The notes beneath the pieces were generated by a model. That model had not been told where the DNA came from. It saw only the letters and a program-made list of their open reading frames with translations, and made no database searches. The position numbers and the translations under genes were made by a program. A stretch of 64,000 nt of DNA from Bacteroidaceae bacterium (GTDB lineage Bacteria > Bacteroidota > Bacteroidia > Bacteroidales > Bacteroidaceae), in assembly GCA_024401165.1 (NCBI GenBank), contig JAKSLN010000001.1:1446-65445 (forward strand), in the 5' to 3' direction. How positions within the stretch are numbered: the stretch's first letter is position 1; each line of letters starts with the position of its first letter. Positions 1 to 64,000 of this stretch are shown piece after piece.

Positions 1-7
1 CAATGGC

Positions 8-125
8 AACTGTCACAACTGTCACTATGAGCATAGAACACCCGCTATAAGCACACGACTGCCACCATAAACACACTACGGTCACTATAAAACACATGAC
101 TGCCACTTTATGCACCATGCCAAAC
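8..125. repeat. Iteron-like array of 20-21 bp direct repeats (approx. consensus YATAARCACAYNACKGYCAC)
   Basis: Read directly: TATAAGCACACGACTGCCAC (46-65), CATAAACACACTACGGTCAC (66-85), TATAAAACACATGACTGCCAC (86-106). Degenerate copies at 26-45 and 107-125. Preceded by AACTGTCAC x2 (8-25). Confidence 0.6.
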
Positions 126-129
126 AAGC

Positions 130-163
130 GACCCCTCCCATCCCGTTACGGAATGAGAGGGGT
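130..163 (-). terminator. GC-rich hairpin downstream of the VirE-like gene (possible terminator)
   Basis: GACCCCTCCCATCCCG-TTA-CGGAATGAGAGGGGTC: 16-bp stem with 2 mismatches. On the minus strand it is followed by GCTTGTTTGG, which is only moderately T-rich. Confidence 0.35.
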
Positions 164-221
164 CAATGCTTTTAGCTTAGGGCATATTTGCCTTCGTCAA
201 CCCAAAATGCCATAAAGGTCG

Positions 222-1961
222 TCACAGTTCGTCATAAAGGGCGTCGAAGTCAATCTTGGTTTGCTGGCGTTCCAGTTCGGCCTTGCGCTTCTCCTCTTCA
301 CGCTCCTGCTCCTGCTTGAGGGCATCGATGATCTCCTGATACTGCCTCATACCCTCTTGCTTTGCCAGCTCTTCGCGTTCGCTCAGATTGACCCTCATGA
401 CATAGTACTTCTCGCCTTGGCTCGTGCGTCTGTGGTGGAATTTCATGCGATTCAGCGTCTTGCCAATGTTGACGGCATTAAGCTCGGGCGACTTGAAGGT
501 GCTCATTTCGAAGAATATCTCGCCAGCCGTCATCATCACTCCCTGTTCTGCAGGGGTGGGGATGCGGAAGTAAAGAGGAACAAGAATGTCACACAAGGAG
601 GGGATGTTGTGCTCCTTGTTGCGACGGCTGATCAGGGCCGACTCTTCTGGCGAAGTTCGATAGAGGGTGGGATCGCCCCTCTTCACCAGTGCACAGGCCT
701 GCGCGTAGGCTCCGTCAAGTGGCAGGCTGTCGTCAATTTGCTTCGTACCCTTCATCATGACGGTCAGATAGCGGCGGTCGCCTTCGGGCTGATTGATGTA
801 TCGCGGTTCGTTTGACGTGGCAATGAACGAGCAGAAACGCTTGAAGGTCTCACGGAAACGGCCGTAGGCACGTCGCAGCTTGCTCTCCGAACTCGACACG
901 ATGGCCTTCATCTGGTTGCTTGTGTGGCGGTTGAGGGTGAACTCGTCGAGGATGATGAAGACGAACTCGGACATGCTGATGCGAACGTCCTTGTCGTCGA
1001 GGCTATCGCCGGGCATCAGGGTGTTCAGGTAGGAGCGCAAGGAAGGAGGCAGAAGGTGGCGGCAGAAGAAGGTCTTGCCAATATGCTGAGAACCTACCAG
1101 TACAGGCACCACCTGGTTATCGTCCGTCTTGCCCAGGACAAGGGCAACGGCACAGACGAACCACTTCTTGAGCAGAGGCAGGCAGAAGTCGCGATCCTCC
1201 TGGCTTTCAAAGATGATGTAGTCGAAGAGCTGCTCGATGTAGTCGGTCTCCCCATCCCACTCCGGCAATGAGTCGAAATACTCCTCAACGGGATTGTAGG
1301 AAGGCGTGTTGTCGATGGAATAGAGTAGGGAGCGGAGGTCGTTTTCGCGGATGGAAATCTTCTCCACACGAAGGCGGCTGTAGATTGTGGCAAAGTTGCG
1401 GTCGTCCATGCGCTGCCAGCCTTCCACCAGCGTTCCCTTGTCGTCTTTTGGACGAAACTCGACAATGTTGTTGATGACGTTGTAACGGGTATCAATCGTA
1501 TTGCACAAGTAGCTCAATGCCATTTCAACGGCCGATGGCTTGTCTTCACCTTCGCCCGACTTGCGGGGACGTCCCACCTTGGGCTTCAACTCCTCGGGCA
1601 TGCTGATGTCAATGCCTCTGTCGGCAGCCATCTTGAAGAAGGTGCCCAGTTTTACGTACGTATCCTTGCAGCCTTCGCCAGCCTCTCGACGACGGTTAGC
1701 CTCCAGACAGTTGGTGAACTTGGCATCGCACTCCTGACGATTGTAGCCTGGGTGCAGTCGGCTGACGTCGTGGAAGAACGGACGTCCATCCTCGCCCAAA
1801 TTAGCGAAGGCGAAGCCAAGGCTCACCCAGTCGTCGTACTGCGACGTAAGGTCAACGCCTGCATTCAGTGTTCTCTCGATGACAATCTTGACGTGAGCCA
1901 GATTGCTAAAGAAGTCGCTACTATTCTTTGCGCTTCCAGAATTGCTTTTGATTGCTTTCAT
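222..1961 (-). CDS. VirE/VapE-family P-loop NTPase (helicase-like replication protein of mobile elements)
   Basis: 579-aa ORF. Walker A GSQHIGKT and Walker B FVFIILDEF. Lys/Glu-rich coiled C-terminus. The start ATG overlaps the stop of the upstream primase-like gene (ATGA at 1958-1961). Confidence 0.7.
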   Translation of the reverse strand: MKAIKSNSGSAKNSSDFFSNLAHVKIVIERTLNAGVDLTSQYDDWVSLGFAFANLGEDGRPFFHDVSRLHPGYNRQECDAKFTNCLEANRRREAGEGCKDTYVKLGTFFKMAADRGIDISMPEELKPKVGRPRKSGEGEDKPSAVEMALSYLCNTIDTRYNVINNIVEFRPKDDKGTLVEGWQRMDDRNFATIYSRLRVEKISIRENDLRSLLYSIDNTPSYNPVEEYFDSLPEWDGETDYIEQLFDYIIFESQEDRDFCLPLLKKWFVCAVALVLGKTDDNQVVPVLVGSQHIGKTFFCRHLLPPSLRSYLNTLMPGDSLDDKDVRISMSEFVFIILDEFTLNRHTSNQMKAIVSSSESKLRRAYGRFRETFKRFCSFIATSNEPRYINQPEGDRRYLTVMMKGTKQIDDSLPLDGAYAQACALVKRGDPTLYRTSPEESALISRRNKEHNIPSLCDILVPLYFRIPTPAEQGVMMTAGEIFFEMSTFKSPELNAVNIGKTLNRMKFHHRRTSQGEKYYVMRVNLSEREELAKQEGMRQYQEIIDALKQEQEREEEKRKAELERQQTKIDFDALYDEL

Positions 1962-2563
1962 AAACTATCATTTTTTTTAAGATATTTCTCATTGATGTAA
2001 CAGAGGGGGTCGTGGCTCAGATAGCAGGGTCGAGGCACGTCTTTGCCAGACTGGTCGATGTCGATGCCATAGTGGAAAGCGACGTGGCGGGCCACAACAG
2101 GGAAGAAGTCGCGGAGAGACTTGCCTCCCATATCGCCAATCTCGATGAACCACTTGAGGCCGTGTCCGCGAGGACTGATGAAAAGCAGGGAGGTCTCGAA
2201 GTGCTTGTCGTGAATGAGCTGCTCACGGAGTTGCATGAGGCGCTCCTGGCTTTCTACATCGTCGATGTCGACAACCATGAGTCCGCTGGCCTTCTTCAAT
2301 CCCTTTGCGTTTCGGTAGCTGAAGGTTCCGAATGGTGTGCAGTAGCATAGGGTGAGTGTCTTCATCTCGCGCTGCTTGTCCACGTCGGTCTCGGCACGCA
2401 GCCGCTCCGTTGCCAGTTTGGCCTCCTCACCTTTTATATAATTGTATACATCGACCATGCTCATCTCTCCATTCGGATTGCATTGCAGCACAGCCTTTCC
2501 CAACTGGTTGATGTATCCAGAACTGAAGACGGATACAACTGGAATTTTCATGTCTTCTATCAT
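1958..2563 (-). CDS. AEP/BT4734-like primase N-terminal domain protein (VirE_N type)
   Basis: DxD motif in GLMVVDIDDVES and an sGxGxH-like motif in ISPRGHGLKWF. The ORF-track start at 2593 is TTG and overlaps a TACCTTTG -7 box. The first ATG is at 2563 (MIEDMKIPVV). Confidence 0.55.
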   Translation of the reverse strand: MIEDMKIPVVSVFSSGYINQLGKAVLQCNPNGEMSMVDVYNYIKGEEAKLATERLRAETDVDKQREMKTLTLCYCTPFGTFSYRNAKGLKKASGLMVVDIDDVESQERLMQLREQLIHDKHFETSLLFISPRGHGLKWFIEIGDMGGKSLRDFFPVVARHVAFHYGIDIDQSGKDVPRPCYLSHDPLCYINEKYLKKNDSL

Positions 2564-2590
2564 ATTATAAAATTTAAAATTATTATGCTG

Positions 2591-2598
2591 CAAAGGTA
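2591..2598 (-). promoter_or_regulatory. Candidate Bacteroidota -7 box (TACCTTTG = TAnnTTTG) for the primase-helicase pair
   Basis: Plus strand CAAAGGTA at 2591-2598, about 28 nt upstream of the ATG at 2563. Confidence 0.3.
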
Positions 2599-2656
2599 CG
2601 AAGACACTTATGACTTGCGAAATTTAAATTGCACAAAAAAAACGGCAAAAACTCCA

Positions 2657-2778
2657 TTTTTGCATAGCCAAAAACCAACAAAAACAGGCCATTTCGCACA
2701 TTTTGCACAAAAATGGAGTTCGTCTATGCAAAAATCTTGTGCAAAATTGCATAAAAGGCTTGTTCTTCTATGCAAAAA
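2657..2778. promoter_or_regulatory. Repeated CTATGCAAAAA boxes (operator-like) upstream of the primase gene
   Basis: CTATGCAAAAA at 2724-2734 and 2768-2778, and an inverted copy TTTTTGCATAG at 2657-2667. Also TTTGCACA and TGTGCAAA between them. Confidence 0.4.
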
Positions 2779-2799
2779 GAGCACTCCGAGGAGTGCTCT
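2768..2799 (-). terminator. Rho-independent terminator of the 388-aa gene
   Basis: Perfect 10-bp palindrome AGAGCACTCC-GA-GGAGTGCTCT (2778-2799), 25 nt after the stop at 2824. Followed on the minus strand by TTTTGCATAG. Confidence 0.6.
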
Positions 2800-2823
2800 C
2801 TATGTAAAAAAAAGAAAAAAGTT

Positions 2824-3990
2824 CTAGGAAATACGACCAGATTGGATGTGATTGCGAATTAAAAAATTGTTTATTTTCTTGTGATCTGCAGCCAACTCAC
2901 TTTCGTCGTGACTTCCATGTACAGTTTGTAGAGCTCGCAAATTAATGACACTTTTCTCGCCTCCATTATCTGCGTATGTCTTTTTAAAGTGATTCAAACA
3001 TCGTTCTAAATACTGCGTAGTATAACTACATGGTTTGGCCCACGTCACAACCGCATAAACATATCTAGAAGGAACCTTCTTGCCTGTTATGTCGAATATG
3101 TTTTCTATTCCTTTCACCACCATTTGTATGGCATTTAAGTGTTGTGGGTCATTCCCATACAACTCAACAAATTCTTCGTCATAACCTTGCAAACGTTTAT
3201 TCTCTTGCTGTATGTAACATGATAGGGCGATTCCATCCCATACACTACAATTATGATAATATACAGATGCGAAATGCAGTTTGTCTTTCGCACGTTTCCA
3301 CTCGTTGACAAAATTCATGGCAGAATCTGGCATTTTAATTTGTCCATTTATGTCATAAGACAAACTAAAATCGTCATATTTGGAAGCAGTACGGTAGTAA
3401 TTTTCGAGGGAAGCTTTACAGGCTTCCCTATTCGCTCTTCTATCCTCAACGGCATCAACCATGTTCTTGCAATATTGCGTTGCCGATTCTATATATTGTA
3501 CACATTTATCAATCGCTTCAAACAATTCGTACACGCACGGAGAATACCCTTCATCGTTGAATGCATCTGGAGTATAGTGCTGACAAAAAAGCCACGAATG
3601 TTCAAACGATTTTAAAGGGCCAACACCCGGTGCTGCATTTTTGCACCTACCTTTTTTATTTACTTGTTCGAAAACTGAAGATAGTTTTTTAAAAACCGCT
3701 AATGACTTTTCGGCTTTCTCCCAGAAGATATATCCCTCAGTAAAAAACTCATTGTAAGGAGTAGTGTACTCAGAAATGTAATCACTCGCCATATTCTTAA
3801 TGACACGATGCTCAAATTCTACTAATGGAATGAACGCCTTAATCTCGCATGTTAAACTCTCTATATCATATTTGTCAAATTGAACGCTGGCAATAGCGCT
3901 GAAAAAGGTATCTCTGTTGAACCAGTTCAACCTTTTATTTATTTCATTAAGGTTTTCTTTTGTGTTTTCTATGACTTTTGTGTAGTACAT
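2824..3990 (-). CDS. Hypothetical protein, AT-rich orphan (no motif recognised)
   Basis: 388-aa ATG-initiated ORF with its own terminator. Clearly more AT-rich than the neighbouring genes. No signal peptide and no recognisable catalytic motif. Confidence 0.5.
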   Translation of the reverse strand: MYYTKVIENTKENLNEINKRLNWFNRDTFFSAIASVQFDKYDIESLTCEIKAFIPLVEFEHRVIKNMASDYISEYTTPYNEFFTEGYIFWEKAEKSLAVFKKLSSVFEQVNKKGRCKNAAPGVGPLKSFEHSWLFCQHYTPDAFNDEGYSPCVYELFEAIDKCVQYIESATQYCKNMVDAVEDRRANREACKASLENYYRTASKYDDFSLSYDINGQIKMPDSAMNFVNEWKRAKDKLHFASVYYHNCSVWDGIALSCYIQQENKRLQGYDEEFVELYGNDPQHLNAIQMVVKGIENIFDITGKKVPSRYVYAVVTWAKPCSYTTQYLERCLNHFKKTYADNGGEKSVINLRALQTVHGSHDESELAADHKKINNFLIRNHIQSGRIS

Positions 3991-4278
3991 AATTTTAAAT
4001 TAATTTTCGGCAAAGATACAATAGAAAAGTGTAATCTGCAAAAATCATTAGCATAAAAATGCGACTTTTTCAACAACTTTTAGAATCAGAAAAACACAAA
4101 AGTGTTCCAAAAGTAAATGTTAATCTATTGCTAAACAACGATTTAACTAATTTAAATAATGAGAAAGTTTTCCAAAACATAAAATCACTGAATTATTCAA
4201 GTTTTCCATATTCGCACTTTTTATCGCTTCTGAGAACACTTTTTTAACTTCCGAGAACACATAATGACTACCCTCGTC

Positions 4279-4321
4279 ACAAAAGAAAGGCAGGCGCACC
4301 GTGGGTGGGTGCGCCTGCCTT
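4279..4321 (-). terminator. Rho-independent terminator of dcp
   Basis: 14-bp perfect stem AAGGCAGGCGCACC / GGTGCGCCTGCCTT (4287-4321), followed on the minus strand by TCTTTTGT. It lies 25 nt after the dcp stop. Confidence 0.7.
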
Positions 4322-4345
4322 GTGTGGTATGAAAAGTTGCTTGTT

Positions 4346-6361
4346 TTACTTCAGACCGCGGCCAATGAGGAAGGCGGTGTTGTCGGGTTCGCGACCGGTA
4401 AACTCGCGGAAGAGAACCATGGGTTCTTCTGAACCTCCCTTCTCGAGGAAGGTCTGCTTGAACTTGGTGGCGAGATCCTTGTTGAAGACGTCGCCTGACT
4501 GCTCGAAGATGGAGAAGGCGTCCTTGTCGATGACCTCGGCCCAGAGGTAACCGTAGTAGCCTGCGCTATAGCCACTTGACATGATGTGGTTGAAGTAGGT
4601 GGTGCGGTAGCGATAGCCAATCTGGGGAATGAGTCCGCACTCCTGTGCCACCTTCTTCTCGAATTCGTCGATGTCGATGCCCTCAACGGATGAGAGCTCG
4701 TGCCACTTCATGTCGAGGATGGAGGCAGCGCAGAGCTCGGTGGTCATGAAGCCCTGGTTGAACTTGAGCGAGTTGTTGATCTTCTCGACGAGCTCGGCAG
4801 GGATGACCTCGCCCTTGTCGTTCTTGGCATACTCGGCGAGGAGGGCGGGCTGGAAGGCCCAGTTCTCGTTGATCTGGGAGAAGACCTCGACAAAGTCGCG
4901 GGCTACGCTGGTGCCGCTGACGGAGGCGTAGTGGCACTGGGTGAGCAGGCCGTGGAGTGCGTGTCCGAACTCGTGGAAGACGGTCTGCACCTCGTCGATG
5001 TTGCAGTACTCCTCGAGGTTGCCGACGTTGCAGATGATGGGGCGCACCATGTTGCCTTGGGCGTCGACGTACTGGTCGCGCACGTTGTTCATCCAGGCAC
5101 CGCCGCGCTTGCTGTCGCGGGGCAGGTAGTCGGTGGTGAAGATGCCCAGCAGCTCGCCCTTCTCGTTGGTCACCTTATAGGTCTTGACGAGTTCCTTGTT
5201 GTAGGCGGGGACGTCCTTCAGTTCCTCCATGTTGACGCCGTAGAGCCACTTGGCGGCGAGGAAGATGCCCTTGACGCAGTTCTCGAGCTTGAAGTAGGGC
5301 TTGATGGCAGCCTCGTCGAGGTCGTACTTCTGCTTGCGTACCTTCTCGGCATAGTACCACCAGTCCCAAGGCTCGATCTTGCTTCCGGCGGGCAGTTTGC
5401 CGGCGGCGATGTCCTCGTCCATGATCTTCTGCATGTCGGCCACCTCCTCGGTTGCACGGTTTACGGCCGCCTTCATGATGCCGTCGAGGAAGGCGTCTAC
5501 GGTTTCGGGGTCATGAGCCATCTTGGGTTCGAGGATGTAGGCAGCGGGATTGTCGTAGCCCATGATCTGTGCCTTTTCGATGCGCAGCTTCATGAGGTCG
5601 AGGAAGAGCTGGCGGTTGTCGTTCTCGTTGCCGTTGTGGCCTCGCATGGTGTACATCTCGAGCATGGCCTGGCGCTTGGCGCGGTCGTCGGTTGAGGTCA
5701 TGGCGTTGGGATAGTCGCTGACGCTGATGCCGAACTTCTCCTTGAAGGCGTTGCTCTCGGCCAGGATGTTCTGGCCCAGCTTCATGGACTTGGTTGCCTC
5801 GTCGGCGTTGATCTGCTTGAGGCGAGCCTGCTTGTCGGCGGGCAGGGCGACGCCGTTGCGCACGAAGCCCTCGTAGCTATGCTTGAGGACCATCTGCTGC
5901 TCGCGTGTGAGCTGGCTCTGGTCGGCGTTGTAGATGGCAGCCACGCGGTCGTAGAGGGCCTTGTTGAAGCTGATGTTGTCGGAGTGCTCGGAGAGCAGGG
6001 GAGTGGCAATCTCCATGATGGAGTCGAGGGCGTCGGTGCGGTCGGTCTCGGTGATGTTGTAGAGGACGCCGACCACCTTGCCTGTCAGCTGGCCCAAACG
6101 CTCGAGGGGCTCCATGGTGTTCTCGAAGGTGGGTGCCTCGGGATTGTTTACGATGGCTTCTATATCCTTGTTGTCTTGTTCGATGCCAGCTTGGAGGGCA
6201 GGGATGTAGTCGTCTACCTGAATCTGGTCGTAGGGTGGAATGCCGTAGGGCGTATCCCACTGGGTGAGGAAGGGATTCTCACGTGTGTTGGTACAGGCGG
6301 TCAGCAGCATAGCTGATGTCAAAAGATAGAAGTTAATGGTTACTAATTTGCGTAATTTCAT
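4346..6361 (-). CDS. dcp: M3-family zinc metallopeptidase, peptidyl-dipeptidase Dcp-like lipoprotein
   Basis: HEFGH zinc motif (VFHEFGHALHG). Lipoprotein signal MKLRKLVTINFYLLTSAMLLTAC. The ORF-track start at 6424 is TTG and would place a terminator hairpin inside the gene, so the start was trimmed to the ATG at 6361. Confidence 0.8.
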   Translation of the reverse strand: MKLRKLVTINFYLLTSAMLLTACTNTRENPFLTQWDTPYGIPPYDQIQVDDYIPALQAGIEQDNKDIEAIVNNPEAPTFENTMEPLERLGQLTGKVVGVLYNITETDRTDALDSIMEIATPLLSEHSDNISFNKALYDRVAAIYNADQSQLTREQQMVLKHSYEGFVRNGVALPADKQARLKQINADEATKSMKLGQNILAESNAFKEKFGISVSDYPNAMTSTDDRAKRQAMLEMYTMRGHNGNENDNRQLFLDLMKLRIEKAQIMGYDNPAAYILEPKMAHDPETVDAFLDGIMKAAVNRATEEVADMQKIMDEDIAAGKLPAGSKIEPWDWWYYAEKVRKQKYDLDEAAIKPYFKLENCVKGIFLAAKWLYGVNMEELKDVPAYNKELVKTYKVTNEKGELLGIFTTDYLPRDSKRGGAWMNNVRDQYVDAQGNMVRPIICNVGNLEEYCNIDEVQTVFHEFGHALHGLLTQCHYASVSGTSVARDFVEVFSQINENWAFQPALLAEYAKNDKGEVIPAELVEKINNSLKFNQGFMTTELCAASILDMKWHELSSVEGIDIDEFEKKVAQECGLIPQIGYRYRTTYFNHIMSSGYSAGYYGYLWAEVIDKDAFSIFEQSGDVFNKDLATKFKQTFLEKGGSEEPMVLFREFTGREPDNTAFLIGRGLK

Positions 6362-6365
6362 AGGT

Positions 6366-6407
6366 AAAATAGTTAAAAGCGTGCTCCGCCGTGTGGACGA
6401 AGCACGC
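6366..6407 (-). terminator. Terminator of the FGGY kinase gene
   Basis: Stem GCGTGCT / AGCACGC (6379-6385 / 6401-6407), followed on the minus strand by TTTTAACTATTTT. Confidence 0.5.
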
Positions 6408-6412
6408 AAATT

Positions 6413-6440
6413 ATCAATTGTCAATTATCAATTGTCAATT
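6413..6440. repeat. 14-bp tandem repeat ATCAATTGTCAATT x2
   Basis: Exact duplication at 6413-6426 and 6427-6440, between the kinase stop and its terminator. Confidence 0.8.
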
Positions 6441-6450
6441 ACTGAGGTAG

Positions 6451-7854
6451 TTACAGGCAAGCCTTCCAGCGCTCGTAAGCCTCCTTGAGTGCCTCGTTGG
6501 CAGGTTCGGGTTCGATGACGGCAATCTTCTGCAGGGTAGAGAAGGCCTCGTCGTAGTCCTTGTAGATGCCTGCACCGATGCCAGCACCACGAGCAGCGCC
6601 GGCCGCACCGTCGGTGTCGTAGAGGTGGATGGTGGCACCCGAGATGTTGGCCAGGGTCTGGCGGAAGAGGGGAGAGAGGAAGAGGTTGGCGTTGCCAGCC
6701 TTGATGGTCTTGATGTCTACACCCATCTTAGCCATGATCTCCATGCCATACATGAAAGAGAAGGCGATGCCCTCCTGGGCAGCACGTACGATGTGGGCCT
6801 TGGTGTGGATGTTGAAGTTGATGCCGTGGAGGCTGGCACCGGGATTCTCGTTGCAGAGAACGCGCTCGGCACCGTTGCCGAAGGGGATGACGCTCAGACC
6901 CTCAGCACCAACAGGAACGCTGGCAGCGAGGTCGTTCATCTCGGGATAAGAGATGCCCTCGGGAGCCACGGTACGCTTTACCCATGCGTTGAGGATGCCG
7001 GTACCGTTGATGCAGAGGAGGATGCCGTTGTGCTCGACATGCTTGAAGATGTTCACGCGGTTCTGCTCGTCGGGAGTAACCTTGGCAGCTACGCCATAGA
7101 CAACGCCGCTGGTGCCGCCGGTTGCGGCAATCTCGCCGTCGCGCACTACATTGAGTGAGAGGGCGTTGTTGGGCTGGTCGCCAGCACGGTAGCTGATGGG
7201 AGTGCCCTCGGGCATGCCCAGGATGTCGGCAATCTCCTTGCAGACGGTGCACTGTACGGAGAAGGTGGGCTTAACCTCGGGAATGAGGCTCTCGGGGAAG
7301 CCGAAGTGCTCCATGGTAGCCTTGTCGAGGCAGTCGTCCTGGAGGTTCCAGAACATACCCTCGCTCAGACCGCTGGCAGTGGTGTTGATGTCGCCGCCGC
7401 TCAGACGCAGGGCAATGTAGTCGCCGGGAAGCATGATCTTCTTCACCTTGGCGTAGATCTCGGGCTCCTCGTTCTTCACCCAAGCCAGCTTGGCAGCGGT
7501 GAAGTTGCCGTACTGAGTGCCACCGTACTTAGAGGCACGCGAGTCGCACCAGATGATGGAGGGGCGCAGCACCTTGTTATTCTCGTCTACGCAAACGAGG
7601 CCGTGCATCTGATAGCTGATACCGATGGCAGCCACGTCGGCCATGTTGGCCTTGGCAGCCACGCGCTTGGTGGCCTCTGTCAATTCGTTCCACCACATTT
7701 CGGGATCCTGCTCTGCCCAACCGGGCTGAGGTGCGCTGATGGGTGCCTCGCCGTCGGGGTACTGGGCTGCTGCAACGATAGCACCAGTCTCTGCGTCTAC
7801 CAGCGATGCCTTGACGCTGCTGGTACCAATGTCATAACCGAGTAAAAGTCTCAT
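6451..7854 (-). CDS. FGGY-family carbohydrate kinase (xylulokinase-like)
   Basis: 467 aa. N-terminal LLGYDIGTSSVKASLVD (actin-fold phosphate-1 motif) and QMHGLVCVD...LRPSIIWCDSRA, typical of XylB-like kinases. Confidence 0.75.
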   Translation of the reverse strand: MRLLLGYDIGTSSVKASLVDAETGAIVAAAQYPDGEAPISAPQPGWAEQDPEMWWNELTEATKRVAAKANMADVAAIGISYQMHGLVCVDENNKVLRPSIIWCDSRASKYGGTQYGNFTAAKLAWVKNEEPEIYAKVKKIMLPGDYIALRLSGGDINTTASGLSEGMFWNLQDDCLDKATMEHFGFPESLIPEVKPTFSVQCTVCKEIADILGMPEGTPISYRAGDQPNNALSLNVVRDGEIAATGGTSGVVYGVAAKVTPDEQNRVNIFKHVEHNGILLCINGTGILNAWVKRTVAPEGISYPEMNDLAASVPVGAEGLSVIPFGNGAERVLCNENPGASLHGINFNIHTKAHIVRAAQEGIAFSFMYGMEIMAKMGVDIKTIKAGNANLFLSPLFRQTLANISGATIHLYDTDGAAGAARGAGIGAGIYKDYDEAFSTLQKIAVIEPEPANEALKEAYERWKACL

Positions 7855-8040
7855 AATTGTGTTTTTGATTAAGTTGTTATTGTATTTCTGTTGTTTTTCT
7901 GTTGTTTTTCATACACATTTGCTCGCAAAGTTAATCATTCTTTTTGGTATAACAAGCATTAATGTGCCCAAATATGTACATTTTTGTCTGATAGGAGATA
8001 GAAAATTGATAATAGTAAAGCATAGTAGCGCGTTTTTTTG

Positions 8041-8048
8041 TAAATTTG
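8041..8048 (+). promoter_or_regulatory. Candidate -7 box TAAATTTG for the L-galactose operon
   Basis: TAnnTTTG match 29 nt upstream of the ATG at 8077, in the AT-rich divergent intergenic region. No clear -33 TTTG. Confidence 0.3.
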
Positions 8049-8076
8049 CAAGGGAAAATACTAACTTGAAAGAAAT

Positions 8077-9024
8077 ATGGAATATAGAGATCTTGGAAAA
8101 ACCGGACTGAAGATATCCAGTCTGAGTTTTGGCGCTTCGTCGCTTGGCAGCGTTTTCCGCGAAACGCGTGAGCAGGAATCGATCGAGGCCGTCTTTGCTG
8201 CCATCGAGGGTGGCATCAACTTCATTGACGTGAGTCCCTACTACGGCCACTACAAGGCCGAGACGGTGCTGGGCAAGGCGCTTCGCCAGTTGCCTCGCGA
8301 CAAGTACTACCTCTCTACCAAGGTGGGCCGATACGGAAAGGACGGCGTGAACACCTGGGACTACAGCGGCAAGCGCGCCACCGAGAGTGTGTACGAGAGC
8401 ATGGAGCGACTGGGCGTGGACTACATCGACATCATCAACGTGCACGACATTGAGTTCCAGGCAGCTCTGCCCGGCGGTCTGCAGAAGGTGGTGGACGAGA
8501 CGCTGCCTGCCCTCGTGGAACTGAAGAAAAAAGGCGTGGTGGGTCACGTGGGCATAACGGACCTGCAGCTTAAGAATATCAAGTGGGTCATCGACCATTG
8601 CGAGCCTGGCACCGTGGAGAGCGTGCTGAACTTCTGCCACTACTGCCTGAACGACGACGAGCTGGTGGACTACCTGGACTACTTCGAGGAGCGTGGCATC
8701 GGCATCATCAACGCATCGCCCCTGAGCATGGGACTGCTGAGCCAGCGCGGCGTGCCCGACTGGCATCCTGCACCAAAGCCACTCGTAGAAGCATGCCAGA
8801 AGGCGAGCGCCTTCTGCACAGAGCAGGGCTATCCCATCGAGAAGCTGGCCGTGCAGTTCAGTGTCAACAATCCTCGCGTCATCAGCACCCTGTTCAGCAG
8901 CGCCAATCCCGAGAACGTGAAGCGCAACATTGCCTGGGCAAGCGAAGCTCCCGACATGGAACTCGTCAAGAAGGTGCAGGACATCATCGGCGACCAGAAG
9001 CGCGTGAGCTGGGCAAACAGCTAA
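8077..9024 (+). CDS. Aldo/keto reductase, L-galactose (or L-fucose) 1-dehydrogenase-like
   Basis: 315 aa. AKR N-terminus MEYRDLGKTGLKISSLSFGASSLG and FIDVSPYYG. Assigned by context with the lactonase, Zn-ADH, UxaB and UxaA genes. Confidence 0.7.
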   Translation: MEYRDLGKTGLKISSLSFGASSLGSVFRETREQESIEAVFAAIEGGINFIDVSPYYGHYKAETVLGKALRQLPRDKYYLSTKVGRYGKDGVNTWDYSGKRATESVYESMERLGVDYIDIINVHDIEFQAALPGGLQKVVDETLPALVELKKKGVVGHVGITDLQLKNIKWVIDHCEPGTVESVLNFCHYCLNDDELVDYLDYFEERGIGIINASPLSMGLLSQRGVPDWHPAPKPLVEACQKASAFCTEQGYPIEKLAVQFSVNNPRVISTLFSSANPENVKRNIAWASEAPDMELVKKVQDIIGDQKRVSWANS

Positions 9025-9033
9025 GACAGAACT

Positions 9034-9927
9034 ATGGATTATATAATCGACGCGCATAGCCACTTGTGGCTGAAGCAAGACACAATGGTGGACGGCCTGG
9101 CCGTCAAGACGCTGGAGGGCAATTCGTCCCGCTCGATGTTTCTGGGCGAGGAACGCCAGATGCTGCCTCCCTTCATGATAGACGGCGTGAACTCCGCCGA
9201 GGTGTTCCTCTCGAACATGGACTACGCTCAGGTTGCGGCGGCCGTGGTCGTACAGGAGGTCATCGACGGCAACCAGAACGCCTATCTGACCGAGGTGCAG
9301 AAGAAGTATCCCAACCGCTTTTGCTGCATGGGCATGGCCAACTCGCTCGAAGAGACGATGGCCGTGAAGGCAGCCGGACTGAAGGGTGTTGCCATCCCGG
9401 GACACCGACTGAAGAACTCGCTCCTGGAGTGGATGCCCATGTTTCAGTACATGGAGCGTGAGGGCATGATACTGTCCATGTGCCTGGGTGAGGATCCCCG
9501 CCAGATTGCCGAGATGGCCGAGGTCATCCAGCAATGTCCCAACCTGAAGGTTGCCATCGGGCACTTCGGCATGGTGACGACACCCATCTGGGAGAGTCAG
9601 GTGCGCCTGGCCAACGAAGGACCTAATGTAACAGTTGAGTCGGGTGGCATTACCTGGTTGTATAACAGCGAGTTCTACCCCTATCCATCTGCCATACGCA
9701 GCATTCGCGAAGCCGCAGACATGGTTGGTTGGGACAAACTGATGTGGGGTAGCGACTACCCACGCACCATCACAGCCATCACCTACCGAATGAGCTACGA
9801 CTTCGTCTGCAAGTCGACCGAGCTGACCGACGAGCAGAAGGCACTCTTCCTGGGCGAAAATGCCAAGAAGTTCTACGGCTTTGGCGAGCTGGTGGACCTA
9901 CCTTATATTAAGAATATGTCAGAATAA
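9034..9927 (+). CDS. Amidohydrolase-superfamily sugar lactonase (L-galactono-1,5-lactonase-like)
   Basis: 297 aa. N-terminal IIDAHSHLW metal-binding HxH motif and a C-terminal WGSDYP motif, typical of COG3618-type lactonases. The start is 9 nt after the AKR stop. Confidence 0.65.
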   Translation: MDYIIDAHSHLWLKQDTMVDGLAVKTLEGNSSRSMFLGEERQMLPPFMIDGVNSAEVFLSNMDYAQVAAAVVVQEVIDGNQNAYLTEVQKKYPNRFCCMGMANSLEETMAVKAAGLKGVAIPGHRLKNSLLEWMPMFQYMEREGMILSMCLGEDPRQIAEMAEVIQQCPNLKVAIGHFGMVTTPIWESQVRLANEGPNVTVESGGITWLYNSEFYPYPSAIRSIREAADMVGWDKLMWGSDYPRTITAITYRMSYDFVCKSTELTDEQKALFLGENAKKFYGFGELVDLPYIKNMSE

Positions 9928-10045
9928 AGAAGAAATAAACAAATAAGAGTTTAATCGAGAACTCGAAGGATTGAAAATCTGAAAACTCAAGAATTCGAGA
10001 GATTGGACATCGAAAAAATAGAAAAAAATAACCAAAGAAGAAAAG

Positions 10046-11071
10046 ATGAAAGCAATACAGATTCCCGGACTTCAGAAGATAGAAGTCATCGATATTCCCC
10101 AGCCTGCCGCACCTGCCGCCGGCGAGGTTCTCATCCGCCTGCAGTATGTAGGCTTTTGTGGTTCAGACCTCAACACATTCCTTGGTCGCAACGGCATGGC
10201 CAAGGAAAACGTCATCCCCGGCCACGAGGTAGGAGCCGTCATCGAGGCAGTAGGTGCCGGTGTGCCCGAGACGCTCAAGCCCGGCATGCAGGTCACCGTC
10301 AATCCTTACACGAATTGTGGTCACTGTGCCTCTTGCCGCAACGGCCGTGTCAACGCCTGCCAGCACAATGAGACGCTGGGCGTGCAGCGCGATGGTGCCA
10401 TGCGCGAACTGATGATTCTGCCCTGGCAGAAGATCATCCCGGCAGAGGGTCTGGCGCCAAAGACCTGCGCACTCATCGAACCCATGAGCGTTGGCTTCCA
10501 TGCCGTAGACCGTGCCCAGGTAACCGACATCGACACCGTCATGGTGATTGGTTGTGGCATGGTGGGACTGGGAGCCATCGTACGTGCCGTGCTGCGTGGT
10601 GCCACCGTCATCGCCACCGACCTGGACGACGAGAAGCTCAGTCTGGCCAAGCGTCTGGGCGCTCAATACACCATCAACACGAAGACGGAGGATGCACACG
10701 CTCGCTTGGCAGAGCTGACGGCCGGACTGGGACCCGACGTCATCGTGGAGGCTGTAGGCAGCGTTCCCACCTATCAGCTGGCTGTCAACGAAGTTGCCTT
10801 CACCGGTCGCATCGCATGCATCGGCTATGCCAAGTCGGACGCCGAACTGCCCACTCGCCTGTTCGTCCAGAAGGAACTTGACGTCCGTGGCAGCCGCAAC
10901 GCCATGCCCAGCGACTTCCGCGCCGTCATTCAGTATCTGCAGCGTGGCACCTGTCCTGTCGACGAACTCATCTCGCGTGTCATCAAGCCCGAGGAGAGCC
11001 AGGCAACCATGGAGTACTGGATGCAGAACCCAGGCAAGGTCTTCCGCATCCTGGTAGAGATGGAAGGCTAA
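10046..11071 (+). CDS. Zinc-dependent medium-chain dehydrogenase (L-galactonate 5-dehydrogenase-like)
   Basis: 341 aa. GFCGSDLN, GHEVGAVIEAVG and the structural-zinc cysteine cluster CGHCASCRNG. GCGMVGLG Rossmann motif. Confidence 0.7.
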   Translation: MKAIQIPGLQKIEVIDIPQPAAPAAGEVLIRLQYVGFCGSDLNTFLGRNGMAKENVIPGHEVGAVIEAVGAGVPETLKPGMQVTVNPYTNCGHCASCRNGRVNACQHNETLGVQRDGAMRELMILPWQKIIPAEGLAPKTCALIEPMSVGFHAVDRAQVTDIDTVMVIGCGMVGLGAIVRAVLRGATVIATDLDDEKLSLAKRLGAQYTINTKTEDAHARLAELTAGLGPDVIVEAVGSVPTYQLAVNEVAFTGRIACIGYAKSDAELPTRLFVQKELDVRGSRNAMPSDFRAVIQYLQRGTCPVDELISRVIKPEESQATMEYWMQNPGKVFRILVEMEG

Positions 11072-11135
11072 CACCTTCAACTCCCTATACTCCATTAACT
11101 TCTTTAACTACCCTTACTCCTTTAACTACCAAAGA

Positions 11136-12380
11136 ATGAAAGATATCAAGATATTACAGTTTGGCGAGGGCAACTTCCTTCGCGCCTTCATCGACTGGAT
11201 GATGGAAGAGAATAGTGTGATGGTTGTCAAGCCCCGTCCTGGCAAGGGACTGGAACGCTTGCTTAACATCGGTTGCCGCTACCAGGTGGCCTTGCAGGGT
11301 TTGCTGGATGGCCAGGAGGTGAACACCATCGAGGAGGTGAAGAGCATCGCAGGAGCCATCAACCCCTACGAGCAGCCCGAGGCCTACTGGCAACTGGCAG
11401 AGCAGCCCACCTTGCGCTTCATCGTCAGCAACACGACGGAGGCGGGCATCGCCTTCGACGACGCATGCAAGCTGACCGACCAGCCTGCCTTGAGCTACCC
11501 TGGCAAGCTGACCCAGCTGCTCTACCATCGCTGGAAGCACTTCGGCGGCGACAAGTCAAAGGGTCTCATCATCTTGCCATGCGAGCTGATCTTCCACAAC
11601 GGCCGCGAACTGCGCAAGTGCATTGAGCAGTACATTGCCCTGTGGCAGCTGGAGGCCGATTTCGCAGCATGGATCAACGAGGCGTGCGTCATCTGCAACA
11701 CGCTCGTAGACCGCATCGTGCCCGGTGGCGAGGATTACGCCGTCGTAAAGGCCGAGCCCTACCATCTGTGGGTCATCGAGGGACCTCAGTCGCTTCGCGA
11801 GGAGCTTCCCCTTCGTCAGCAAGACTTCAACATCGTCTTCACGGACAACGAGCAGCCTTACCACCAGCGCAAGGTTACCATGCTGAACGGACCACACACG
11901 GCGCTGTCGGCCGTTGGCCATCTGGCCGGACTGGAGACCGTACGCGACTGCATGCTGCACCCCGCGATGTCTAAATATATAAATAAGGTGATGATGGAGG
12001 AGCTGCTGCCCACCGTTCCCCTGCCCAAACAGGAGATGGAGGCCTATGCCAAGGGCGTATGCGACCGTTTCCTGAATCCCTTTGTGCGTCACATGCTTAC
12101 GAGCATCATGCTAAACAACCTGGCTAAGTACCGCACGCGCGACCTTCCTTCGCTGAAGTGGCACGTGGAGCAAAAGGGACAGCTGCCCCAGGCACTTACC
12201 CTGGCACTGGCGGCCAACCTCATTTGCGCCGAGGTGCAGGACATCAAGGCCTCGCTCAGCGACACCAACCTTTGGGGCGAAGACCTCACCCAGATTCCCG
12301 GCTTGCTTAGCGCTGTCCAGCAGTATGCTGACCAAATTAAGGCAGATGGTGTACTGAAAGGAATTAAGTGTGAAGTTTGA
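11136..12380 (+). CDS. uxaB: Tagaturonate reductase (altronate oxidoreductase)
   Basis: LQFGEGNFLRAFIDW, VSNTTEAGIAF, LPCELI and TLVDRIVPG match the UxaB signature blocks as I recall them from E. coli. Confidence 0.8.
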   Translation: MKDIKILQFGEGNFLRAFIDWMMEENSVMVVKPRPGKGLERLLNIGCRYQVALQGLLDGQEVNTIEEVKSIAGAINPYEQPEAYWQLAEQPTLRFIVSNTTEAGIAFDDACKLTDQPALSYPGKLTQLLYHRWKHFGGDKSKGLIILPCELIFHNGRELRKCIEQYIALWQLEADFAAWINEACVICNTLVDRIVPGGEDYAVVKAEPYHLWVIEGPQSLREELPLRQQDFNIVFTDNEQPYHQRKVTMLNGPHTALSAVGHLAGLETVRDCMLHPAMSKYINKVMMEELLPTVPLPKQEMEAYAKGVCDRFLNPFVRHMLTSIMLNNLAKYRTRDLPSLKWHVEQKGQLPQALTLALAANLICAEVQDIKASLSDTNLWGEDLTQIPGLLSAVQQYADQIKADGVLKGIKCEV

Positions 12381-12414
12381 CTTAGGTCCCAAATTTTAAT
12401 TAGAGCTAGATATA

Positions 12415-13458
12415 ATGAATGATACAGTATCCCTCTCTAAAGCAATTGCAATTATGTCGATGGTTTTAGGTCATGCTGCATACAACACTCATATGGAACA
12501 AATAGTCAATGTCTTTCACGTTCCATTGTTTTTCTTTATGTCTGGTTATTGTTTTAAAGATATCTATATTCAAAGATCTAAGGAATTCTTTACCAAGAGA
12601 ATAAAAGGTTTATATATACCTTATGTAAAGTGGGGATTATTATTCCTTATACTTCATAATGTATTATTTAAAGTAGGCGTATATAGTGAGGAATATGGAT
12701 ATTTAGGAGTCGGAACGCATTTATATTCGATTGATGACACTTTGCATCTAGCAAAGTCCGTGTTTTTAATGAAGCATGCAGAACCGCTTCTTGGAGGATA
12801 CTGGTTTATTACATCCTTATTTGCAGCATCGATCTTGTTTTATTTTTTTCTAAGACTTTTGGGTAAGAAAAACCTCCTGAAAATAGGTGTAATACTATTA
12901 TTAGTTAGTATATTGCTAAATTATTATCGTATTTTCAAGTGGATATTTTCATATCGGGAGTTTATGGCTGCCTTTTTCATGTGGGCAGGATATATGTATA
13001 AGACAAAAAAAATGTCATTACATCGTTATAAATGTGTATATGTTTTGGGCTTGATTCTTGTTTTTTATAACTTGTTGTTTATTAAAGGATGTTCGAGCGA
13101 CATATCTTATAAATATCAAGTTCAATATATTATAAGTGCCCTTGTTTGCATCGTTTCGGTATTTGGCATATGCGAAAAACTACTTTTAAGGTGTTCTACA
13201 AAGTATATGAATCCATTATTGTTTATCGGAAATAATACATTAACAATTCTAACATGGCATTTCAGTCTGTTTATTATTGTTTCTCAAATAATAGTAGCAA
13301 TATATGGTCTTCCACAAGCGAGGATTGCAGAGTTCCCGGTAATCGAAGAAGTAAGTAAGCAAGGTTGGTATATCGCTTATTATTTGTTTTCCATTATGTT
13401 ATGCGTTTCTTTTGCTTATTGCAATAAGTACATTAAAACTCCTTTCCTTAAACTGTAG
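12415..13458 (+). CDS. Acyltransferase family 3 integral membrane protein (OafA/YrhL-like O-acyltransferase)
   Basis: 347 aa, about 10 hydrophobic segments. N-terminal LSKAIAIMSMVLGHA ... FHVPLFFFMSGY, typical of Acyl_transf_3. Strikingly AT-rich compared with the flanking uxaB and uxaA. Confidence 0.65.
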   Translation: MNDTVSLSKAIAIMSMVLGHAAYNTHMEQIVNVFHVPLFFFMSGYCFKDIYIQRSKEFFTKRIKGLYIPYVKWGLLFLILHNVLFKVGVYSEEYGYLGVGTHLYSIDDTLHLAKSVFLMKHAEPLLGGYWFITSLFAASILFYFFLRLLGKKNLLKIGVILLLVSILLNYYRIFKWIFSYREFMAAFFMWAGYMYKTKKMSLHRYKCVYVLGLILVFYNLLFIKGCSSDISYKYQVQYIISALVCIVSVFGICEKLLLRCSTKYMNPLLFIGNNTLTILTWHFSLFIIVSQIIVAIYGLPQARIAEFPVIEEVSKQGWYIAYYLFSIMLCVSFAYCNKYIKTPFLKL

Positions 13459-13498
13459 GCACGGCAGTTACTATCACTTTATCATTAATATCAATTTT

Positions 13499-14992
13499 AT
13501 GCAACTCCATCCAAACGACAACGTAGAGGTATTGCTTCAGCCGCAAGGCGAGATATCGGCAGGCCATAAGGTTGCGCTTCGCAACATCAAGAAGGGGGAG
13601 AACGTCATCAAGTACGGTTTCCCCATTGGGCATGCAACGTGCGACATTGCCAAAGGCGAGTGGGTACACTCTCATAATATCGTTACCAACCTTGAGGGTA
13701 CGCTTGAGTACAAATATTGTCCAATTAACAATGAACAATTAACAATTAACAACGAGCAGTTGCCAATTAACAATGCTCAATTAACCCCGTCCGCTTCCGC
13801 GGTAGCTTCCCCCTCCCCTTTGGGAGAGGGGGGTAGGGGGAGAGGCTTCTTCCTTGGCTACCTCCGCGAGGATGGTCGCGTTGGCGTTCGCAATGAGTTG
13901 TGGATACTGCCTACCGTAGGCTGTGTTGCCGACCTGGCAACCCGCCTCGCGGATGAAATGTCGAAGAATACGACACTCACCGTGCGTGCTTTTCCACACA
14001 CCTTCGGTTGTTCGCAGTTGGGTGATGACCATGCCAATACGCGCCAACTGCTTGCTTCTTTGGCCATGCATCCCAACGCGGGTGGAGTGTTGGTACTTGG
14101 ACTAGGATGCGAGAATAATCAAATTAATGAATTAAAACCTTTAATTGATTCATCTCGTGTTAGATATCTAATATCACAAGAAGTAGAAGATGAAGTGGAA
14201 GAGGGACTGAAAATCCTCTCCGAATTATCTCGTAATGCGGAGCGTTGCGAACGAACAGAGCAACCATTCAGCAAATTATGCATCGGTCTTAAGTGTGGTG
14301 GTAGCGATGGATTCTCCGGTATTACAGCCAATCCTTTGCTAGGTCGTTTCTCTGACCTTGTCACCTCTTTGGGCGGCACGACGGTGCTTACCGAAGTCCC
14401 CGAGATGTTCGGTGCCGAAACCATACTGATGGACCGGTGCGCCAGCCGCGAAATCTACGACAAGACGGTGCGCCTCGTCAACGACTTCAAGGAGTACTAC
14501 CTCAAGCAGGGGCTCCCCGTTGGCGAGAACCCATCGCCGGGCAACAAGGAAGGCGGCATCACCACGCTCGAGGACAAGTCGCTCGGTTGCATCCAGAAGG
14601 GCGGCACGTCAACCGTCTTCGACGTCATCGACTATGGTCATGCAGCCACGACAAGCGGTCTGAACCTGCTCTGTGCGCCGGGCAACGACTTGGTAGCCAG
14701 CACGGCCCTGGCAGCTGTCGGTTGTCAGATGGTACTCTTCACCACAGGGCGCGGCACGCCTTTTGGCACCTGTGTGCCCACCGTCAAGGTCAGCACCAAC
14801 AGCACACTCGCAACCCGAAAGCCGCATTGGGTAGACTTCAACGCCGGTGTACTTGTCGAGGGCAAGACGTTCGAGGAAGTCGTCCCCCAGTTCTGCGACG
14901 CCGTAATCAGCATTGCCAACGGAGCGCAGACCAACAACGAGAAACAAGGCTACAGCAGCATCGCCATCTGGAAGGGTGGCGTTACGCTCTGA
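13499..14992 (+). CDS. uxaA: Altronate dehydratase
   Basis: SAF-like N-domain (GHKVALRNIKKGENVIKYGFPIGHA), then VGVRNELWILPTVGCV, FGCSQLGDDH, GLKCGGSDGFSGITANPLLGRFSD, VLTEVPEMFGAE and NPSPGNKEGGITTLEDKSLGC. The ORF-track start at 13412 is TTG; the first ATG is at 13499 (MQLHPND). Confidence 0.85.
   Translation: MQLHPNDNVEVLLQPQGEISAGHKVALRNIKKGENVIKYGFPIGHATCDIAKGEWVHSHNIVTNLEGTLEYKYCPINNEQLTINNEQLPINNAQLTPSASAVASPSPLGEGGRGRGFFLGYLREDGRVGVRNELWILPTVGCVADLATRLADEMSKNTTLTVRAFPHTFGCSQLGDDHANTRQLLASLAMHPNAGGVLVLGLGCENNQINELKPLIDSSRVRYLISQEVEDEVEEGLKILSELSRNAERCERTEQPFSKLCIGLKCGGSDGFSGITANPLLGRFSDLVTSLGGTTVLTEVPEMFGAETILMDRCASREIYDKTVRLVNDFKEYYLKQGLPVGENPSPGNKEGGITTLEDKSLGCIQKGGTSTVFDVIDYGHAATTSGLNLLCAPGNDLVASTALAAVGCQMVLFTTGRGTPFGTCVPTVKVSTNSTLATRKPHWVDFNAGVLVEGKTFEEVVPQFCDAVISIANGAQTNNEKQGYSSIAIWKGGVTL
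13722..13845 (+). repeat. Composite repeat (CAATTAACAA tandem module + C-rich/G-rich hairpin module) lying in frame inside uxaA
   Basis: CAATTAACAA-type units x4 (13722-13785), then CCCGTCCGCTTCCGCGGTAGCTTCCCCCTCCCCTTTGGGAGAGGGGGGTAGGGGGAGAGG (13786-13845). Translated as INNEQLTINNEQLPINNAQLTPSASAVASPSPLGEGGRGRG. It has the same architecture as the intergenic elements at 35555-35613 and 47445-47507. Confidence 0.6.
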
Positions 14993-15250
14993 TTGTACAC
15001 TCACTTTAAGTCGTTTAGGGAACTTGTTGTTTAGTTGTTTAGGGATATTTCCAGGACACGAATCCCCTGGGACGAGTCCTTCACCTGCAACCCGTAACGT
15101 GGCAATCGGACGGCTTCCCCACAATAGGATACGACTATGACGGGAATGGAGTACATCTTTCTACTAAACATAACACCTATTGAGCGATTATATAATAACT
15201 AAAATATGAAACGACTAATAACTCTGATCCTCTCTACTACTTTGCAGAGC

Positions 15251-15293
15251 AAAAAAACGCCCCTGTTTCTCAACAGAGGCGATTTTGGTTTTT
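15251..15293. terminator. Bidirectional rho-independent terminator
   Basis: Stem CGCCCCTGTT / AACAGAGGCG (15258-15281, 1 mismatch), flanked by A7 upstream and ATTTTGGTTTTT downstream. It therefore reads as hairpin + T-run on both strands. Confidence 0.6.
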
Positions 15294-15563
15294 AGTAGAA
15301 CCTAACCATGAAAATTTAAACTAACTAACCTTAATACTAACTTTAAAACTAACCAAATTAATTCTGTCAAATACAAGCTAAGCGTCTTTCACAAGAAACG
15401 TAGCATTCTTTTTTAGACGATGCAAAATTACTAACTTATTCGTGACCAGCAAAATCGTTGCGTAACATCTACTGTCGAGGTTGAATCGTTGCGTTACATG
15501 TTCTGTCAATTTTGTTACACAACAAGTGCAACATCCATAGTTTCAATCCGTTTAGAAAAGCAA

Positions 15564-15591
15564 GAAAAGGAACACATCTGTGCTCCTTTTC
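15564..15591 (-). terminator. Probable carB terminator
   Basis: Stem GAAAAGGAACA / TGCTCCTTTTC (1 mismatch), about 150 nt after the carB stop. Followed on the minus strand by TTGCTTTTC. Confidence 0.45.
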
Positions 15592-15741
15592 TATATTTTT
15601 CGTAAAAAATTCAGCGTAAATCTCTATTCCAGGCACACTGCATGATATGGAACAAGGAACAAAAATGGACGTGAATGAACGGGAATGTTTAATTGTTCAT
15701 AGCCAAATGAGAAACTGATTATTCATTTATGCCTTTTTTGA

Positions 15742-18700
15742 TTATTCGTAGTCCTGCCAGCTCTTGATCTGGAGATCCTCCATGCCCATCTCGCAGAAGG
15801 CCTCGATGAAGGCACTTGCCAGACGTGCGTTGGTGATGAGGGGGATGTTGTGGTCGATGGCTCCACGACGAATCTTATAACCGTTGCTCAACTCGCGGTT
15901 GGTATGGTTCTTGGGGATGTTGACAATGAGGTCGAACTTGTGGTCGCTGATCATCTGCATAACATTCTCGCGCTCGGGATGCTGCTCGTCGGGCCATGAC
16001 ACGGCAATGGCCTTGGCACCATTGGCGTTCAGGTACTCGGCAGTACCCTCGGAAGCGTAGACGGTGTAGCCTGCCTTGCCGAGGGCGATGGCTGCGTCGA
16101 GCAGACTTGCCTTCTCCTTGGCACTTCCGCTTGAGAGCATGATGCCCTTGTCCTTTGAGGGAATCTTATAGCCGGTGGCAATCATTGAGTTCAGGAGGGC
16201 TTCCTGGAAGGTGTCGCCGATGCAGCCAACCTCGCCGGTAGAAGACATGTCGACGCCCAGCACGGGGTCGGCATTCTGCAGACGGTTGAACGAGAACTGG
16301 CTGGCCTTGACGCCCATGCGGTCGATGTCGAAGACGCTCTTCTCGGCCTTCTGGAAGGGAGCGTCGAGCATGATGCGGGTTGCCGTCTCGATGAGGTTGC
16401 GCTTGAGCACCTTGCTGACGAAGGGGAACGAACGGCTGGCACGGAGGTTGCACTCGATGACCTTCACGCTGCGGCCCTTGGCCAGGTACTGGATGTTGAA
16501 GGGACCGGAGATGTTGAGCTCCTTGGCAATAGCACGCGAGATCTTCTTGATCTGACGCATCGTGGCGAAGCTGATCTGCTGAGCGGGGAAGGTCATGGTG
16601 GCGTCGCCTGAGTGAACACCGGCGTACTCGACATGCTCGGAGATGCCATACTCGACAATCTCGCCACACTGGGCAACGCCGTCGAACTCGATCTCGTTGG
16701 TCTCGGTCATGAACTGAGAGATGACAACGGGGTACTCCTTGCTGACCTCGGAGGCAGCAGCGAGGAAGCGCTCCAGCTCGTCGTCGCTATAGCATACATT
16801 CATGGCAGCACCTGAGAGGACGTATGAGGGACGAACCAGCACGGGATAGCCTACCTCGTCGATGAACTTCTTCACATCGTCCATCGAGGTGAGGGCGCTC
16901 CACTTGGGCTGGTCGATGCCCAGCTGGTCGAGCATGGCGCTGAACTTGCCACGGTTCTCGGCACGGTCGATGCTGACGGGCGAGGTACCCAGGATGGGCA
17001 CACTCTGCCGATGCAGCTTCATGGCCAGGTTGTTAGGAATCTGTCCACCCACGCTGACGATGACGCCGCGAGGACATTCGAGGTCGATGACGTCGAGAAC
17101 ACGCTCGAAGCTCAGCTCGTCGAAGTAGAGGCGGTCGCACATGTCGTAGTCGGTCGACACGGTCTCGGGGTTATAGTTGATCATGATGCTCTTGTAGCCC
17201 AGCTTGCGAGCGGTGGTAACGGCATTTACCGAACACCAGTCGAACTCTACGCTGGAACCGATGCGGTAGGCGCCCGAACCGAGCACGATGACTGACTTCT
17301 CGTTATTATAATAGTTGATATCGTAACCCTCGACGGCATAGGTCATGTAGAGGTAGTTGGTCAGCTCGGGGTGCTCGCTGGCCACGGTGGGGATGCGCTT
17401 AACGGCAGGCAGGATGCCCAGCCCCTTACGATAGGCACGAACGGCGAGGTTCTCCTTCTCCATGTTGCCGGTCTCGGGCTTCAGGACGAAGCGTGCAATC
17501 TGGAAGTCGCTGAAACCAAGAATCTTGGCCTCGCGCATTACCTCGGCCGACAGCTCTTCGAGGCTGTTGTAGCCTTCCAGCTTGTGCTTGAAGTCAACGA
17601 TGTTCTTCATGCGCTCGATGAACCAAGGATCAATCTTGGTCAGCTCCTCGATGCGAGCTACGGTGTAACCCTCTTCAAGTGCCTGTGCGATGGCGAAGAT
17701 ACGCAGGTCGGTGGGGTTGGCCAGCTCCTCGTCGAGGTTATCGAACTTGGTGTGGTCGTTGCCGACGAATCCGTGCATACCCTGACCAATCATACGAAGA
17801 CCCTTCTGCAGCATCTCCTCGAATGAGCGGCCGATGGACATGATCTCGCCGACCGACTTCATGCTTGAACCCAGCTTGTGGCTAACACCGGCAAACTTGG
17901 TGAGGTCCCAGCGAGGAATCTTACAGATCATGTAGTCGAGCGAGGGAGCAACGTATGCCGAGTTGGTGGTGCCCATCTCGCCAATCTGGTCGAGGGTATA
18001 GCCCAAGGCAATCTTGGCAGCAACGAAGGCCAGAGGATAGCCGGTAGCCTTTGAAGCAAGGGCAGAAGAGCGGCTCAAGCGGGCGTTGATCTCGATGATA
18101 CGGTAGTCGTTGGTCTCGGCGTTGAAGGCAAACTGGATGTTGCACTCGCCGACAATCTGCAAGTGACGGACACACTTGATGGTGATCTCCTGCAACATCT
18201 TCACCTGCTCGTCGGTAAGTGAGCAAGTGGGAGCTACTACGATACTCTCGCCAGTGTGGATACCGAGGGGATCGAAGTTCTCCATGCTGGCAACGGTGAA
18301 GCAGTGGTCGTTGGCATCGCGGATGCACTCGAACTCAATCTCCTTCCAGCCCTTGAGCGACTCCTCAACCAATACCTGGGGAGCAAAGGTGAAGGCACTC
18401 TCGGCAATCTCCTTGAAAGTCTTCTCGTCGGGACAAACACCCGAACCCAGACCACCCAGCGCATAAGCCGAGCGGATCATGATGGGATAGCCAATCTTGC
18501 GGGCAGCAGCAACGGCAGCATCCATGGTCTCGCAAGCCTCGCTAACGGGCACCTTCAGGTCTACCTTGTTCAGCTCCTGCACAAAGAGGTCGCGGTCCTC
18601 CGTGTTCATGATGGCCTCTACCGAAGTACCCAGCACGTCGACATCGTACTCCTTCAGCACACCATTCTGGTACAGCGCGGTACCTACGTTCAGACCTGTC

Positions 18701-18972
18701 TGGCCACCCCACGCCAGCATGATGCCGTCGGGACGTTCCTTCTTGATGATCTCAGTTACAAAAAAAGGTGTCACTGGCAGGAAATAAACCTTGTCAGCAA
18801 TACCTTCACTTGTTTGAATGGTTGCCACGTTGGGATTGATGAGGATGCTCTTGATTCCCTCTTCACGAAGGGCCTTGAGCGCCTGACTACCAGAATAGTC
18901 GAACTCACCAGCCTGTCCAATCTTTAGTGCGCCAGAACCTAGCACAAGAACTTTCTTGAGTTGCTTTTTCAT
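15742..18972 (-). CDS. carB: Carbamoyl-phosphate synthase large subunit
   Basis: 1076 aa. Duplicated ATP-grasp halves (VLVLGSGALKIGQAGEFDYSGSQA and VIVLGSGAYRIGSSVEFDWC) and an MGS-like C-terminal domain. Confidence 0.95.
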   Translation of the reverse strand: MKKQLKKVLVLGSGALKIGQAGEFDYSGSQALKALREEGIKSILINPNVATIQTSEGIADKVYFLPVTPFFVTEIIKKERPDGIMLAWGGQTGLNVGTALYQNGVLKEYDVDVLGTSVEAIMNTEDRDLFVQELNKVDLKVPVSEACETMDAAVAAARKIGYPIMIRSAYALGGLGSGVCPDEKTFKEIAESAFTFAPQVLVEESLKGWKEIEFECIRDANDHCFTVASMENFDPLGIHTGESIVVAPTCSLTDEQVKMLQEITIKCVRHLQIVGECNIQFAFNAETNDYRIIEINARLSRSSALASKATGYPLAFVAAKIALGYTLDQIGEMGTTNSAYVAPSLDYMICKIPRWDLTKFAGVSHKLGSSMKSVGEIMSIGRSFEEMLQKGLRMIGQGMHGFVGNDHTKFDNLDEELANPTDLRIFAIAQALEEGYTVARIEELTKIDPWFIERMKNIVDFKHKLEGYNSLEELSAEVMREAKILGFSDFQIARFVLKPETGNMEKENLAVRAYRKGLGILPAVKRIPTVASEHPELTNYLYMTYAVEGYDINYYNNEKSVIVLGSGAYRIGSSVEFDWCSVNAVTTARKLGYKSIMINYNPETVSTDYDMCDRLYFDELSFERVLDVIDLECPRGVIVSVGGQIPNNLAMKLHRQSVPILGTSPVSIDRAENRGKFSAMLDQLGIDQPKWSALTSMDDVKKFIDEVGYPVLVRPSYVLSGAAMNVCYSDDELERFLAAASEVSKEYPVVISQFMTETNEIEFDGVAQCGEIVEYGISEHVEYAGVHSGDATMTFPAQQISFATMRQIKKISRAIAKELNISGPFNIQYLAKGRSVKVIECNLRASRSFPFVSKVLKRNLIETATRIMLDAPFQKAEKSVFDIDRMGVKASQFSFNRLQNADPVLGVDMSSTGEVGCIGDTFQEALLNSMIATGYKIPSKDKGIMLSSGSAKEKASLLDAAIALGKAGYTVYASEGTAEYLNANGAKAIAVSWPDEQHPERENVMQMISDHKFDLIVNIPKNHTNRELSNGYKIRRGAIDHNIPLITNARLASAFIEAFCEMGMEDLQIKSWQDYE

Positions 18973-19037
18973 TGAGTGAATATGTTAATTGTGTTAAATG
19001 CTTTGAGAGGCGGTATTCAGTCTCGCCTAAAATTGTG

Positions 19038-19045
19038 CAAAGATA
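19038..19045 (-). promoter_or_regulatory. Candidate -7 box TATCTTTG for carB
   Basis: Plus strand CAAAGATA, about 66 nt upstream of the carB ATG. No well-spaced -33 TTTG was seen. Confidence 0.25.
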
Positions 19046-19176
19046 AACAAAAAAATCCAAAACTGCGTAATCGAGGAATGAAAAAATTGTCCAATTGGTA
19101 ACAAAACGTCTGCAACAGTCCTCAGATGACCTTGTCGAAGAGTCCTGCCGCCCCCTATCGCAGAACCCGACTACGC

Positions 19177-19971
19177 TTATCGGAGCGCCCAGAAGGCCAC
19201 TGCACTGGCGGCATTGACGTTGAGCGAATCGACGTTGTGCTTCATCGGAATCTTCACCACGTAGTCAGCCTCTGCTATTGTCTCTGAGGACAGGCCGTCC
19301 CCCTCGTTACCCATGATGATAGCCAGGCGGGGTTCGCTCTGAAGTTTCGGATCATCAAGCAGTACGGAATCATTGCGTAGGGCCATGGCAACTGTCTTGA
19401 ATCCAAGACGATGCATGGCCTCTGTTATAGGTTCGTCCAAACGGGTCCAGGGTACAAGGAAGACGCTGCCCATCGACACGCGAACGGCCCGTCGGTTGTA
19501 GGGGTCGCAGCTCGTAGGCGTCACCAGCACGGCATCGATGCCCAGGGCAGCTGCCGAGCGGAATATCGATCCGATGTTTGTCGAGTCCACCACCCCATCC
19601 AGGATGCAGATGCGGCGCGCTCCTTCGAGTATCTCATCCACGGCTTTGGGCTGCGGACGTCGCATGGCACACAGCACTCCGCGTGTCAGCGTATAGCCCG
19701 TCAGCTGTTCCAGCAGGGCGCGTTGCCCCGTGTAGACTGGCACGTCGCCGATGCGCTCCAGGATTTCCTTGGCATCACCCTCCAGATGGCGTGCCTCACA
19801 TAAGAGCGAGATGGGTTGGTACCCCGCATCCAGCGCCACATGAATCACCTTCGGACTTTCAGCTATGAAGAGTCCCTTCTCTGGTTCAAGTTTGTTACGC
19901 AATTGTGCTTCGGTCAGCGTGCCAAACACTTCTACTCCAGGCACGGCAAGGTTGTCAATCTCGATAATCAT
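19177..19971 (-). CDS. TrmH/SpoU-family RNA 2'-O-methyltransferase
   Basis: 264 aa. SpoU C-terminal knot motifs: ILDGVVDSTNIGSIFRSAAALG, LAIIMGNEGDGLS and IPMKHNVDSLNVNAASAVAFW. Confidence 0.8.
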   Translation of the reverse strand: MIIEIDNLAVPGVEVFGTLTEAQLRNKLEPEKGLFIAESPKVIHVALDAGYQPISLLCEARHLEGDAKEILERIGDVPVYTGQRALLEQLTGYTLTRGVLCAMRRPQPKAVDEILEGARRICILDGVVDSTNIGSIFRSAAALGIDAVLVTPTSCDPYNRRAVRVSMGSVFLVPWTRLDEPITEAMHRLGFKTVAMALRNDSVLLDDPKLQSEPRLAIIMGNEGDGLSSETIAEADYVVKIPMKHNVDSLNVNAASAVAFWALR

Positions 19972-20089
19972 GCTGCAAAGGTCGGCAAAATCGGACGGAA
20001 AAACAAATATTATATAAAATAATGTAGTAATCCTGCCTCAGAAAAACAACTTTTGCGTACTTTTGCATCCAGAAATCACTCACACCCAT

Positions 20090-21148
20090 ATGAAATTCGT
20101 TCTCGCTTTCGACTCCTTCAAGGGCTGTCTCACCGCGCAGGAGGCATGCCAGGCAGCTGCCGACGGGTTGCGCGACGTCCTGCCCGACGCCGATATTGTC
20201 ACCCTCCCCCTGAGCGATGGTGGCGAAGGACTCGTCGCCTGCATCTCGCGCCTCTTTCCTGTCCGTCGCGTCGAAGTCAAGGTGCACGGACCACTCATGG
20301 AAGAACGCATGGCAGCTTATGCCCTCTCTGCCGATGCTCAGACGGCCTACATGGAGATGGCTGCTGCCAGCGGACTCACCCTCGTCCCCCCCACCCTTCG
20401 CAATCCGCTCGTCACAACCACGTATGGTGTAGGCGATATGATCCGCGATGCCGTAGACCGTGGTTGCCGACACATCGTCATGGGCATTGGAGGCAGTGCC
20501 ACCTGCGATGGAGGACAGGGCATGCTGCAAGCGTTGGAGGACATCCTGTCCTTTGTCAGGAACGAGATCGACATCACCGTTGCTTGCGATGTCAACAACC
20601 CTCTTTACGGCCCCGATGGCGCAGCCTGCGTCTTTGGTCCGCAGAAAGGCGCTACCGCCCAACAAGTCATTCTTCTCGACGACCGTCTTCGTTCCTTTGC
20701 CCACCGCCTCGAACGTCAGGGACTCGCCTCTCCTACCCTTGCCTCCCATCCCGGTGCTGGCGCGGCAGGCGGTCTCGGATACGGTCTCATGGCCTGCCTC
20801 GGCGCCACTCTGCAACCGGGCATCGACATTCTGCTGCGCATTGCCCAGTTCGACACGCTCCTCTCGGGAGCCGATTACGTCCTGACGGGCGAAGGATGCT
20901 CCGATCGGCAGACACTCATGGGCAAGGTTCCACAGGGTGTTCTCCGCTGGGCAAAACCCCACCACGTCCCCGTCCATCTACTCTCAGGCAGCATCCGCGA
21001 CCACACGCTTCTCCGGGCAGCAGGCTTCGCCCTCGTTCGTTCCATCAACGAGTCCGATTCACGCCCCCTTGACACACTCCTGCTCCCCGATGTCGCCCGC
21101 CAGAACATCATCCGCACCACTCGCCTTCTGTATGCACAAAATCGATGA
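20090..21148 (+). CDS. glxK: Glycerate kinase
   Basis: MKFVLAFDSFKGCLTAQEA, LPLSDGGEG, GIGGSATCDGGQGMLQALE, VACDVNNPLYGPDGAACVFGPQKGA and LTGEGCSDRQTLMGKVP. The ORF-track start at 20063 is TTG. A TACTTTTG box at 20058-20065 precedes the ATG at 20090. Confidence 0.85.
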   Translation: MKFVLAFDSFKGCLTAQEACQAAADGLRDVLPDADIVTLPLSDGGEGLVACISRLFPVRRVEVKVHGPLMEERMAAYALSADAQTAYMEMAAASGLTLVPPTLRNPLVTTTYGVGDMIRDAVDRGCRHIVMGIGGSATCDGGQGMLQALEDILSFVRNEIDITVACDVNNPLYGPDGAACVFGPQKGATAQQVILLDDRLRSFAHRLERQGLASPTLASHPGAGAAGGLGYGLMACLGATLQPGIDILLRIAQFDTLLSGADYVLTGEGCSDRQTLMGKVPQGVLRWAKPHHVPVHLLSGSIRDHTLLRAAGFALVRSINESDSRPLDTLLLPDVARQNIIRTTRLLYAQNR

Positions 21149-21310
21149 CTTAAGGTTAAAATGCTCAAAAAGCTGATGAAATTAGCAAAAAAACGGCAGA
21201 AGCAAACCGCGGAACGTATGGAATAACTATCTTTGTCGAAAAAGAAAACGAGACCATGAAAGAATCGAATAGTTCTTTGCTTTTGTAAATCTTTTTCATC
21301 ACCTCTCATC

Positions 21311-21421
21311 TCCCCGCTGCATGTTTTTCAAATTTCCGCTGCAGGATTTTGAAATTCCCGCTGCGGGATTTTGAAATTTCCGCAGCGCAAATTTCGAAAA
21401 AGCCGAGCGGAATTTTAATCC
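21311..21421. repeat. Tandem array of about five 22-bp units (TTCCGCTGCAGGATTTTGAAAT-like)
   Basis: Units at 21311-21333, 21334-21355, 21356-21377, 21378-21399 and 21400-21421, degenerating progressively. Each unit contains a short CCGC-N3-GCGG-type palindrome. Confidence 0.75.
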
Positions 21422-21474
21422 ACTGGTTATGAAATAGTTAGAAAAACGAATAAAAATAATACAATGTAAAGATA

Positions 21475-21526
21475 ATTCTGAATTTCTTCGCTATGCGAAG
21501 TAACATCAGAATGCTTGTTTTTTTTT
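21475..21526 (+). terminator. Rho-independent terminator (plus strand)
   Basis: Outer stem ATTCTGA / TCAGAAT (21475-21481 / 21506-21512), inner stem TTCGC / GCGAA, followed by GCTTG + T9 (21518-21526). Confidence 0.6.
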
Positions 21527-21552
21527 AGGAAATCTTCGTTATCCCTCCTTAG

Positions 21553-24500
21553 TTACCGCGAAAAGTGAGGCCCCATCCCCTCTATCTGGTATGTCTGGAT
21601 GAGTTGATTGAAGACGGGTACGCGCTGGAGGAGAGTTTTGTTGCCAATCAGATAGAGGTGTTCCATGGCACGGGTCATGGCAACGTTGAGCTTGCGGTCG
21701 ATGAGGTGACCGTCTTCCTCGAAGGTATTGTCGGTAAGGAAATCGAGCTGGTAGGTCTGTTGGATGGTGAATCCATAGATGATGTAACGCCGCTGACTAC
21801 CCTGGAAACGCTCCACGGTGTCGATGGTGATGCCGCTGAGCTGAGGACCGACAAGACGCTCGATAGTGTTACGGACAGTAGCAATCTGGTTGCGGTAGGG
21901 TACAATAATGCCTATGGTTCGTTCGGTTTCAAATCCATCCTTTTCCTTTTCATAGATACGCTCCACAAGTTGAGCAATGAGATCGGCCTCGGGTTGGTTG
22001 ACCTTATCGGAAACGCTACTGCTCGGCTTGGGGACATCGACAAAGGCGATGCGACGACGCAACAAATCATCGAGTCGATCGTTCGACTGAGCATCCTGTC
22101 CAACGGCATCCTCTTCCACCCCACCCAACTGATGAGGAAGGGGTACTTCGGTCAAACGGCCATTATAAAAGGCACGATTGGGGAACTCGGCAATGTCGTG
22201 GTGCATGCGTCCCTGGCGGGTGAGCATGTAGACAACGTCTTCGCGGTCGCGATAGCGCATCAAGAGGCGTTCGAAAAGGGAGAGGCGGCAGTTGCGAAGG
22301 CCGATGGAATGGAGCAGCGCAGCAGGATCGTCCAAGGTGTCGTTGCTGACCTTGACGGCAGAGTCCTCTGCACTCTGCTGCACAACGGCGGGGAGCTGCT
22401 TGTGATCACCAATCATGACGAACTTGCGAATGGTCGGAATCTTTCCTGACGGACAAGATGCAGAAGAACCCGCATCGGAGACGGCTCCAAGGAGTCCCAG
22501 AAGGTGAGGTTCGAGTATCTGAGAGGCCTCGTCGATGATGCAAAGGGTAAAGGGTTTCAGGTTGAGCATATCGATGCGCGAAGTGGCCATGTTTGTGGTG
22601 GCACAGACCACTCGTGCTTCAAGAAACATGCGTCGTACATCAGGCAAGCCATTACACTCCTCCACTCGTTTGCAAAAGAGGTGGGGATGATACTCCTCGG
22701 CACAGGACAGAGGACTGCCCAGTCGCAGGAAGTCAATCTGTTCCTCCATGAGTTTGCTGCAAATCTCATCGACGGCACGGTTGGTGTAACTGACCAGTAG
22801 GATACGGCTGTCAGGTTCGAGCAATTCCTCACGCAGCGTGTTGAGCATGCCGAAACTTGTCTTTCCCGTTCCTGGAGGGCCGATGATGAGGAAAAAGTCC
22901 TCTGCACGCTTCACTTTCATCATCATTTCGTTGAAAGAGCCGTATTCTCCACGTATCATGCTTGTCTCGGAGATAGCGGGATCACGTTGTAAAAGCAGCA
23001 AGTCGCGGCGCTCCTTGGGTGCCGAAAGGAAGGCGTAGATGTTGTGGTAGAGCGATGAAAAACTGGACTCAAGGAAGTCGTGCTCGATGGCCCACTCGCG
23101 ATCCTGATGGCGTAGAAAGACCATGGGGTCGGTCTGCTCGGCACGGAGCCGAAGAACGATGTTGTCGGCTGTAATGGACTCGATGCTGGCACGGTGAACC
23201 ATGCTTCGACGTATGTCCGGTTCAGAATCACGGTCATAGGGGTAAAGAACGATGATGTCGCCCGTGCGGAAGTTTGCCATGTCGTTGCTGGCCGTATCGG
23301 TGAAGCGGAACGTGAGAGGACTGACACTCTCGAGGTGCAGTTGATCGTAGATGTTGCCCGCCTGTCGCTTCTCGGCCAGCGAGTCGTGCCAGGCAGCGGC
23401 AAAGCCAGCGTTGGGTCGGTTCTTGCTGCCCATCTTAGAAAGAAGATGTTCGCGCGAGGCAAAGTCAAGGAAGCGGAAACAATATGCACGTTCGAGGGGT
23501 GAAGCGTTGTGGATGGGAGCCAGCAGTTCGGCCAGTTGGGGACGCTTGAAATCAGTCCAGAGACGTCCACTGCTCCCCTTGGTGTTCAGCATGTCGGGAG
23601 AGAGGGTTGGCAGCAGGCGGCTCCACGACCAGGGCGCCTCGGGTGTGCCGAGCTGGAGGTCCATCCAGGCGATGCCATTGCGGATGCGGATGGCACGCTG
23701 AACGAGTTCGGGAGCAAAGTCGAGCTTGACGAGACTGTTGGCATATTTACTATAGAGAAGAAATGCCTGTATACCCTCAGAGCCTTTCTTATAGGCCTCG
23801 GGATAGTTGTAGCGGACGAGCAGCATGTAGAGTAGCATCTGCACGTAATGTTTCTCCTCGGGGGTGGGTGTGTCGGGATCGACTGGATTGGGAACGAAGG
23901 CAGCCTTGCCGGCCTTCTGCTCGATGAGCACCTTCATGTCGTGCTGGAGAAGGTCCATACGCCCTTGCAGACCAAGCATCTCGGAGAAGAAGGAGGGTTC
24001 GAGGAGCACATCCTCGCGCTTGAAAGCACCCACCTCGGCAGGCAGCACCTCGGACATGGCCCTGTGTATGTTCCCGCCCTGCTGACGGGCGCGCTGGTGG
24101 AAATCGTCGGGCAAGGGAGTGGTAAGAAGAGCTGTAGCATTCTGATGGAAGAAGGTGCTGACGCTCTCCTTGTAAGAGCAAGGTCCGTGCAGTTCTTCGT
24201 CGAGCAGTTGACTGGCGAAGTTGCCCAAGATGATATGCTCGGTAGTTGTATTCGCCATAATCTTGTGGAGCAAGTAGACGTAGGGCGACTCGTCATAAGA
24301 CTCGAAGCAACTGGCGATGGTGCTTATGTTAACGAGATAGTCGGGTTCGAGAATGATGATCTCGGCATAGACGGTATCGTCGACCAAACGAGGGCGAACA
24401 AGGTTGAACTGAGCATTGGAATAGAGCATGCTGCGCAGATAGGCGTACTGGCGTGCATAAGCCACCTTGACGGACCGCTCATCCTCGTCGTCGGTCTCTA

Positions 24501-24963
24501 TCTGTCCATAGAGATACTGCTCATCCCAGGCCGTCAGGAGAAAGCGTACCGCCTGACGACTGAGGTAATGCTGGTGAGGGTTAGGATTGGTTTCGCTCCT
24601 TTTCTGCGGAATGGAAACCTTGGCGAGATGGGCTTGCAAGTGGGCAGGAACCTCCTCGCCATCGATCAGGCAGAAGAAGGAAACAATGGCATATAGGGCG
24701 TAGTTAACGTCGATGTGGGGCTGTGGTTGGTGAAAGGCGATACGTACGTCATGGATGGCACGGCGTACGTCGACGGGAGCCTTGTGCTCCTTCAGCAGAT
24801 AGTCGGTCTGGGCAAAAGGACCGACGAGCGAAATGTTGAGTTGGCGGGTGTGAGCGTCCAGAAAGCGACGGTAGGTACGGTTGAGGGCATCCAGCACGCG
24901 CTGCGTGTCCGGCATCAGTTCGAGTGCGGCACGCAGTTCTTCAAAATAGGTACTCTCGTTCAT
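21553..24963 (-). CDS. PD-(D/E)XK nuclease + SF1B (Upf1/Dna2-like, AAA_11/AAA_12) helicase fusion protein
   Basis: Nuclease motifs GRMDLL ... IEQK ... QMLLY (D, ExK, QxxxY; about 23827-23955). Walker A GPPGTGKT (22858-22881), IIDEASQ, MIGDHKQLPAVV, VERFQGSQR and LNVAMTRA. The ORF-track start at 25032 is GTG. The ATG at 24963 (MNESTYF) shares one base with the SDR stop (TGATG). Confidence 0.75.
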   Translation of the reverse strand: MNESTYFEELRAALELMPDTQRVLDALNRTYRRFLDAHTRQLNISLVGPFAQTDYLLKEHKAPVDVRRAIHDVRIAFHQPQPHIDVNYALYAIVSFFCLIDGEEVPAHLQAHLAKVSIPQKRSETNPNPHQHYLSRQAVRFLLTAWDEQYLYGQIETDDEDERSVKVAYARQYAYLRSMLYSNAQFNLVRPRLVDDTVYAEIIILEPDYLVNISTIASCFESYDESPYVYLLHKIMANTTTEHIILGNFASQLLDEELHGPCSYKESVSTFFHQNATALLTTPLPDDFHQRARQQGGNIHRAMSEVLPAEVGAFKREDVLLEPSFFSEMLGLQGRMDLLQHDMKVLIEQKAGKAAFVPNPVDPDTPTPEEKHYVQMLLYMLLVRYNYPEAYKKGSEGIQAFLLYSKYANSLVKLDFAPELVQRAIRIRNGIAWMDLQLGTPEAPWSWSRLLPTLSPDMLNTKGSSGRLWTDFKRPQLAELLAPIHNASPLERAYCFRFLDFASREHLLSKMGSKNRPNAGFAAAWHDSLAEKRQAGNIYDQLHLESVSPLTFRFTDTASNDMANFRTGDIIVLYPYDRDSEPDIRRSMVHRASIESITADNIVLRLRAEQTDPMVFLRHQDREWAIEHDFLESSFSSLYHNIYAFLSAPKERRDLLLLQRDPAISETSMIRGEYGSFNEMMMKVKRAEDFFLIIGPPGTGKTSFGMLNTLREELLEPDSRILLVSYTNRAVDEICSKLMEEQIDFLRLGSPLSCAEEYHPHLFCKRVEECNGLPDVRRMFLEARVVCATTNMATSRIDMLNLKPFTLCIIDEASQILEPHLLGLLGAVSDAGSSASCPSGKIPTIRKFVMIGDHKQLPAVVQQSAEDSAVKVSNDTLDDPAALLHSIGLRNCRLSLFERLLMRYRDREDVVYMLTRQGRMHHDIAEFPNRAFYNGRLTEVPLPHQLGGVEEDAVGQDAQSNDRLDDLLRRRIAFVDVPKPSSSVSDKVNQPEADLIAQLVERIYEKEKDGFETERTIGIIVPYRNQIATVRNTIERLVGPQLSGITIDTVERFQGSQRRYIIYGFTIQQTYQLDFLTDNTFEEDGHLIDRKLNVAMTRAMEHLYLIGNKTLLQRVPVFNQLIQTYQIEGMGPHFSR

Positions 24964-25796
24964 CAGGCATGATACATCAGGGCTACGACGCGTGCAGCGA
25001 GGTTGGCGCTCACCAGTCGCTTGGCTACACACTCAAGGTCGGAAAGCAGGTCGGAGGTGTAGTACAACCGGGGCGAACGGCGCGTGCAGGCTTTCATGAC
25101 GCGACGTGCCACGGCCTCGCTGGTCAGTCCGTTCTCCTCGTCCTTGATCATCTGCTCGATGGCTCCCTTCATCTTGGGATAGACTTGGCTTCCGTTCAGG
25201 TCGGTGGAGCGCTTGAAGTTGGTCTTCACGTCGCCCGGCATCACGCATGAAACCCTGATGCGGTAGTCCTTCAGTTCGTTGCGAAGGGCAAAGGCGTAGG
25301 AGTTGATGGCCGCCTTGCTAGCCGAATACATGCTCTGATAGGGAATGCTGAAGACACCGGCCATGGAACTGATGAAGACGATGCGCCCACGCTCCTCGCT
25401 CCGGCAAAGGCCCGAACCGAGAGACCTCGCTTGCTGACTTCGCATGATGGGAAGAGCTGCCTGAATGACACGGATGGGGCCGTAGACGTTGACGTCGAAC
25501 TGACGCTGCATCTCCGTCTCCTGGGTGAACTCGATGGCGCCGGCAATGCCGAAGCCGGCCGAAAGCAGTAGAAGGTCGATGCGTCCCGCCTCCTGCTGTA
25601 TGCGGTTCATGGCCTCCTGAATGGTTTCGGCCTTGGTCACGTCGCAGGCAATGTGCGTTACGCCGGGCTGTGGATTCTCGGAACGGGAAAGATCATATAC
25701 CTGATAGCCCTTGGCAACAAGCATGGCGGCACTGGAGCGGCCTATGCCAGAGGACGCACCTGTTATGACGGCAATCTTTTTCATATCTGTGTTCAT
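24963..25796 (-). CDS. Short-chain dehydrogenase/reductase (SDR)
   Basis: TGASSGIG cofactor motif and YSASKAA (YxxxK) catalytic motif. Start taken at the ATG at 25796 (MNTDMKKIAV); the ATG at 25784 is also possible. The ORF-track start is TTG. Confidence 0.8.
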   Translation of the reverse strand: MNTDMKKIAVITGASSGIGRSSAAMLVAKGYQVYDLSRSENPQPGVTHIACDVTKAETIQEAMNRIQQEAGRIDLLLLSAGFGIAGAIEFTQETEMQRQFDVNVYGPIRVIQAALPIMRSQQARSLGSGLCRSEERGRIVFISSMAGVFSIPYQSMYSASKAAINSYAFALRNELKDYRIRVSCVMPGDVKTNFKRSTDLNGSQVYPKMKGAIEQMIKDEENGLTSEAVARRVMKACTRRSPRLYYTSDLLSDLECVAKRLVSANLAARVVALMYHA

Positions 25797-25848
25797 TGAG
25801 GTTGTAAGCTTGTGAGGATTTGAGGTTGTGAGATTAGGAGGTGAGGAA

Positions 25849-28491
25849 TCATCTCCGCAACAGTCTCCAGAGGTCTGGAACCCACATGACAAGAGAGGTT
25901 AGGGCGATGTATCTCAACCAGTCCATTAGGGGGAGCGGCGTAGTGTTGAACATTTCGCCACCGCACTCGACGATGAGAATCTGTCCGACGAAGATGGCAC
26001 CCAACACACCTACAAAGCCCATGCTGAAGGAGTTGCGCCAGCGTCCGTTGCCCCTGAGCATGTCGAAGAGGTCGAGAAGCAGGCAGCGGTTGGTGCGATA
26101 GTATCGGGCATTGAAGATGTTCCAGAACTGGAGCAGGATGAAGATGGTGAAGAACGTTCCCTGCTGGTCGGAAGGCATGCGCTGCCAGAGAATGGCCATG
26201 ATGACGAACATCAAGCAACCTCCACCCAGGGTAAGTCTGGCCATGCTGCGGTCGATGATGTTGGATTTAGGATCGCGGGGGCGCTGCTGAAGCGTCTGCG
26301 GATCGGCAGGCAGAGAGGAAAGCGCGATGGCGGCAAACGTGTCCATGATGAGGTTGACCCAGAGCATCTGCGTGACGGTGAGCGGAGATTCCAATCCCAT
26401 GAAGGCACCCAGCAAGACGATAAGGCAGGCGCTGACGTTAATGGTCATCTGGAAGAGGATAAAACGCTTGATATTCAAGTAGAGAGAACGTCCCCACATG
26501 ATGGCGTTGTTGATGCTGGAGAAGGAGTTGTCGATGATGGTGATGTCGCTGGCCTCCTTGGCACGTGAGGTGCCGTCGCCCATCGAGAGACCCACCTGCG
26601 CCTTGCTGAGCGCGGGTGCATCGTTGGTGCCATCGCCCGTGACGGCCACCACTTCGCCCAAGTCCTGCAGCAGCATTACGAGGCGTGCCTTGTCATCGGG
26701 ACGAGCACGGCAGATGAGCTTGAAGTTGGGATCGGCCAGCAACTGCTTGGCATCAGTATCAGACATGGCGGCAAACTCGGTGCCTGAGACATATCGGGAT
26801 CCATCGCCCTGGGCTATCAGACCCACCTGACGTCCTATCTCGAGTGCCGTACCGCTGGTGTCGCCAGTAACGATGATGACGCGAACATGAGCCTGGTGGC
26901 GACAGATGGAAACTGCCTGGGGAACATCCTCACGAACAGGATCGGCAATGCCGACAATACCCATGAAGTGGATGGCACCTTCGGCAGGTTGGTAGGCAAA
27001 GGCAAGGGTTCGCATGGCGCGGTTCTGCATGTCTTGCAGACTGGCAAGGATGCTGTCCTTGTCAAGTTCCGCGGGGAAGGCGCTGCACATGCCGATGATA
27101 ATTTCGGGAGCACCCTTGAGGAGGCGAACCGTCGTGGTGCCAAGCGCATGCTCCGTGGCAACTACCTCGGGCAGCAATACCGTCGTCTCCATCATCTTAG
27201 TCTCTGTCGAGAAAGGAACCGTGCTGAGGATAGTCACCTCTTCGCGAAGCTTTTGGTAGTCGTGACCGTTGTCATGGAGCCACAGCAGCAAGGCACCTTC
27301 AGTAGGATTGCCAATGGGGTGCATCTCGCCGCTCTTCTCATCCAGACTGAGGTCGGCAGTGGAGTTGGCAGAAATGGCCATTGAAATGAAATCATAGTTA
27401 ACTGACTGCGAGAACGTTGCAGACTGAACTCTCATGCGGTTCTGCGTCAGCGTTCCTGTCTTGTCAGTACAGATGACCGTGGTTGCACCCATCGTCTCAC
27501 AAGCATGTAGTTTACGCACGAGATTCTTCTGCTTAAGCATCTGGCGCATGCTGAGAGCCAGACTGAGCGTGATGCTCAAGGGCAGGCCTTCGGGTACGGC
27601 CACGACAATGAGCGTGACGGCAATCATGATGCTGCTGAGCAACATCTCGATGAAGTCCATCCATTCGAAGGCTCCATCGGGAAGGTGAAGGAAGTAGAAG
27701 AGAATGCGACCGAGGATGATGAGCGCACCGACAACGAAGCTTGCCGTGGAGATGTAGCGTCCCAGGCGGTCAAGCTGTTGGTTCAAAGGGGTCTTGACAT
27801 CGCTACCCTCGGCACTACGCAGTACGCCCCTACCCTCTTCGGTGTCTACGCCGACGGCCTCCACGCGCATGGTGGCGCTTCCCTCGATGACGATGCTGTT
27901 GCGCAGCATCTTGTTGGCAGGATAGGCACATTCGTCCGCACACATGGCAGGGTCGGCAAACTTGTTGGCGTAGGGTTCGCCAGTGAAGTTGGACTCGTCA
28001 ACACGCAAGGCATTGCCTTCAAGCAACAATCCGTCAGCAGGCACTTCATCACCACTCTCCAACCATACGATGTCGCCCACGCAGACGTCTTGCTTGGGAA
28101 TCTCCATGCGATGAACATGCCCGTTACGCTTACGTGAGACCTTGACCTTGCGGTGGTCCTTGACCTTGTTGAGAATATCGAATTCGCGAGCGGCCCTGAC
28201 TTCAAAGATAAAACCCACTCCGGTGGCCAGCAAGAGGGCAATGAGCACGCCGAGGGGTTCGATCAGCGTATTGGCACCCGCACCGTTGGAATACTCGTAA
28301 AGTGAGATGCAGGTGGAGAAGCAGAAGACGACAAGAAGAATGATAATGAGGGGATCCTTGAACTTCTCGAGGAATCCCTTCCAGAGCGGTTCACGCTCAG
28401 GTGGCGGTATGACGTTGCGACCCTTACCGCGCGTTACAAGTTCTGAATTATCTTCCAGACACTCGTCTATATAGTGAACTTTTGATTTCAT
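25849..28491 (-). CDS. P-type ATPase, type II (Ca2+-transporting, PMCA/SERCA-like)
   Basis: 880 aa. ICTDKTGTLTQN phosphorylation site, VAVPEGLP, VTGDGTNDAPAL. Confidence 0.85.
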   Translation of the reverse strand: MKSKVHYIDECLEDNSELVTRGKGRNVIPPPEREPLWKGFLEKFKDPLIIILLVVFCFSTCISLYEYSNGAGANTLIEPLGVLIALLLATGVGFIFEVRAAREFDILNKVKDHRKVKVSRKRNGHVHRMEIPKQDVCVGDIVWLESGDEVPADGLLLEGNALRVDESNFTGEPYANKFADPAMCADECAYPANKMLRNSIVIEGSATMRVEAVGVDTEEGRGVLRSAEGSDVKTPLNQQLDRLGRYISTASFVVGALIILGRILFYFLHLPDGAFEWMDFIEMLLSSIMIAVTLIVVAVPEGLPLSITLSLALSMRQMLKQKNLVRKLHACETMGATTVICTDKTGTLTQNRMRVQSATFSQSVNYDFISMAISANSTADLSLDEKSGEMHPIGNPTEGALLLWLHDNGHDYQKLREEVTILSTVPFSTETKMMETTVLLPEVVATEHALGTTTVRLLKGAPEIIIGMCSAFPAELDKDSILASLQDMQNRAMRTLAFAYQPAEGAIHFMGIVGIADPVREDVPQAVSICRHQAHVRVIIVTGDTSGTALEIGRQVGLIAQGDGSRYVSGTEFAAMSDTDAKQLLADPNFKLICRARPDDKARLVMLLQDLGEVVAVTGDGTNDAPALSKAQVGLSMGDGTSRAKEASDITIIDNSFSSINNAIMWGRSLYLNIKRFILFQMTINVSACLIVLLGAFMGLESPLTVTQMLWVNLIMDTFAAIALSSLPADPQTLQQRPRDPKSNIIDRSMARLTLGGGCLMFVIMAILWQRMPSDQQGTFFTIFILLQFWNIFNARYYRTNRCLLLDLFDMLRGNGRWRNSFSMGFVGVLGAIFVGQILIVECGGEMFNTTPLPLMDWLRYIALTSLVMWVPDLWRLLRR

Positions 28492-28587
28492 TATACAAAA
28501 TTAGGTATTATTTGTCGAAATACCAAACTTATCTACCCGATTATCAAGGAAAAGAGGGCACTATTTACACATTATTTATATTTATAA

Positions 28588-28617
28588 TTTGATTTTACCA
28601 TATTTTTTGTAACTTTG
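28588..28617 (+). promoter_or_regulatory. Candidate Bacteroidota promoter (-33 TTTG, -7 TAACTTTG) for the GH51 gene
   Basis: TTTG at 28588-28591 and TAACTTTG at 28610-28617 (18-nt spacer), about 80 nt upstream of the ATG at 28698. Confidence 0.35.
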
Positions 28618-28697
28618 TCATGCAAATTGTGCTTCCAACAATGAGCAATTATGCAATTATGAATTATACTAATAACTAACATAAACCAAAAACTAGT

Positions 28698-30698
28698 ATG
28701 AAATTACGTAATGCTTTGGGACTGGCATTGATGGGCGCTGCCCTGACCGCCAATGCCCAGAAGGTCCCCGCAGGCGGTAAGGCCATTAGTGACGAACTCA
28801 TCGGTATCTTCTTCGAGGATATCAGTTACGCTGCCGATGGCGGTCTGAACGCAAACTTGGTGCAGAACGGTTCGTTCGAGTACAGTCCCCAGGTTCGCGA
28901 TGGTTGGGGTCCTGGTACCGCTTGGACTTTCCAGCGTCCCGGTCACTCTGCCGGTTACATCAACTTCGGCCAGATTAATCCTATTCACGCCAACAACCCC
29001 ACCTACATGCGCATCTATGCCGAGCGCATCGGTCACTACTACGACTTCGACGGCTGGACGGGTGTCGGCATGCAGAACAACGGCTACAATGGCATGAACA
29101 TCAAGGCTGGTGCCAAGTACAACTTCAGCATCTTCATGCGTAACGTAAGTGGTAAGGCAAAGCCCGTACGCATCGTTCTGGGTGAGCCCGGTCGCCAGAC
29201 CAAGATCCTTGCCGAGACCACCATCAACGTCTACGACAAGGAGTGGCAGAAGTACGAGGCCGTACTGACCGCAGAGGCAGACTGCAAGAATGCCATGCTG
29301 CAGATTCTCGTCCTGGAAATGGGCGAGCTGGATGTCGACATGATCAGCCTCGTTCCTCAGGACACCTACCACGGCCACGGCATCCGCAAGGACCTCGCTG
29401 AGGCTCTGGAGGGTCTGAATCCTAAGTTTATGCGCTTCCCCGGCGGTTGCGTTGCCCATGGTGGTGGCGACGGTTTCTGGGACACCTATCGTTGGAAGAC
29501 CACCGTTGGTCCCAAGGAGACCCGCAAGTCGCTGAAGAACACTTGGGGTTACAACCAGTCTATGGAAGTTGGTTACTTCGAGTACTTCCAGCTCTGCGAG
29601 GACATGGGCATGCAGCCCCTCCCCATCCTTCCCTGTGGTGTGAGCTGCCAGGGTGTGAACGGTGGTTGGAACATGTTCCCCACCCAGGCACAGAAGGCAG
29701 TTCCCATGGACGAGATGGACGAGTGGGTACAGGATGCGCTCGACCTTATCGAGTGGGCTAACGGCGACGTCAACACCAAGTGGGGTGCTGTTCGTGCTGC
29801 TGCTGGTCATCCCAAGCCCTTCGGTCTGAAGTACCTTGGTATCGGCAACGAGGAGAAGATCTCTCCCGAGTTCATCGAGCGCTTCAAGTATATGTACGAC
29901 AAAGTTACCAAGGCACATCCCGAAATCGTCATCGTAGGTACCGCAGGTCCTGGTTCACATCCCGGCAATGCTGACTACGAGAACTCATGGAAGCTGGCCG
30001 AAGAGATCGGTCTTCCCATCATGGACGAGCACTATTACGATCCTCGTCAGCAGTTCATCGACTCTCGCCAGTATGACAACGAGTTCTACAAGGACAAGAA
30101 GTGCAAGGTTTACCTGGGTGAGTACTCCGTTCAGGACCGCGGCCACGGTCAGATGAACCAGTGGGGTGACGCTCTTGCCGAGGCTATCTACCTCATGCAC
30201 GTTGAGCGCAATGCCGACAAGGTTATCATGACCTCATACGCTCCCCTCTTTGCCTACAAGCACAACACCAACTGGAACCCCAACATGATCTACTTCGACA
30301 ACGAGCGTCCCTTCTTCACCTGCAGCTACTACGTGCAGCAGATGTTCGGCCAGTCAAGCGGTCAGTACTACTATGGCGACTGTGTGAAGTTCGCTAACGG
30401 CGAGGATGAGTTCAAGAACCACCTGCTGGGTCAGTCAGTTATCCTTAATGTCAAGAAGAACGAACTCTACGTTAAGGTTGCCAACATGACCGACAACGCA
30501 ACTTCGGCAGACCTCAACCTCTCTCGCTTCTCTGTTAAGCCCAACGCTGTGAAGACCACCTTGACTGGTGCGCTCGATGCAGAGAACAACTACGACAAGC
30601 ATCCCGTTGATCCCAAGAAGGAGAACGTGAAGGCAGCCAAGAAGATGACGGTAGAGATTCCTGCTCACACCCTCATCATGTACACCATCAAACTGTAA
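28698..30698 (+). CDS. GH51-like alpha-L-arabinofuranosidase with N-terminal CBM-like domain, secreted
   Basis: Signal peptide MKLRNALGLALMGAALTANA. LRFPGG-like MRFPGGC, YLGIGNEE (acid/base GNE block) and VYLGEYSV. Confidence 0.7.
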   Translation: MKLRNALGLALMGAALTANAQKVPAGGKAISDELIGIFFEDISYAADGGLNANLVQNGSFEYSPQVRDGWGPGTAWTFQRPGHSAGYINFGQINPIHANNPTYMRIYAERIGHYYDFDGWTGVGMQNNGYNGMNIKAGAKYNFSIFMRNVSGKAKPVRIVLGEPGRQTKILAETTINVYDKEWQKYEAVLTAEADCKNAMLQILVLEMGELDVDMISLVPQDTYHGHGIRKDLAEALEGLNPKFMRFPGGCVAHGGGDGFWDTYRWKTTVGPKETRKSLKNTWGYNQSMEVGYFEYFQLCEDMGMQPLPILPCGVSCQGVNGGWNMFPTQAQKAVPMDEMDEWVQDALDLIEWANGDVNTKWGAVRAAAGHPKPFGLKYLGIGNEEKISPEFIERFKYMYDKVTKAHPEIVIVGTAGPGSHPGNADYENSWKLAEEIGLPIMDEHYYDPRQQFIDSRQYDNEFYKDKKCKVYLGEYSVQDRGHGQMNQWGDALAEAIYLMHVERNADKVIMTSYAPLFAYKHNTNWNPNMIYFDNERPFFTCSYYVQQMFGQSSGQYYYGDCVKFANGEDEFKNHLLGQSVILNVKKNELYVKVANMTDNATSADLNLSRFSVKPNAVKTTLTGALDAENNYDKHPVDPKKENVKAAKKMTVEIPAHTLIMYTIKL

Positions 30699-30715
30699 GA
30701 ACACATTATCATGAT

Positions 30716-30752
30716 AACGGGAGTGCTTCCTCGGAAGTACTCCCGTTTTATT
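30716..30752 (+). terminator. Rho-independent terminator of the GH51 gene
   Basis: 15-bp stem AACGGGAGTGCTTCC / GGAAGTACTCCCGTT (1 mismatch), followed by TTTTATT. It starts 18 nt after the stop. Confidence 0.7.
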
Positions 30753-30758
30753 AACTAT

Positions 30759-31133
30759 ATGGGACGTAACAAATTCTCTCAGAGCGAGATAGAAAAGATA
30801 GGAAAACTACTCAAGCGAAAGGCTTCGGGCACGCGATTCCAGCAGAAACTGGTTCGCCACGACCTGCGCGTCAACTTCGAGTTCAACATCTCGGACTTCA
30901 ACGAACCCGGCAAGGCCTTTGGCTACGAAGAACTGCAGCAATGCCTAGAACGCGGGCGCATACAGATTCTTGACGATGCAACAATTGAAGCCATGAAGGC
31001 CAAGCGTGCACGTGACAAGGAGCGTGATGCTGCCACTGCCGAGGCAGAAGCAATAGCCAGCGGTGAAGCAACCGACTGGAAGAAAGCCCAGGAGGAATGG
31101 GAAGCCTGGGAGAAAGAGCAAGCTCAGAAGTAA
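30759..31133 (+). CDS. Hypothetical small charged protein
   Basis: Start moved to the ATG at 30759 (MGRNKFSQSE), because the ORF-track start at 30711 would contain the terminator hairpin. The C-terminus is Ala/Glu/Lys-rich. Confidence 0.45.
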   Translation: MGRNKFSQSEIEKIGKLLKRKASGTRFQQKLVRHDLRVNFEFNISDFNEPGKAFGYEELQQCLERGRIQILDDATIEAMKAKRARDKERDAATAEAEAIASGEATDWKKAQEEWEAWEKEQAQK

Positions 31134-31175
31134 GAAAACAAGGAAGAAGGAATAGAAAGAAGGAAGACGCAGGCC

Positions 31176-31568
31176 TTATTTCTTCTTTTTGTAATACAGC
31201 AGTGCCTCTCTGATATGCTGCTGAAGAGCCTTTGCACTGAGCGTGGCACCCGTGCAGCCATCCACGTTGGCATCCTCTGCCAAACCAATGGCATTCGTCA
31301 CCTTCAGACCCTCGTATTTACCCAGCAGCACATCGGTGACACGCTTGAAGAAACGAGGCGTCTCCTTGTTACTCAAGGGTACAACCTTGACAACCTTTCC
31401 CGACTTGATGTAAACCTCAACGGGCGTCTCAGCTTTGTAGCCACGTGCCTGGCAGAGCGTCGTTGAGTTGACAACATACGTTCCGTCCTTCTGCTTGGTC
31501 ATGGCATCGTCGGCCAGGACATGAACTGACATTGCTGCGAGAGCAAAAAACAAAAATATCTTTTTCAT
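31176..31568 (-). CDS. Secreted FMN-binding domain protein
   Basis: 130 aa. Signal peptide MKKIFLFFALAAMSVHVLA. The C-terminal DGCTGATLSAKA resembles the flavinylation motif of FMN_bind (NqrC/RnfG-type) domains. Confidence 0.6.
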   Translation of the reverse strand: MKKIFLFFALAAMSVHVLADDAMTKQKDGTYVVNSTTLCQARGYKAETPVEVYIKSGKVVKVVPLSNKETPRFFKRVTDVLLGKYEGLKVTNAIGLAEDANVDGCTGATLSAKALQQHIREALLYYKKKK

Positions 31569-31755
31569 CTATCTGAATCGTTGCTTAAATATATAATAAG
31601 GTTTAGAATCGAATCGCCGATCTCCGCACCAGACCAGTATACCCTAGTTCAGCTGCACAATCCCTTGCGAAACGACCACAAAGTTAACAGCTTGGCTTGA
31701 AATGACAAAACAAAGTTAAGAAAAGTTGAACTTTACACTCACATTTTGTACGATT

Positions 31756-32958
31756 ATGAAACAAATCTTCACTCTCCCACCCTCGATATTCAAGCCCGAC
31801 ACCCGCTACAAGGCCCTATTCCTCTCACTGCTTTTGTGTGCCATCGGAAGTGGTTTGCACAAAGGAATCCTTGACAACTACGTGGCAGAGATGGCTCACA
31901 TGAATGAGCTCGACCGAGGCATTATGGAGTTCTTTCGTGAGGTTCCGGGTCTGTTGCTCGTTCTCATCCTGGCCATCTTCTATCGTTCTTCAGCCGAGAG
32001 GATGTACAAGTTGTCAATGGTCTTCATGGCAATCGGCATGGTAATGCAGTCGCTGATTGACCCGGTCAAGGTGCTGGTCATCCTTGCGCTCTTTATCTAC
32101 TCAACGGGTGAGCATATTCAGATTGGCATGCGCAACACGTTGACGTTGGAATACTCGGAACAAGGACACGGGGGACTGGCGCTGGGTTACCAAAGTTCGA
32201 TGATGCAAATTGGCAACCTTATCGGCTACGTGGCCGTCATCGCTGCCTTCTCCTATGTGGCTTCATCCTCGCTTTTCCAGCCCGTCTTTATGATTGCTGC
32301 CTTCTTCATGCTCATTGCCATGTTCGTTTCGTTCCAGCTCAAGGGCAACAGCAAGGCCAAGAAGGTCAACCGCTTCTATTTCCGCAAGAAGTTCACCAAA
32401 TACTACATGCTCGAAATGTTCTATGGAGCACGCAAGCAGGTCTTCTTCACCTTCGGTCCCTACGTGTTGATTCTCTTTTACAAAGCCGATGCTAGTCTTA
32501 TCAGTCTTCTCTTTGCCATATCTGCCATTGCCTGTTTCTTCCTCTCTCCTTGGGTGGGCAAACTGATCGACCGCATAGGATATAAGACCGTAATGATAGC
32601 GGACACCCTGCTGCTCGTCATCGTTTGCTTCTTTTACGGATTCGCCCATCACCTCTTCCCCATGCAGATTGCCTTTGTTGTCTGCTGCGTCAACTACATT
32701 CTTGACTCCGTCATCTCACTCGCCTCCATGGCTTCCAACGTCTACGTGCAAGACATCTCGGACAATCAAGAGGAGATGAAGGCAACCATCTCCACCGGCA
32801 TCAGCGTCAACCACCTCATCACCATCTTCATTGCCCTCCTGGGAGGTTGGGTATGGAATGTACTGGGAATAGAAACTCTGTTTATCGTTTCTGCCGTTCT
32901 TGGTCTCTGCAACAGCGCCTACGCCGCGACAATCAAGGTAGACAAAAGCAAAAGGTAA
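31756..32958 (+). CDS. MFS-type transporter
   Basis: About 400 aa with about 12 hydrophobic segments. The ORF-track start at 31726 is TTG; the first ATG is at 31756 (MKQIFTL). Confidence 0.6.
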   Translation: MKQIFTLPPSIFKPDTRYKALFLSLLLCAIGSGLHKGILDNYVAEMAHMNELDRGIMEFFREVPGLLLVLILAIFYRSSAERMYKLSMVFMAIGMVMQSLIDPVKVLVILALFIYSTGEHIQIGMRNTLTLEYSEQGHGGLALGYQSSMMQIGNLIGYVAVIAAFSYVASSSLFQPVFMIAAFFMLIAMFVSFQLKGNSKAKKVNRFYFRKKFTKYYMLEMFYGARKQVFFTFGPYVLILFYKADASLISLLFAISAIACFFLSPWVGKLIDRIGYKTVMIADTLLLVIVCFFYGFAHHLFPMQIAFVVCCVNYILDSVISLASMASNVYVQDISDNQEEMKATISTGISVNHLITIFIALLGGWVWNVLGIETLFIVSAVLGLCNSAYAATIKVDKSKR

Positions 32959-33041
32959 ACCCGAACACCCCTAAATAACATATTTAATGAAACTTCGCAA
33001 CATATTGTTCCGCAATATGTTAAAAATACTTCATCGGAATA

Positions 33042-35543
33042 CTACTGAACCTTAGGATAGGCAGCAGGGGTGTAGACGAAGCGGTGCTCGGTTGTGTAGT
33101 GCTGCTTCAGGAAGAGGATCTGGAGTTTGGTAAACTCGTGGCAGTTGGTCTGTACCTTATAATCATCTCCCTTCGTTGCTGCCTCAGCCGCAATTGCATT
33201 CAACCAAAGACGGAAGGCGTTAAGCGCTTCGTTGAGACTAAAATGGTAACCGAAAACATCGTTGACACGTTCTGTGAGACCTTGCGCAACCAAACTATTC
33301 ATCAGTTGTTCGACTGTTTCTGAAGTATGTTCATCTTTTTGTACGTCACCATAAGCAAGGAACAGCAACACATCATGTAAAGTTTCTCCTTGACCCATAT
33401 ATCCGCCTTGTCCATAGTATCTGAAATCTTTCTCACCATTAACAAAGGTATTCGATTGCATCATGGTTGTTGAAAGAGGGAATCCAGACTTACTTGGCAC
33501 CAATGTTGGAGTGTGAGTAATCATACTCTCATCGTAATAGCAACTGAACATGATACTGTTGTTGGTATCACCGCCATTACCTCGCTTACCTACCGTAGCA
33601 TGGACATCTGCTCCAGTGACACCATCTGCAGCTTTTACCTCGCCACTGTGGTAGCAAGCCATTACTGTACCATTGTTGAATCCTACCAGACCACCGATGA
33701 TTTTACTCTTACCAATAACCTTGCCCACATGAGCGCAGGCAATGATAAAACTCTGATTTATACCTACAATACTTCCCGTATAGTCAGTAATTTCAGATTC
33801 ATTGACATCGCCATAGATATAGCAAGCACAGATCAAGCCCTTATTTTCGTGTGCCACCACACCACAGGCCTTCACTTCAAGCACATTCTCAAAGTTCAGT
33901 TTGTCAATAACGGCATTGTCACCTATAGTATGGAAGAAATGCTGACCTTTCAGGCGGTTGATGTAACGGTTACTACCCAGGAAGAAACCATTGAACGGAT
34001 GACTAGCATCGCCTATACCTATCCAATCCAATGAATTACTATCCTTGTTTTTCTGCATGGTGATGTCGGCATCGAGCTTGATGTACTGGTGCATGAAGTC
34101 ACGACCGTTTTTCACCTCGTAGGCAAAGGACAGAAGCTGGTCAGCAGTACAGATAGTATATGGATCATTGTCAGTACCCGTGTGACCATAGATATCCTTG
34201 ATAATATCCTTTCCATTTCCATCTTTTCCTGCTACATAAAGCCATGTGGCATCGTCCGGATTTTTTGTCTTAGTGTCACCGATAATAGTAACGATATTCT
34301 GGTCCATGCCCGTCTTAAAGGCCGGAGCTTCCTCCAGATATGTAGAGTTCTTCTTCAGACTACCCTCGTCAGGCGTATCTTCAAACTGCCATGACATATA
34401 TTCGGCACCCACAGTCATCTTTTCGTCCTTGTGGTTGAGGTTCACGTTGATGGAAGTACAGAAGCCAGGACGGAACTCAACAGATTTACCATTCGCCAAC
34501 TTCAGGATTGCAGCATATTTTTTCTCAAGACGCTGAGTCTGGTTGGGGTCGAGGGGATCCGGATATGACACGTTAAAATCCATCTTTACCTGTTCCTGCT
34601 CACCAGGAGCGACAATACCATAGAAAGTAAACGTACGGTTTGCACCCGAACCACGGTATTCGCGTGACTGCCACAGCTTCATATCCTTCTTCTGATTCCA
34701 TGAGGGAATATCTCCTCCTTTCCAGTCGAAACTATTAAGTGCAGTTTGATCGTTCTCTACGAGTGGATCTGCCTTATAACTAAGGCCATTCCACTTATAC
34801 ATCGTGGGCTGTTCATAAAGCTGCAAGTCCGTCACCTTTGTTTCTGCATCAGGGTCCTTACCCGTTGAAGAGAAGCCAGAGATGGTAACGACAACGCGCA
34901 CGCTTGCCAATGCATGGTGGAAATGGACTGTTGCAAAAGCGTCCTCATTCTGCATTTCTGTGTTGTATGTGAGCAGTAAATCCTCCTTGCGGAGTTTCTC
35001 GAGGTCGTATGCTTCGTTTCCACCTGCACCAGTGGCTGGTATGGCAGTATAGTCAATGATATCATTATCTTTGGTAAGCGTTGGGTCACCAATGCTGCCG
35101 TAATACGTCGTACCCCCTTCCTGTTTATTCCAGTCATAACCAGATGTCTTTGCATTTTTGTCATCATCATGAGGCAGGATATAGCCAATGAAGGTATGGG
35201 GTTCCGAACCGTCGCTCCAGAAGATGTCGTCCTCAGGATCCTCACGCGTCCACGACTCACCATCGGCAGAACCAGAGTAGCGAACGTCCTTATAGCTGAA
35301 TCCTTCTATAGGATGTTTGGTTCGCTGAATCTTCGTGAAGATGATCTCATCCTTGTTCCCGAACGCATACTTACCAATGGAATCGACCAATGGAGCCACG
35401 GCACGCGTGCTACTACCATTGTCTATGACGGCACGTATGCCACGTAGTGCGATGGGGTTGCAATCGTCTGGCAAAGTGTCCACTTCGTTATTGCAGGCCA
35501 CAAAGCCCAGCAAAGCAATCAGTATATAGATGTATTTCTTCAT
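33042..35543 (-). CDS. Fimbrillin-family lipoprotein fused to a GLUG-like beta-helix module (candidate pilus tip adhesin)
   Basis: Lipobox LLGFVAC|NNE, GSSTR|AVAP and VHFHHALASVRVVV. C-terminal half: HPFNGFFLGSNRYINRL, then CGVVAHENKG, GSIVGINQS and GGLVGFNNG repeats. Confidence 0.7.
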   Translation of the reverse strand: MKKYIYILIALLGFVACNNEVDTLPDDCNPIALRGIRAVIDNGSSTRAVAPLVDSIGKYAFGNKDEIIFTKIQRTKHPIEGFSYKDVRYSGSADGESWTREDPEDDIFWSDGSEPHTFIGYILPHDDDKNAKTSGYDWNKQEGGTTYYGSIGDPTLTKDNDIIDYTAIPATGAGGNEAYDLEKLRKEDLLLTYNTEMQNEDAFATVHFHHALASVRVVVTISGFSSTGKDPDAETKVTDLQLYEQPTMYKWNGLSYKADPLVENDQTALNSFDWKGGDIPSWNQKKDMKLWQSREYRGSGANRTFTFYGIVAPGEQEQVKMDFNVSYPDPLDPNQTQRLEKKYAAILKLANGKSVEFRPGFCTSINVNLNHKDEKMTVGAEYMSWQFEDTPDEGSLKKNSTYLEEAPAFKTGMDQNIVTIIGDTKTKNPDDATWLYVAGKDGNGKDIIKDIYGHTGTDNDPYTICTADQLLSFAYEVKNGRDFMHQYIKLDADITMQKNKDSNSLDWIGIGDASHPFNGFFLGSNRYINRLKGQHFFHTIGDNAVIDKLNFENVLEVKACGVVAHENKGLICACYIYGDVNESEITDYTGSIVGINQSFIIACAHVGKVIGKSKIIGGLVGFNNGTVMACYHSGEVKAADGVTGADVHATVGKRGNGGDTNNSIMFSCYYDESMITHTPTLVPSKSGFPLSTTMMQSNTFVNGEKDFRYYGQGGYMGQGETLHDVLLFLAYGDVQKDEHTSETVEQLMNSLVAQGLTERVNDVFGYHFSLNEALNAFRLWLNAIAAEAATKGDDYKVQTNCHEFTKLQILFLKQHYTTEHRFVYTPAAYPKVQ

Positions 35544-35554
35544 TTTCTCTTCTT

Positions 35555-35613
35555 ACTAAACGATTAAACGACTAAACAATTAGGTTCGTCGCCTCGGGGA
35601 GGTTGGGGAGAGG
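35555..35613. repeat. Composite intergenic element (CTAAACG-type tandem module + GGGGAGGTTGGGGAGAGG)
   Basis: ACTAAACGATTAAACGACTAAACAATTA (35555-35582), then GGGGAGGTTGGGGAGAGG (35596-35613), directly abutting the stop of the upstream gene. Confidence 0.6.
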
Positions 35614-35614
35614 A

Positions 35615-36778
35615 TCATAGTATCACCTTGACAGGATAGAGTTCCCCTTCCTGGAACTTAGTAATAGGCAGTTCCATCTCGAAGCGTCGTTCTCCATCTC
35701 GCACCCATATCTTGGCCTTCTTCACATTGCCCTCAGCATCTTTAAGTTCGCATGGGGGCACAATCATTCTAAAGTGGGTGTTGTCCACCTTGTATGCCGT
35801 GTAGACACCCGTATTAGGAACAATCTCAGTCGATGGCGTGTCGCCGAAGGCGGGGTTGGGATTGCCCGTCATAGGAACACATACTGCACGCCCCATATTA
35901 TTATCGAGAGTACTCTTCACATTATCCTTGTTTACACCGATACCAATAACCTTTCCGTTGTGCTCATAATTGCATGAGTTCTTCTCGCGATAGCCAAAGC
36001 GGCTGTTGATCTTACTCCTATCTGCATAGTAGTCACCCACCAGGACTTCTTGCTGGTCGATATTCGGCATACCTTCGAGGGTCAGGATGCTTGAGCTGCT
36101 GAATTGTGCGGCGCTCGATTCGGGATTCTCAGGATCATAGGAAGGATTCGTAGCGGTAAGTTCGAAGGTGATGCACGCCATCTTGTGCTCGAAGTTGATG
36201 TGTACATTCCAAGACCCCGTCTGCATATACTGTTGTCCCCACAGCAAGTCTGAAGCTTTGTAGTGCTCCCCCTTACGCTGATCAGCATGGAACACATGAC
36301 TGTACTGCAAGACATGGAAACCGCCCTTGGTGCCACCGCGGAAGTTCTTCTCTTCGCTCCATGTCGATGCCATATAGACATAGGGAGTCTGCTGCGCCTC
36401 ATAGAAGCTGCCTACCTGCGGGCTTCCACTATAGTTGTATGTACCACTAATATCGCAGTGATCAGCCGTATCAAGGGGCACCCAACTTCCACCTTTTCTC
36501 TTCATAAGAAAGAAGGCATCGTAGCTGTTGCCCCACGTACTCTCACCATACTCCGACGAACTAGAGTATGGGCAGATGATCTTCAAACGGATCCAGTCAC
36601 CATCCTCAAAACCAGTACCATCCAGTTTGCTGCGTGTCATGGCCGTCTCACCCTTGAAAGGCAGCACGTCAGTTGTCAGCGTGAACTCATGACTCTCCTG
36701 CTCTCTCTGGACAATCTCGTCGGAGGAGCAAGCTGCCAGAAGCAGCAACACTGTCAATATGCTTATGTATTTCCTCAT
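35615..36778 (-). CDS. Fimbrillin-family lipoprotein (normal size)
   Basis: LLLLAAC|SSDE, ETAMTR|SKLDG, INFEHKMACITFEL. Confidence 0.7.
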   Translation of the reverse strand: MRKYISILTVLLLLAACSSDEIVQREQESHEFTLTTDVLPFKGETAMTRSKLDGTGFEDGDWIRLKIICPYSSSSEYGESTWGNSYDAFFLMKRKGGSWVPLDTADHCDISGTYNYSGSPQVGSFYEAQQTPYVYMASTWSEEKNFRGGTKGGFHVLQYSHVFHADQRKGEHYKASDLLWGQQYMQTGSWNVHINFEHKMACITFELTATNPSYDPENPESSAAQFSSSSILTLEGMPNIDQQEVLVGDYYADRSKINSRFGYREKNSCNYEHNGKVIGIGVNKDNVKSTLDNNMGRAVCVPMTGNPNPAFGDTPSTEIVPNTGVYTAYKVDNTHFRMIVPPCELKDAEGNVKKAKIWVRDGERRFEMELPITKFQEGELYPVKVIL

Positions 36779-36792
36779 TCTTCCTTTTTTTT

Positions 36793-36851
36793 CTAAACGA
36801 CTAAACGATTTTATACGACTAAACGTCTAAACGACTCTTCCGTAGAGAGGG
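36793..36851. repeat. Intergenic CTAAACG tandem repeats + short G-rich tail
   Basis: CTAAACGACTAAACGATTTTATACGACTAAACGTCTAAACGAC (36793-36835), then GTAGAGAGGG (36842-36851). Confidence 0.6.
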
Positions 36852-36853
36852 TC

Positions 36854-39640
36854 TTAATTGTTCAGATACAGTATATTGTTCACACCCTGGTTTGTTGGCA
36901 ATCCTATTTTTCCGTCTGCATCTTCCGGACACGCCACCAACTGTGGATATAAGTGTGCATATCCAACGTTATCTACCGTGTAGTTCATGTGACACTGATG
37001 GCTCTCCTGGTGATAATGATATTCTGACACTCTGGCCGGAGTCGTCTGGTTGTACTGGAAGATAGCATAGTTCATGGCCTTCCAGGGAGCCAGTCCGTAG
37101 AACTCCTCCTTCTGCCTGTCGTTCAGTTTGTCGTAGGGCGTATCGTCAGCAATCATATTATCGTGCTTGGCACGCAAGATGTGCTGTCTTGCACCGCGGA
37201 TATACTCCTGTGGACGGTACTTGTTTGTTGCGGTTCCGATGGCTGTAGTCTTCTGTTCAGGCGACTTCTGGTAGAAATTGCACATGAAACGGCTCCACTC
37301 CAGCTTTACCTTTTCTCCCTGTGGTTCGAGATATGGCGTAACACCCGTAGCATAGCCACCTAACAATGCTGCACCAGTAATGTTGGACGAGGCATGCATA
37401 CAACCATACATTGTCATGTTGCTGGCTGTCTCCACCAAAGCGCCCCCTGCATCACCCTCGTGGACACATCCCACCACATAACTGATACCCTGACCAGACA
37501 GACTCTTTGCTATTGGCGAGACGGTACAGTCGGCCTTGAGGGATACGCCCACTATACGCAGGTTATGAGTTACACCGCTGGTCGTACCGCTGTTGAGCAG
37601 GGCCAGGTTATGCGTCGAACTGAGACGAAGGTCACGAATCTCGGCATCCTCAACATGGCCAAAGAGGTACTGATCTTTCATATTCACATTAGACAGCAGG
37701 TAGGTACCGCCGTCGAAATAGCCTTTGAAAGGATGTTCACTGCTATTACCGATGCTCTCCAGTTGCCAGTCATTCAGATCGATGTCATTGGTCAGCTGTA
37801 CCACCAGGTGAAGTGTCACTTGCTCATCATAGAAACTGATAGGTCCACGCACATAATCCTCGTACGAACGTGCCGACTGGTCGGAGATCTGGTGAACGTA
37901 GTGGCGGTAGAACACATAACCCTGCAACTCTGCTTGGGCCCGGGTCACCCATACAGTATCGCCGAACTCTGTGGCCAGGCTCTCCTGCGTTTTCTCTACG
38001 TCATACCACCAGTATCGCTTGCTGATCTTGTCGTCCAGGTCGGATGTAGCATCCGGATTATCGACGTTGCGCACAGCTCGCTCCAGACCCGACATCTTCT
38101 TGGCAGCCGTGCCGTTGACAAGAGCTATGAACTCCTTGAATTGTTCTGCCGTACTGATCTTAAAGATCGGATTGTAGTCGTAACTCTGTTTTGTCTCCCG
38201 AATGGCCGTATTGATGGCATCCTGATACCAACTATACGGAGTAGGATTATTCTCGGCAACGTGCTTGTCGTCAGCTTCTCCACTCACCTCTGGCTGCGTG
38301 TTCCAGTCAATACCCTCTTCTATGACAGTTACCTTCAACTGATCATAAAGGTAACCGACCTGAAAACGATAACTCTTGCCGGGCGACATTTTCAAGCCAT
38401 CAGGAAACATGGGAAGAAAATTACCAGATGCATCTTTCTCAGTTGACTTGATGTCAGAGAGCGAGAAGATGTGCTCCTTATACTCATAACCTTCCGTGCT
38501 TAAATTATGATCCCCATTATTCACATCCCTGAGTCTGATTTTGAAGCGTGTTTTGGCTGGCAGCGTGATCACCTTTCCTTGAGTATCTCCGTCACTCATG
38601 TCATAAGGAATGGTAATCAGGTAGAGCTGACCATCTACATTGGAGAAGGAAGGATGCTTGACATTGGTGGCAATATCATTGGCAGACATATTACCGTAGT
38701 TCACAATACCATCAGTATTCTGTTCGATGATGTTGAACTTCTTTGTAGTTGACAGGGTGTTGTAAAGCGTATTGGTCATGGCACGCAACGTTCCATCTTC
38801 GATGTTTACACCGGCAGGGAGACACATGCGCTTATAAACTTCCTTAACCTTATTCGCAACCTCTTTTGCCTCCTCGTCACTAAGTATATCGTTTAAATCG
38901 TTCGTGTGGCTGTCAGCATTATCCTTCCACTTGTAATCTTCCTCATTGAGACAGATCTCAGCACCAGCAAACTGATTGCCAGCATAGTATGAGAATCGCA
39001 GACGGCTGCAGAGATGGCGGAAGGTGAGTGGAATTCCCTGTGTAGGACCCGAAACGGTCACCCAGTCGGCAACGCAAAAGTCAGGATAATAGCTGCCGGC
39101 CTCACCATTGCTGATACAACCAGCCACATTGCTGCGGCTCCATGCACGGAAACGCACAGTAGCTCCAGTCTCCCAGGTCAGAGAGTCTGACTTGTCCTGA
39201 GTTTGCATAGTGCCCGTCGACCCATTCCAGTCGTCACATTTCATGCGTCCTTCAAACACCTTCCAGTCGGTACTCAGGTTGATGGAGGTACCAGGCGCAT
39301 AGGTCACAGCATAGTGATACGTACGGAAGGCTTGCTTGGATTCCCAATCGCCAGTACTTGCATCCCAATACTGACGATAGATCATCATGAGGTCACCCTC
39401 GTTGAAGCCACCTTCGTGGTTGTAGGAAGTACGCGTCTCATTGTATTCCTGTGCCATCGAAGCGTTGAAGTTCACAGCTTTCCCTATCAATGCCTGCTGT
39501 TCTGGAGACAAAGCATCGGTTCCTAAGATTTTGTCATCGGAACAGCCTGTCACAAGCAAGGCACTCAACATTATATATAATATGTAATATCGCTTCATCA
39601 TCTTTTTTCGACTCGTTGTCTTGTTGACTCGTTGACTCAT
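36854..39640 (-). CDS. Fimbrillin-family lipoprotein with C-terminal beta-helix/GLUG-like module
   Basis: LLVTGC|SDDK, YNETR|TSYN and LTFRHLCSRLRFSY. C-terminal HPFKGYFDGGTYLLSNVNM and GAALLGGYA. The start ATG overlaps the upstream stop (ATGA, 39637-39640). Confidence 0.65.
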   Translation of the reverse strand: MSQRVNKTTSRKKMMKRYYILYIMLSALLVTGCSDDKILGTDALSPEQQALIGKAVNFNASMAQEYNETRTSYNHEGGFNEGDLMMIYRQYWDASTGDWESKQAFRTYHYAVTYAPGTSINLSTDWKVFEGRMKCDDWNGSTGTMQTQDKSDSLTWETGATVRFRAWSRSNVAGCISNGEAGSYYPDFCVADWVTVSGPTQGIPLTFRHLCSRLRFSYYAGNQFAGAEICLNEEDYKWKDNADSHTNDLNDILSDEEAKEVANKVKEVYKRMCLPAGVNIEDGTLRAMTNTLYNTLSTTKKFNIIEQNTDGIVNYGNMSANDIATNVKHPSFSNVDGQLYLITIPYDMSDGDTQGKVITLPAKTRFKIRLRDVNNGDHNLSTEGYEYKEHIFSLSDIKSTEKDASGNFLPMFPDGLKMSPGKSYRFQVGYLYDQLKVTVIEEGIDWNTQPEVSGEADDKHVAENNPTPYSWYQDAINTAIRETKQSYDYNPIFKISTAEQFKEFIALVNGTAAKKMSGLERAVRNVDNPDATSDLDDKISKRYWWYDVEKTQESLATEFGDTVWVTRAQAELQGYVFYRHYVHQISDQSARSYEDYVRGPISFYDEQVTLHLVVQLTNDIDLNDWQLESIGNSSEHPFKGYFDGGTYLLSNVNMKDQYLFGHVEDAEIRDLRLSSTHNLALLNSGTTSGVTHNLRIVGVSLKADCTVSPIAKSLSGQGISYVVGCVHEGDAGGALVETASNMTMYGCMHASSNITGAALLGGYATGVTPYLEPQGEKVKLEWSRFMCNFYQKSPEQKTTAIGTATNKYRPQEYIRGARQHILRAKHDNMIADDTPYDKLNDRQKEEFYGLAPWKAMNYAIFQYNQTTPARVSEYHYHQESHQCHMNYTVDNVGYAHLYPQLVACPEDADGKIGLPTNQGVNNILYLNN

Positions 39641-42315
39641 TTATACTTTGGCAATGCAGGCGTATGGCTCTTGATTTTGATTTTATCACGGCTATCATCG
39701 CTGGACACCTTCCAACAGTTGTAGACGTAGCCAGAGACCTTGTCATTGTAAGAACCGTCCGCCTTTAATACGGATTTAGAATCCTCCGAAGGGTTTGTGA
39801 AAGGAAACAAATCTGCACCTTTTATCTTAGTATTGATAATCTCGGCACGCCAACCTGTTTTCGTTTGATTGTCTACGTAAGGAACGAAGATGCCGTTTTC
39901 CTTGTGCACATTAGCCTCGCCGATTGCCGCATCATAGATTCCGTTCAAACCGGCAAAGAGGGTCGTGCCGCTGGTATGAGGAATGGCTTTGTATAATACA
40001 GAAGGTTTCCTATTTATAAAATCACCGTAGTTATTTTCTCCAAACTTCTCATAATAGGTGTCGGCTGGCGCAGTCATTGCTTGGTTCATAGAAGGATGAG
40101 TTTCAATATATTCATCGTAAGCATCCTGCTTCACTTGCGATGCCTGTACTTCATTGTAGCTTTCCTCTGTGTCAACAACCTTATCACCAACCTTATCTGC
40201 TTTGCCATCGGCAACGTCACCCTCTGTTGCCTCATGCCAAACCTCTTCGATGTGCTCCAAAGTACGCTTAATGTAAATAACACCATCAATCTCTAAAAAC
40301 TCATCATCGCTTGTGTAGTTAGCATCATGATGGACCTTTGTGTAGAGTTGTGGTAGATGATACTCTGTGCCATTCTTGTCAGAGTAAAAAAGCGATATGC
40401 TATAATCGGTAGTTGCAACGTACTCCGTCCAATCTTTTCCTGTATTGGTAAGCGTGATGATATGGTCCTGTCCATCAAGATGTCCTGTAAAAATAAAGTC
40501 GTCGGGGAGCTTTGTGGCATCAATGGTGATCTTATCATCCAAAATGAAATAATCGCCATGATGGAGGCCGCCCTCATGCGCCTCGGAAAACATCTTTATC
40601 CATTGGTCAGAGCTGACATACTGTGGATACCAAGGCATATTGTCGTCATCTTGTACGGCATCATCGTCGCCGTCATCATCCTTGCCATACCAATGACCAT
40701 CAGTAACATCGTTGTTTTTTGAACCGATGCGGTATGCCCTCTGCCAACTGCTACCGGCAAAGGAGAGTGTGTTGCCATTTTGGTTGTTCACACCATAGTA
40801 ACCATCACGGTACGGATCTTTTGGTTCATCCCACTTATCCGCGCCAGAACTGTTATAGTCGATAGACTCACTATTGATGCGCAAATAGACGATGGTCTGA
40901 TAGTTGGCATCGAGGTCGAACTCGAAATGCTTTGTGTATTGCAGACCGTTGCTTAGAGTTAATTCAAAGTCAATGCTGTTCGTCATATCTGCTATGTCTT
41001 CAGCAGATGTTTCAGTCAGATCCTCATCGTACATCACCATCTCTTCGCTCTTGTAGGTAGGTCGTACAATAAGGTCATACACAGGCACTTTGCCATTATA
41101 GACAGTGCGATTGAAGCCAGATTCCTGGTCTGCAGTTTCGGCTGCCTCACGCTTAGCTTTGTCTGATGTGCCGGCCCCTAATGCTTTATTATACTCTCTA
41201 TCCCAAGCGGTTTTCGCATCTTCCCAGTCCTTATCATTGGCAGGGAATACATAAACCTTCTTCTCAATATCGTAGAACATGATGAAGGTATCCTCATATC
41301 CTGCGTAATCCTCACCTATCGAGTTCTGGCAACCCTTTTCACCTGCGAAGTGTGGTATGACCTTGCGAGCTTCATCCCAGCGTGGGGTCAGTGTAGCGTG
41401 ACCCGTAGCATCGTCTTGTTGCTCAACACCGGCCAGCACTTTCACCTTGCAGAATTTTATTTCAGTCGTGGCAGCATCGTCTATCACGTTACCATTCTTG
41501 TCCTTAATATTATTATCCTTTTTATATCCCTCGATAATCACTTTTTGACCTGTTTTCGGATCAATCATCGTAGGATCGATAAGTACGTAAGCCTGCACAC
41601 GTGCCAGACGATGGCGGAAAGGAAGCTTAACGCGACCTACCGTGGCATGGATGTTTGCATCGGCTGGCATACCGAGGTAACGAGCCAACAAAGTATAGTT
41701 GTCATTGTCACCATCCTTGCTCTGGTCTGTCATAAGATTAGGAGCCTTTTCTGATGTAGCTCCATTTACTGTTTCAGGAGAGCTTCCTTCCATGTAGCGT
41801 AACTTATCCGGAACGAAGACACCCTGGAAGTAATGTTCACCATTGTCGTACCATTTAGCATCTTCGCCTTCCTGTCCACCACTGATGCGATACTTGAATG
41901 AGTAGTCTGCTATCTTTTCATCTTTGGGACCAGCATATTGGGAATACTTGATGTCATCTTCTGTGATACCCGTTGCGCCATCTTTCTTCAGCAGTCTCAG
42001 AATGGCAACTTGCTGATTACGGTCTTCAGGTTTGTTCGCAACCTTACCGTATGTGATGTCCAGACCTCCGAAGAGGGGGCCGAGCAGCCAGTCAACGGTC
42101 TCTGCATCCACTACGGGCGTCTTGTCATCGGCAGAGGCACGAGTAGTGAGTCCCAGCATCGTCTCCACTTCGGAATTCTCAATGCCACCAATGTGTATAA
42201 TACTCGGATCACCACCATTGATGCCCTCAATGATAGATTCACTCTCGGTACATCCCGAGAGCACTGCCAGCATTGTAAGTGCTACAAATCCGTATCTATA
42301 TATTACTCTCTTCAT
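39637..42315 (-). CDS. Fimbrillin-family lipoprotein with large C-terminal extension
   Basis: AVLSGC|TESE, LGLTTR|ASADD, LPFRHRLARVQAYV. Acidic stretch GKDDDGDDDAVQDDD. FIFTGHLDGQDHIITL. Confidence 0.65.
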   Translation of the reverse strand: MKRVIYRYGFVALTMLAVLSGCTESESIIEGINGGDPSIIHIGGIENSEVETMLGLTTRASADDKTPVVDAETVDWLLGPLFGGLDITYGKVANKPEDRNQQVAILRLLKKDGATGITEDDIKYSQYAGPKDEKIADYSFKYRISGGQEGEDAKWYDNGEHYFQGVFVPDKLRYMEGSSPETVNGATSEKAPNLMTDQSKDGDNDNYTLLARYLGMPADANIHATVGRVKLPFRHRLARVQAYVLIDPTMIDPKTGQKVIIEGYKKDNNIKDKNGNVIDDAATTEIKFCKVKVLAGVEQQDDATGHATLTPRWDEARKVIPHFAGEKGCQNSIGEDYAGYEDTFIMFYDIEKKVYVFPANDKDWEDAKTAWDREYNKALGAGTSDKAKREAAETADQESGFNRTVYNGKVPVYDLIVRPTYKSEEMVMYDEDLTETSAEDIADMTNSIDFELTLSNGLQYTKHFEFDLDANYQTIVYLRINSESIDYNSSGADKWDEPKDPYRDGYYGVNNQNGNTLSFAGSSWQRAYRIGSKNNDVTDGHWYGKDDDGDDDAVQDDDNMPWYPQYVSSDQWIKMFSEAHEGGLHHGDYFILDDKITIDATKLPDDFIFTGHLDGQDHIITLTNTGKDWTEYVATTDYSISLFYSDKNGTEYHLPQLYTKVHHDANYTSDDEFLEIDGVIYIKRTLEHIEEVWHEATEGDVADGKADKVGDKVVDTEESYNEVQASQVKQDAYDEYIETHPSMNQAMTAPADTYYEKFGENNYGDFINRKPSVLYKAIPHTSGTTLFAGLNGIYDAAIGEANVHKENGIFVPYVDNQTKTGWRAEIINTKIKGADLFPFTNPSEDSKSVLKADGSYNDKVSGYVYNCWKVSSDDSRDKIKIKSHTPALPKYK

Positions 42316-42371
42316 TTTCTTAGTTTACAATTCTTTTAAAGCCCTACGTTGAGGAGGTTAGGAAGAAGCAT

Positions 42372-45300
42372 CTAATATTTCGTATCGCGCAATGGTTGCA
42401 GCGAATTCTTCTTTCCGATAACCTTCTCCTCGGTCATACCCGAAGCCATACCCTTCGACGAGGCACCAGCAGGTCCCTGCCACCAGTTACCCTGGCAATT
42501 ACCGTCGGTGGCATTGACAAGGTCAGAGAGAGTGTTCTGGTACTTAGAGTAACCAATGATGCCACCCCATGCTGTGTGAGGGAGTTCGTCTTTTACTTGC
42601 CATGACACCCAACTGGTACAGTCGGAGATGTTCAGACTCGGATCATACACGCCCTTCTTGTTCGTACCGCCTACGATACCTCCATAATATACATTCGAGC
42701 CTTGCACAGCCAATTCGTCTTCTGTCTCGTTGAACTGCTGGCGGTGGTAGGTACAGCGTAGGATAGTCGCCTTGGCAGCTGAGTTTACCAAACCACCTAC
42801 GAAATAAGTCTGTTGATTACCAGAACCTTCGGGTACGGCAATGCGAACATCCACGTCGCTCTTGCAGTCCTCAATGGTAGCGCCATCGTATGCCCATACT
42901 ACAAGTCCTCCGCTGGCAGTTGATTTCACGAATGCTCCGTCGCTCGACCTCACCTTGATGTTACTGAGCACGGCCTTGTCGCCAACAACGGCGTATGCTA
43001 AGGGAGCACGTGCTGGAAGTAGCTCTGCATTGGTCTCTCCATCTTTTTTTGGCATGGCCACAATGGGTTTATCGAGTTGGAGAACAAGGTCGTAGACGTG
43101 ACTCTGAATATTGCTGAACAGCATCTTGGCATTCTCTGTACCCGTTAGTGTGATGGTCTGTTCGTTGCCATCAAGTTCACAGAGCAGGTTACCCCTTGCG
43201 CTTCCCGTACCCTGATCCTGAACGCTCAGATTCCATGTATCATCAACAGAGAAACTACTAGCCAATCGATAACGGCTGACAGTATTGTTGTATGAACTTT
43301 CTGATACGAGTTTATGAAGTTCTGCCTGTGAGTCCAGAACCTGATTGTAGCAATCCTCCTCCAGACGGGCATTGGTAATATCGCTGCCACCTACTACGGG
43401 ATTCTTTACTTTCGTCGGCCATTCATTGCCACTGGTTGTCAAATCTTGATTGCCGCCCTTAGCATAAAGGATATTTCGAAAACGATCTGCATTCTGCAAC
43501 AGCGTGATACCATAATTGTAGGTATTGTTGGTGAGCTTGCCTTCAGCCCTGCCGACGATACCACCACCGACCACCTTGCTGCCTCCATCGATGCGGGCAT
43601 TGACACCACACTGGTCGATGACGGGCTGTGAAGCGACATCAGGTACAGACTGTCCATTCTCGATTTTTGTGGGATAGAGCATCTCGGCAGCAATACCGCC
43701 AATCCAAACATCATCATTTTCGCTTGGATTATAGACAGGCAATGAGGACATACAGGCATGGATGGTACCACGATTTGTAATGACGAGACCGGCACGGGTG
43801 GCCTTTCGCTCCGTCTCACCTTGCTCCACTGTCACACGGTCTATCGACCCCAGGTTCTCCTCCGCAATGGCGCACTCTATCTCAGGGTTAGTTATACCGT
43901 CCTTGTCAGCTATCACAACCGTTCCATTGACAATACTTCCCGATACGGAGATCTTATCAAACAAGCGATTGTTGGTTGTGATGGTGGCACCAGCTAGTTT
44001 TAGGGTCATGTTAAGCGAATACTCAGAAGGGTCCCAACCCGCAGGATAGATCGGCTCGTTGTCATTCTTAGGAGTATATCCGTCCTTATAGGTTGGCTGA
44101 TATCCATCATCATCAGGGCTTTTACCACTGGCATCCTTCACCATGTTCTTCTTGTTGATCATGGCTCCGGTGACAGCCTCGTTGAGATTTAGGTTCAGCG
44201 GGATGATAACGGCCACGTTGCCTGGTTTGTTTTTAGCAGGGTTAGTCAGGAACTCTATCAAATCGGCTTTGTCGCTTATCGGTTCAGGGTCGGCAGCCTG
44301 GCCGAAGTCGTCGCAGATACTACTGAATGGCCAGTCCTCCCAATCCACTACGTAGGCCGTGATCAGGATCTTACGGGTATCCGTACTGAGCGTCACCTCA
44401 AGGATGAGGTGCTTACCCTCAGTGAGGTTATAGCGTGTCTTCACAACCTCATTCTCTGCATCAGGGGCAGAAGAGAATTCCCTGTCGTTAGCTGCATAGA
44501 ACGAGAACTTCATACCTGAGAGATTGATGGCCAGCATCTTCTGTTCGGTCATATTGCTACCCTCCGTATAGTCGTGAGGCTCCACGATAGCATCGTAGCA
44601 AGCGGTAGTGACAGTTTCTTTTTGGGGGAACTGGTTCGTGGCCTCATATTCACACTCGTAACTTCCAAGCAGAGGGGTAACCGTGGTAGACTGGTTATTC
44701 TTGTCGTAGCTGAATATGTCTATATGGATATTCTGGGGAGTGAGGACGTCATTGTACTTAATCTGTTCACGCTCCACACCCTCACCAGCCTTCAGCAGCA
44801 CGGTAATGCGCGAACGCTTGTGGCGCATGAAGAGAGGAACCTTCTTCCAGTGCTCCACGAGCTGGGTCTCAGACATATTATTATCAGGTAGTCCCCATAA
44901 CTTGTTGGCAGCGTACCACTCTTTGGCGGTGAGGTAATTGAGGCCGTCAAGGTCGCGAACAGGAGCGCCAGCACCTTCATTCAGGGCATCATCCCATCCA
45001 GGCACATAGCCATAGCCCTCAATGCGGTCTTGTTTGAAAAATTTCTCTGCGGTCGACTGGTCAGACTTTCCCGTTGGATTACCATTCCTATCGTCATCCC
45101 CGATTTTCTCTGTAGAGTTGCTCGAGACTGCATGGAAGGCATACTTCTTCACGTTGCTGGGCCAATACAAGAAGCTACCATCTTCCTCCAGCGTGCCATA
45201 GTCGTCGTAGGTGGTTACATTATCGACGGTCTTCTTCGTTGGATTATAGGTAGCAGAGGCAATCTTGGTGGCGTTACCCTCCTCGTACATGTCCACATCA

Positions 45301-45521
45301 AAGACATAGTCATCCTCTACACGTTCGAAGCGATTGATGTTCTCCCAATACTCCGCCTTGGCATCAGCACGTGTTGCCACCTGTGGCACCTGCGCGCTGA
45401 ACGATATCTCGTCGCCGGCATTGATGTCCACATCGATGTCGGGGACAATGCCCAGTTTGTCCGAGCATCCGGCACATACAGCCAGTAGTGTTATATATAG
45501 TATGTATCTAAATCTACTCAT
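42372..45521 (-). CDS. Fimbrillin-family lipoprotein fused to a GLUG-like beta-helix module (candidate tip adhesin, 1049 aa)
   Basis: AVCAGC|SDK, PQVATR|ADAK, LFMRHKRSRITVLL, AYVVDWEDW, then GGIAAEM, GGGIVGRAEG, GGLVNSA, GGIVGGTNK and GGIIGYSK. Confidence 0.7.
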   Translation of the reverse strand: MSRFRYILYITLLAVCAGCSDKLGIVPDIDVDINAGDEISFSAQVPQVATRADAKAEYWENINRFERVEDDYVFDVDMYEEGNATKIASATYNPTKKTVDNVTTYDDYGTLEEDGSFLYWPSNVKKYAFHAVSSNSTEKIGDDDRNGNPTGKSDQSTAEKFFKQDRIEGYGYVPGWDDALNEGAGAPVRDLDGLNYLTAKEWYAANKLWGLPDNNMSETQLVEHWKKVPLFMRHKRSRITVLLKAGEGVEREQIKYNDVLTPQNIHIDIFSYDKNNQSTTVTPLLGSYECEYEATNQFPQKETVTTACYDAIVEPHDYTEGSNMTEQKMLAINLSGMKFSFYAANDREFSSAPDAENEVVKTRYNLTEGKHLILEVTLSTDTRKILITAYVVDWEDWPFSSICDDFGQAADPEPISDKADLIEFLTNPAKNKPGNVAVIIPLNLNLNEAVTGAMINKKNMVKDASGKSPDDDGYQPTYKDGYTPKNDNEPIYPAGWDPSEYSLNMTLKLAGATITTNNRLFDKISVSGSIVNGTVVIADKDGITNPEIECAIAEENLGSIDRVTVEQGETERKATRAGLVITNRGTIHACMSSLPVYNPSENDDVWIGGIAAEMLYPTKIENGQSVPDVASQPVIDQCGVNARIDGGSKVVGGGIVGRAEGKLTNNTYNYGITLLQNADRFRNILYAKGGNQDLTTSGNEWPTKVKNPVVGGSDITNARLEEDCYNQVLDSQAELHKLVSESSYNNTVSRYRLASSFSVDDTWNLSVQDQGTGSARGNLLCELDGNEQTITLTGTENAKMLFSNIQSHVYDLVLQLDKPIVAMPKKDGETNAELLPARAPLAYAVVGDKAVLSNIKVRSSDGAFVKSTASGGLVVWAYDGATIEDCKSDVDVRIAVPEGSGNQQTYFVGGLVNSAAKATILRCTYHRQQFNETEDELAVQGSNVYYGGIVGGTNKKGVYDPSLNISDCTSWVSWQVKDELPHTAWGGIIGYSKYQNTLSDLVNATDGNCQGNWWQGPAGASSKGMASGMTEEKVIGKKNSLQPLRDTKY

Positions 45522-45526
45522 TCTCC

Positions 45527-47431
45527 TTAGTTTGTCGATGTGCTATTATCGATGATACCACTCGTTCCGTAATTCAAGTCGTCAGACAACTGCCATCCGT
45601 CGATTACCGCACGGATAAAGGCAATGGTACCACGTCGAAGTTCGAAGTCATATACATAACGATAACCGCTTTGCAGGTTTTTCAGCGAATGACCACGGTC
45701 ATCGATGGTGATGGCATACGTGGCTACATGCTTAACACCAGCTTTCGTTTCTTCATCCTCTTCATAGTCGTCTTCCTTCCATGTGATGCGGATGGCTTGC
45801 AACTGTCCGAAGGCAATGGCATTAAACGACCGCAGCGAAGTCAAAGGTTTTGCATCATCGTCCATCTTAAACATGTTAAACGATGTGCCGTGCTCGTTAT
45901 CCTTCAGTTGCTCTGCCGTAAATTTGCTCTTCACTACCGGGTCGTATGTGGGCGGAATCTGCGTACCGTCTTTATTGATGTTGGTGAAGACATAACCCTT
46001 CTCGGTGACGCCGAGGAGCTCTACGCTAAGAATATTCTCAGGTTTGATGTCGGGGGTATTCTCACCCTTCATGAGGTTGACCTGAATCTGCGAGAACTGA
46101 TGCTTGAAGTACAGACGCACACGGTTAGCCTCTTGTGTAGCACCCGTTGGTTTCATCTTCGTGTAGGCAATAAGAGGGTCGGGCTGTTCGTTAATGCTAT
46201 TAATCTCGTATGTTCCAGGAGCATTCTTTATGGGCTTTCGGGTAAGGTCAAAGACATTGGCTGGAGCAACCTCAATGACGTCTTCAATTTTTTTCTTTTC
46301 ACGCAGTTGGTAAACCAGAATCTTGTTGAAATCCACCAGTTTCCCTTCTGCATCAAAGGCATCTGTCTTGTAAGCAACCCACCATCTACCATTGTGGAAA
46401 GTACCTTCTGCGGTTTCCTCCTCATCCGAATATAAGGACTCTTGCTTCAAGTCCTTCTCAAGGGCAACCTTCTGCTCGTCAGTCAGTGTCGAGGATTTTA
46501 TAAGGTCGATAACCTTTTTCTGCGTATCCTCAATGGTTTCTTTAGTAATAGTCGGACTACTATAATAACCAGAAATGGGGAAATGATCTTCATATTCGGC
46601 GGTCATGGGATAGGTGGTCGTTGTCTCAAATTCCTCGAACTTCAATACGTCAATGGTCGACGGAACGGTATAAGGTTCTGGAACTGGCTCGTATGGGTGC
46701 TCAACTACCCATTTTTCAGGGTTTTCCTCGTATGCCTTGTAAGCATCAAATTTGTCTTTATCGAAATCTGGGTTCGGCTCCTTATCCGTTGCAAACACCA
46801 TCTTCTTGTAGTTATAAGTCTCCCATGACGGTTTAGTTCCGGTCTTTGTCTTCTTCTCGCCATCGGCTTCGGGATACATGAAGAGCGCACGCGACCTTGG
46901 CAGAGTATTTCCATCCTTGTCTGTGTTGGTGGACAATTCCCATTTGTTCGTTTTCAGCAGATTGAAGTCAGTATAGGCCAGGAAGATGTGGTCCAGACGG
47001 TTACGCCAGTAGAAGAACTGGGCATTAGGGTCGAAGCCATAATCTTTGTAGTTTGCATCCTCGCGATCCGCCGGTGTCAGGTCTCTAAATTCTCGATTCC
47101 AGTAGACCGAGTTACCCTCTTTGTTATTGACACGCAACCACGAAGTGATAGGTGTATTCTCTACATCAAAGGCACTTGCGTCCGTGTCAGTCGCCTTAGC
47201 ATGGTAGTACATCTTGCACACGAAACGTCCTTCCTGTTCCATATAGGGAATGACGGCACGCGTAGTTGTATTGCCGCTGTTACCCGATGAAAATAACACC
47301 AACTGCCCGATGCCCTTGTCCTGATTCAGTGGGTTCTCTGTCCCCGGCTGAGCTAAGTCGAAACTATCGGAGCATGCTGTCACTACCAGCATGGCTACCA
47401 TCAGGGATAATATGTATTTCAGTTTTTTCAA
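45527..47431 (-). CDS. Fimbrillin-family lipoprotein with about 300-aa insertion; apparent TTG start
   Basis: (M)KKLKYILSLMVAMLVVTAC|SDS, GNTTTR|AVIP, LYFKHQFSQIQVNL, AVIDGWQL. The first codon (47431-47429) is TTG. The next ATG would remove the signal n-region. Confidence 0.65.
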   Translation of the reverse strand: MKKLKYILSLMVAMLVVTACSDSFDLAQPGTENPLNQDKGIGQLVLFSSGNSGNTTTRAVIPYMEQEGRFVCKMYYHAKATDTDASAFDVENTPITSWLRVNNKEGNSVYWNREFRDLTPADREDANYKDYGFDPNAQFFYWRNRLDHIFLAYTDFNLLKTNKWELSTNTDKDGNTLPRSRALFMYPEADGEKKTKTGTKPSWETYNYKKMVFATDKEPNPDFDKDKFDAYKAYEENPEKWVVEHPYEPVPEPYTVPSTIDVLKFEEFETTTTYPMTAEYEDHFPISGYYSSPTITKETIEDTQKKVIDLIKSSTLTDEQKVALEKDLKQESLYSDEEETAEGTFHNGRWWVAYKTDAFDAEGKLVDFNKILVYQLREKKKIEDVIEVAPANVFDLTRKPIKNAPGTYEINSINEQPDPLIAYTKMKPTGATQEANRVRLYFKHQFSQIQVNLMKGENTPDIKPENILSVELLGVTEKGYVFTNINKDGTQIPPTYDPVVKSKFTAEQLKDNEHGTSFNMFKMDDDAKPLTSLRSFNAIAFGQLQAIRITWKEDDYEEDEETKAGVKHVATYAITIDDRGHSLKNLQSGYRYVYDFELRRGTIAFIRAVIDGWQLSDDLNYGTSGIIDNSTSTN

Positions 47432-47444
47432 AGTTCTATATTTT

Positions 47445-47507
47445 AACCGTTCAATCGATTAATCGTTAATATCCCCTCCCCATAGAGGGGGAGGGTTAGG
47501 GAGAGGG
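47445..47507. repeat. Composite intergenic element: AATCG/TTAA module + C/G hairpin + canonical G-quadruplex motif
   Basis: AACCGTTCAATCGATTAATCGTTAAT (47445-47470). Hairpin CCCTCCCC-ATAGAG-GGGGAGGG. GGGGGAGGGTTAGGGAGAGGG (47487-47507) gives four G3+ tracts with loops A, TTA and AGA. Confidence 0.65.
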
Positions 47508-47512
47508 TATCT

Positions 47513-49780
47513 TTAGTCCCACTCAAGCGTAGCCTTACCGCCACCTTCCACCTTTTTCCACTCTTCAACCACAGCTCGGAAGGTGATGGTCTCCTTACCC
47601 AGTTCGATGGTGTAGGTGTAATGTACGCCAGGCTTCCATTCTGTAATGTACTCGTCTCCGGTTTGGCCGTTGGCTGTAACCTCTGTTATGCACTTGTTGA
47701 GCTGTGCCTTATAGACTGTTCCATCTGCCAGCGTGATGATTACCATGGCTTCATTCTTGATGGTCTGAGGGGTGATGATATAATTTCTCAGTGTCACTTC
47801 TTCCTTGTAGGTCGTTGTTATGTCATTCTCTTTAGATGCGAAGAATCCCATACGAGATGGTATGGCTCCTGCATCCTCGCTGAAGGTCTTCTCCGTGACT
47901 GCTGAAGGTGTGATTTTACCCTCGAAGAGTTCAATTGTTCCGCCGGTTGCAAGGTTTGTCAACTGGATGGTAGCACCATGGAGGTCGAGATGAGACGAGC
48001 CGTCACTGTTGCCAGCAAGGGCATCCACCAGATTGAAGGTTATCTGCGACATGGCATGATAAAATTTCAACGGCACATGACCCGTGCGAGGGCTTACTGC
48101 CTGACCTTCTGTATATCCATTTGCTTCTGCCGTTGTTCCCCACAGGGCATCACGACCATTCTCCATGATGAGTGACTCATTTTCTGGCGTGGCCGTCTTA
48201 TCGTCTTTTGCACCTGAGAGGGCGCGGAAGTACTGCTTGCCTATACCCTGCCAATAAATGGTGGGGTTGTATGACCACTCATGCGTTGTCGAATTGTATT
48301 TCAGATGAGTAGCAAGGGGACCATAGTTCGGAGTTGAATTGTTAGAGTCGAATGCTGACATGTATACATCAAAACCATCATGCTGGAGGGCGTCTACTAT
48401 GGTACCATTGTTGTCCTTGACATCATTTTCAAAAATGATCTCACCAACACTTTCTGCTTCAACTTCTTCCCAGTCGAGGATGGTGGCATACACTGTAACC
48501 TTGGTTTTGCTGACAGTAACGTTCAGTTTATAATGTACGCCTGAGCGCATCTGATGTCCCTGTCCCGTTGGAATAGGGCCTCCAGTGGCACGTGTTCTTG
48601 GCCTTGCCTGTGCTGTACCGTTGTCCACATCTTCAACGTCATTGTCAAGTTGATGTCCCCAACCTGTGCCATCAGACTTCGCTTCCAGCATAGCCTCAGT
48701 GACAAGGATGTCATAGGTATTGCCAGCCATGTCGGTGATGGTGGCGAGGGTGTTACCCACACTCAGGATGGAGGGAACGACAATGGCCTCGTATGCACGA
48801 CTGGGTTTCTCATTCGTTTTGGTAACGTTGCCAGGTTTCATCTTGATGTTGCCCTTACTTCCCGCGTCTTTCGAATATTCGAGTTCGGCAGTTGGTGCCT
48901 TTGCCGTACACTTGATGCGTACATCCTTGAGTTCAACCTTCGTGTCTTCTTCTCCGGTCTTGAAGTCATAATCAGCCGCAAAACCTTCACCGGCAATGAC
49001 GTTGATGGTCACCTTGCTCATGGCATGGGTGTAAGGGATGATGAGGTCGCCATGGTCTCCATCTACATTTTTATCTGCGTGAGCATACTTTACGGGTTTT
49101 TGCTCTGGAGACCAGAGAAGATCGCTCTTCTGGAAGTTGGTTGTTCCAGTGGTGCCCGATTGGTCTTTCTGGACAGTCCAACCGATCACGCCTGTTTCTT
49201 CGATCAATGCAGTTGTTGGCTCTCCACCATTATAACAGTATCCATAGTACGACTGCAGGTAGTTATTGGCACTATGAAGATCGGTCTTTGACGATGTTGC
49301 ATCGCTGAAGTCATCCCAATAGAGTCCATTAACGTCTTGATTCTTCGTATTTTTGTATGTTACTGATAATCCTGATGCCTGTTGGGTATTGGTAGAGTTG
49401 ATTTCAAGCTCTGAACCAAAAGGCATAATATTCATGGTTTTGCTCCATGCTTTGTATCCTGTACACGAAAGATTAATGAGACGAGGAGCCTGATCGGCTA
49501 TTTTTGATGTACGCTTGTTAGCTTCCTCTGTAGTAAATCCTCCATTCCACTCGACGTGTCGAATGTAGGCAATCATTTGGTCACCATTGTCAAACTCATT
49601 ATCCTTTGCACGCGTCTTCGCAGCCTTGCCTTTGGTATTGAGCAGGGCAGTCACGGTGAGCGGAGTCTTTGTACCATCGCCAGAGAGAGTTTGCTCCGTA
49701 TAGTGGTCATAGTCCGCACAAGCGGCCAGTGCCAACACGGGTAAAAGGAGCAGTATCTTATGTATCTTCATTCTTCTCAT
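47513..49780 (-). CDS. Double-module fimbrillin-family lipoprotein (755 aa)
   Basis: LALAAC|ADYD and KAAKTR|AKDN. Module 1: PYTHAMSKVTINVI ... ATILDWEEVEAE. Module 2: KFYHAMSQITFNLV ... AVVEEWKKVEG. The ATG shares one base with the stop of the upstream gene (TAATG). Confidence 0.7.
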   Translation of the reverse strand: MRRMKIHKILLLLPVLALAACADYDHYTEQTLSGDGTKTPLTVTALLNTKGKAAKTRAKDNEFDNGDQMIAYIRHVEWNGGFTTEEANKRTSKIADQAPRLINLSCTGYKAWSKTMNIMPFGSELEINSTNTQQASGLSVTYKNTKNQDVNGLYWDDFSDATSSKTDLHSANNYLQSYYGYCYNGGEPTTALIEETGVIGWTVQKDQSGTTGTTNFQKSDLLWSPEQKPVKYAHADKNVDGDHGDLIIPYTHAMSKVTINVIAGEGFAADYDFKTGEEDTKVELKDVRIKCTAKAPTAELEYSKDAGSKGNIKMKPGNVTKTNEKPSRAYEAIVVPSILSVGNTLATITDMAGNTYDILVTEAMLEAKSDGTGWGHQLDNDVEDVDNGTAQARPRTRATGGPIPTGQGHQMRSGVHYKLNVTVSKTKVTVYATILDWEEVEAESVGEIIFENDVKDNNGTIVDALQHDGFDVYMSAFDSNNSTPNYGPLATHLKYNSTTHEWSYNPTIYWQGIGKQYFRALSGAKDDKTATPENESLIMENGRDALWGTTAEANGYTEGQAVSPRTGHVPLKFYHAMSQITFNLVDALAGNSDGSSHLDLHGATIQLTNLATGGTIELFEGKITPSAVTEKTFSEDAGAIPSRMGFFASKENDITTTYKEEVTLRNYIITPQTIKNEAMVIITLADGTVYKAQLNKCITEVTANGQTGDEYITEWKPGVHYTYTIELGKETITFRAVVEEWKKVEGGGKATLEWD

Positions 49781-52700
49781 TACTTATTCACGTAAACCTT
49801 GATTGTTTTGCCATTTGACATCTTCATGATGTTCATGCCCTTCTGGAGACCATTCTGCTTGCGGCCCTGTAGGTCGTAGACTGCCTCCACATCGAAATCG
49901 TCATTTTGGGCAGAACCGATGCCATCTACTTCGTCCTCGTCAACAATATGGATGTTGAGTACACTCGCCTTAGCTGTACTTCCTGTAATTGGTTGGATGT
50001 ATGCACGGAAGGCAGGAACGGTCAGAGAGGTCTTAGCCTGATGGAAGGCATCGCTGTTGAGGTAGTAGATACCTGACAGGCCATCGGTTATCGTTTTTTT
50101 GGTAAACCTACCCACCAGACCATTTGCCTTCAAGGCATCATCATTATCTTCATCTGTCATAGTTGTGACACTGGCCATCGCACTTTCGATAGTGAAGTTT
50201 GTCTTACGACTGTCGAGTTGGAATATGACGGGAGTGCCAGCGGCAATATTACCTTCTATATTCTCAATATTAAGGACTCCATTAGTCGCATCGATACTGG
50301 CAACTTTATAGAATGTCATGTCATCTTGAGTCGTAGTAGAGAATGAGAAGGGCAAGCAGAGTGTACCATACTCCGTACCCGCGGCACCCATGCCGCTGTT
50401 GCGAACATACTTAGCAGTGGCAATGGTATAGGGCTCGGAAGGAGCTGTCCAGTTTGTACCGTCATTGATGACAATCTCGTTTATCAAGTAGAACAAATGG
50501 TTGCTCTTTGGATTAGCAGCTACCGTGTAGCCTTTTTTACAAATGGCCTGAGCAATCTTCTTGCTAAAATAGTCGCCGGTGACGAAACCATCTGTAAGGT
50601 CCGTAGAACCTGTGTAAGCAATTGGTTTGTCGTCATCATTAGTTCCACAAACGAATGTGCCTCCCGTAACTTCGGGCAATGTCGAGTATCCTGCAATCTC
50701 AACGCCATGGGTCTTACCCGTGAAGGTTCCGCCAGTGATGATCACCTTTCCGGCGTTGGCATATACAGCCTCTGTACCACTTATCTTACCACCTTCGATG
50801 GTCAATTCACCTGATGACTGCCAGTCAATACCCTTGCCGTTCGTGGATGTGACAGTGGCGGTATTTGCTACAGAGAGTGAACCTGCGGTGGCTTCAATAG
50901 CATTCGATGCATTTGATGCATTTGATGTGTTCTGCACCTTGCCAGCCACGGTGAGATTTCCGCCGTTCAATGCTATTGTGTTTGCCCCGGTAGAAGTGAA
51001 GTTCGTCTTCTGATCGGTAGTTACCGTGCCTTGGGCTACAGTTAGGCTCACACCTGCCGTGGTGACAGTCATGTTCTGAAGAGCAACGGTTCCGTCAGAA
51101 ATATTGATGTTGATACCATCCTTTTCAGATGTGATACCACCATTCTTGAGGGTTACGCCCGCACCCACCGTCACAGCTGCACCCGAACCTTGATTGCCAA
51201 TGATTGAATAGTCATCCATATTCAGGATGAGGGCTTTGTTGAGTTCTACAGGACTGGTTACAGTCAGGTTGTCAAGAAGCATTACTTCGGCACCAGCAGC
51301 TACAGCACCGATGGCATCGCTAATCTTTGCGTATTGGTTGCCATTTGCTGTGGTCTTTGCTATCATGCTGACATCGCCCGTGAAACGAGGCTTGTTGCCT
51401 TCTGAGTCAACGATGCAAGCAATGATACCGGTAACAGTTGCGCTGTTGCTGATATTGACTCTGCCAACACCCGGGAAATTGGTGTTCTCGACCAAAGCAA
51501 TGGCATAGCCGTTGGTTGAGGGAGCATCATCACTTGCTCTATGCGTTGTGCTACCTGTTGCAGTAACGATTGCTCCAGCATCTACGGTGAGATCACCGCC
51601 CTTCATCTCGATGGCACCGGCAGTCGTTCCGCTACCGATTACCTTACCACCACCGTCAACAACGAGATCGCCAACATTTGCCTGGTAGATGGCAACTGCA
51701 TCTGTGGCTGTCACTTCTGCACCAGAATAAACATGAATCTTGTCCACCTCATCGGCAGTCACGATAGCACTATGACCTTCCGTGGTAACCGTGGTAACCT
51801 TACCCTTCACATCAAGCGTCTCACGAGTACGGGTACCAGAGAGCAATACACCCGGTGATGACGAGGAAGAAACCTCGACGTTATTACTTACAAGAAGTGA
51901 GACGGCACGGTTTGTACCTTCGTCACTACCTACCTGGATGGTGGCAGGAGCAGCCCCAGTGCTTGTGACGATACCGTTTGTCATCGTCACATGACCATGG
52001 CTTACCTGCACGGCAGCACATCCGTTACCAGTCAAAGTATAAGTATTGAGGTCGAAGGTATAGGTCTTCTCGGCATCCATCACGAAGGGCGTTGATTGCG
52101 TGAGGCTCATGAGCAGCTTCACAATACCTTCTTGGGGCACAATCTTGATTGCATCGTTCAGAGAGAAGTATTGATCGTTACCGATGGCAGCTAACTTAGT
52201 GGTGAACTTTCCTGTATATGAAGGATTGAAATCAGTGACATCCGAATCATGCAGTTGGGCAACAGCACCTATGACTTCGGCAGAACTGTCAATTGACACA
52301 TTGGTAACTTTCTGTCCATTAGTGTTATTCTGAACTACTGCTACGGCATATCCAACTGATGAGCAACCAGTATCGTTTGCTACATGAAGAGGAGTGCCTG
52401 TAGCAATAATGTGTGCTGTAGACGTTACTGCAAGACTACCACCCTTCATCTCAATGCCACCAGCACCCTTCACTGTAACTGTACCATCGATGGTAACAGT
52501 GCCTGCTAGTGAATTATAGATTGCGACATTGTCCGAAGCGTTGATGTTTGCCGTAGAGCCTATAGAGATTGTTGCTGTTGTCGGGCCGGTCGGACCTTGT
52601 CCGGCAATAGCAGGCTTATTTTTAGTACTTACATTTCCTTTTACGGTGAGACTTGCATTAGTGTTTTGGCCTTCAACAACAACACCATAGCATTCGTCTG

Positions 52701-54012
52701 CAGAGATGGTGACGTTCTGCCCTACCGTTAGTGACACATCAGCGCTCTCGTCACTACCCACTCGGATAACAGACTTATCGTTGTCTGTAATGGTGGGAAC
52801 GGTGATCTTGCCACCTTCTACTGATGACGTAATAGTCACATTGCCACTCTTAACCCACAGCGCACGCTGCCCGTCACTCGTGATGGTATGGCCATTGAGA
52901 TCGAGGGTATAGACCTGCGATGTTTCAAAGGTTGACGAGATGCTGAAGTTGTCCATTAGTTTGATGGTACTCTCTGCAGGTGCTTCGCTCATGGCACGCT
53001 CCAGAGTGGTGTACTGACCGACGGTTTTTTCGACACCATTATCCGTTGTAGTCACCATTACCTTCATCTGAAGACCATACTTGTCGAAAGTAATATCTGG
53101 AGCTCCGTCCTTCTTATCCGAATCCTTCACTACGGCAACTTCGCCCGTGATGGTAGCCTTCGGACTAATGTTCACGTTGCTAACACCGGCATACGCTCCG
53201 CTTTCTACAATGGATATGGCATAGCCAATTGTTGAAGGATCGTTCTCATTTGCCGTATGCTGAGGAGTTCCTGTTGCTTTAATCATAGCTTTCTCGTCTA
53301 CGACCAACTGGCCACCCTTCATCTCGATGCCGCCTGCACCTTCTACTGAACCAATGACAGTGAGCACACCTGCTTGTGGATGGTAGATTGCCACATTACT
53401 GCTTGTCTTGATTTTTGCGTTCTCGCCTACCGTGATAGTCGTACCTGCATATTCAGGCAGACCATTACCTGCGATGGCGGCTCGCCCAACAGTATTCACG
53501 TTACCATTCACAATCAACGTTTCTTCAGTCTTGTTGCCAAAGACCGTAACGCCATAGCAAGTCTCAACCGTAGTACTGATGGTTACGTTCTCACCGATAG
53601 TAAGTTTAACAAAGGTCTTATCCCCGGTATATCCACCGGGACCACCTTCTCCCACACGGATCACAGAATTGTCAACGGGCACACTACCGTTAGCAATGAT
53701 GTAAGCAGGATTATCAGGATTATCAGATTTGAAAAGGACCTCTCCTTTAGTAACTTGGAATGCGCGGCATCCCTCACTCGTTATGGTATGGCCATTGAGG
53801 TCGATAATTACATCACTTTTAATAACAAGTGTTTTCGAAAGTGTGATGTCTGCTGTCAACTTGAGCTCTTGGTCACTTCCCGTCAGCAAAGACTTTAACT
53901 GTTCCGCGTTAGTTACCTCCACAGCTTCCGCCCATGCCACGCTGGCGGTGGCCATCAGGCAGAGGGTGAGGAAGGTTCTCCTAATTCTATCTATAAATTT
54001 TGTTCTTCTCAT
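49780..54012 (-). CDS. Secreted beta-helix repeat adhesin-like protein with T9SS C-terminal sorting domain
   Basis: Type I signal MRRTKFIDRIRRTFLTLCLMATASVAWA|EA. The ORF-track start at 54030 is TTG; the first ATG is at 54012. Three about 283-300-aa repeats are anchored by DLNGHTITS (x2) and DLNTYTLTG, and by GAGGIEMKGG (x2) and AGAIEMKGG. The C-terminus VYDLQGRKQNGLQKGMNIMKMSNGKTIKVYVNK resembles the Por_Secre_tail domain. Confidence 0.7.
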   Translation of the reverse strand: MRRTKFIDRIRRTFLTLCLMATASVAWAEAVEVTNAEQLKSLLTGSDQELKLTADITLSKTLVIKSDVIIDLNGHTITSEGCRAFQVTKGEVLFKSDNPDNPAYIIANGSVPVDNSVIRVGEGGPGGYTGDKTFVKLTIGENVTISTTVETCYGVTVFGNKTEETLIVNGNVNTVGRAAIAGNGLPEYAGTTITVGENAKIKTSSNVAIYHPQAGVLTVIGSVEGAGGIEMKGGQLVVDEKAMIKATGTPQHTANENDPSTIGYAISIVESGAYAGVSNVNISPKATITGEVAVVKDSDKKDGAPDITFDKYGLQMKVMVTTTDNGVEKTVGQYTTLERAMSEAPAESTIKLMDNFSISSTFETSQVYTLDLNGHTITSDGQRALWVKSGNVTITSSVEGGKITVPTITDNDKSVIRVGSDESADVSLTVGQNVTISADECYGVVVEGQNTNASLTVKGNVSTKNKPAIAGQGPTGPTTATISIGSTANINASDNVAIYNSLAGTVTIDGTVTVKGAGGIEMKGGSLAVTSTAHIIATGTPLHVANDTGCSSVGYAVAVVQNNTNGQKVTNVSIDSSAEVIGAVAQLHDSDVTDFNPSYTGKFTTKLAAIGNDQYFSLNDAIKIVPQEGIVKLLMSLTQSTPFVMDAEKTYTFDLNTYTLTGNGCAAVQVSHGHVTMTNGIVTSTGAAPATIQVGSDEGTNRAVSLLVSNNVEVSSSSSPGVLLSGTRTRETLDVKGKVTTVTTEGHSAIVTADEVDKIHVYSGAEVTATDAVAIYQANVGDLVVDGGGKVIGSGTTAGAIEMKGGDLTVDAGAIVTATGSTTHRASDDAPSTNGYAIALVENTNFPGVGRVNISNSATVTGIIACIVDSEGNKPRFTGDVSMIAKTTANGNQYAKISDAIGAVAAGAEVMLLDNLTVTSPVELNKALILNMDDYSIIGNQGSGAAVTVGAGVTLKNGGITSEKDGININISDGTVALQNMTVTTAGVSLTVAQGTVTTDQKTNFTSTGANTIALNGGNLTVAGKVQNTSNASNASNAIEATAGSLSVANTATVTSTNGKGIDWQSSGELTIEGGKISGTEAVYANAGKVIITGGTFTGKTHGVEIAGYSTLPEVTGGTFVCGTNDDDKPIAYTGSTDLTDGFVTGDYFSKKIAQAICKKGYTVAANPKSNHLFYLINEIVINDGTNWTAPSEPYTIATAKYVRNSGMGAAGTEYGTLCLPFSFSTTTQDDMTFYKVASIDATNGVLNIENIEGNIAAGTPVIFQLDSRKTNFTIESAMASVTTMTDEDNDDALKANGLVGRFTKKTITDGLSGIYYLNSDAFHQAKTSLTVPAFRAYIQPITGSTAKASVLNIHIVDEDEVDGIGSAQNDDFDVEAVYDLQGRKQNGLQKGMNIMKMSNGKTIKVYVNK
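51331..53910 (-). repeat. Three tandem intragenic repeats of about 850-900 nt (plus a degenerate fourth downstream)
   Basis: The DLNG anchor codons start at 53802 and 52902, and DLNT starts at 52053. The segments are similar at nucleotide level, e.g. CACTCGTTATGGTATGGCCATTGAGGTCGA (about 53775-53804) versus CACTCGTGATGGTATGGCCATTGAGATCGA (about 52875-52904). Confidence 0.7.
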
Positions 54013-54036
54013 ATTGAGTATTGCTTTCAAATTATG

Positions 54037-56328
54037 TTAGAACCAGATGTTGTCGCTGGCTGTGACGGTTACCCAGTCCTTGAGGGTCGCGGTGACCTTG
54101 ATGGCGGTCTTTGAGAGAGTGAGGATGTACTTATAGTGAACACCACTCTCCCATTGTCCGTTAGGTGCAACCTTTTCTGATGTGGAACCAGACTTCAGTA
54201 TTGGATTAACGTCTGCATAATAGACGTCGGTTGTAGCAGGAGTCTTAGTTTTTTGTTCATCTGTTAAAGCGGCGAATGCATCATCATCTATTGAGGTGCC
54301 TTTTGCTGCATTATACTCTGCTGCATTTGCATACAGTACGGCATCATCATTCGTTACCGTAATCTTAAAGCGAAGGTTGTTCGCTTTCTGTGCTTCTTCT
54401 GTACTATAAGTAAGAACTTGAGGGACAATAGCACTATGACGTTTGAGTTCATTGCCGGAGCCTTCAACGACATCAAGAGTATAGCTACCCTTATCGCCAG
54501 AAACACTTACGGAACCATCAGAGAGTTTAACCTCGCCACTATTATATACATTAACAAGTTCTACAACTGTATTCGCATTGATGTTCACTTTGGCTGCATC
54601 TGGACTATCTACAGTTTTCAGTTCCACCTCCACCTGCGACATGGCATACTCGAAGTTCAGGTGAATGAGGCCTTCTTTATTATTGGCGTGAGTACCATCT
54701 TCGGCAGCATCTGTTGCACAGATACCCTGCTTATTATGCCCAGCTTTACAGGTTTCGTCTAGAGTTCCATCCTCTTTGCGAGGCATTCCAATCATGAGGT
54801 CTGACGGGTAATAACCTTGCTTGTAAGCCACGTTTGCAACTTCAACATAACTTGCCTTAACCTGTGATGATGTTGGACCAAGTTGCTGTGGTTCCGCACT
54901 GGTATCCTTGCTGTCTACCACTGGCCAAACACCACGGAAGAAGTAATGAGTCTGATGGTCAGGCCAATAGAGTTGAGGAGACATTGTGTACTTGCTGCTT
55001 GCATAGCTTACAGTAGAACTATTGTCCTCTGTGAGGCCATTGATGTAAGAGCCTGTTACATTCTTGCTACGATAAAGCGTGAAGTCTTTACCGAAATTTG
55101 TACCATCCTGACCATAGCACTGGCTGAAGTTGATCTTAGGAGCCTCCTCGTCTGCCTCTACATCCTTCCAGTCTACAATTGTAGCCTCCACCTTGATGTC
55201 CGTTTGATTGACTGTAATCTTCAATTTATAGTTCCAACCATGGAGCAACGCATTATCCATGTTGGTAGGATATCCTGTGGTTGCAGTTTCATCGATTGCT
55301 TTTTGAATAGCAGCATTCAGCTCTTTTGCTGTAACGAAATACGTATTACCGTCTGCTGTGAGGGTCAGAATGTCGGTGCCATTATCAAAAGTGTTTCCAG
55401 GAAAAACCAATGCGTCGTAGGTGGCAGTAGTATTGCCGGCACCTCCATCAGACCTATGCATATCGATGTTTGCTGTGGATGTGGGCGATGAACTCTTATT
55501 TACCACATTCACGTTTCCTGTATAATAGAAACCAAGCAGTTTGACAGTAGGATTTCCTACAAACTTACTATCCACAAAACCAAGACCTGCTGTCAGTTCA
55601 ACCGTAATCTTAGTCATGGCATGCGTGAAGATGAGAAGGTTGCTGGCTGTCGAAGAACTGTTCTTCAGGTCGTTCATCCAGTCATCGAACTTGTATGTGC
55701 CATCAGCGGATGCCGTGATGTTATTGCTAGTCAACAGGTCCACATTTGCCCAACCACCAGTTTGGTTAATTACTCCACTAGTTGGGGTACCAACACTCCA
55801 AGGTTGACTGGTCCATGAAGATATTGTTGGTGCAGTTGATTCTCCTTCCACACAAGCGGCATAGATGGTCAGACCTTTGTCACGACCGTTACCGACATGC
55901 TGTTCCTCATCAGATGCATTCTTCAAGGACATGTTTGCGGGATCGGCTGTACCATAGTCATCCCAATAGCACTTCTCAGTTCCTTCGAATTTTACTTCGT
56001 TATGCTTATCATCCTTTACCTTATTAGTAGTGATCGTAGCACTAGTGGACTTAATGATAGACTCTGGATCGTTCCCCAACCACGTACCATCAATGCGAAG
56101 GGCCATCTTGGTCACACTTTTGAAAGGAGTATGATTGCTGTGACCTGGGTCTGCGGCACGTGTTGTGACACTGGTTCCTCCATCCCTCACACCAGCCATG
56201 AGGACAATCTCATTGTCCTCATCACCAACAGTGAAGTTTGCACGAATAGCAGTCTCCTCTACACTATTTACACATGCAGAAAGAAGAAAAACTGATGCAA
56301 TAAAATTTATATAAGGTCTTATCTTCAT
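54037..56328 (-). CDS. Double-module fimbrillin-family lipoprotein (763 aa)
   Basis: FLLSAC|VNS, SVTTR|AADP, IFTHAMTKITVELT ... ATIVDWKDVEADEE; NFEYAMSQVEVELK ... TATLKDWVTV. Confidence 0.7.
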   Translation of the reverse strand: MKIRPYINFIASVFLLSACVNSVEETAIRANFTVGDEDNEIVLMAGVRDGGTSVTTRAADPGHSNHTPFKSVTKMALRIDGTWLGNDPESIIKSTSATITTNKVKDDKHNEVKFEGTEKCYWDDYGTADPANMSLKNASDEEQHVGNGRDKGLTIYAACVEGESTAPTISSWTSQPWSVGTPTSGVINQTGGWANVDLLTSNNITASADGTYKFDDWMNDLKNSSSTASNLLIFTHAMTKITVELTAGLGFVDSKFVGNPTVKLLGFYYTGNVNVVNKSSSPTSTANIDMHRSDGGAGNTTATYDALVFPGNTFDNGTDILTLTADGNTYFVTAKELNAAIQKAIDETATTGYPTNMDNALLHGWNYKLKITVNQTDIKVEATIVDWKDVEADEEAPKINFSQCYGQDGTNFGKDFTLYRSKNVTGSYINGLTEDNSSTVSYASSKYTMSPQLYWPDHQTHYFFRGVWPVVDSKDTSAEPQQLGPTSSQVKASYVEVANVAYKQGYYPSDLMIGMPRKEDGTLDETCKAGHNKQGICATDAAEDGTHANNKEGLIHLNFEYAMSQVEVELKTVDSPDAAKVNINANTVVELVNVYNSGEVKLSDGSVSVSGDKGSYTLDVVEGSGNELKRHSAIVPQVLTYSTEEAQKANNLRFKITVTNDDAVLYANAAEYNAAKGTSIDDDAFAALTDEQKTKTPATTDVYYADVNPILKSGSTSEKVAPNGQWESGVHYKYILTLSKTAIKVTATLKDWVTVTASDNIWF

Positions 56329-56340
56329 GTTTCTTCTCCA

Positions 56341-58761
56341 TTAACGTATTTGAACCTCCTGCTCTGCCTCTACGGTTTCCCAGGGTACGATGGTGGCCTG
56401 AATATCCGTTATTCCCTTCTTCGTCAGTTTGAAGGTGTAGTTATACTTAAACCCGGGATACCAGCGATTCAACTGATACTTGTCCTTGTTTGGACCTTCT
56501 TCAGTAATCTGTTTGTAAGGATTAGCGAGGTTGTCATAGGTAATGCTTTTTACCACCACATCAGCCAGATCAACAATGTACTGGTTGTGGTCGGGAGTCG
56601 TGATGACCAGCTGGACATTGGCAAGATCCTGTGGGATGGCTCCATAACCAGCCCAGGTGATTATCTTTGTCGAAGAGTTTGGTGCCGGAGTGGCTTCAAA
56701 CTTAAAAGTGGAGTTAGCCACTTCAGAAGTACTACCCTTTACAAGTCCGTTACCTAAATATAGCTTACCCGCGGTATGTATCTTCTTCAGTTCGATGGTG
56801 GTCTTTTCTGTCGTACCATTGCCAAGGTTCACCTTATCGGGGTCAGATTCTCCTGACGTCTTGATATTGAAGGTCACATCACTCATCATGTGGAAGAGGG
56901 TGAGCTTGATGGCATCTTCGGTGGGGCCGATGGCCTTGTAGATCTGGTGGCTCGTTGCCCCTTCCTTACCATCGAAACCTTTTGATGTGGGGCCATAGTT
57001 CCACTTGAGGTTCACAGAATCGTTGGTCTCATTCTGAGCATAGTCCAGCATCGGGGCTCCCCACAATATGTCTGCGTAATTTGACTCACTGTGACTCAAC
57101 ACCAGATAATCACCGGCCGTCTCCGTACTCAGTTCAGTCGCTACGGCAATCTTCGAGCTCGTGCCATGAGCTTGGCACAGTGCTCGGAAGTGATAGAAAT
57201 TCTTGTTACTATCCCAGTACCAGTCTGTCTTCCAATGAGCGGGTGTAGTGCCCGTGGCTGCCACGAAGCCAAGGTTGGCATCCGCATTGCTGTAGTTCTT
57301 CGTCCAGTTGTAGGCCGCATAATCGTCGTTGATGGCACCCGTGTTGTCGTCAGCAGCACGATAGATAGTGAAGGCATCGCCCGAACCCAGCACATTGCTA
57401 TTGTCGCCATTGTTGCGCTCCTCAAGGTTGAGCTTGATACGAGCGTTGGAAGCTTCTAGTTCAGAAGCTTCTACGTCCTCCCAGTCAACGATGCTGGCTG
57501 TGAGGTTCTTGATTGAGGTTTTGCTGACTGAGAAAGTGAATACATAATGAACACCGGCTTTAAGTTTACCATTATCAAAGTATCCAGACTTTTGTGCATC
57601 AGAGAATGCCGAATACAGTTGAGCCATGCTTAGCTTATACTGGTTATTAGCTATAGTGAAAGTAACAGCATCAGTTGTAGAAGCATTACTTCCATTCATG
57701 TCTGTACCAGGAATGACGAGGGCATCAAGGATGTACTTGTACGTTGATTTTTCATCGCTTGTGAGTTCTGCGTCGGTTCTCTGGTAAATTTTTTGTATAA
57801 CAGACGAGGTTAAAGTATTCCCATCAAATTCACCATCTTCAATTTTAAATTTTCCGTAATTATAAAAGTTCGACAAAGCGATATTATAACCTGTTGGGAA
57901 CACAAACTGGTCAGCGGTAAAACCTTCTCCCATCTTAATGCGGAAGGTCAGTTTGGAAAGAGCATGGTAGAAGATCATGCGAGTCTTATAGGCTCCATCT
58001 CCCCACTGGTCCTCGGCACGAGGGAACTTCTTGGTGACAGGGTCGAACTTCAGACGACGGTCCGCGTCACCCTTACCACTCCAATCTCCGATATTATTTG
58101 AAAAACAAAGATCTTGGTTCTTGATGAAAGAAACATCGCGATTTTTCTTATCTTTTGAATAAGATAATTGATCTGTTACTCCAGTATTATGTGCAATAGG
58201 CCAAAAAATTGAAGGGTACTGATCATCTCCATTTATATTTGTCCATGGGATGTTTGCATAAGCATTATCTCCACCGGTTCTCCATGCTTTCAGGTCAACA
58301 CCATAACCCATACCAGGAGTACATATAGCCAAAATAGATAATGCTGATTCACGAGCATAGCTATCATCCCAGAAACGTACAAACTTATCATACTCATTCT
58401 TCTCAGTTGCAGTCTCCGAATAGTTCACCTCCGAGTAGTCCTTGCTGGTATCTGTCTGAGGCTGTGCGAACATGACAGTACGGGTCACCTTAGCGACCTT
58501 AGAATTATCAGTCACATGCTCACTCTTCATAAGCATATACAGACTTGTATTCTCAGTAAAAGACTGCATATCCGTCTTCGGCTTCGTGATGACGGCACGA
58601 GTGATTGGATTGGGTGAGTCCACTCCTCCTACGCTGAGTTCGATGGGCGTCTTCTCCGAATCGGGGATGGGTGGTGTTTCCACGACGAGAGCGTCTTCCT
58701 TACAGGCTGCGAGGGCGAGCAGGGATAGGCAGAGGGTGATATGTTTTAGTTTCAATCGCAT
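56341..58761 (-). CDS. Double-module fimbrillin-family lipoprotein (806 aa)
   Basis: LALAAC|KED, NPITR|AVIT, IFYHALSKLTFRIK ... ASIVDWEDVEASE; LFHMMSDVTFNIK ... ATIVPWETVEAE. Confidence 0.7.
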   Translation of the reverse strand: MRLKLKHITLCLSLLALAACKEDALVVETPPIPDSEKTPIELSVGGVDSPNPITRAVITKPKTDMQSFTENTSLYMLMKSEHVTDNSKVAKVTRTVMFAQPQTDTSKDYSEVNYSETATEKNEYDKFVRFWDDSYARESALSILAICTPGMGYGVDLKAWRTGGDNAYANIPWTNINGDDQYPSIFWPIAHNTGVTDQLSYSKDKKNRDVSFIKNQDLCFSNNIGDWSGKGDADRRLKFDPVTKKFPRAEDQWGDGAYKTRMIFYHALSKLTFRIKMGEGFTADQFVFPTGYNIALSNFYNYGKFKIEDGEFDGNTLTSSVIQKIYQRTDAELTSDEKSTYKYILDALVIPGTDMNGSNASTTDAVTFTIANNQYKLSMAQLYSAFSDAQKSGYFDNGKLKAGVHYVFTFSVSKTSIKNLTASIVDWEDVEASELEASNARIKLNLEERNNGDNSNVLGSGDAFTIYRAADDNTGAINDDYAAYNWTKNYSNADANLGFVAATGTTPAHWKTDWYWDSNKNFYHFRALCQAHGTSSKIAVATELSTETAGDYLVLSHSESNYADILWGAPMLDYAQNETNDSVNLKWNYGPTSKGFDGKEGATSHQIYKAIGPTEDAIKLTLFHMMSDVTFNIKTSGESDPDKVNLGNGTTEKTTIELKKIHTAGKLYLGNGLVKGSTSEVANSTFKFEATPAPNSSTKIITWAGYGAIPQDLANVQLVITTPDHNQYIVDLADVVVKSITYDNLANPYKQITEEGPNKDKYQLNRWYPGFKYNYTFKLTKKGITDIQATIVPWETVEAEQEVQIR

Positions 58762-58960
58762 GTATTGATGTTTTTTCTATTATATTCACTGGCAGCTGGG
58801 GCTGCGGTGGTTTCTTGTTGATGCGGTTTCAGTCTGTATCCGTACCTGGAGGTCTTTGTTACTGCTGCGGAAACTGAAATTTTCTGCTGCTGGATTTCTT
58901 TTTTCCGCGCAACACGGAACTTCAGATCGCCGTGCGTGGTTTCGTCCTTGGCTTGTCTTT

Positions 58961-59019
58961 TCACCTTCTCACCCCTCTCCCAGTCCTTTTGGGAAGGACT
59001 AGGAGTGGAGAGATGGTGA
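58961..59019. repeat. Long imperfect inverted repeat (about 60-nt stem-loop) just after the stop of the 807-aa gene
   Basis: Core stem AGTCCTT / AAGGACT (58982-58988 / 58994-59000), extended by TCACC / GGTGA and C-rich/G-rich arms (CACCCCTCTCC / GGAGTGGAGAG). No T-run follows on the sense (minus) strand. Confidence 0.55.
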
Positions 59020-59038
59020 AGGGGTTTCGCGTGTTCCT

Positions 59039-61462
59039 TTAGTTCTCGAGATCGATTTTTATATTCTCACCATAGACATTTACCCATGGAGCCAATGTAC
59101 AAGTGATGTTATCAATTCCCTTCTTGGTAATCTTGAAAGTATATGTGTAAGAATGATTCGGATACCAACGGGTGATTGCTGCTGCAGTCTTCTGGGCATC
59201 GGTACTTGAAGATGTTGCAATATTAGGATGATCAGGATCACTATAAGATGCGTCACTTCCTTCCTGCTTGATTGATGTAGCATAGATCTTGCTTAAATCC
59301 TCAATTACGTAATACTGATTATTGTCGCTGGTAACAATTGTAACGCCGACATAGTTACCAGCACCTGTACCGCGACTCAAAAGCTGTGGTACGACTGCAT
59401 AGGTGAAAGGCTTTGTTTTTACGTCGTTACTAGTCCAATAATCGGTACTTGAGGGGGACGTAATTAGAACATCTGTGGTTGCCAAAGAAGTCGTTGTTGG
59501 TGTAACAAGACCAGAACCCATCTTAACCTGACCTTCAGTATAGAACTTTGTCAAATATACCTTTGCATTCGAAAGATTCACATGGTCACCTGCATCTGCT
59601 GCAGTTGTCTCAAGGATGATGTTGATGTTACTCATCATGTGAAGCTCGGTAATCTTGATTTCGTTCTCGGTAGAACCAATAGCCTTATAGATGCTAGTTG
59701 TATAACCTTCAGTTGTATTGTTTGCACTATTTGCGTCTGGGTTATATTTGAATAATTGAGCACCTCCAGTTGGGTTTTTCATTGGGGCACCCCAATGATA
59801 ATCATGATTGGCTTGGTCACCTGAGACTATTTCAAAGTAATCATCTATACCATCAGCTCCATCTCCAGTTGCTCCTTTGATCTCGGTTGTTAGACTCTTC
59901 TTTACTGTTCTAAAATGATAGAAAGTTTTGTTGTCCTCAAAGAACCAATTTGTTGTGAATTTACCATCACCTGTTGAAGAACCTGTAGGCTTTGTTAAGG
60001 TTGCTGGGGTAGTGTTATAGTTACCTTTCCAATTATAGAATTCCTTTGAATCTGCAGTAGGTGATGTCAAATTAGTATAGATGTTTCCATCACCATCAGC
60101 AAGACGATAAAGATTTATATCATCACAAGTTCCTGTGGCGGAAGATATGTCCAAAGTAATATAGGAGTTGTACAACTGCTTATCGGCAGCATATACCTCT
60201 GTCCAAGGCTGAAGAGTAGCTGTGACCTTTTGGATACCTGTCTTATTGACTGTGATATTGAGGTTATAGTTTTTCTGCTGCTCCATCTTAATTTTATTAT
60301 CAGCAGTAGTCGTCACTCCTGTCTTACCATCCAATGCAGCAAAAATCATTTGTTGGTCAACGTAATAGGTGTTATCATCAATAGTGAAAGAAATCACATT
60401 TGTGGTTGAAGTCTTACCAAACTCATAATCTGGGAGCATCTGAACGGTTGCTTTGTAGCACGCTCTTGAAACATCATTGTTTGATTCGTCTTTGACAGTA
60501 GTGTTTGTAATTGAAGGTTTTGCAACAATGATGCCTGTTGTCTTTGTTCCCCATGTTCCTTCTGTCAAATCGAGATCTGCTTGAACATTCATACCATTGA
60601 ATGCAATACCTACAGAACTAAGGTTGAAGTCATGAGTTTCCTCATTGTCATCTGCATTATTGAAACCATTTCCACTGATTATGGTCAATGTAATACGTGA
60701 AAGGGAATGCGTGAATACGAGATGGCCTTTGTCAAAGTGACCAGCATCTGTAGCTTCTGCTCCATCTGGCAGAACGAACTGCATACGTCCATTACCATGG
60801 GTAGTGTTTCCTGTTTCTGCTGGATAACCAACAGGATCAGTATAACTCCATACATAGCGACCATCGGTACCATTCTTGCGAATGTTACGGCTATAGGTAA
60901 GGTCTTCTCCTGTAAGAGTTGCATCGACCTGCTCATGATCACCATCAGAATCTTTGTGGCTTACACTCCAAGTAATAGTGTTGGTAGCATTAGTACCCCA
61001 CTTGGCACTTGATGAACCATAACCAGCTGTAAGGCTACTTTCTTGGAGCTTGCTATCTGACGTAATAGACTTACCGGGCACTGCTACTGCATATACTGAA
61101 AGGAAAGCATCACGACCGAAGCAATCATCCCAATACAATTTATACAGATCACCAATAGTAATATCAGAATAGGTAGAATTATCGGATGTGTTAGTTTTTT
61201 CTGTAGAAGCTGTAACCTTTGTTCTTGCATATCTTTTTTCCGTACCATTTTCGCCTTTTTGGCTCATGATACGCAGGACTACATCTGTTGAAAATGTAGT
61301 ATGGAGTCCTGCACGAGTTACAGGCAATGCACTTCCATCGCTCATTGAGAAGCTGATCATCTCCTTGCCACTGGGGTCGATGGGAGAAGTGATGTCGGTG
61401 TTGTCCGAACAGCTAGCTGCAGTCAAAGCTGCTACTGCCAGCAATAAGTTTGTCTTCTTCAT
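59039..61462 (-). CDS. Double-module fimbrillin-family lipoprotein (807 aa)
   Basis: ALTAASC|SDN, ALPVTR|AGLH, VFTHSLSRITLTII ... TATLQPWTEVYA; ELHMMSNINIILE ... CTLAPWVNVYG. Confidence 0.7.
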   Translation of the reverse strand: MKKTNLLLAVAALTAASCSDNTDITSPIDPSGKEMISFSMSDGSALPVTRAGLHTTFSTDVVLRIMSQKGENGTEKRYARTKVTASTEKTNTSDNSTYSDITIGDLYKLYWDDCFGRDAFLSVYAVAVPGKSITSDSKLQESSLTAGYGSSSAKWGTNATNTITWSVSHKDSDGDHEQVDATLTGEDLTYSRNIRKNGTDGRYVWSYTDPVGYPAETGNTTHGNGRMQFVLPDGAEATDAGHFDKGHLVFTHSLSRITLTIISGNGFNNADDNEETHDFNLSSVGIAFNGMNVQADLDLTEGTWGTKTTGIIVAKPSITNTTVKDESNNDVSRACYKATVQMLPDYEFGKTSTTNVISFTIDDNTYYVDQQMIFAALDGKTGVTTTADNKIKMEQQKNYNLNITVNKTGIQKVTATLQPWTEVYAADKQLYNSYITLDISSATGTCDDINLYRLADGDGNIYTNLTSPTADSKEFYNWKGNYNTTPATLTKPTGSSTGDGKFTTNWFFEDNKTFYHFRTVKKSLTTEIKGATGDGADGIDDYFEIVSGDQANHDYHWGAPMKNPTGGAQLFKYNPDANSANNTTEGYTTSIYKAIGSTENEIKITELHMMSNINIILETTAADAGDHVNLSNAKVYLTKFYTEGQVKMGSGLVTPTTTSLATTDVLITSPSSTDYWTSNDVKTKPFTYAVVPQLLSRGTGAGNYVGVTIVTSDNNQYYVIEDLSKIYATSIKQEGSDASYSDPDHPNIATSSSTDAQKTAAAITRWYPNHSYTYTFKITKKGIDNITCTLAPWVNVYGENIKIDLEN

Positions 61463-61503
61463 ATCTTATGTTTTTTTATTATCAATAATATATTGCGTTT
61501 CTA

Positions 61504-62814
61504 TTACTGTTCCAAATCGGTGGAGAGGCTACCGGTGACATCAACCCAGGGGGTGAGGGTTGCCGTGAAGGTTATCTCGAGTTTGTCTTCAATACCGGAG
61601 ATGATGAGGTAGTAGGTGTGGATGCAGCCAGAGATCCAGTTGAACTTATCTTGGATATCGCCGTTCTCTAACTCCAACTTCACGGGGATATTCGTGAAGG
61701 TCTTATACGCGGAGCTGTCAACAGCTTTCTTGTAGAGCTCGAAGCTGACATAGAGCTGTACGCCTTCCTGGGGTATCTGCTTGATGCCACCGGGGCATTG
61801 CAGCCAGTATGCAGATGAGCGGCTCTGGTGCTTGGAGAGGTCGTTGCCTTCAACACTCTTTCCGCCATTGAAGGTGAGGAGAGGGGTGTGGGTTGTAGGA
61901 AGCTGAACCTTGGTAAGTCCAGTGAAACCAGAGGTGCCAGAACCAACGTACCAACTGAAATTGGGATCAGTAGCGACAGATGGCGCAGTACCTGTGGCGG
62001 TGTAACCTGTTGCTGCCTTGACGAAGTCGGTAGAGCAGGCGCTGACAACCAGATCCTTGATATAGAGGGGATTGGCCGTTGCCCAGGGCGAGGTACAATA
62101 CACCGCGAAGCGTACCTTGGAATTGACATGGTGGAAGGGTAGCGAGACATAGCGGTTGAGCGTTTGGCTAACCTTATTTATCTCGTTATCTGTTCCACTG
62201 ACGAACATGTCGTAGTCGCGACCATCCTCGTTGCGCTGCACCTGTGCTACAATGTAGGGCTCGGCATTTGTAGGCGTCACTACACCATTCGTGACTGTCT
62301 GCATATAGTAAGGTGCTATGATAGTCAGCGTCTTGTCACCTATCGTAACTGTATGCCCATCAGAGGGATAGGGTGCTACGGCATGGAATCGGTATGGGAA
62401 GCTGGCATAGTCCCAGTACTTCTCCGACTGTCCGCTGACGGTCGTATAGTCCCAGAAGGGACGTTCAGTACCATCCCAGGCAGTGCCGGAGGTCTTGTAC
62501 TCCACCTTATAGCCGTTCATGACCGTCTGCTGAGTGGTAAAACCATGGGCTTTGAAGGTGGAAACGGCAAACCCCGTTGTTAGACTCTGTGAAGCGCGGG
62601 TGACGTGTTCCTTCTCGTTCTCCTGCATCTGGCAAGTGAAGGTAAGGGCATCCACGCTCGTGGGTTCGATCTCGGGAATGTCCTCCAGCGTGGTACTGCT
62701 CGTACATGACATACACATCGGCACGGCGAAGCCTGCCAACGTCATGAAGACATTGACAAGTTTTCGCGTGCGTGTAATATTAAATAATGTACGTGCGTGC
62801 ATAGCCATGGACAT
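61504..62814 (-). CDS. Fimbrillin-family lipoprotein (436 aa)
   Basis: FAVPMCMSC|TSS, EHVTR|ASQS, LPFHHVNSKVRFAV, TATLTPWVDVTG. Confidence 0.7.
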   Translation of the reverse strand: MSMAMHARTLFNITRTRKLVNVFMTLAGFAVPMCMSCTSSTTLEDIPEIEPTSVDALTFTCQMQENEKEHVTRASQSLTTGFAVSTFKAHGFTTQQTVMNGYKVEYKTSGTAWDGTERPFWDYTTVSGQSEKYWDYASFPYRFHAVAPYPSDGHTVTIGDKTLTIIAPYYMQTVTNGVVTPTNAEPYIVAQVQRNEDGRDYDMFVSGTDNEINKVSQTLNRYVSLPFHHVNSKVRFAVYCTSPWATANPLYIKDLVVSACSTDFVKAATGYTATGTAPSVATDPNFSWYVGSGTSGFTGLTKVQLPTTHTPLLTFNGGKSVEGNDLSKHQSRSSAYWLQCPGGIKQIPQEGVQLYVSFELYKKAVDSSAYKTFTNIPVKLELENGDIQDKFNWISGCIHTYYLIISGIEDKLEITFTATLTPWVDVTGSLSTDLEQ

Positions 62815-62831
62815 TTTCAGTATGTACCGAA

Positions 62832-64000
62832 TTATTGGTAAGTGGTAGTTTCAGGAGAGATGATGTGCTCTGAAGTACTCTCGGTGTAATCCACAATTGT
62901 AGCTCCATCGAAAACGATGGGGAAGAGTGACTTCTTTGTACTGGGGGTAGGATCTGTAGGATCGTAGGCAACAGTGGGTGTAGGATCGGTAGAACCCGTA
63001 GAGTTCTTGGTAATCTTGAAGGTGTAGATGTAACGAGTGTTAGCCTGCCATGCCGTGATGTATTCCGTTGTACCACCAGTTGTTTGAGAAGCAGGTACGA
63101 ATACGGTTGCATTGTGTACGGTTGTTACCTCCTTGTTGTCATCAGCAATGATGCGATAGGTAACATGGAAGGTGAAGCCGGTGGCTGAATTCGTAGGCTG
63201 AGCAACGGGATAGTAAATGGTGGGTGACCAAGCGTAGTTCTGTTGTGCAGTGGTTGCTGCTACCTCAGGGATTACGTAGTGAGTTGTTGTAGCAGACTGA
63301 GTGTTGTCAATCTTTGTCCAGTTCTTATTTTCAACAGAACCGAAACCATCAGGAACTTTTGCAGTTGAATACTTTGTTGCATCTGTAGTAGGAGCATGGA
63401 ACATCAGGTTGTCCTGAGTTGTCTTGGCCATGACTGTTGCAGTTGCATCAGTAGGATAAGCAAACTCAAATGAGGGAACGCCATCGGCAAAGTTAACTGT
63501 TGCACCAGAAGATGTATAATATGTACCTTTGGTGTATGATGGAGAACCAACAGTAGCAGGCGTAGCTTGAATACCAGTCTTCAGTTCAGTAGATGCATTA
63601 CCAAAATTACCATTGTCAGCAGAAAGGTCAACAATCTCAACCTTGTAACCAGGAACATCCTCATAGAAACGGATGAAGACCTGTGCGCCCAGATGCTTGA
63701 ATGGGATAGTTACGTCTGCTAAAGCAGAATTGGTTGCCTTATATCCACCCACCATGAATTCGGCCAGCGAACGGTCGAATGTACTATAATTGGAGTTTAC
63801 CGGATAATCATAACCATCTCGGATGACATTCGCAGCAAGTTTCATAGTTGCGCTACCGTCAGTAGCCATTGTTGTCTCTACACCAGTCTTCTGATATGGA
63901 GCATAGCAGTAGAAATACGTGTTGGTGTATGCCAAATCCCAGTAGCGAAGGTACTGATTTTGGTGAGCTGACATGTAAGCATTATCGGTCTTCTTATAGA
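62832..64000 (-). CDS. Fimbrillin-family protein, 5' end outside the window (partial)
   Basis: The reading frame stays open upstream of the ORF-track Met at 63974 to the window edge (...YKKTDNAYMSAHQ). IPFKHLGAQVFIRF motif. The stop lies 17 nt before the next gene. Confidence 0.6.
   Translation of the reverse strand, partial: YKKTDNAYMSAHQNQYLRYWDLAYTNTYFYCYAPYQKTGVETTMATDGSATMKLAANVIRDGYDYPVNSNYSTFDRSLAEFMVGGYKATNSALADVTIPFKHLGAQVFIRFYEDVPGYKVEIVDLSADNGNFGNASTELKTGIQATPATVGSPSYTKGTYYTSSGATVNFADGVPSFEFAYPTDATATVMAKTTQDNLMFHAPTTDATKYSTAKVPDGFGSVENKNWTKIDNTQSATTTHYVIPEVAATTAQQNYAWSPTIYYPVAQPTNSATGFTFHVTYRIIADDNKEVTTVHNATVFVPASQTTGGTTEYITAWQANTRYIYTFKITKNSTGSTDPTPTVAYDPTDPTPSTKKSLFPIVFDGATIVDYTESTSEHIISPETTTYQ

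What the first reader, a model, noticed from the sequence alone, without database searches (positions are those of the whole stretch)
33042..64000. A super-operon of more than 31 kb holding 12 fimbrillin-family (type V pilus) lipoproteins, most 2-3 times normal size
Directly visible:
- Thirteen co-directional ORFs total about 10,000 codons.
- Junctions are very tight: a 1-nt overlap (TAATG), a 4-nt overlap (ATGA), and gaps of 5, 6-24, 12, 17 and 41 nt. Only five gaps reach 56-277 nt.
- All 11 complete non-T9SS ORFs carry a lipobox Cys, a T-R-[A/S/T] site roughly 25-45 residues later, an F/Y-x-H-x-x-[S/A]-x-[I/V]-x-[V/F] block and a C-terminal [D/P/G/E]-W block.

Established knowledge: type V pilins (FimA/Mfa1 class) are lipoprotein precursors. 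They mature by Arg-specific cleavage a few tens of residues after the lipidated Cys, then polymerise by strand exchange.

Why it stands out:
- The canonical fim and mfa operons have about 5-7 genes of mostly 300-550 aa. Here eight components are 634-1049 aa.
- The locus is visibly more AT-rich than the flanking core genes (not computed).

Inference: this is an expanded, probably horizontally acquired, pilus/adhesin system. Its architecture is not explained by known models. It could be one stalk with many alternative tips, several pili, or a non-pilus surface array.
Basis: partly seen in the sequence, partly recalled or inferred. Interest (0 to 1): 0.8.

Follow-up and report, generated by a model that had tools for sequence, protein, structure and literature searches.

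The report
Giant multi-adhesin type V pilus operon
This is most of a very large (about 35 kb, 16-gene) pilus operon from an uncultured herbivore-gut Bacteroidales bacterium; its twelve oversized "pilin" lipoproteins are explained by duplicated pilin modules and by pilins fused to adhesin-like domains, so it is an unusual variant of a known system, not a new kind.

Summary
There are 13 co-directional minus-strand ORFs totalling 10,086 codons. The junctions are exactly as described. A lipobox Cys is followed 29-38 residues later by T-R-[A/S/T] in all 11 complete lipoproteins.

All 12 lipoproteins can be tied to the type V pilin superfamily:
- Pfam Mfa_like_1 at or above threshold for 7.
- Paralogy or homologs that hit the model for g01, g02 and g05.
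- A sub-threshold hit for g11.
- A predicted fold for g10 and g13.

The excess size has ordinary explanations:
- Four proteins (g03, g04, g05, g07) are tandem two-module pilins.
- g13 is a pilin fused to a beta-helix domain resembling that of IgA1 proteases. g11 aligns with the start of that helix. g10 has an unassigned C-terminal domain, and g09 shows only faint GLUG hints. This is the known tip-pilin architecture.
- g08 probably has an insertion.

g06 is a repeat protein ending in a widespread C-terminal sorting-type domain. T9SS models do not recognise this domain. g06 is absent from one syntenic relative.

Relatives show that the operon starts about 4.7 kb beyond the window with a DUF3575 outer-membrane protein and an uncleaved lipoprotein. 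Similar long operons occur in several herbivore-gut genome assemblies and in cultured Prevotella sp. MA2016.

Lower GC3 is real, but horizontal acquisition is not shown.

Verdict: new variant of a known kind, moderate interest.

The parts
62832..64000 (-). g01, 3' part of a roughly 519-aa normal-size pilin (stalk candidate); runs off the window end
   Evidence: The frame stays open to base 63998. BLASTP E 6e-49 to the L003 461-aa protein, which hits Pfam Mfa_like_1 at 33.3 bits. E 1e-28 to the L011 354-aa Mfa_like_1 protein. The full-length ortholog in L009 has LASC plus NITRA.
61504..62814 (-). g02, a 432-436 aa pilin (stalk or adaptor candidate) with the C-terminal tail ...TPWVDVTGSLSTDLEQ
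   Evidence: TRA lies at residue 72, after the MSC lipobox. E 4e-42 to the L011 385-aa protein, which carries Mfa_like_1. The L009 ortholog hits Mfa_like_1 at 24.4 bits, below the cutoff. No direct Pfam hit.
59039..61462 (-). g03, an 807-aa two-module (tandem) pilin; lowest GC3 in the operon (0.34)
   Evidence: Mfa_like_1 at 47.9 bits in 2 stretches. Module 1 versus module 2 hhalign gives 98.4%, E 4.7e-15. Of 210 homologs, one is named 'fimbrillin family protein [Prevotella sp. MA2016]'.
58960..59020 (-). Strong RNA hairpin about 20 nt after the g03 stop, at the start of the only long gap (277 nt)
   Evidence: -38.3 kcal/mol, z = -4.3. A gap of the same size after the g03 ortholog in a 40%-identical relative is also highly structured, z = -5.9.
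56341..58761 (-). g04, an 806-aa two-module pilin
   Evidence: Mfa_like_1 at 72.4 bits in 2 stretches. BLASTP E 3e-60 to g03.
54037..56328 (-). g05, a 763-aa two-module pilin
   Evidence: No Pfam hit. BLASTP E 2e-20 to g04, 2e-18 to g07 and 7e-11 to g03 over both modules. The L003 ortholog hits Mfa_like_1 at 135 bits.
49780..54030 (-). g06, a 1416-aa non-lipoprotein: signal peptide read by eye, three roughly 290-aa repeats plus a degenerate fourth, then a roughly 230-aa conserved C-terminal module
   Evidence: The repeats are 34-42% identical, E 1e-31 to 1e-53. No Pfam or NCBIfam family. Same size and position in L003 and L009. Absent from the syntenic operon in L014/L015.
49783..50043 (-). 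g06 C-terminal sorting-type domain (last 87 aa)
   Evidence: It matches 380 protein clusters, and in the 150 best hits listed the match ends at the extreme C-terminus. The passengers are BspA-type LRR, PARCEL and Listeria-Bacteroides repeats. Por_Secre_tail hits 0 of 51 in Pfam and 1 of 51 weakly in NCBIfam. A profile hits the C-terminus of PDB 8bbl at E 1.4e-9.
47513..49780 (-). g07, a 755-aa two-module pilin
   Evidence: Mfa_like_1 at 114.7 bits in 2 stretches. The second covers profile positions 11-246 of 246 at residues 467-741.
45527..47431 (-). g08, a 634-aa pilin; a long acidic/lysine-rich stretch (read by eye in the translation) precedes the matched C-terminal domain and is probably an insertion
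   Evidence: Mfa_like_1 at 31.3 bits, residues 411-613. Lipobox VTAC plus TRA at residue 57.
42372..45521 (-). g09, a 1049-aa pilin module (about residues 1-396) plus a roughly 650-aa C-terminal domain with GLUG-like motifs (tip-adhesin candidate)
   Evidence: Mfa_like_1 at 27.0 bits (equal to the cutoff), residues 118-394. Pfam Glug only at E 0.62. No significant hhalign match to the g13 family beyond the leader.
39637..42315 (-). g10, an 892-aa protein: divergent pilin module (about 70-500, with a helical-hairpin insert) plus an unassigned C-terminal domain (about 560-892)
   Evidence: No Pfam hit. AlphaFold2 model pLDDT 80. All top Foldseek PDB hits are type V pilins (BF2867, BACUNI_00621, Mfa3, Mfa4), E 2e-4, prob 0.99, but TM only 0.34-0.43. 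774 homologs; 100% identical to NCBI MCQ2222175.1.
36854..39640 (-). g11, a 928-aa protein (probably 914): pilin module plus a C-terminal domain that aligns with the start of the g13 beta-helix
   Evidence: Mfa_like_1 at 20.5 bits, below the cutoff of 27. hhalign of g11 residues 628-751 against g13-family residues 508-634 gives 71%, E 3.8e-5.
35615..36778 (-). g12, a 387-aa normal-size pilin
   Evidence: Mfa_like_1 at 38.9 bits; LPAM_1. TRS at residue 48.
33042..35543 (-). g13, an 833-aa protein: pilin module (residues about 30-383), a disordered linker, then a right-handed beta-helix plus helical cap (about 430-833); tip-adhesin candidate and last gene of the operon
   Evidence: Mfa_like_1 at 35.7 bits. 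AlphaFold2 pLDDT 85.5. Foldseek: type V pilins at E 1.4e-9, TM 0.55-0.61; IgA1 proteases 7jgj/7uvl/6xjb/7uvk at prob 0.87-0.99, E 0.01. 647 homologs.

Best explanation
The region is the downstream 31 kb of a single type V (FimA/Mfa1-class) pilus operon of about 35.5 kb and 16 genes. The source is an uncultured herbivore-gut Bacteroidales bacterium (NCBI metagenome-assembled genome 'Bacteroidaceae bacterium', locus tag MJZ35).

Shown:
- All 12 lipoproteins belong to, or are homologous to members of, the type V pilin superfamily.
- Every complete one carries a lipobox Cys and a conserved T-R-[A/S/T] site.
- g03, g04, g05 and g07 are internal tandem duplications of the pilin module. Only the first module keeps the Arg site.
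- g13 is a pilin module fused to a large beta-helix of the IgA1-protease/GLUG type. g11 has a related C-terminal region. g10 has a pilin-like N-terminal half plus another domain.
- In the four relatives fetched the operon is headed by a DUF3575/OmpA-like outer-membrane protein. Next comes a highly conserved lipoprotein without the Arg site.

Inferred mechanism:
1. Each precursor is exported by Sec, lipidated and moved to the cell surface.
2. An Arg-specific surface protease (gingipain/clostripain class) cuts after the T-R. This removes the N-terminal anchor strand and opens a groove.
3. The C-terminal donor strand of the next subunit fills that groove (protease-mediated strand exchange).
4. 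Subunits ending in the short W...(I/L)DLE-type tail (g01 and its upstream paralog, g02, the two-module pilins) would build the stalk or adaptor. The two-module proteins would act as pre-linked double-length stalk units.
5. The fusion proteins (g09, g10, g11, g13) have a bulky domain where a terminal donor strand would be. They can therefore only cap filaments, giving one stalk system several alternative tip adhesins.
6. The upstream uncleaved lipoprotein would be the anchor and terminator.
7. g06 would be an optional accessory surface protein delivered by its own C-terminal sorting domain, as Mfa5 is in P. gingivalis.
For: Family membership:
- Pfam Mfa_like_1 at or above the cutoff for g03, g04, g07, g08, g09, g12 and g13.
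- Paralogy of g05 to g03, g04 and g07.
- g01 and g02 are linked to Mfa_like_1-positive homologs.
- Predicted folds of g10 and g13 match solved type V pilins, including Mfa2, Mfa3 and Mfa4.
- hhalign of the g13 family against the g03 family gives 94%, E 8.6e-8.

Processing site and duplication:
- Arg site in 11 of 11.
- Tandem duplication at 98.4%, E 4.7e-15, and no TR[AST] at the module junction in any of the 65 sequences.
- Beta-helix match to IgA1 proteases; g11 aligns with the start of that helix.

Operon structure:
- Tight junctions, and no Bacteroidetes -7 motif TAnnTTTG in any internal gap of 40 nt or more.
- The full operon, with the DUF3575 protein, the uncleaved lipoprotein and a TTTG...TATCTTTG promoter-like site, is seen in a near-identical strain.
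- The same gene order is conserved at 37-63% identity in other genome assemblies and in part in cultured Prevotella sp. MA2016.

Literature for the model:
- PMC8512630: lipoprotein precursors, Arg46/Arg49 cleavage, anchors lacking the cleavage site, Mfa5 dependent on T9SS.
- PMC13655056: stalk and base pilins have donor strands, tip pilins lack them, growth is from the base.
Against: - No direct evidence of cleavage, polymerisation or filaments.
- No anchor-type pilin and no protease gene in the window. The anchor role of the upstream lipoprotein rests on position, conservation and absence of the Arg site only. It has no Pfam or PDB match, and one ortholog has only a weak DUF5119 hit.
- g01, g02, g05 and g10 have no direct Pfam hit, and g11 is below threshold.
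- The g10 fold match has low TM-scores (0.34-0.43).
- The C-terminal domain of g09 is unassigned. The Pfam Glug motif is sub-threshold everywhere (E 0.13 and 0.62).
- Donor-strand assignments are read from sequence tails, not modelled.
- The hairpin after g03 may split the operon into differently expressed parts.
- The g06 sorting domain is not recognised by T9SS models.
Confidence: 0.62

Rival explanations
1. A non-filamentous surface array. The pilin-fold lipoproteins are displayed, or shed on outer-membrane vesicles, as monomeric adhesins. The Arg site serves to release or activate them, not to polymerise them.
For: - The fusion proteins and two-module proteins are atypical for stalk subunits.
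- Nothing in the sequence proves donor-strand exchange.
- Fimbria-like lipoproteins with non-pilus roles exist, for example the vesicle-targeted PG1881 (title and highlights of PMC11225709, listed).
- A review notes that antisera to Bacteroides pilin-like proteins once failed to reveal typical fimbriae (PMC12632263).
Against: - The T-R-[A/S/T] site sits at the same distance as the FimA/Mfa1 cleavage sites in 11 of 11 proteins.
- The C-terminal W...DLE tails are conserved across 65 homologs.
- An uncleaved lipoprotein sits at the operon head, as expected for an anchor.
- The tip-like and stalk-like division fits the pilus model.
Confidence: 0.2
2. The locus encodes two or more separate pili or transcription units: for example DUF3575 through g03 as one highly expressed unit, and g04 through g13 as a second. 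It would then not be one stalk with alternative tips.
For: - A 277-nt gap with a -38 kcal/mol hairpin lies right after g03.
- A structured gap of the same size occupies the same position in a 40%-identical relative.
- Four paralogous two-module pilins could be stalks of different filaments.
- Five gaps of 56-277 nt exist.
Against: - No TAnnTTTG promoter motif in any internal gap of 40 nt or more.
- The hairpin has no U-tract.
- The gap is only 57 nt in L003.
- Only one anchor candidate and one DUF3575 gene are present per operon.
- Gene order is conserved as a block across species.
Confidence: 0.25
3. The operon is a recently horizontally acquired island.
For: - GC3 is 0.50 against 0.65 in the flanking genes, p = 3e-4.
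- The operon sits in different neighbourhoods in the four relatives fetched: CinA/MFS, GH127, ATP synthase, and GT4/EamA.
- Type V pilus clusters in Bacteroides are reported to be often flanked by mobility genes (bioRxiv 10.1101/2024.11.15.621889).
Against: - No integrase or transposase gene borders the visible 3' end. The neighbours are MFS, FMN_bind and arabinofuranosidase genes. No tRNA scan was run.
- In the near relative the 5' end abuts CinA and CobD.
- The relatives compared are distant, so ordinary rearrangement can explain the differing neighbourhoods.
- Lower GC3 could also reflect expression level or selection on variable surface-protein genes. Two flank genes are even more AT-rich.
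Confidence: 0.3

Closest known systems
Porphyromonas gingivalis mfa1-5 and fimA-E type V pilus operons
   Same: - Lipoprotein precursors with an Arg processing site about 30-35 residues after the lipidated Cys.
- The pilin double beta-sandwich fold.
- A division into donor-strand-bearing and tip-type subunits.
- An embedded large non-pilin accessory protein with its own C-terminal sorting domain (g06, compare Mfa5).
- A single-strand operon.
   Different: - 16 genes and about 35 kb instead of 5 genes.
- 13 Arg-site pilin genes in the full operon.
- Four tandem two-module pilins.
- Four pilin-fusion proteins of 833-1049 aa.
- A DUF3575/OmpA-like outer-membrane gene and a conserved uncleaved lipoprotein at the head, instead of the anchor following the stalk gene.
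- g06 has beta-helix-like repeats and no vWA domain, and T9SS models do not recognise its tail.
Bacteroides type V pilus loci and their tip pilins with C-terminal ligand-binding domains (structures such as BACOVA_04982/4eps, BVU_2522/4qb7; the DGR-diversified tip pilins BfrT/BthT)
   Same: - Membership of the Mfa_like_1/FimA superfamily.
- The 'pilin module plus extra C-terminal binding domain' tip design, including three-domain hybrids.
- Modular and redundant operons.
   Different: - Here the added domain is a roughly 400-aa beta-helix of the IgA1-protease/GLUG type, not a C-type lectin head.
- Several such fusions sit in one operon.
- B. fragilis 638R averages about 4 pilin genes per operon: 93 genes in 22 operons (bioRxiv 10.1101/2024.11.15.621889).
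Streptococcus/Gemella IgA1 protease N-terminal beta-helix (GLUG-motif domain; PDB 6xjb, 7jgj, 7uvk)
   Same: The predicted right-handed beta-helix of g13 residues about 430-720, with GGLVG-type turns. Foldseek prob 0.87-0.99.
   Different: - No M26 metalloprotease domain.
- Pfam Glug is only at E 0.13.
- The resemblance concerns the scaffold or binding domain only, and no catalytic function is implied.
T9SS type A C-terminal domains (TIGR04183 / PF18962)
   Same: - The g06 tail is about 85 aa long, lies at the extreme C-terminus, and is shared by hundreds of otherwise unrelated surface-protein passengers.
- It carries an IYDxxGRxxxxLQKGxNIV...K motif resembling the last strands of such domains.
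- It shows weak similarity to the tail of rumen arabinanase 4kca.
   Different: - No HMM hit for g06 or its L003 ortholog.
- Only 1 of 51 relatives gives a marginal TIGR04183 hit.
- The tail is preceded by a further conserved module of about 150 aa (GTxCLPF...AGTP...AFRAY) that is in no library.

Membership tests
Type V pilin superfamily (FimA/Mfa1; Pfam PF13149 Mfa_like_1) | Lipoprotein signal peptide with a lipobox Cys | tested here: met
   A Cys within a lipobox-like context at residues 17-37 in all 11 complete proteins. The g01 ortholog has LASC. g02 has an atypical box (PMCMSC).
Type V pilin superfamily (FimA/Mfa1; Pfam PF13149 Mfa_like_1) | Arg-specific processing site a few tens of residues after the Cys | tested here: met
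   T-R-[A/S/T] lies 29-38 residues after the Cys in 11 of 11, compared with Arg46 in FimA and Arg49 in Mfa1 (PMC8512630). Actual cleavage cannot be tested here.
Type V pilin superfamily (FimA/Mfa1; Pfam PF13149 Mfa_like_1) | Significant match to the family HMM at the curated cutoff (27 bits) | tested here: inconclusive
   Met by 7 of 12: g03, g04, g07, g08, g12, g13, and g09 exactly at 27.0. g11 scores 20.5 bits. g01, g02, g05 and g10 have no hit. These four are linked through paralogs, homologs or fold.
Type V pilin superfamily (FimA/Mfa1; Pfam PF13149 Mfa_like_1) | Two-domain beta-sandwich pilin fold | tested here: met
   Tested for two proteins. g13: Foldseek E 1.4e-9, TM 0.55-0.61 to 4k4k and 3ufi, plus Mfa2, Mfa3 and Mfa4. 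g10: E 2e-4, prob 0.99, but TM 0.34-0.43.
Type V pilin superfamily (FimA/Mfa1; Pfam PF13149 Mfa_like_1) | Polymerisation by C-terminal donor-strand exchange | not testable with these tools
   Only conserved C-terminal tails (W...I/L-D-L-E) were seen. No multimer modelling or experiment was possible.
Complete type V pilus operon (stalk + anchor + tip) | An anchor pilin that keeps its lipid because it lacks the Arg site | tested here: inconclusive
   None is in the window, since all 11 have the site. In the relatives the second gene encodes a conserved lipoprotein without T-R-[A/S/T] near the N-terminus. It has no Pfam or PDB match, and one ortholog has only a weak DUF5119 hit.
Complete type V pilus operon (stalk + anchor + tip) | [quoted passage not shown] | tested here: met
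   g13 model: pilin module, linker, then a roughly 400-aa beta-helix. g10 model: pilin-like half plus a second domain. g11 aligns with the start of the g13 helix. The architecture is as described in PMC12632263.
T9SS type A cargo (g06) | C-terminal domain matching TIGR04183 / PF18962 | tested here: not met
   No hit at E<=5 (Pfam) or E<=10 (NCBIfam) for the last 117 aa of g06 or of its L003 ortholog. Among proteins sharing the domain, 0 of 51 hit in Pfam and 1 of 51 in NCBIfam at E 0.008.
T9SS type A cargo (g06) | A modular domain at the extreme C-terminus, shared by diverse secreted or surface passengers that have Sec signal peptides | tested here: met
   380 clusters match, and in the 150 best hits listed the match ends at the protein's last residues. 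The passengers are LRR/BspA, PARCEL and Listeria-Bacteroides repeats. The g06 N-terminus reads as a signal peptide...ASVAWA/EAV (by eye).
GLUG-motif beta-helix (Pfam PF07581; IgA1 protease N-terminal domain) | Match to the Glug motif HMM | tested here: not met
   E 0.13 for g13 and 0.62 for g09, with bit scores of 13.2 and 11.0 against a cutoff of 20.5.
GLUG-motif beta-helix (Pfam PF07581; IgA1 protease N-terminal domain) | Right-handed beta-helix fold similar to that of IgA1 proteases | tested here: inconclusive
   Foldseek prob 0.87-0.99 but E 0.01-0.02 and low TM for 7jgj, 7uvl, 6xjb and 7uvk, in a whole-protein search dominated by the pilin half. The DSSP pattern of short regular strands at residues 520-670 fits a beta-helix.

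The most novel reading that the evidence does not exclude
This may be a distinct class of type V pilus system in herbivore-gut Prevotellaceae and relatives.
- It would have a dedicated outer-membrane assembly or anchoring module: a DUF3575/OmpA-like barrel plus the highly conserved CIEPPLKLP lipoprotein.
- Its stalks would be built from covalently duplicated two-module pilins.
- It would carry a repertoire of four or more interchangeable beta-helix tip adhesins, plus a separately secreted repeat protein.
- Such a 'multi-tool' fibre would serve attachment to plant particles or other microbes.
- If the DUF3575 pair proves to be the missing surface-assembly machinery for type V pili, that would address an open question in the field.
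Probability: 0.2. Interest if true: 0.7.

Novelty: new variant of a known kind. Interest (0 to 1): 0.45.

Why it matters
Type V pili are the main adhesive fibres of Bacteroidales. What they bind in gut species, and how they are assembled at the surface, remains largely unknown (PMC12632263).

This locus and its relatives pack 13 Arg-site pilin genes into one operon. They include tandem-module subunits and several pilin-adhesin fusions. They offer three things:
- A natural test of whether one stalk can carry alternative tips.
- A test of whether duplicated pilins act as double-length stalk units.
- Candidate assembly and anchor components (the DUF3575 protein and the conserved second-gene lipoprotein) that co-occur in all four relatives examined.

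A cultured strain, Prevotella sp. MA2016, carries a related operon, so the questions are experimentally approachable. The pilin-like proteins are at most labelled 'fimbrillin family protein', and g10 and g13 relatives are 'hypothetical protein'. Searches of the held literature found no description of such operons.

Tried and rejected
Family and structure searches that gave nothing:
- NCBIfam gave no hit for any of the 13 proteins.
- Sequence searches of PDB with g07 and g13 gave nothing, and with g06 only noise.
- A profile of the second-gene lipoprotein found nothing in PDB.
- hhalign of the g10 family against the g13 and g03 families aligned only the leader and T-R-A region. Membership of g10 therefore rests on the predicted fold.
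- hhalign of the g03-family profile against single sequences of g02 and the g01 ortholog was not significant. The same holds for the g13-family profile against g09.
- Pfam Glug and both T9SS tail models stayed below threshold.

Attempts to reach the source contig:
- Exact-sequence look-ups of window proteins returned only single-gene records of GCA_024500515.1. One start-codon variant of g02 was not on record.
- The upstream end of the source contig itself (71.7 kb, NCBI) could therefore not be read. It was inferred from a near-identical strain.
The source species is thus not among those representative genomes.

Regulation:
- Phase-variable (invertible) promoter: the 988-nt upstream region is identical in two samples, and its inverted repeats are imperfect, so there is no evidence for one.
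- The sigma-70 promoter/terminator scan is not informative for Bacteroidota. I scanned for TAnnTTTG instead.

Literature:
- Searches for DUF3575, DUF5119, 8BBL and rumen fimbrillins gave nothing relevant to such operons.
- The 2016 Cell paper on type V pilin structures is not held.

Practical limit: loci L002 and L003 never appeared in the Python sandbox.

Full report
OBSERVATION

The window holds 13 co-directional minus-strand ORFs from 33042 to its end. I number them g01 to g13 in transcription order. g01 (62832-64000) is open to the window edge.
- Total length is 10,086 codons.
- Every one of the 11 complete lipoproteins has a lipobox-type Cys and a T-R-[A/S/T] tripeptide 29-38 residues later. 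By my estimate such a tripeptide would fall in that span by chance in roughly 1% of proteins.
- The F/Y-x-H block is strict in 8 and a near variant in g05, g09 and g10.
- The x-W block ends the pilin module. In g09, g10, g11 and g13 that is mid-protein, not C-terminal.
- Nine proteins, not eight, are 634-1049 aa.
- The locus is more AT-rich than its flank: GC 0.47 against 0.53, and GC3 0.50 against 0.65, p = 3e-4.

WHAT THE PROTEINS ARE

Pfam Mfa_like_1 (PF13149, cutoff 27 bits) gives these scores:

| Protein | Bits | Note |
|---|---|---|
| g07 | 114.7 | two stretches |
| g04 | 72.4 | two stretches |
| g03 | 47.9 | two stretches |
| g12 | 38.9 | |
| g13 | 35.7 | |
| g08 | 31.3 | |
| g09 | 27.0 | equal to the cutoff |
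| g11 | 20.5 | below the cutoff |

g01, g02, g05 and g10 have no direct hit, even at E<=5. They are tied to the family in other ways.
- g05 is a clear paralog of g03, g04 and g07 (E 7e-11 to 2e-20). Its L003 ortholog scores 135 bits.
- g01 matches an L003 protein that scores 33 bits (E 6e-49) and an Mfa_like_1 protein of Prevotella sp. MA2016.
- g02 matches another MA2016 Mfa_like_1 protein (E 4e-42).
- g10 needed a structure. The AlphaFold2 model (83-sequence alignment, pLDDT 80) has only type V pilins among its significant Foldseek hits: BF2867, BACUNI_00621, Mfa3 and Mfa4. These have E 2e-4 and prob 0.99, but TM is only 0.34-0.43 because of inserts.
- The g13 model (pLDDT 85.5) matches the same structures better (E 1.4e-9, TM 0.55-0.61), including Mfa2, Mfa3 and Mfa4.
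- Profile comparison links the g13 and g03 families (94%, E 8.6e-8).

All twelve are therefore type V pilin-superfamily proteins, with varying strength of evidence. NCBIfam and direct PDB sequence searches were silent.

WHY THEY ARE SO LARGE

1. Tandem duplication.
   - In the g03 family the first and second halves align at 98.4% probability, E 4.7e-15.
   - In g07 the second Pfam stretch covers nearly the whole model.
   - The junction never carries a T-R-[A/S/T] site in the 65 sequences examined. The N-terminus carries it in 43 of 65 by a strict pattern.
   - g03, g04, g05 and g07 are thus two-module pilins in which only module 1 can be opened by cleavage.
2. C-terminal fusions.
   - The g13 pilin module ends at about residue 383. 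A low-confidence linker follows, then a regular beta-helix and a helical cap.
   - That half matches IgA1 proteases (prob 0.87-0.99, E about 0.01).
   - The Pfam GLUG motif is only a faint hint (E 0.13).
   - g11 aligns with the start of this helix (71%, E 3.8e-5).
   - g09 has GLUG-like motifs only (E 0.62).
   - The g10 C-terminal domain is unassigned.
[quoted passage not shown] Three-domain hybrid tip pilins are described for Bacteroides (bioRxiv 10.1101/2024.11.15.621889).
3. g08 matches the Pfam model only from residue 411 onward. The acidic/lysine-rich stretch before it, read by eye in the translation, is probably an insertion.

g06

This is not a lipoprotein.
- It has three repeats of about 290 aa (34-42% identical) plus a degenerate fourth.
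- Its last 87 residues match 380 protein clusters. In the 150 best hits listed the match ends at the extreme C-terminus.
- The passengers of those proteins are BspA-type LRR, PARCEL and Listeria-Bacteroides repeats.
- That is how a sorting domain behaves, but T9SS models do not recognise it. Among its relatives, 0 of 51 hit in Pfam and 1 of 51 hit marginally in NCBIfam.
- A profile of the tail hits the C-terminus of the PDB 8bbl hexosaminidase (E 1.4e-9), and weakly that of a rumen arabinanase.
- g06 is present at the same position in L003 and L009. It is absent from an otherwise collinear operon in GCA_045598885.1, so it is accessory.
- Its position and separate secretion recall Mfa5 (PMC8512630).

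EXTENT, SOURCE AND RELATIVES

- g10 is 100% identical to MCQ2222175.1 (locus tag MJZ35_00130) of a 'Bacteroidaceae bacterium' metagenome-assembled genome, on a 71.7-kb contig. Gene counting places the window at that contig's start.
- A near-identical strain (ENA ERZ27247114, 101-kb contig) shows the whole operon. In order it reads: CinA; a 990-nt gap containing a TTTG...TATCTTTG promoter-like site; DUF3575/OmpA-like protein (460 aa); lipoprotein (435 aa); g01 paralog (446 aa); g01 (519 aa); g02; g03 through g13; and finally a convergent MFS gene. That is 16 genes over about 35.5 kb.
- The 435-aa lipoprotein (mature N-terminus CIEPPLKLPAQE) lacks the Arg site. At 49-73% identity across four loci it is better conserved than g03, whose relatives in L002 and L003 are only 37-41% identical. 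I take it as the anchor or assembly candidate, by inference only.
- Collinear operons occur in a horse-faeces assembly (L003), in GCA_045598885.1, and in part in cultured Prevotella sp. MA2016.
- g13 and g10 homologs include proteins of 'Candidatus Minthosoma equi' and 'Candidatus Minthousia equi'.
- The homolog searches returned 647 proteins for g13, 210 for g03 and 774 for g10.

OPERON STRUCTURE

No Bacteroidetes -7 motif (TAnnTTTG) lies in any internal gap of 40 nt or more. The one long gap begins with a -38 kcal/mol hairpin (z = -4.3) just after g03. A differently sequenced but equally structured gap (z = -5.9) follows the g03 ortholog in a 40%-identical relative. I read this as attenuation or processing that lets the first six genes be expressed more highly than the rest. 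This is an inference.

MECHANISM

The published model is protease-mediated strand exchange (PMC8512630, PMC13655056, PMC12632263).
- Lipidated precursors reach the surface.
- An Arg-specific gingipain or clostripain removes the anchor strand.
- The next subunit's C-terminal donor strand fills the groove.
- Tips lack donor strands, and anchors lack the cleavage site.

Applied here, the roles would be as follows.
- g01 (plus its paralog), g02 and the two-module pilins end in short conserved W...DLE-type tails. They are stalk or adaptor candidates.
- g09, g10, g11 and g13 are tip candidates.
- The upstream uncleaved lipoprotein is the anchor candidate.

A non-polymerising adhesin array and several separate pili remain possible.

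HORIZONTAL ACQUISITION

The GC3 difference and the four different neighbourhoods are compatible with acquisition. No integrase or transposase gene borders the operon on the side I could see; I ran no tRNA scan. The relatives are too distant for synteny to be decisive, and two flank genes are even more AT-rich. I rate acquisition at 0.3.

NOVELTY

The kind is known: a type V pilus locus. The variant is unusual.
- It has 13 Arg-site pilin genes in one operon. P. gingivalis has 5 genes per operon (PMC8512630), and B. fragilis 638R has about 4 (93 genes in 22 operons, bioRxiv 10.1101/2024.11.15.621889).
- It has tandem-module pilins.
- It has multiple beta-helix fusions.
- It has a conserved DUF3575-plus-lipoprotein head.

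Searches of the held literature found no description of such operons. That library is incomplete. I score interest at 0.45.

Noticed in passing
window 58960-59020 (minus strand), in the 277-nt gap 58762-59038: A strong hairpin (-38.3 kcal/mol, z = -4.3, no U-tract) lies about 20 nt after the g03 stop. A structured gap of the same size (z = -5.9, unrelated sequence) follows the g03 ortholog in L015, but not in L003, where the gap is 57 nt. It may be an attenuator or a processing or stabilising element separating a highly expressed 5' part of the operon.
   Followed up: partly
window 35557-35577 and 36794-36832 (minus strand); also 15029-15041 (+): A short repeat, GTTTAGTCGTTTA (tandem 8-nt units CGTTTAGT), occurs five times in the g11-g12 and g12-g13 gaps just upstream of the g12 and g13 starts, and once elsewhere. 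That is 6 matches against 0.05 expected. C-rich mini-hairpins (CCCTCCCC...GGGGAGGG) sit at the start of the g07-g08 gap, and similar C-rich stretches at the start of the g12-g13 gap. Function unknown. The corresponding junctions in L014 are too short (0-10 nt) to hold it.
   Followed up: partly
window 49783-50480 (the g06 C-terminal roughly 230 aa): The g06 tail belongs to a larger conserved C-terminal module: GTxCLPF...AGTP...AFRAY...TGI...IYDxxGRxxxxLQKGxNIVKxSNGKTxKVxVK. It is shared by hundreds of LRR/PARCEL/repeat surface proteins, is covered by no Pfam or NCBIfam model, and also sits at the C-terminus of the solved hexosaminidase 8bbl. It may be an undescribed sorting or attachment module, or a divergent T9SS signal.
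   Followed up: partly
L009 2921-5680 (about 1.5-4.3 kb beyond the window end in the source genome): In all four relatives examined the operon starts with a DUF3575 protein; the L009 copy has an OmpA-like N-terminal half (weak Pfam hit, read by eye). Next comes a very conserved lipoprotein (CIEPPLKLPAQE...) with no family assignment. Only four papers in the held library mention DUF3575, and none studies it. This is a candidate assembly or anchor module for type V pili.
   Followed up: partly
window 222-1961 (minus strand): This gene encodes a VapE-like/primase C-terminal (PriCT-2)/DUF3874 protein, typical of Bacteroidales mobile elements. It lies at the very start of the contig, 31 kb from the pilus operon, so it probably does not bear on the operon's origin.
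   Followed up: no
window 2824-3990 (minus strand) and 12415-13458 (+): Two strongly AT-rich genes sit among GC-rich housekeeping genes. One is a 388-aa protein with no Pfam hit (GC 0.37). The other is an Acyl_transf_3 acyltransferase (GC 0.31) inserted between mannitol-dehydrogenase-like and altronate-dehydratase genes. They look like small foreign insertions, and they show that low GC is not unique to the pilus locus.
   Followed up: no
window 7909-9564 (minus strand): The listed 551-aa ORF has no Pfam hit and an odd codon-position profile (GC1 0.74, GC3 0.56). Overlapping plus-strand ORFs (8077-9024, 9034-9927) may be the real genes.
   Followed up: no
L014/L015 (GCA_045598885.1, JAZRVB010000139.1): An otherwise collinear 15-gene operon lacks the g06 gene and carries an extra 811-aa two-module pilin between the g01-like and g02-like genes. 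The pilin and accessory content of these operons therefore varies between species.
   Followed up: partly

What the first reader, a model, noticed from the sequence alone, without database searches (positions are those of the whole stretch)
49780..54012. A T9SS-sorted beta-helix repeat protein embedded in the pilus operon and translationally coupled to a fimbrillin
What the sequence shows:
- This is the only non-lipoprotein in the array. It has a type I signal peptide (AWA|EA).
- It carries three about 283-300-aa repeats plus a degenerate fourth. They are rich in short G-x-[IV]-x-[IV] rungs typical of right-handed beta-helix adhesins.
- The final about 80 aa (about 49783-50022) end in VYDLQGRK...GMNIMKMSNGKTIKVYVNK, which resembles the type IX secretion C-terminal domain.
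- Its TAA stop shares a base with the ATG of the next fimbrillin (TAATG at 49778-49782).

Established knowledge: type V pilins use the lipoprotein export route. The P. gingivalis accessory subunit Mfa5 (VWA domain) carries a T9SS CTD and needs T9SS to be incorporated.

Inference: this protein could be an Mfa5-analogous, T9SS-delivered pilus accessory adhesin with a different (beta-helix) payload. That would link two export systems within one operon. The repeats are similar at nucleotide level, so the copy number may vary by recombination.
Basis: partly seen in the sequence, partly recalled or inferred. Interest (0 to 1): 0.72.

Follow-up and report, generated by a model that had tools for sequence, protein, structure and literature searches.

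The report
Beta-helix adhesin inside pilus operon
A 1410-residue secreted beta-helix protein with a shortened tail resembling a type IX secretion signal sits in the middle of a type V pilus gene array, in a position conserved across many gut Bacteroidales; this resembles the Mfa5 arrangement of Porphyromonas with a different payload, and the tail itself is a very common sorting-type signal that current annotation models miss.

Summary
Window 49780-54012 (minus strand) encodes a 1410-aa protein with a type I signal peptide (AWA|EA). It has three 277-300-aa repeats plus a degenerate fourth. Its TAA stop overlaps the ATG of the next fimbrillin gene.

AlphaFold (pLDDT 91.7) and Foldseek show right-handed beta-helices. 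The closest adhesin match is the Lactobacillus reuteri SRRP binding region.

The C-terminus fails the curated type IX secretion (T9SS) sorting-domain models, PF18962 and TIGR04183. However, a profile of the last about 60 aa, built from relatives, hits only gingipain sorting domains in the PDB beyond proteins carrying the same tail (E about 1e-3, aligned to the last residue). hhalign gives 94.8% probability. TIGR04183 is the only family that recurs in weak matches (7 of 41 tails).

The tail is a compact, roughly 47-aa version of that sorting domain. It occurs in 72,916 protein clusters, almost always at the very C-terminus.

The gene's position between fimbrillin-like lipoprotein genes is conserved in relatives down to about 35% identity.

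Two claims fail: the repeats are not similar at DNA level, and copy number does not vary.

Verdict: partly supported, a new variant of the Mfa5 theme. T9SS dependence and attachment to the pilus remain untested.

The parts
53929..54012 (-). Type I (Sec) signal peptide, aa 1-28, MRRTKFIDRIRRTFLTLCLMATASVAWA|EA
   Evidence: Read directly from the sequence. The AWA end is conserved in homologs. Two homologs lack the internal Cys, and the residue before it is Leu, so it is not a lipobox.
53038..53928 (-). Beta-helix repeat R1 (aa 29-325); starts with a capping helix AEQLKSL
   Evidence: Self-comparison of the protein. AlphaFold model of aa 27-625, pLDDT 91.7. Foldseek matches to right-handed beta-helices.
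52138..53037 (-). Beta-helix repeat R2 (aa 326-625)
   Evidence: 41.5% identical to R1, E 3e-53. Covered by the AlphaFold model.
51298..52137 (-). Beta-helix repeat R3 (aa 626-905)
   Evidence: 34-38% identical to R1 and R2. The third AIEMKGG motif is at aa 800.
50623..51297 (-). Degenerate fourth repeat R4 (aa 906-1130); lacks the IEMKGG/YHPQ motifs
   Evidence: 26% identical to R3, E 1e-4; no significant match to R1 or R2.
50431..50622 (-). Short connecting region (aa 1131-1194)
   Evidence: Conserved in the family at 53% mean identity. Not modelled.
49993..50430 (-). All-beta domain (aa 1195-1340; motifs GTLCLPF, AGTPV, LVGxF, VPAFRAYI) that usually precedes this kind of tail in other proteins
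   Evidence: AlphaFold pLDDT 88. No PDB fold match, best E 0.14. No Pfam or NCBIfam hit. Shared with small proteins, including some carrying BspA-type LRR, MBG_2 or Big_2 domains.
49924..49992 (-). Linker (aa 1341-1363) with the strand VLNIHI and an acidic stretch ending in D1363
   Evidence: Least conserved region of the protein, 36% mean identity. The only segment of the model with pLDDT below 50 is aa 1363-1371, DGIGSAQND.
49783..49923 (-). Compact CTD-like tail (aa 1364-1410), GIGSAQNDDFDVEAVYDLQGRKQNGLQKGMNIMKMSNGKTIKVYVNK; putative sortase-type cleavage at D1363|G1364
   Evidence: Most conserved region of the protein, 69% mean identity. The tail profile hits gingipain CTDs 7pq4, 5hfs, 5ag8 and 5ag9 at E 7.7e-4 to 0.013, and nothing else beyond three proteins carrying the same tail. 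hhalign probability 94.8%. TIGR04183 is weakly hit by 7 of 41 tails. A [TEDN][GAS][IVLM] motif is enriched 36-56 aa from the C-terminus.
49778..49782 (-). TAATG stop/start overlap with the next gene
   Evidence: A 1-nt overlap is also seen in L003, and gaps of 5-6 nt in L001 and L002.
47513..49780 (-). Downstream fimbrillin-like lipoprotein (ORF G, 755 aa)
   Evidence: PF13149 Mfa_like_1, E 9e-33. Lipobox LAAC and TRA at residue 56. An ortholog lies directly downstream of the beta-helix gene in 13 of 80 genome loci.
54037..56328 (-). Upstream fimbrillin-like lipoprotein (ORF E, 763 aa)
   Evidence: Lipobox LSAC and TRA at residue 56. Orthologs in L001-L003 carry PF13149.
33042..63974 (-). Whole co-oriented array: 12 pilin-like lipoprotein ORFs plus the beta-helix gene. 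Gaps run from -4 to 81 nt, except 277 nt between ORFs C and D. The 5' end is cut by the window edge.
   Evidence: No intergenic terminator-like site on the minus strand in the scanned part, 44500-64000.

Best explanation
The gene encodes a cell-surface binding protein that belongs functionally to a type V pilus-like adhesin locus.

Shown:
- It has a Sec type I signal peptide and is not a lipoprotein. Its 11 complete pilin-like neighbours are lipoproteins.
- Its body is three-plus-one right-handed beta-helix modules of the 'pectate-lyase-like adhesive' kind.
- It ends in a conserved all-beta domain followed by a tail of about 47 aa.
- That tail is a compact relative of the C-terminal part of the T9SS type A sorting domain.
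- Its position between fimbrillin genes, often with overlapping or nearly abutting stop and start codons, is conserved across distant relatives.

Inferred:
- A PorU-type sortase removes the tail near D1363|G1364.
- The beta-helix body is then displayed on the surface. It is either anchored to surface lipopolysaccharide beside the pili or carried by them as an accessory subunit, as Mfa5 is in Porphyromonas gingivalis.
- There, its repeated beta-helix modules bind a ligand, probably a glycan.
For: - Fold: the AlphaFold model of R1+R2 has pLDDT 91.7. The top Foldseek matches are PL6 lyases, the L. reuteri SRRP adhesin (probability 0.99), antigen 43 and phage tailspikes. Homologs P0035 and P0052 pass the Pfam cut-off for PF20585.
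- Tail, sequence evidence: the tail profile gives PDB hits only to three proteins with the same tail and then to four gingipain CTD entries (E 7.7e-4 to 0.013), aligned to the last residue. hhalign gives 94.8%. TIGR04183 is the only NCBIfam family that recurs, in 7 of 41 tails with best E 0.0014, and in 2 of 38 C-terminal modules.
- Tail, conservation and position: the tail is the most conserved part of the protein. In 148 of the 150 best library hits the match ends on the final residue.
- Tail, cleavage site: a PorU-type T/E/D/N|G/A/S motif lies 36-56 aa from the C-terminus in 80 of 96 tails, against 35.5 +/- 4.8 in shuffles. In this protein it falls in the only low-confidence loop of the model.
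- Literature: the last 22 aa of the HBP35 CTD are sufficient for secretion, and the terminal lysines are required (PMC10202324). KxxxK is described as a CTD signature (PMC9477747). Mfa5 carries a CTD (PMC7835359).
- Synteny: the gene sits in the same position in relatives of 43-50% identity (L001-L003) and in single-repeat relatives of 34-35% identity from Prevotella sp. MAGs (L084, L085). In 15 of 80 genome loci a fimbrillin gene lies directly downstream.
Against: - The protein and its tail score nothing against PF18962 or TIGR04183, even at E<=10.
- The tail has 3-4 predicted strands, not the 7-strand Ig-like sandwich of a canonical CTD, and no YPNP-type N-terminal motif.
- The significant PDB matches are to closely related gingipain sequences, so they amount to about one independent hit. 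This protein's own tail against the RgpB CTD is not significant by BLASTP.
- I could not check whether this MAG encodes a T9SS. Only some Segatella clades were reported to have one (PMC11514259), and Segatella copri genomes carry many such tails.
- Nothing shows physical contact with a pilus. The same C-terminal module is mostly found away from fimbrillin genes (65 of 80 loci).
Confidence: 0.55

Rival explanations
1. The tail, together with the all-beta domain before it, is a surface-anchoring or sorting module that no longer depends on T9SS. It might, for example, bind lipopolysaccharide or the outer membrane, or direct proteins to vesicles. Its likeness to the CTD would then reflect shared ancestry only.
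For: - It fails the curated CTD models.
- It is much shorter than a CTD.
- The tail nearly always comes with its own upstream all-beta domain.
- It is abundant in Segatella copri, where a T9SS was detected only in some clades (PMC11514259).
Against: - The retained part corresponds to the segment reported as sufficient for T9SS secretion (PMC10202324).
- The match is in register to the last residue and has terminal lysines.
- A PorU-type site is enriched upstream.
- Three PDB enzymes carry the tail without the all-beta domain.
- Apart from MAG records of one project with doubtful labels, all genomes found belong to Bacteroidales.
Confidence: 0.2
2. The protein is exported and displayed on its own. 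It is a free or lipopolysaccharide-anchored adhesin that is only co-transcribed with the pilins, and it is not part of the filament.
For: - It has no pilin features: no lipobox, no Arg maturation site and no Mfa_like_1 domain.
- Most proteins with the same C-terminal module are not next to fimbrillin genes.
- Canonical type A cargo is attached to A-LPS (PMC10202324).
Against: - The mid-array position is conserved across relatives as distant as 34-35% identity.
- Stop and start codons overlap or nearly abut.
- The Mfa5 precedent exists (PMC7835359).
Confidence: 0.3
3. The beta-helix modules are enzymes, such as a polysaccharide lyase, hydrolase or esterase, rather than binding modules. The locus would then pair adhesion with glycan cleavage.
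For: - The best Foldseek matches are PL6 alginate lyases.
- Each full repeat keeps invariant polar residues (YHPQ, IEMKGG, a His, GYAIxIVE) across the family.
Against: - TM-scores are low (0.16-0.2) and sequence identity is about 10%.
- No lyase or hydrolase family was hit.
- The only Pfam family reached by close full-length homologs is an adhesive domain.
- The closest solved adhesin, SRRP, has the same fold without known catalysis.
Confidence: 0.15

Closest known systems
Mfa5 of the Porphyromonas gingivalis Mfa1 fimbria (type V pilus accessory protein with a T9SS CTD)
   Same: - A large non-lipoprotein encoded within a cluster of lipoprotein pilins.
- It has a Sec signal peptide and a C-terminal T9SS-type signal.
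- It has adhesin-type domains that are also found in Gram-positive surface proteins (PMC7835359).
   Different: - No von Willebrand factor A (VWA) domain or MIDAS motif. The payload is three-plus-one beta-helix modules plus an unannotated all-beta domain.
- The tail has about 47 aa and fails the CTD models.
- The gene lies mid-array, not last.
- The array has 12 large pilin-like genes (387-1049 aa for the complete ones) instead of four.
T9SS type A C-terminal sorting domain (PF18962 / TIGR04183), e.g. the RgpB CTD (PDB 5hfs)
   Same: - It lies at the extreme C-terminus.
- It has a DxxGR strand, a G-x-[YN]-[IV] strand and a terminal K-x-[IV]-x-K strand, aligned to the last residue.
- A T/E/D/N|G/A/S site lies upstream.
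- Its cargo types are carbohydrate-active enzymes, LRR adhesins and Ig-like repeat proteins.
   Different: - It lacks the N-terminal strands and motifs.
- It has two deletions relative to RgpB.
- It has 3-4 strands instead of 7.
- It scores below all curated cut-offs.
Lactobacillus reuteri serine-rich repeat protein binding region (PDB 5nxk) and PF20585, the pectate-lyase-like adhesive domain
   Same: Right-handed parallel beta-helix used as an adhesin module (Foldseek probability 0.99). Close homologs pass the PF20585 cut-off.
   Different: - About 10% sequence identity.
- Here the module is tripled.
- The host is Gram-negative and uses a different anchoring route.
- The query itself does not reach the Pfam model.
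CapGH10/CBM89 (PDB 7jvi), rumen arabinanase ARN2 (4kca) and a GH20 hexosaminidase (8bbl)
   Same: They carry the same compact tail at their C-termini (E 1.4e-8 to 7.8e-5). 7jvi also has a beta-helix binding module and comes from a Bacteroidaceae MAG (PMC8810776).
   Different: - They are enzymes not linked to pilus genes.
- They lack the all-beta domain before the tail.
- The passages of the CBM89 paper that I searched do not link this protein to T9SS.

Membership tests
T9SS type A CTD (PF18962 / TIGR04183) | Scores above the curated cut-off of the family models | tested here: not met
   No hit for the whole protein, the last 100 aa or the last 106 aa at E<=10 or E<=1. Among relatives' tails, TIGR04183 is hit only below threshold: 7 of 41 with best E 0.0014, and 2 of 38. 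PF18962 is hit by 1 of 38 at E 0.28.
T9SS type A CTD (PF18962 / TIGR04183) | Located at the extreme C-terminus of a protein with a cleavable Sec signal peptide | tested here: met
   The tail ends at the last residue. In 148 of 150 best library matches the match ends on the last residue. Signal peptide AWA|EA.
T9SS type A CTD (PF18962 / TIGR04183) | Conserved C-terminal motifs, including the terminal lysines (KxxxK) | tested here: met
   The family profile aligns with gingipain CTDs to the last residue (E 7.7e-4 to 0.013; hhalign 94.8%). Most homologs end in KVYVK, KVMVK or similar. This protein ends KTIKVYVNK, where the last two lysines are spaced KxxxxK. Motif definitions are taken from PMC10202324 and PMC9477747.
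T9SS type A CTD (PF18962 / TIGR04183) | Seven-strand Ig-like beta-sandwich of about 70-100 aa with N-terminal motifs A and B | tested here: not met
   The AlphaFold model shows three strands after the putative cleavage site and one before it. The tail is 47 aa. No YPNP-like motif was seen.
T9SS type A CTD (PF18962 / TIGR04183) | Found only in genomes that encode the T9SS core | tested here: inconclusive
   The C-terminal module is found in Prevotella, Segatella, Paludibacteraceae, Sodaliphilus and other Bacteroidales. Some MAG records of one project carry other, doubtful labels. The T9SS content of these genomes could not be queried. Segatella clades are reported to differ in T9SS content (PMC11514259).
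T9SS type A CTD (PF18962 / TIGR04183) | Secretion and tail removal depend on T9SS (PorV, PorU, Sov) | not testable with these tools
   Needs genetics and proteomics.
Mfa5-like pilus accessory protein | Encoded within a type V pilin gene cluster | tested here: met
   Flanked by ORFs that carry PF13149 or have a lipobox plus a TR[AST] site. Synteny is conserved.
Mfa5-like pilus accessory protein | VWA domain with MIDAS motif | tested here: not met
   No VWA family hit in Pfam or NCBIfam. The body is made of beta-helices.
Mfa5-like pilus accessory protein | Physically incorporated into the fimbria in a T9SS-dependent way | not testable with these tools
   No experimental data exist for this uncultured lineage.
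Right-handed beta-helix adhesive domain (PF20585 / PF13229) | Right-handed parallel beta-helix fold | tested here: met
   AlphaFold pLDDT 91.7. All top Foldseek matches are right-handed beta-helices.
Right-handed beta-helix adhesive domain (PF20585 / PF13229) | Scores above the Pfam cut-off | tested here: inconclusive
   The query has no hit. Homologs P0035 (26.7 bits) and P0052 (35.3 bits) exceed the 24.3-bit cut-off, and the distant relative P0083 hits PF13229.
Type V pilin (FimA/Mfa1 superfamily) | Lipoprotein signal, Arg maturation site and fimbrillin fold | tested here: not met
   No lipobox, no TR[AST] site in the first 110 aa and no PF13149 hit. Its C-terminus is unlike those of the neighbouring pilins.

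The most novel reading that the evidence does not exclude
The roughly 47-aa tail, usually preceded by a dedicated all-beta domain, may be a distinct minimal class of type IX secretion signal that current models cannot see. It marks more than 70,000 protein clusters in Prevotella-type gut Bacteroidales. In this locus it would deliver a triple beta-helix adhesin to a type V pilus whose pilins travel by the lipoprotein route. Convergence of two export routes on one organelle would then be a general design, not a peculiarity of Porphyromonas Mfa5.
Probability: 0.4. Interest if true: 0.75.

Novelty: new variant of a known kind. Interest (0 to 1): 0.6.

Why it matters
**The pilus locus.** If this reading is right, type V pilus loci of gut and rumen Bacteroidales recruit adhesins that are not pilins and that arrive by a second export route. 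Until now this was known essentially from one protein, Mfa5. The payload here can differ (beta-helix instead of VWA).

**The tail.** The tail occurs in 72,916 clusters at 50% identity. Sixty of its best-scoring full-length carriers do not match TIGR04183 or PF18962 at E<=0.01 and E<=0.001 respectively. Surveys that list T9SS cargo with those models, as was done for Segatella bryantii and Xylanibacter ruminicola (PMC11107044), would therefore be expected to miss most candidate cargo in these abundant gut genera. The missed cargo would include carbohydrate-active enzymes and BspA-type adhesins.

Tried and rejected
- **Whole protein against PDB sequences:** nothing significant.
- **Foldseek of the C-terminal module against the PDB:** no match, best E 0.14.
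- **The search for related loci with the 38-sequence alignment:** It was repeated with the 15-sequence alignment.
- **Third homologous-protein search, with the tail profile:** it returned only fragments of 110 aa or less with no annotation, so it was uninformative.
- **The look-up of encoding contigs with window proteins:** it gave only short contigs or no DNA, so the 5' end of the cluster and the rest of the MAG (including any T9SS genes) could not be seen.
- **The listing of cluster members:** it gave almost no names.
- **Tandem Repeats Finder:** it cannot see periods above 500 nt, so blastn self-comparison was used instead.
- **The protein as a lipoprotein using Cys18:** rejected. The residue before the Cys is Leu, two homologs lack the Cys, and the AWA end is conserved.
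- **The tail as a pilus donor strand:** rejected. It occurs on tens of thousands of proteins, most of the sampled ones are not next to pilin genes, and it differs from the C-termini of the neighbouring pilins.
- **Copy-number variation by recombination:** rejected.

Full report
**1. The gene and its position**

The minus-strand ORF at 49780-54012 encodes 1410 aa. It is 100% identical to the NCBI MAG protein MJZ35_00150, annotated as a hypothetical protein from a 'Bacteroidaceae bacterium'. The ATG at 54012 is supported by homologs that start MRRTKFIDKIRR. The stop TAA (49782-49780) shares its last A with the ATG of the next gene, giving TAATG.

The signal peptide ends AWA|EA. The single Cys lies inside the hydrophobic core and is preceded by Leu. 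Two homologs lack it, and the AWA end is conserved.

The gene lies in a co-oriented array spanning 33042-63974. Most gaps run from -4 to 81 nt; the exception is a 277-nt gap between ORFs C and D. No intergenic terminator-like site was found on the minus strand in the part scanned, 44500-64000.

All 11 complete neighbours have a signal peptide ending in Cys. Nine match the lipobox regex, and B and I were judged by eye. All 11 also have a TR[AST] site at residues 46-72. From my own knowledge, that is where the Arg maturation site of type V pilins is expected. Seven neighbours score above the Pfam cut-off for PF13149 Mfa_like_1, and one more has a sub-threshold hit. The beta-helix protein has none of these features. 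The first ORF (A) is cut by the window edge; its ortholog in L002 is a lipoprotein.

**2. The repeats**

The motif DLNGHT/DLNTYT/NMDDYS recurs at aa 71, 371, 654 and 931.

| Pair | Identity | E-value |
|---|---|---|
| R1-R2 | 41.5% | 3e-53 |
| R1-R3 | 34% | 2e-31 |
| R2-R3 | 38% | 6e-36 |
| R3-R4 | 26% | 1e-4 |

R4 shows no significant match to R1 or R2. The description 'three repeats plus a degenerate fourth' is therefore correct.

At DNA level, the best inter-repeat matches are 67.5% over 191 nt and 68% over 123 nt, plus one 34-nt stretch at 91%. All 67 full-length homologs are 1351-1447 aa. Sixty show exactly three GGIEMKGG-type motifs at matching positions. The other seven show two, which at these lengths I read as motif decay, not loss of a repeat. 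The suggestion of recombination-driven copy-number variation is not supported.

**3. Fold of the repeats**

An AlphaFold model of aa 27-625, built with 16 homologs, has mean pLDDT 91.7 and pTM 0.86. Each repeat starts with a short capping helix followed by many short strands.

The top 50 Foldseek matches against the PDB look to be right-handed parallel beta-helices. They include PL6 alginate lyases (E 2e-4), the L. reuteri SRRP binding region (probability 0.99), antigen 43 and phage tailspikes. TM-scores are low, so this assigns a fold class and not a family.

The query has no Pfam hit. Homologs P0035 and P0052 pass the cut-off for PF20585, 'putative pectate lyase-like adhesive domain', and the distant relative P0083 hits PF13229. 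Single repeats also match proteins that carry SLH or InlB-repeat domains. From my own knowledge these are Gram-positive surface-protein domains, which suggests the repeat is an old mobile surface-protein module.

**4. The C-terminus**

Neither the whole protein nor its last 100-106 aa match PF18962 or TIGR04183 at E<=10 or E<=1.

The tail is nevertheless the most conserved part of the family, at 69% mean identity against about 53% for the repeats. It also occurs on unrelated proteins.

A 41-sequence profile of the last 62 aa was searched against all PDB sequences at E<=10 and returned seven hits:
- Three proteins with the same tail: hexosaminidase 8bbl, rumen arabinanase 4kca and the capybara xylanase CapGH10/CBM89, 7jvi.
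- Four gingipain CTD entries: 7pq4 (E 7.7e-4), 5hfs (1.1e-3), 5ag8 (3.4e-3) and 5ag9 (0.013). All are aligned to their last residue.
- Nothing else.

Further evidence for the relationship:
- hhalign of the profile against the RgpB CTD fragment printed gives 94.8% probability.
- Among 18,950 NCBIfam models, TIGR04183 is the only family hit by more than two tails: 7 of 41, with best E 0.0014.

The alignment shows the tail as an RgpB-type CTD with two internal deletions and without the N-terminal strands. It keeps the DxxGR strand, the G-x-[NY]-I strand and the terminal K-x-[IV]-x-K.

According to a review (PMC10202324):
- The last 22 aa of the HBP35 CTD are sufficient for secretion of GFP.
- The terminal lysines are required.
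- PorU cleaves at T/E/D/N|G/A/S.

A [TEDN][GAS][IVLM] motif lies 36-56 aa from the C-terminus in 80 of 96 non-redundant tails, against 35.5 +/- 4.8 in shuffles. In this protein it is D1363|G1364, inside the only segment of the C-terminal model with pLDDT below 50.

Weaknesses of this evidence:
- The gingipain hits are closely related sequences, so they amount to about one independent match.
- This protein's own tail against RgpB is not significant on its own.
- The model shows 3-4 strands, not a seven-strand sandwich.

I conclude that the tail derives from the type A CTD and probably still works as a T9SS signal (about 0.7). It is not a member of the family as the curated models define it.

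**5. How common the tail is**

A profile of 30 tails, read against 1.84 billion cluster representatives, gives 72,916 proteins at E<=0.001 and 6,795 at E<=1e-10. In 148 of the 150 best, the match ends on the last residue.

Sixty full-length examples have no PF18962 hit at E<=0.001 and no TIGR04183 hit at E<=0.01. Their other domains are those typical of surface proteins: CHB_HEX_C_1/Fn3_assoc (12), BspA-type LRR (4), InlB repeats, Big_2, F5/8 type C, and choice-of-anchor D and J. Their consensus also shows a signal peptide ending in WA and the same kind of all-beta domain before the tail.

That domain (aa 1195-1340 here) is modelled confidently (pLDDT 88). It has no PDB fold match and no Pfam or NCBIfam hit.

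In species-representative genomes, the module is found in Prevotella, Segatella copri (several copies per genome), Paludibacteraceae, Sodaliphilus and unnamed Bacteroidales. Some MAG records of one project are labelled Lachnospiraceae, Bifidobacteriaceae and so on, yet carry near-identical Prevotella-like proteins. I treat those labels as unreliable.

**6. Link to the pilins**

- Relatives of 43-50% identity lie in the same place. Three Mfa_like_1 genes precede them, and two Mfa_like_1 genes plus two or three large ORFs follow. Spacing to the next gene is a 1-nt overlap or a 5-6 nt gap.
- Relatives with only one repeat of this type (34-35% identity over 41-45% of the query), from Prevotella sp. 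MAGs, also lie mid-array.
- Of 80 genome loci found through the C-terminal module, 15 have a close homolog of a window fimbrillin directly downstream: ORF G in 13 and ORF C in 2. The other 65 do not.

The module is therefore general, and one clade of beta-helix proteins carrying it is fixed inside this pilus-type locus. This conserved linkage is the strongest argument for a shared function. It does not show physical attachment to the pilus.

**7. Comparison with known systems**

The closest system is Mfa5. It is a non-lipoprotein with a T9SS CTD, encoded in the mfa cluster, and its integration into the fimbria is not expected to follow the pilin strand-exchange route (PMC7835359).

| Same as Mfa5 | Different from Mfa5 |
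|---|---|
| Genetic embedding in a pilin cluster | Beta-helix payload instead of a VWA domain |
| Sec signal peptide | An extra all-beta domain |
| C-terminal T9SS-type signal | Compact tail that fails the CTD models |
| Adhesin payload with Gram-positive relatives | Mid-array position and a far larger array |

I file this as a new variant of a known kind.

**8. What remains open**

- Whether this MAG has a T9SS.
- Whether the tail depends on it.
- Where the protein ends up on the cell.
- What the repeats bind, or whether they are catalytic. Each full repeat keeps invariant YHPQ, IEMKGG, His and GYAIxIVE residues.

Noticed in passing
window 49783-49923; PDB chains 4kca_A 640-682, 8bbl_A 849-901, 7jvi_A 806-842: The compact tail occurs in 72,916 clusters at 50% identity, almost always at the very C-terminus. 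Sixty of the best full-length carriers have no PF18962 or TIGR04183 hit at E<=0.001 and E<=0.01 respectively. It is also present in three crystallised carbohydrate-active enzymes. Lists of T9SS cargo built with TIGR04183 would miss it.
   Followed up: partly
window 49993-50430 (aa 1195-1340): A confidently modelled all-beta domain (motifs GTLCLPF, AGTPV, VPAFRAYI) has no PDB fold match and no Pfam or NCBIfam model. It usually sits directly before this tail, and it is multi-copy in Segatella copri genomes.
   Followed up: partly
L084 969-2027 and L085 1016-2143: In the Prevotella sp. versions of the cluster, the first gene encodes a small protein of 352-375 aa with a type I signal peptide. It ends ...YYNLQGMKTTKPVKGQVYIHKGKKTIF, a second protein in the same locus that ends in what looks, by eye, like the same kind of tail.
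   Followed up: no
window 33042-45521 (ORFs I, J, K and M): The large downstream pilin-like lipoproteins (833-1049 aa) have long C-terminal regions with no Pfam hit. By eye, these contain recurring GG[IL]VG / GLUG-like motifs, which suggests further adhesin or beta-helix-like heads fused to pilin domains.
   Followed up: no
window 58762-59038, hairpin 58969-59013: This is the only long gap in the array (277 nt, between ORFs C and D). It holds a 20-nt inverted repeat that is 80% complementary with a 5-nt loop, possibly an internal regulatory or processing site.
   Followed up: no
window 50900-50927: An in-frame 9-nt tandem repeat (GCATTTGAT, 3.1 copies) encodes the NASNASNA stretch within the degenerate fourth repeat. 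It is a possible site for small length changes by slippage.
   Followed up: no
L001 8612-9985: In one relative, an AAA_14/DUF4143 ATPase gene is inserted between the third upstream fimbrillin gene and the beta-helix gene. The adjacency therefore tolerates an insertion.
   Followed up: no
P0009-P0067: About half of the public gene calls for this family start at an internal Met (MAWA..., MATEQ...). This cuts off the signal peptide, so automated localisation predictions for them will be wrong.
   Followed up: no
L023, L031, L042, L043, L055-L058, L063: MAG records from one project (CAV* accessions) are labelled Lachnospiraceae, Bifidobacteriaceae, Opitutae, Sphaerochaetaceae and so on. They carry near-identical Prevotella-type proteins with this C-terminal module, so the labels or the binning look unreliable.
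   Followed up: partly
window 222-1961 and 2001-4000, 12001-14000: A VapE-like/PriCT_2 primase-type gene lies at the left end of the window. Two stretches have about 41% GC against a background of 47-58%. Together these hint at a mobile element unrelated to the finding.
   Followed up: no
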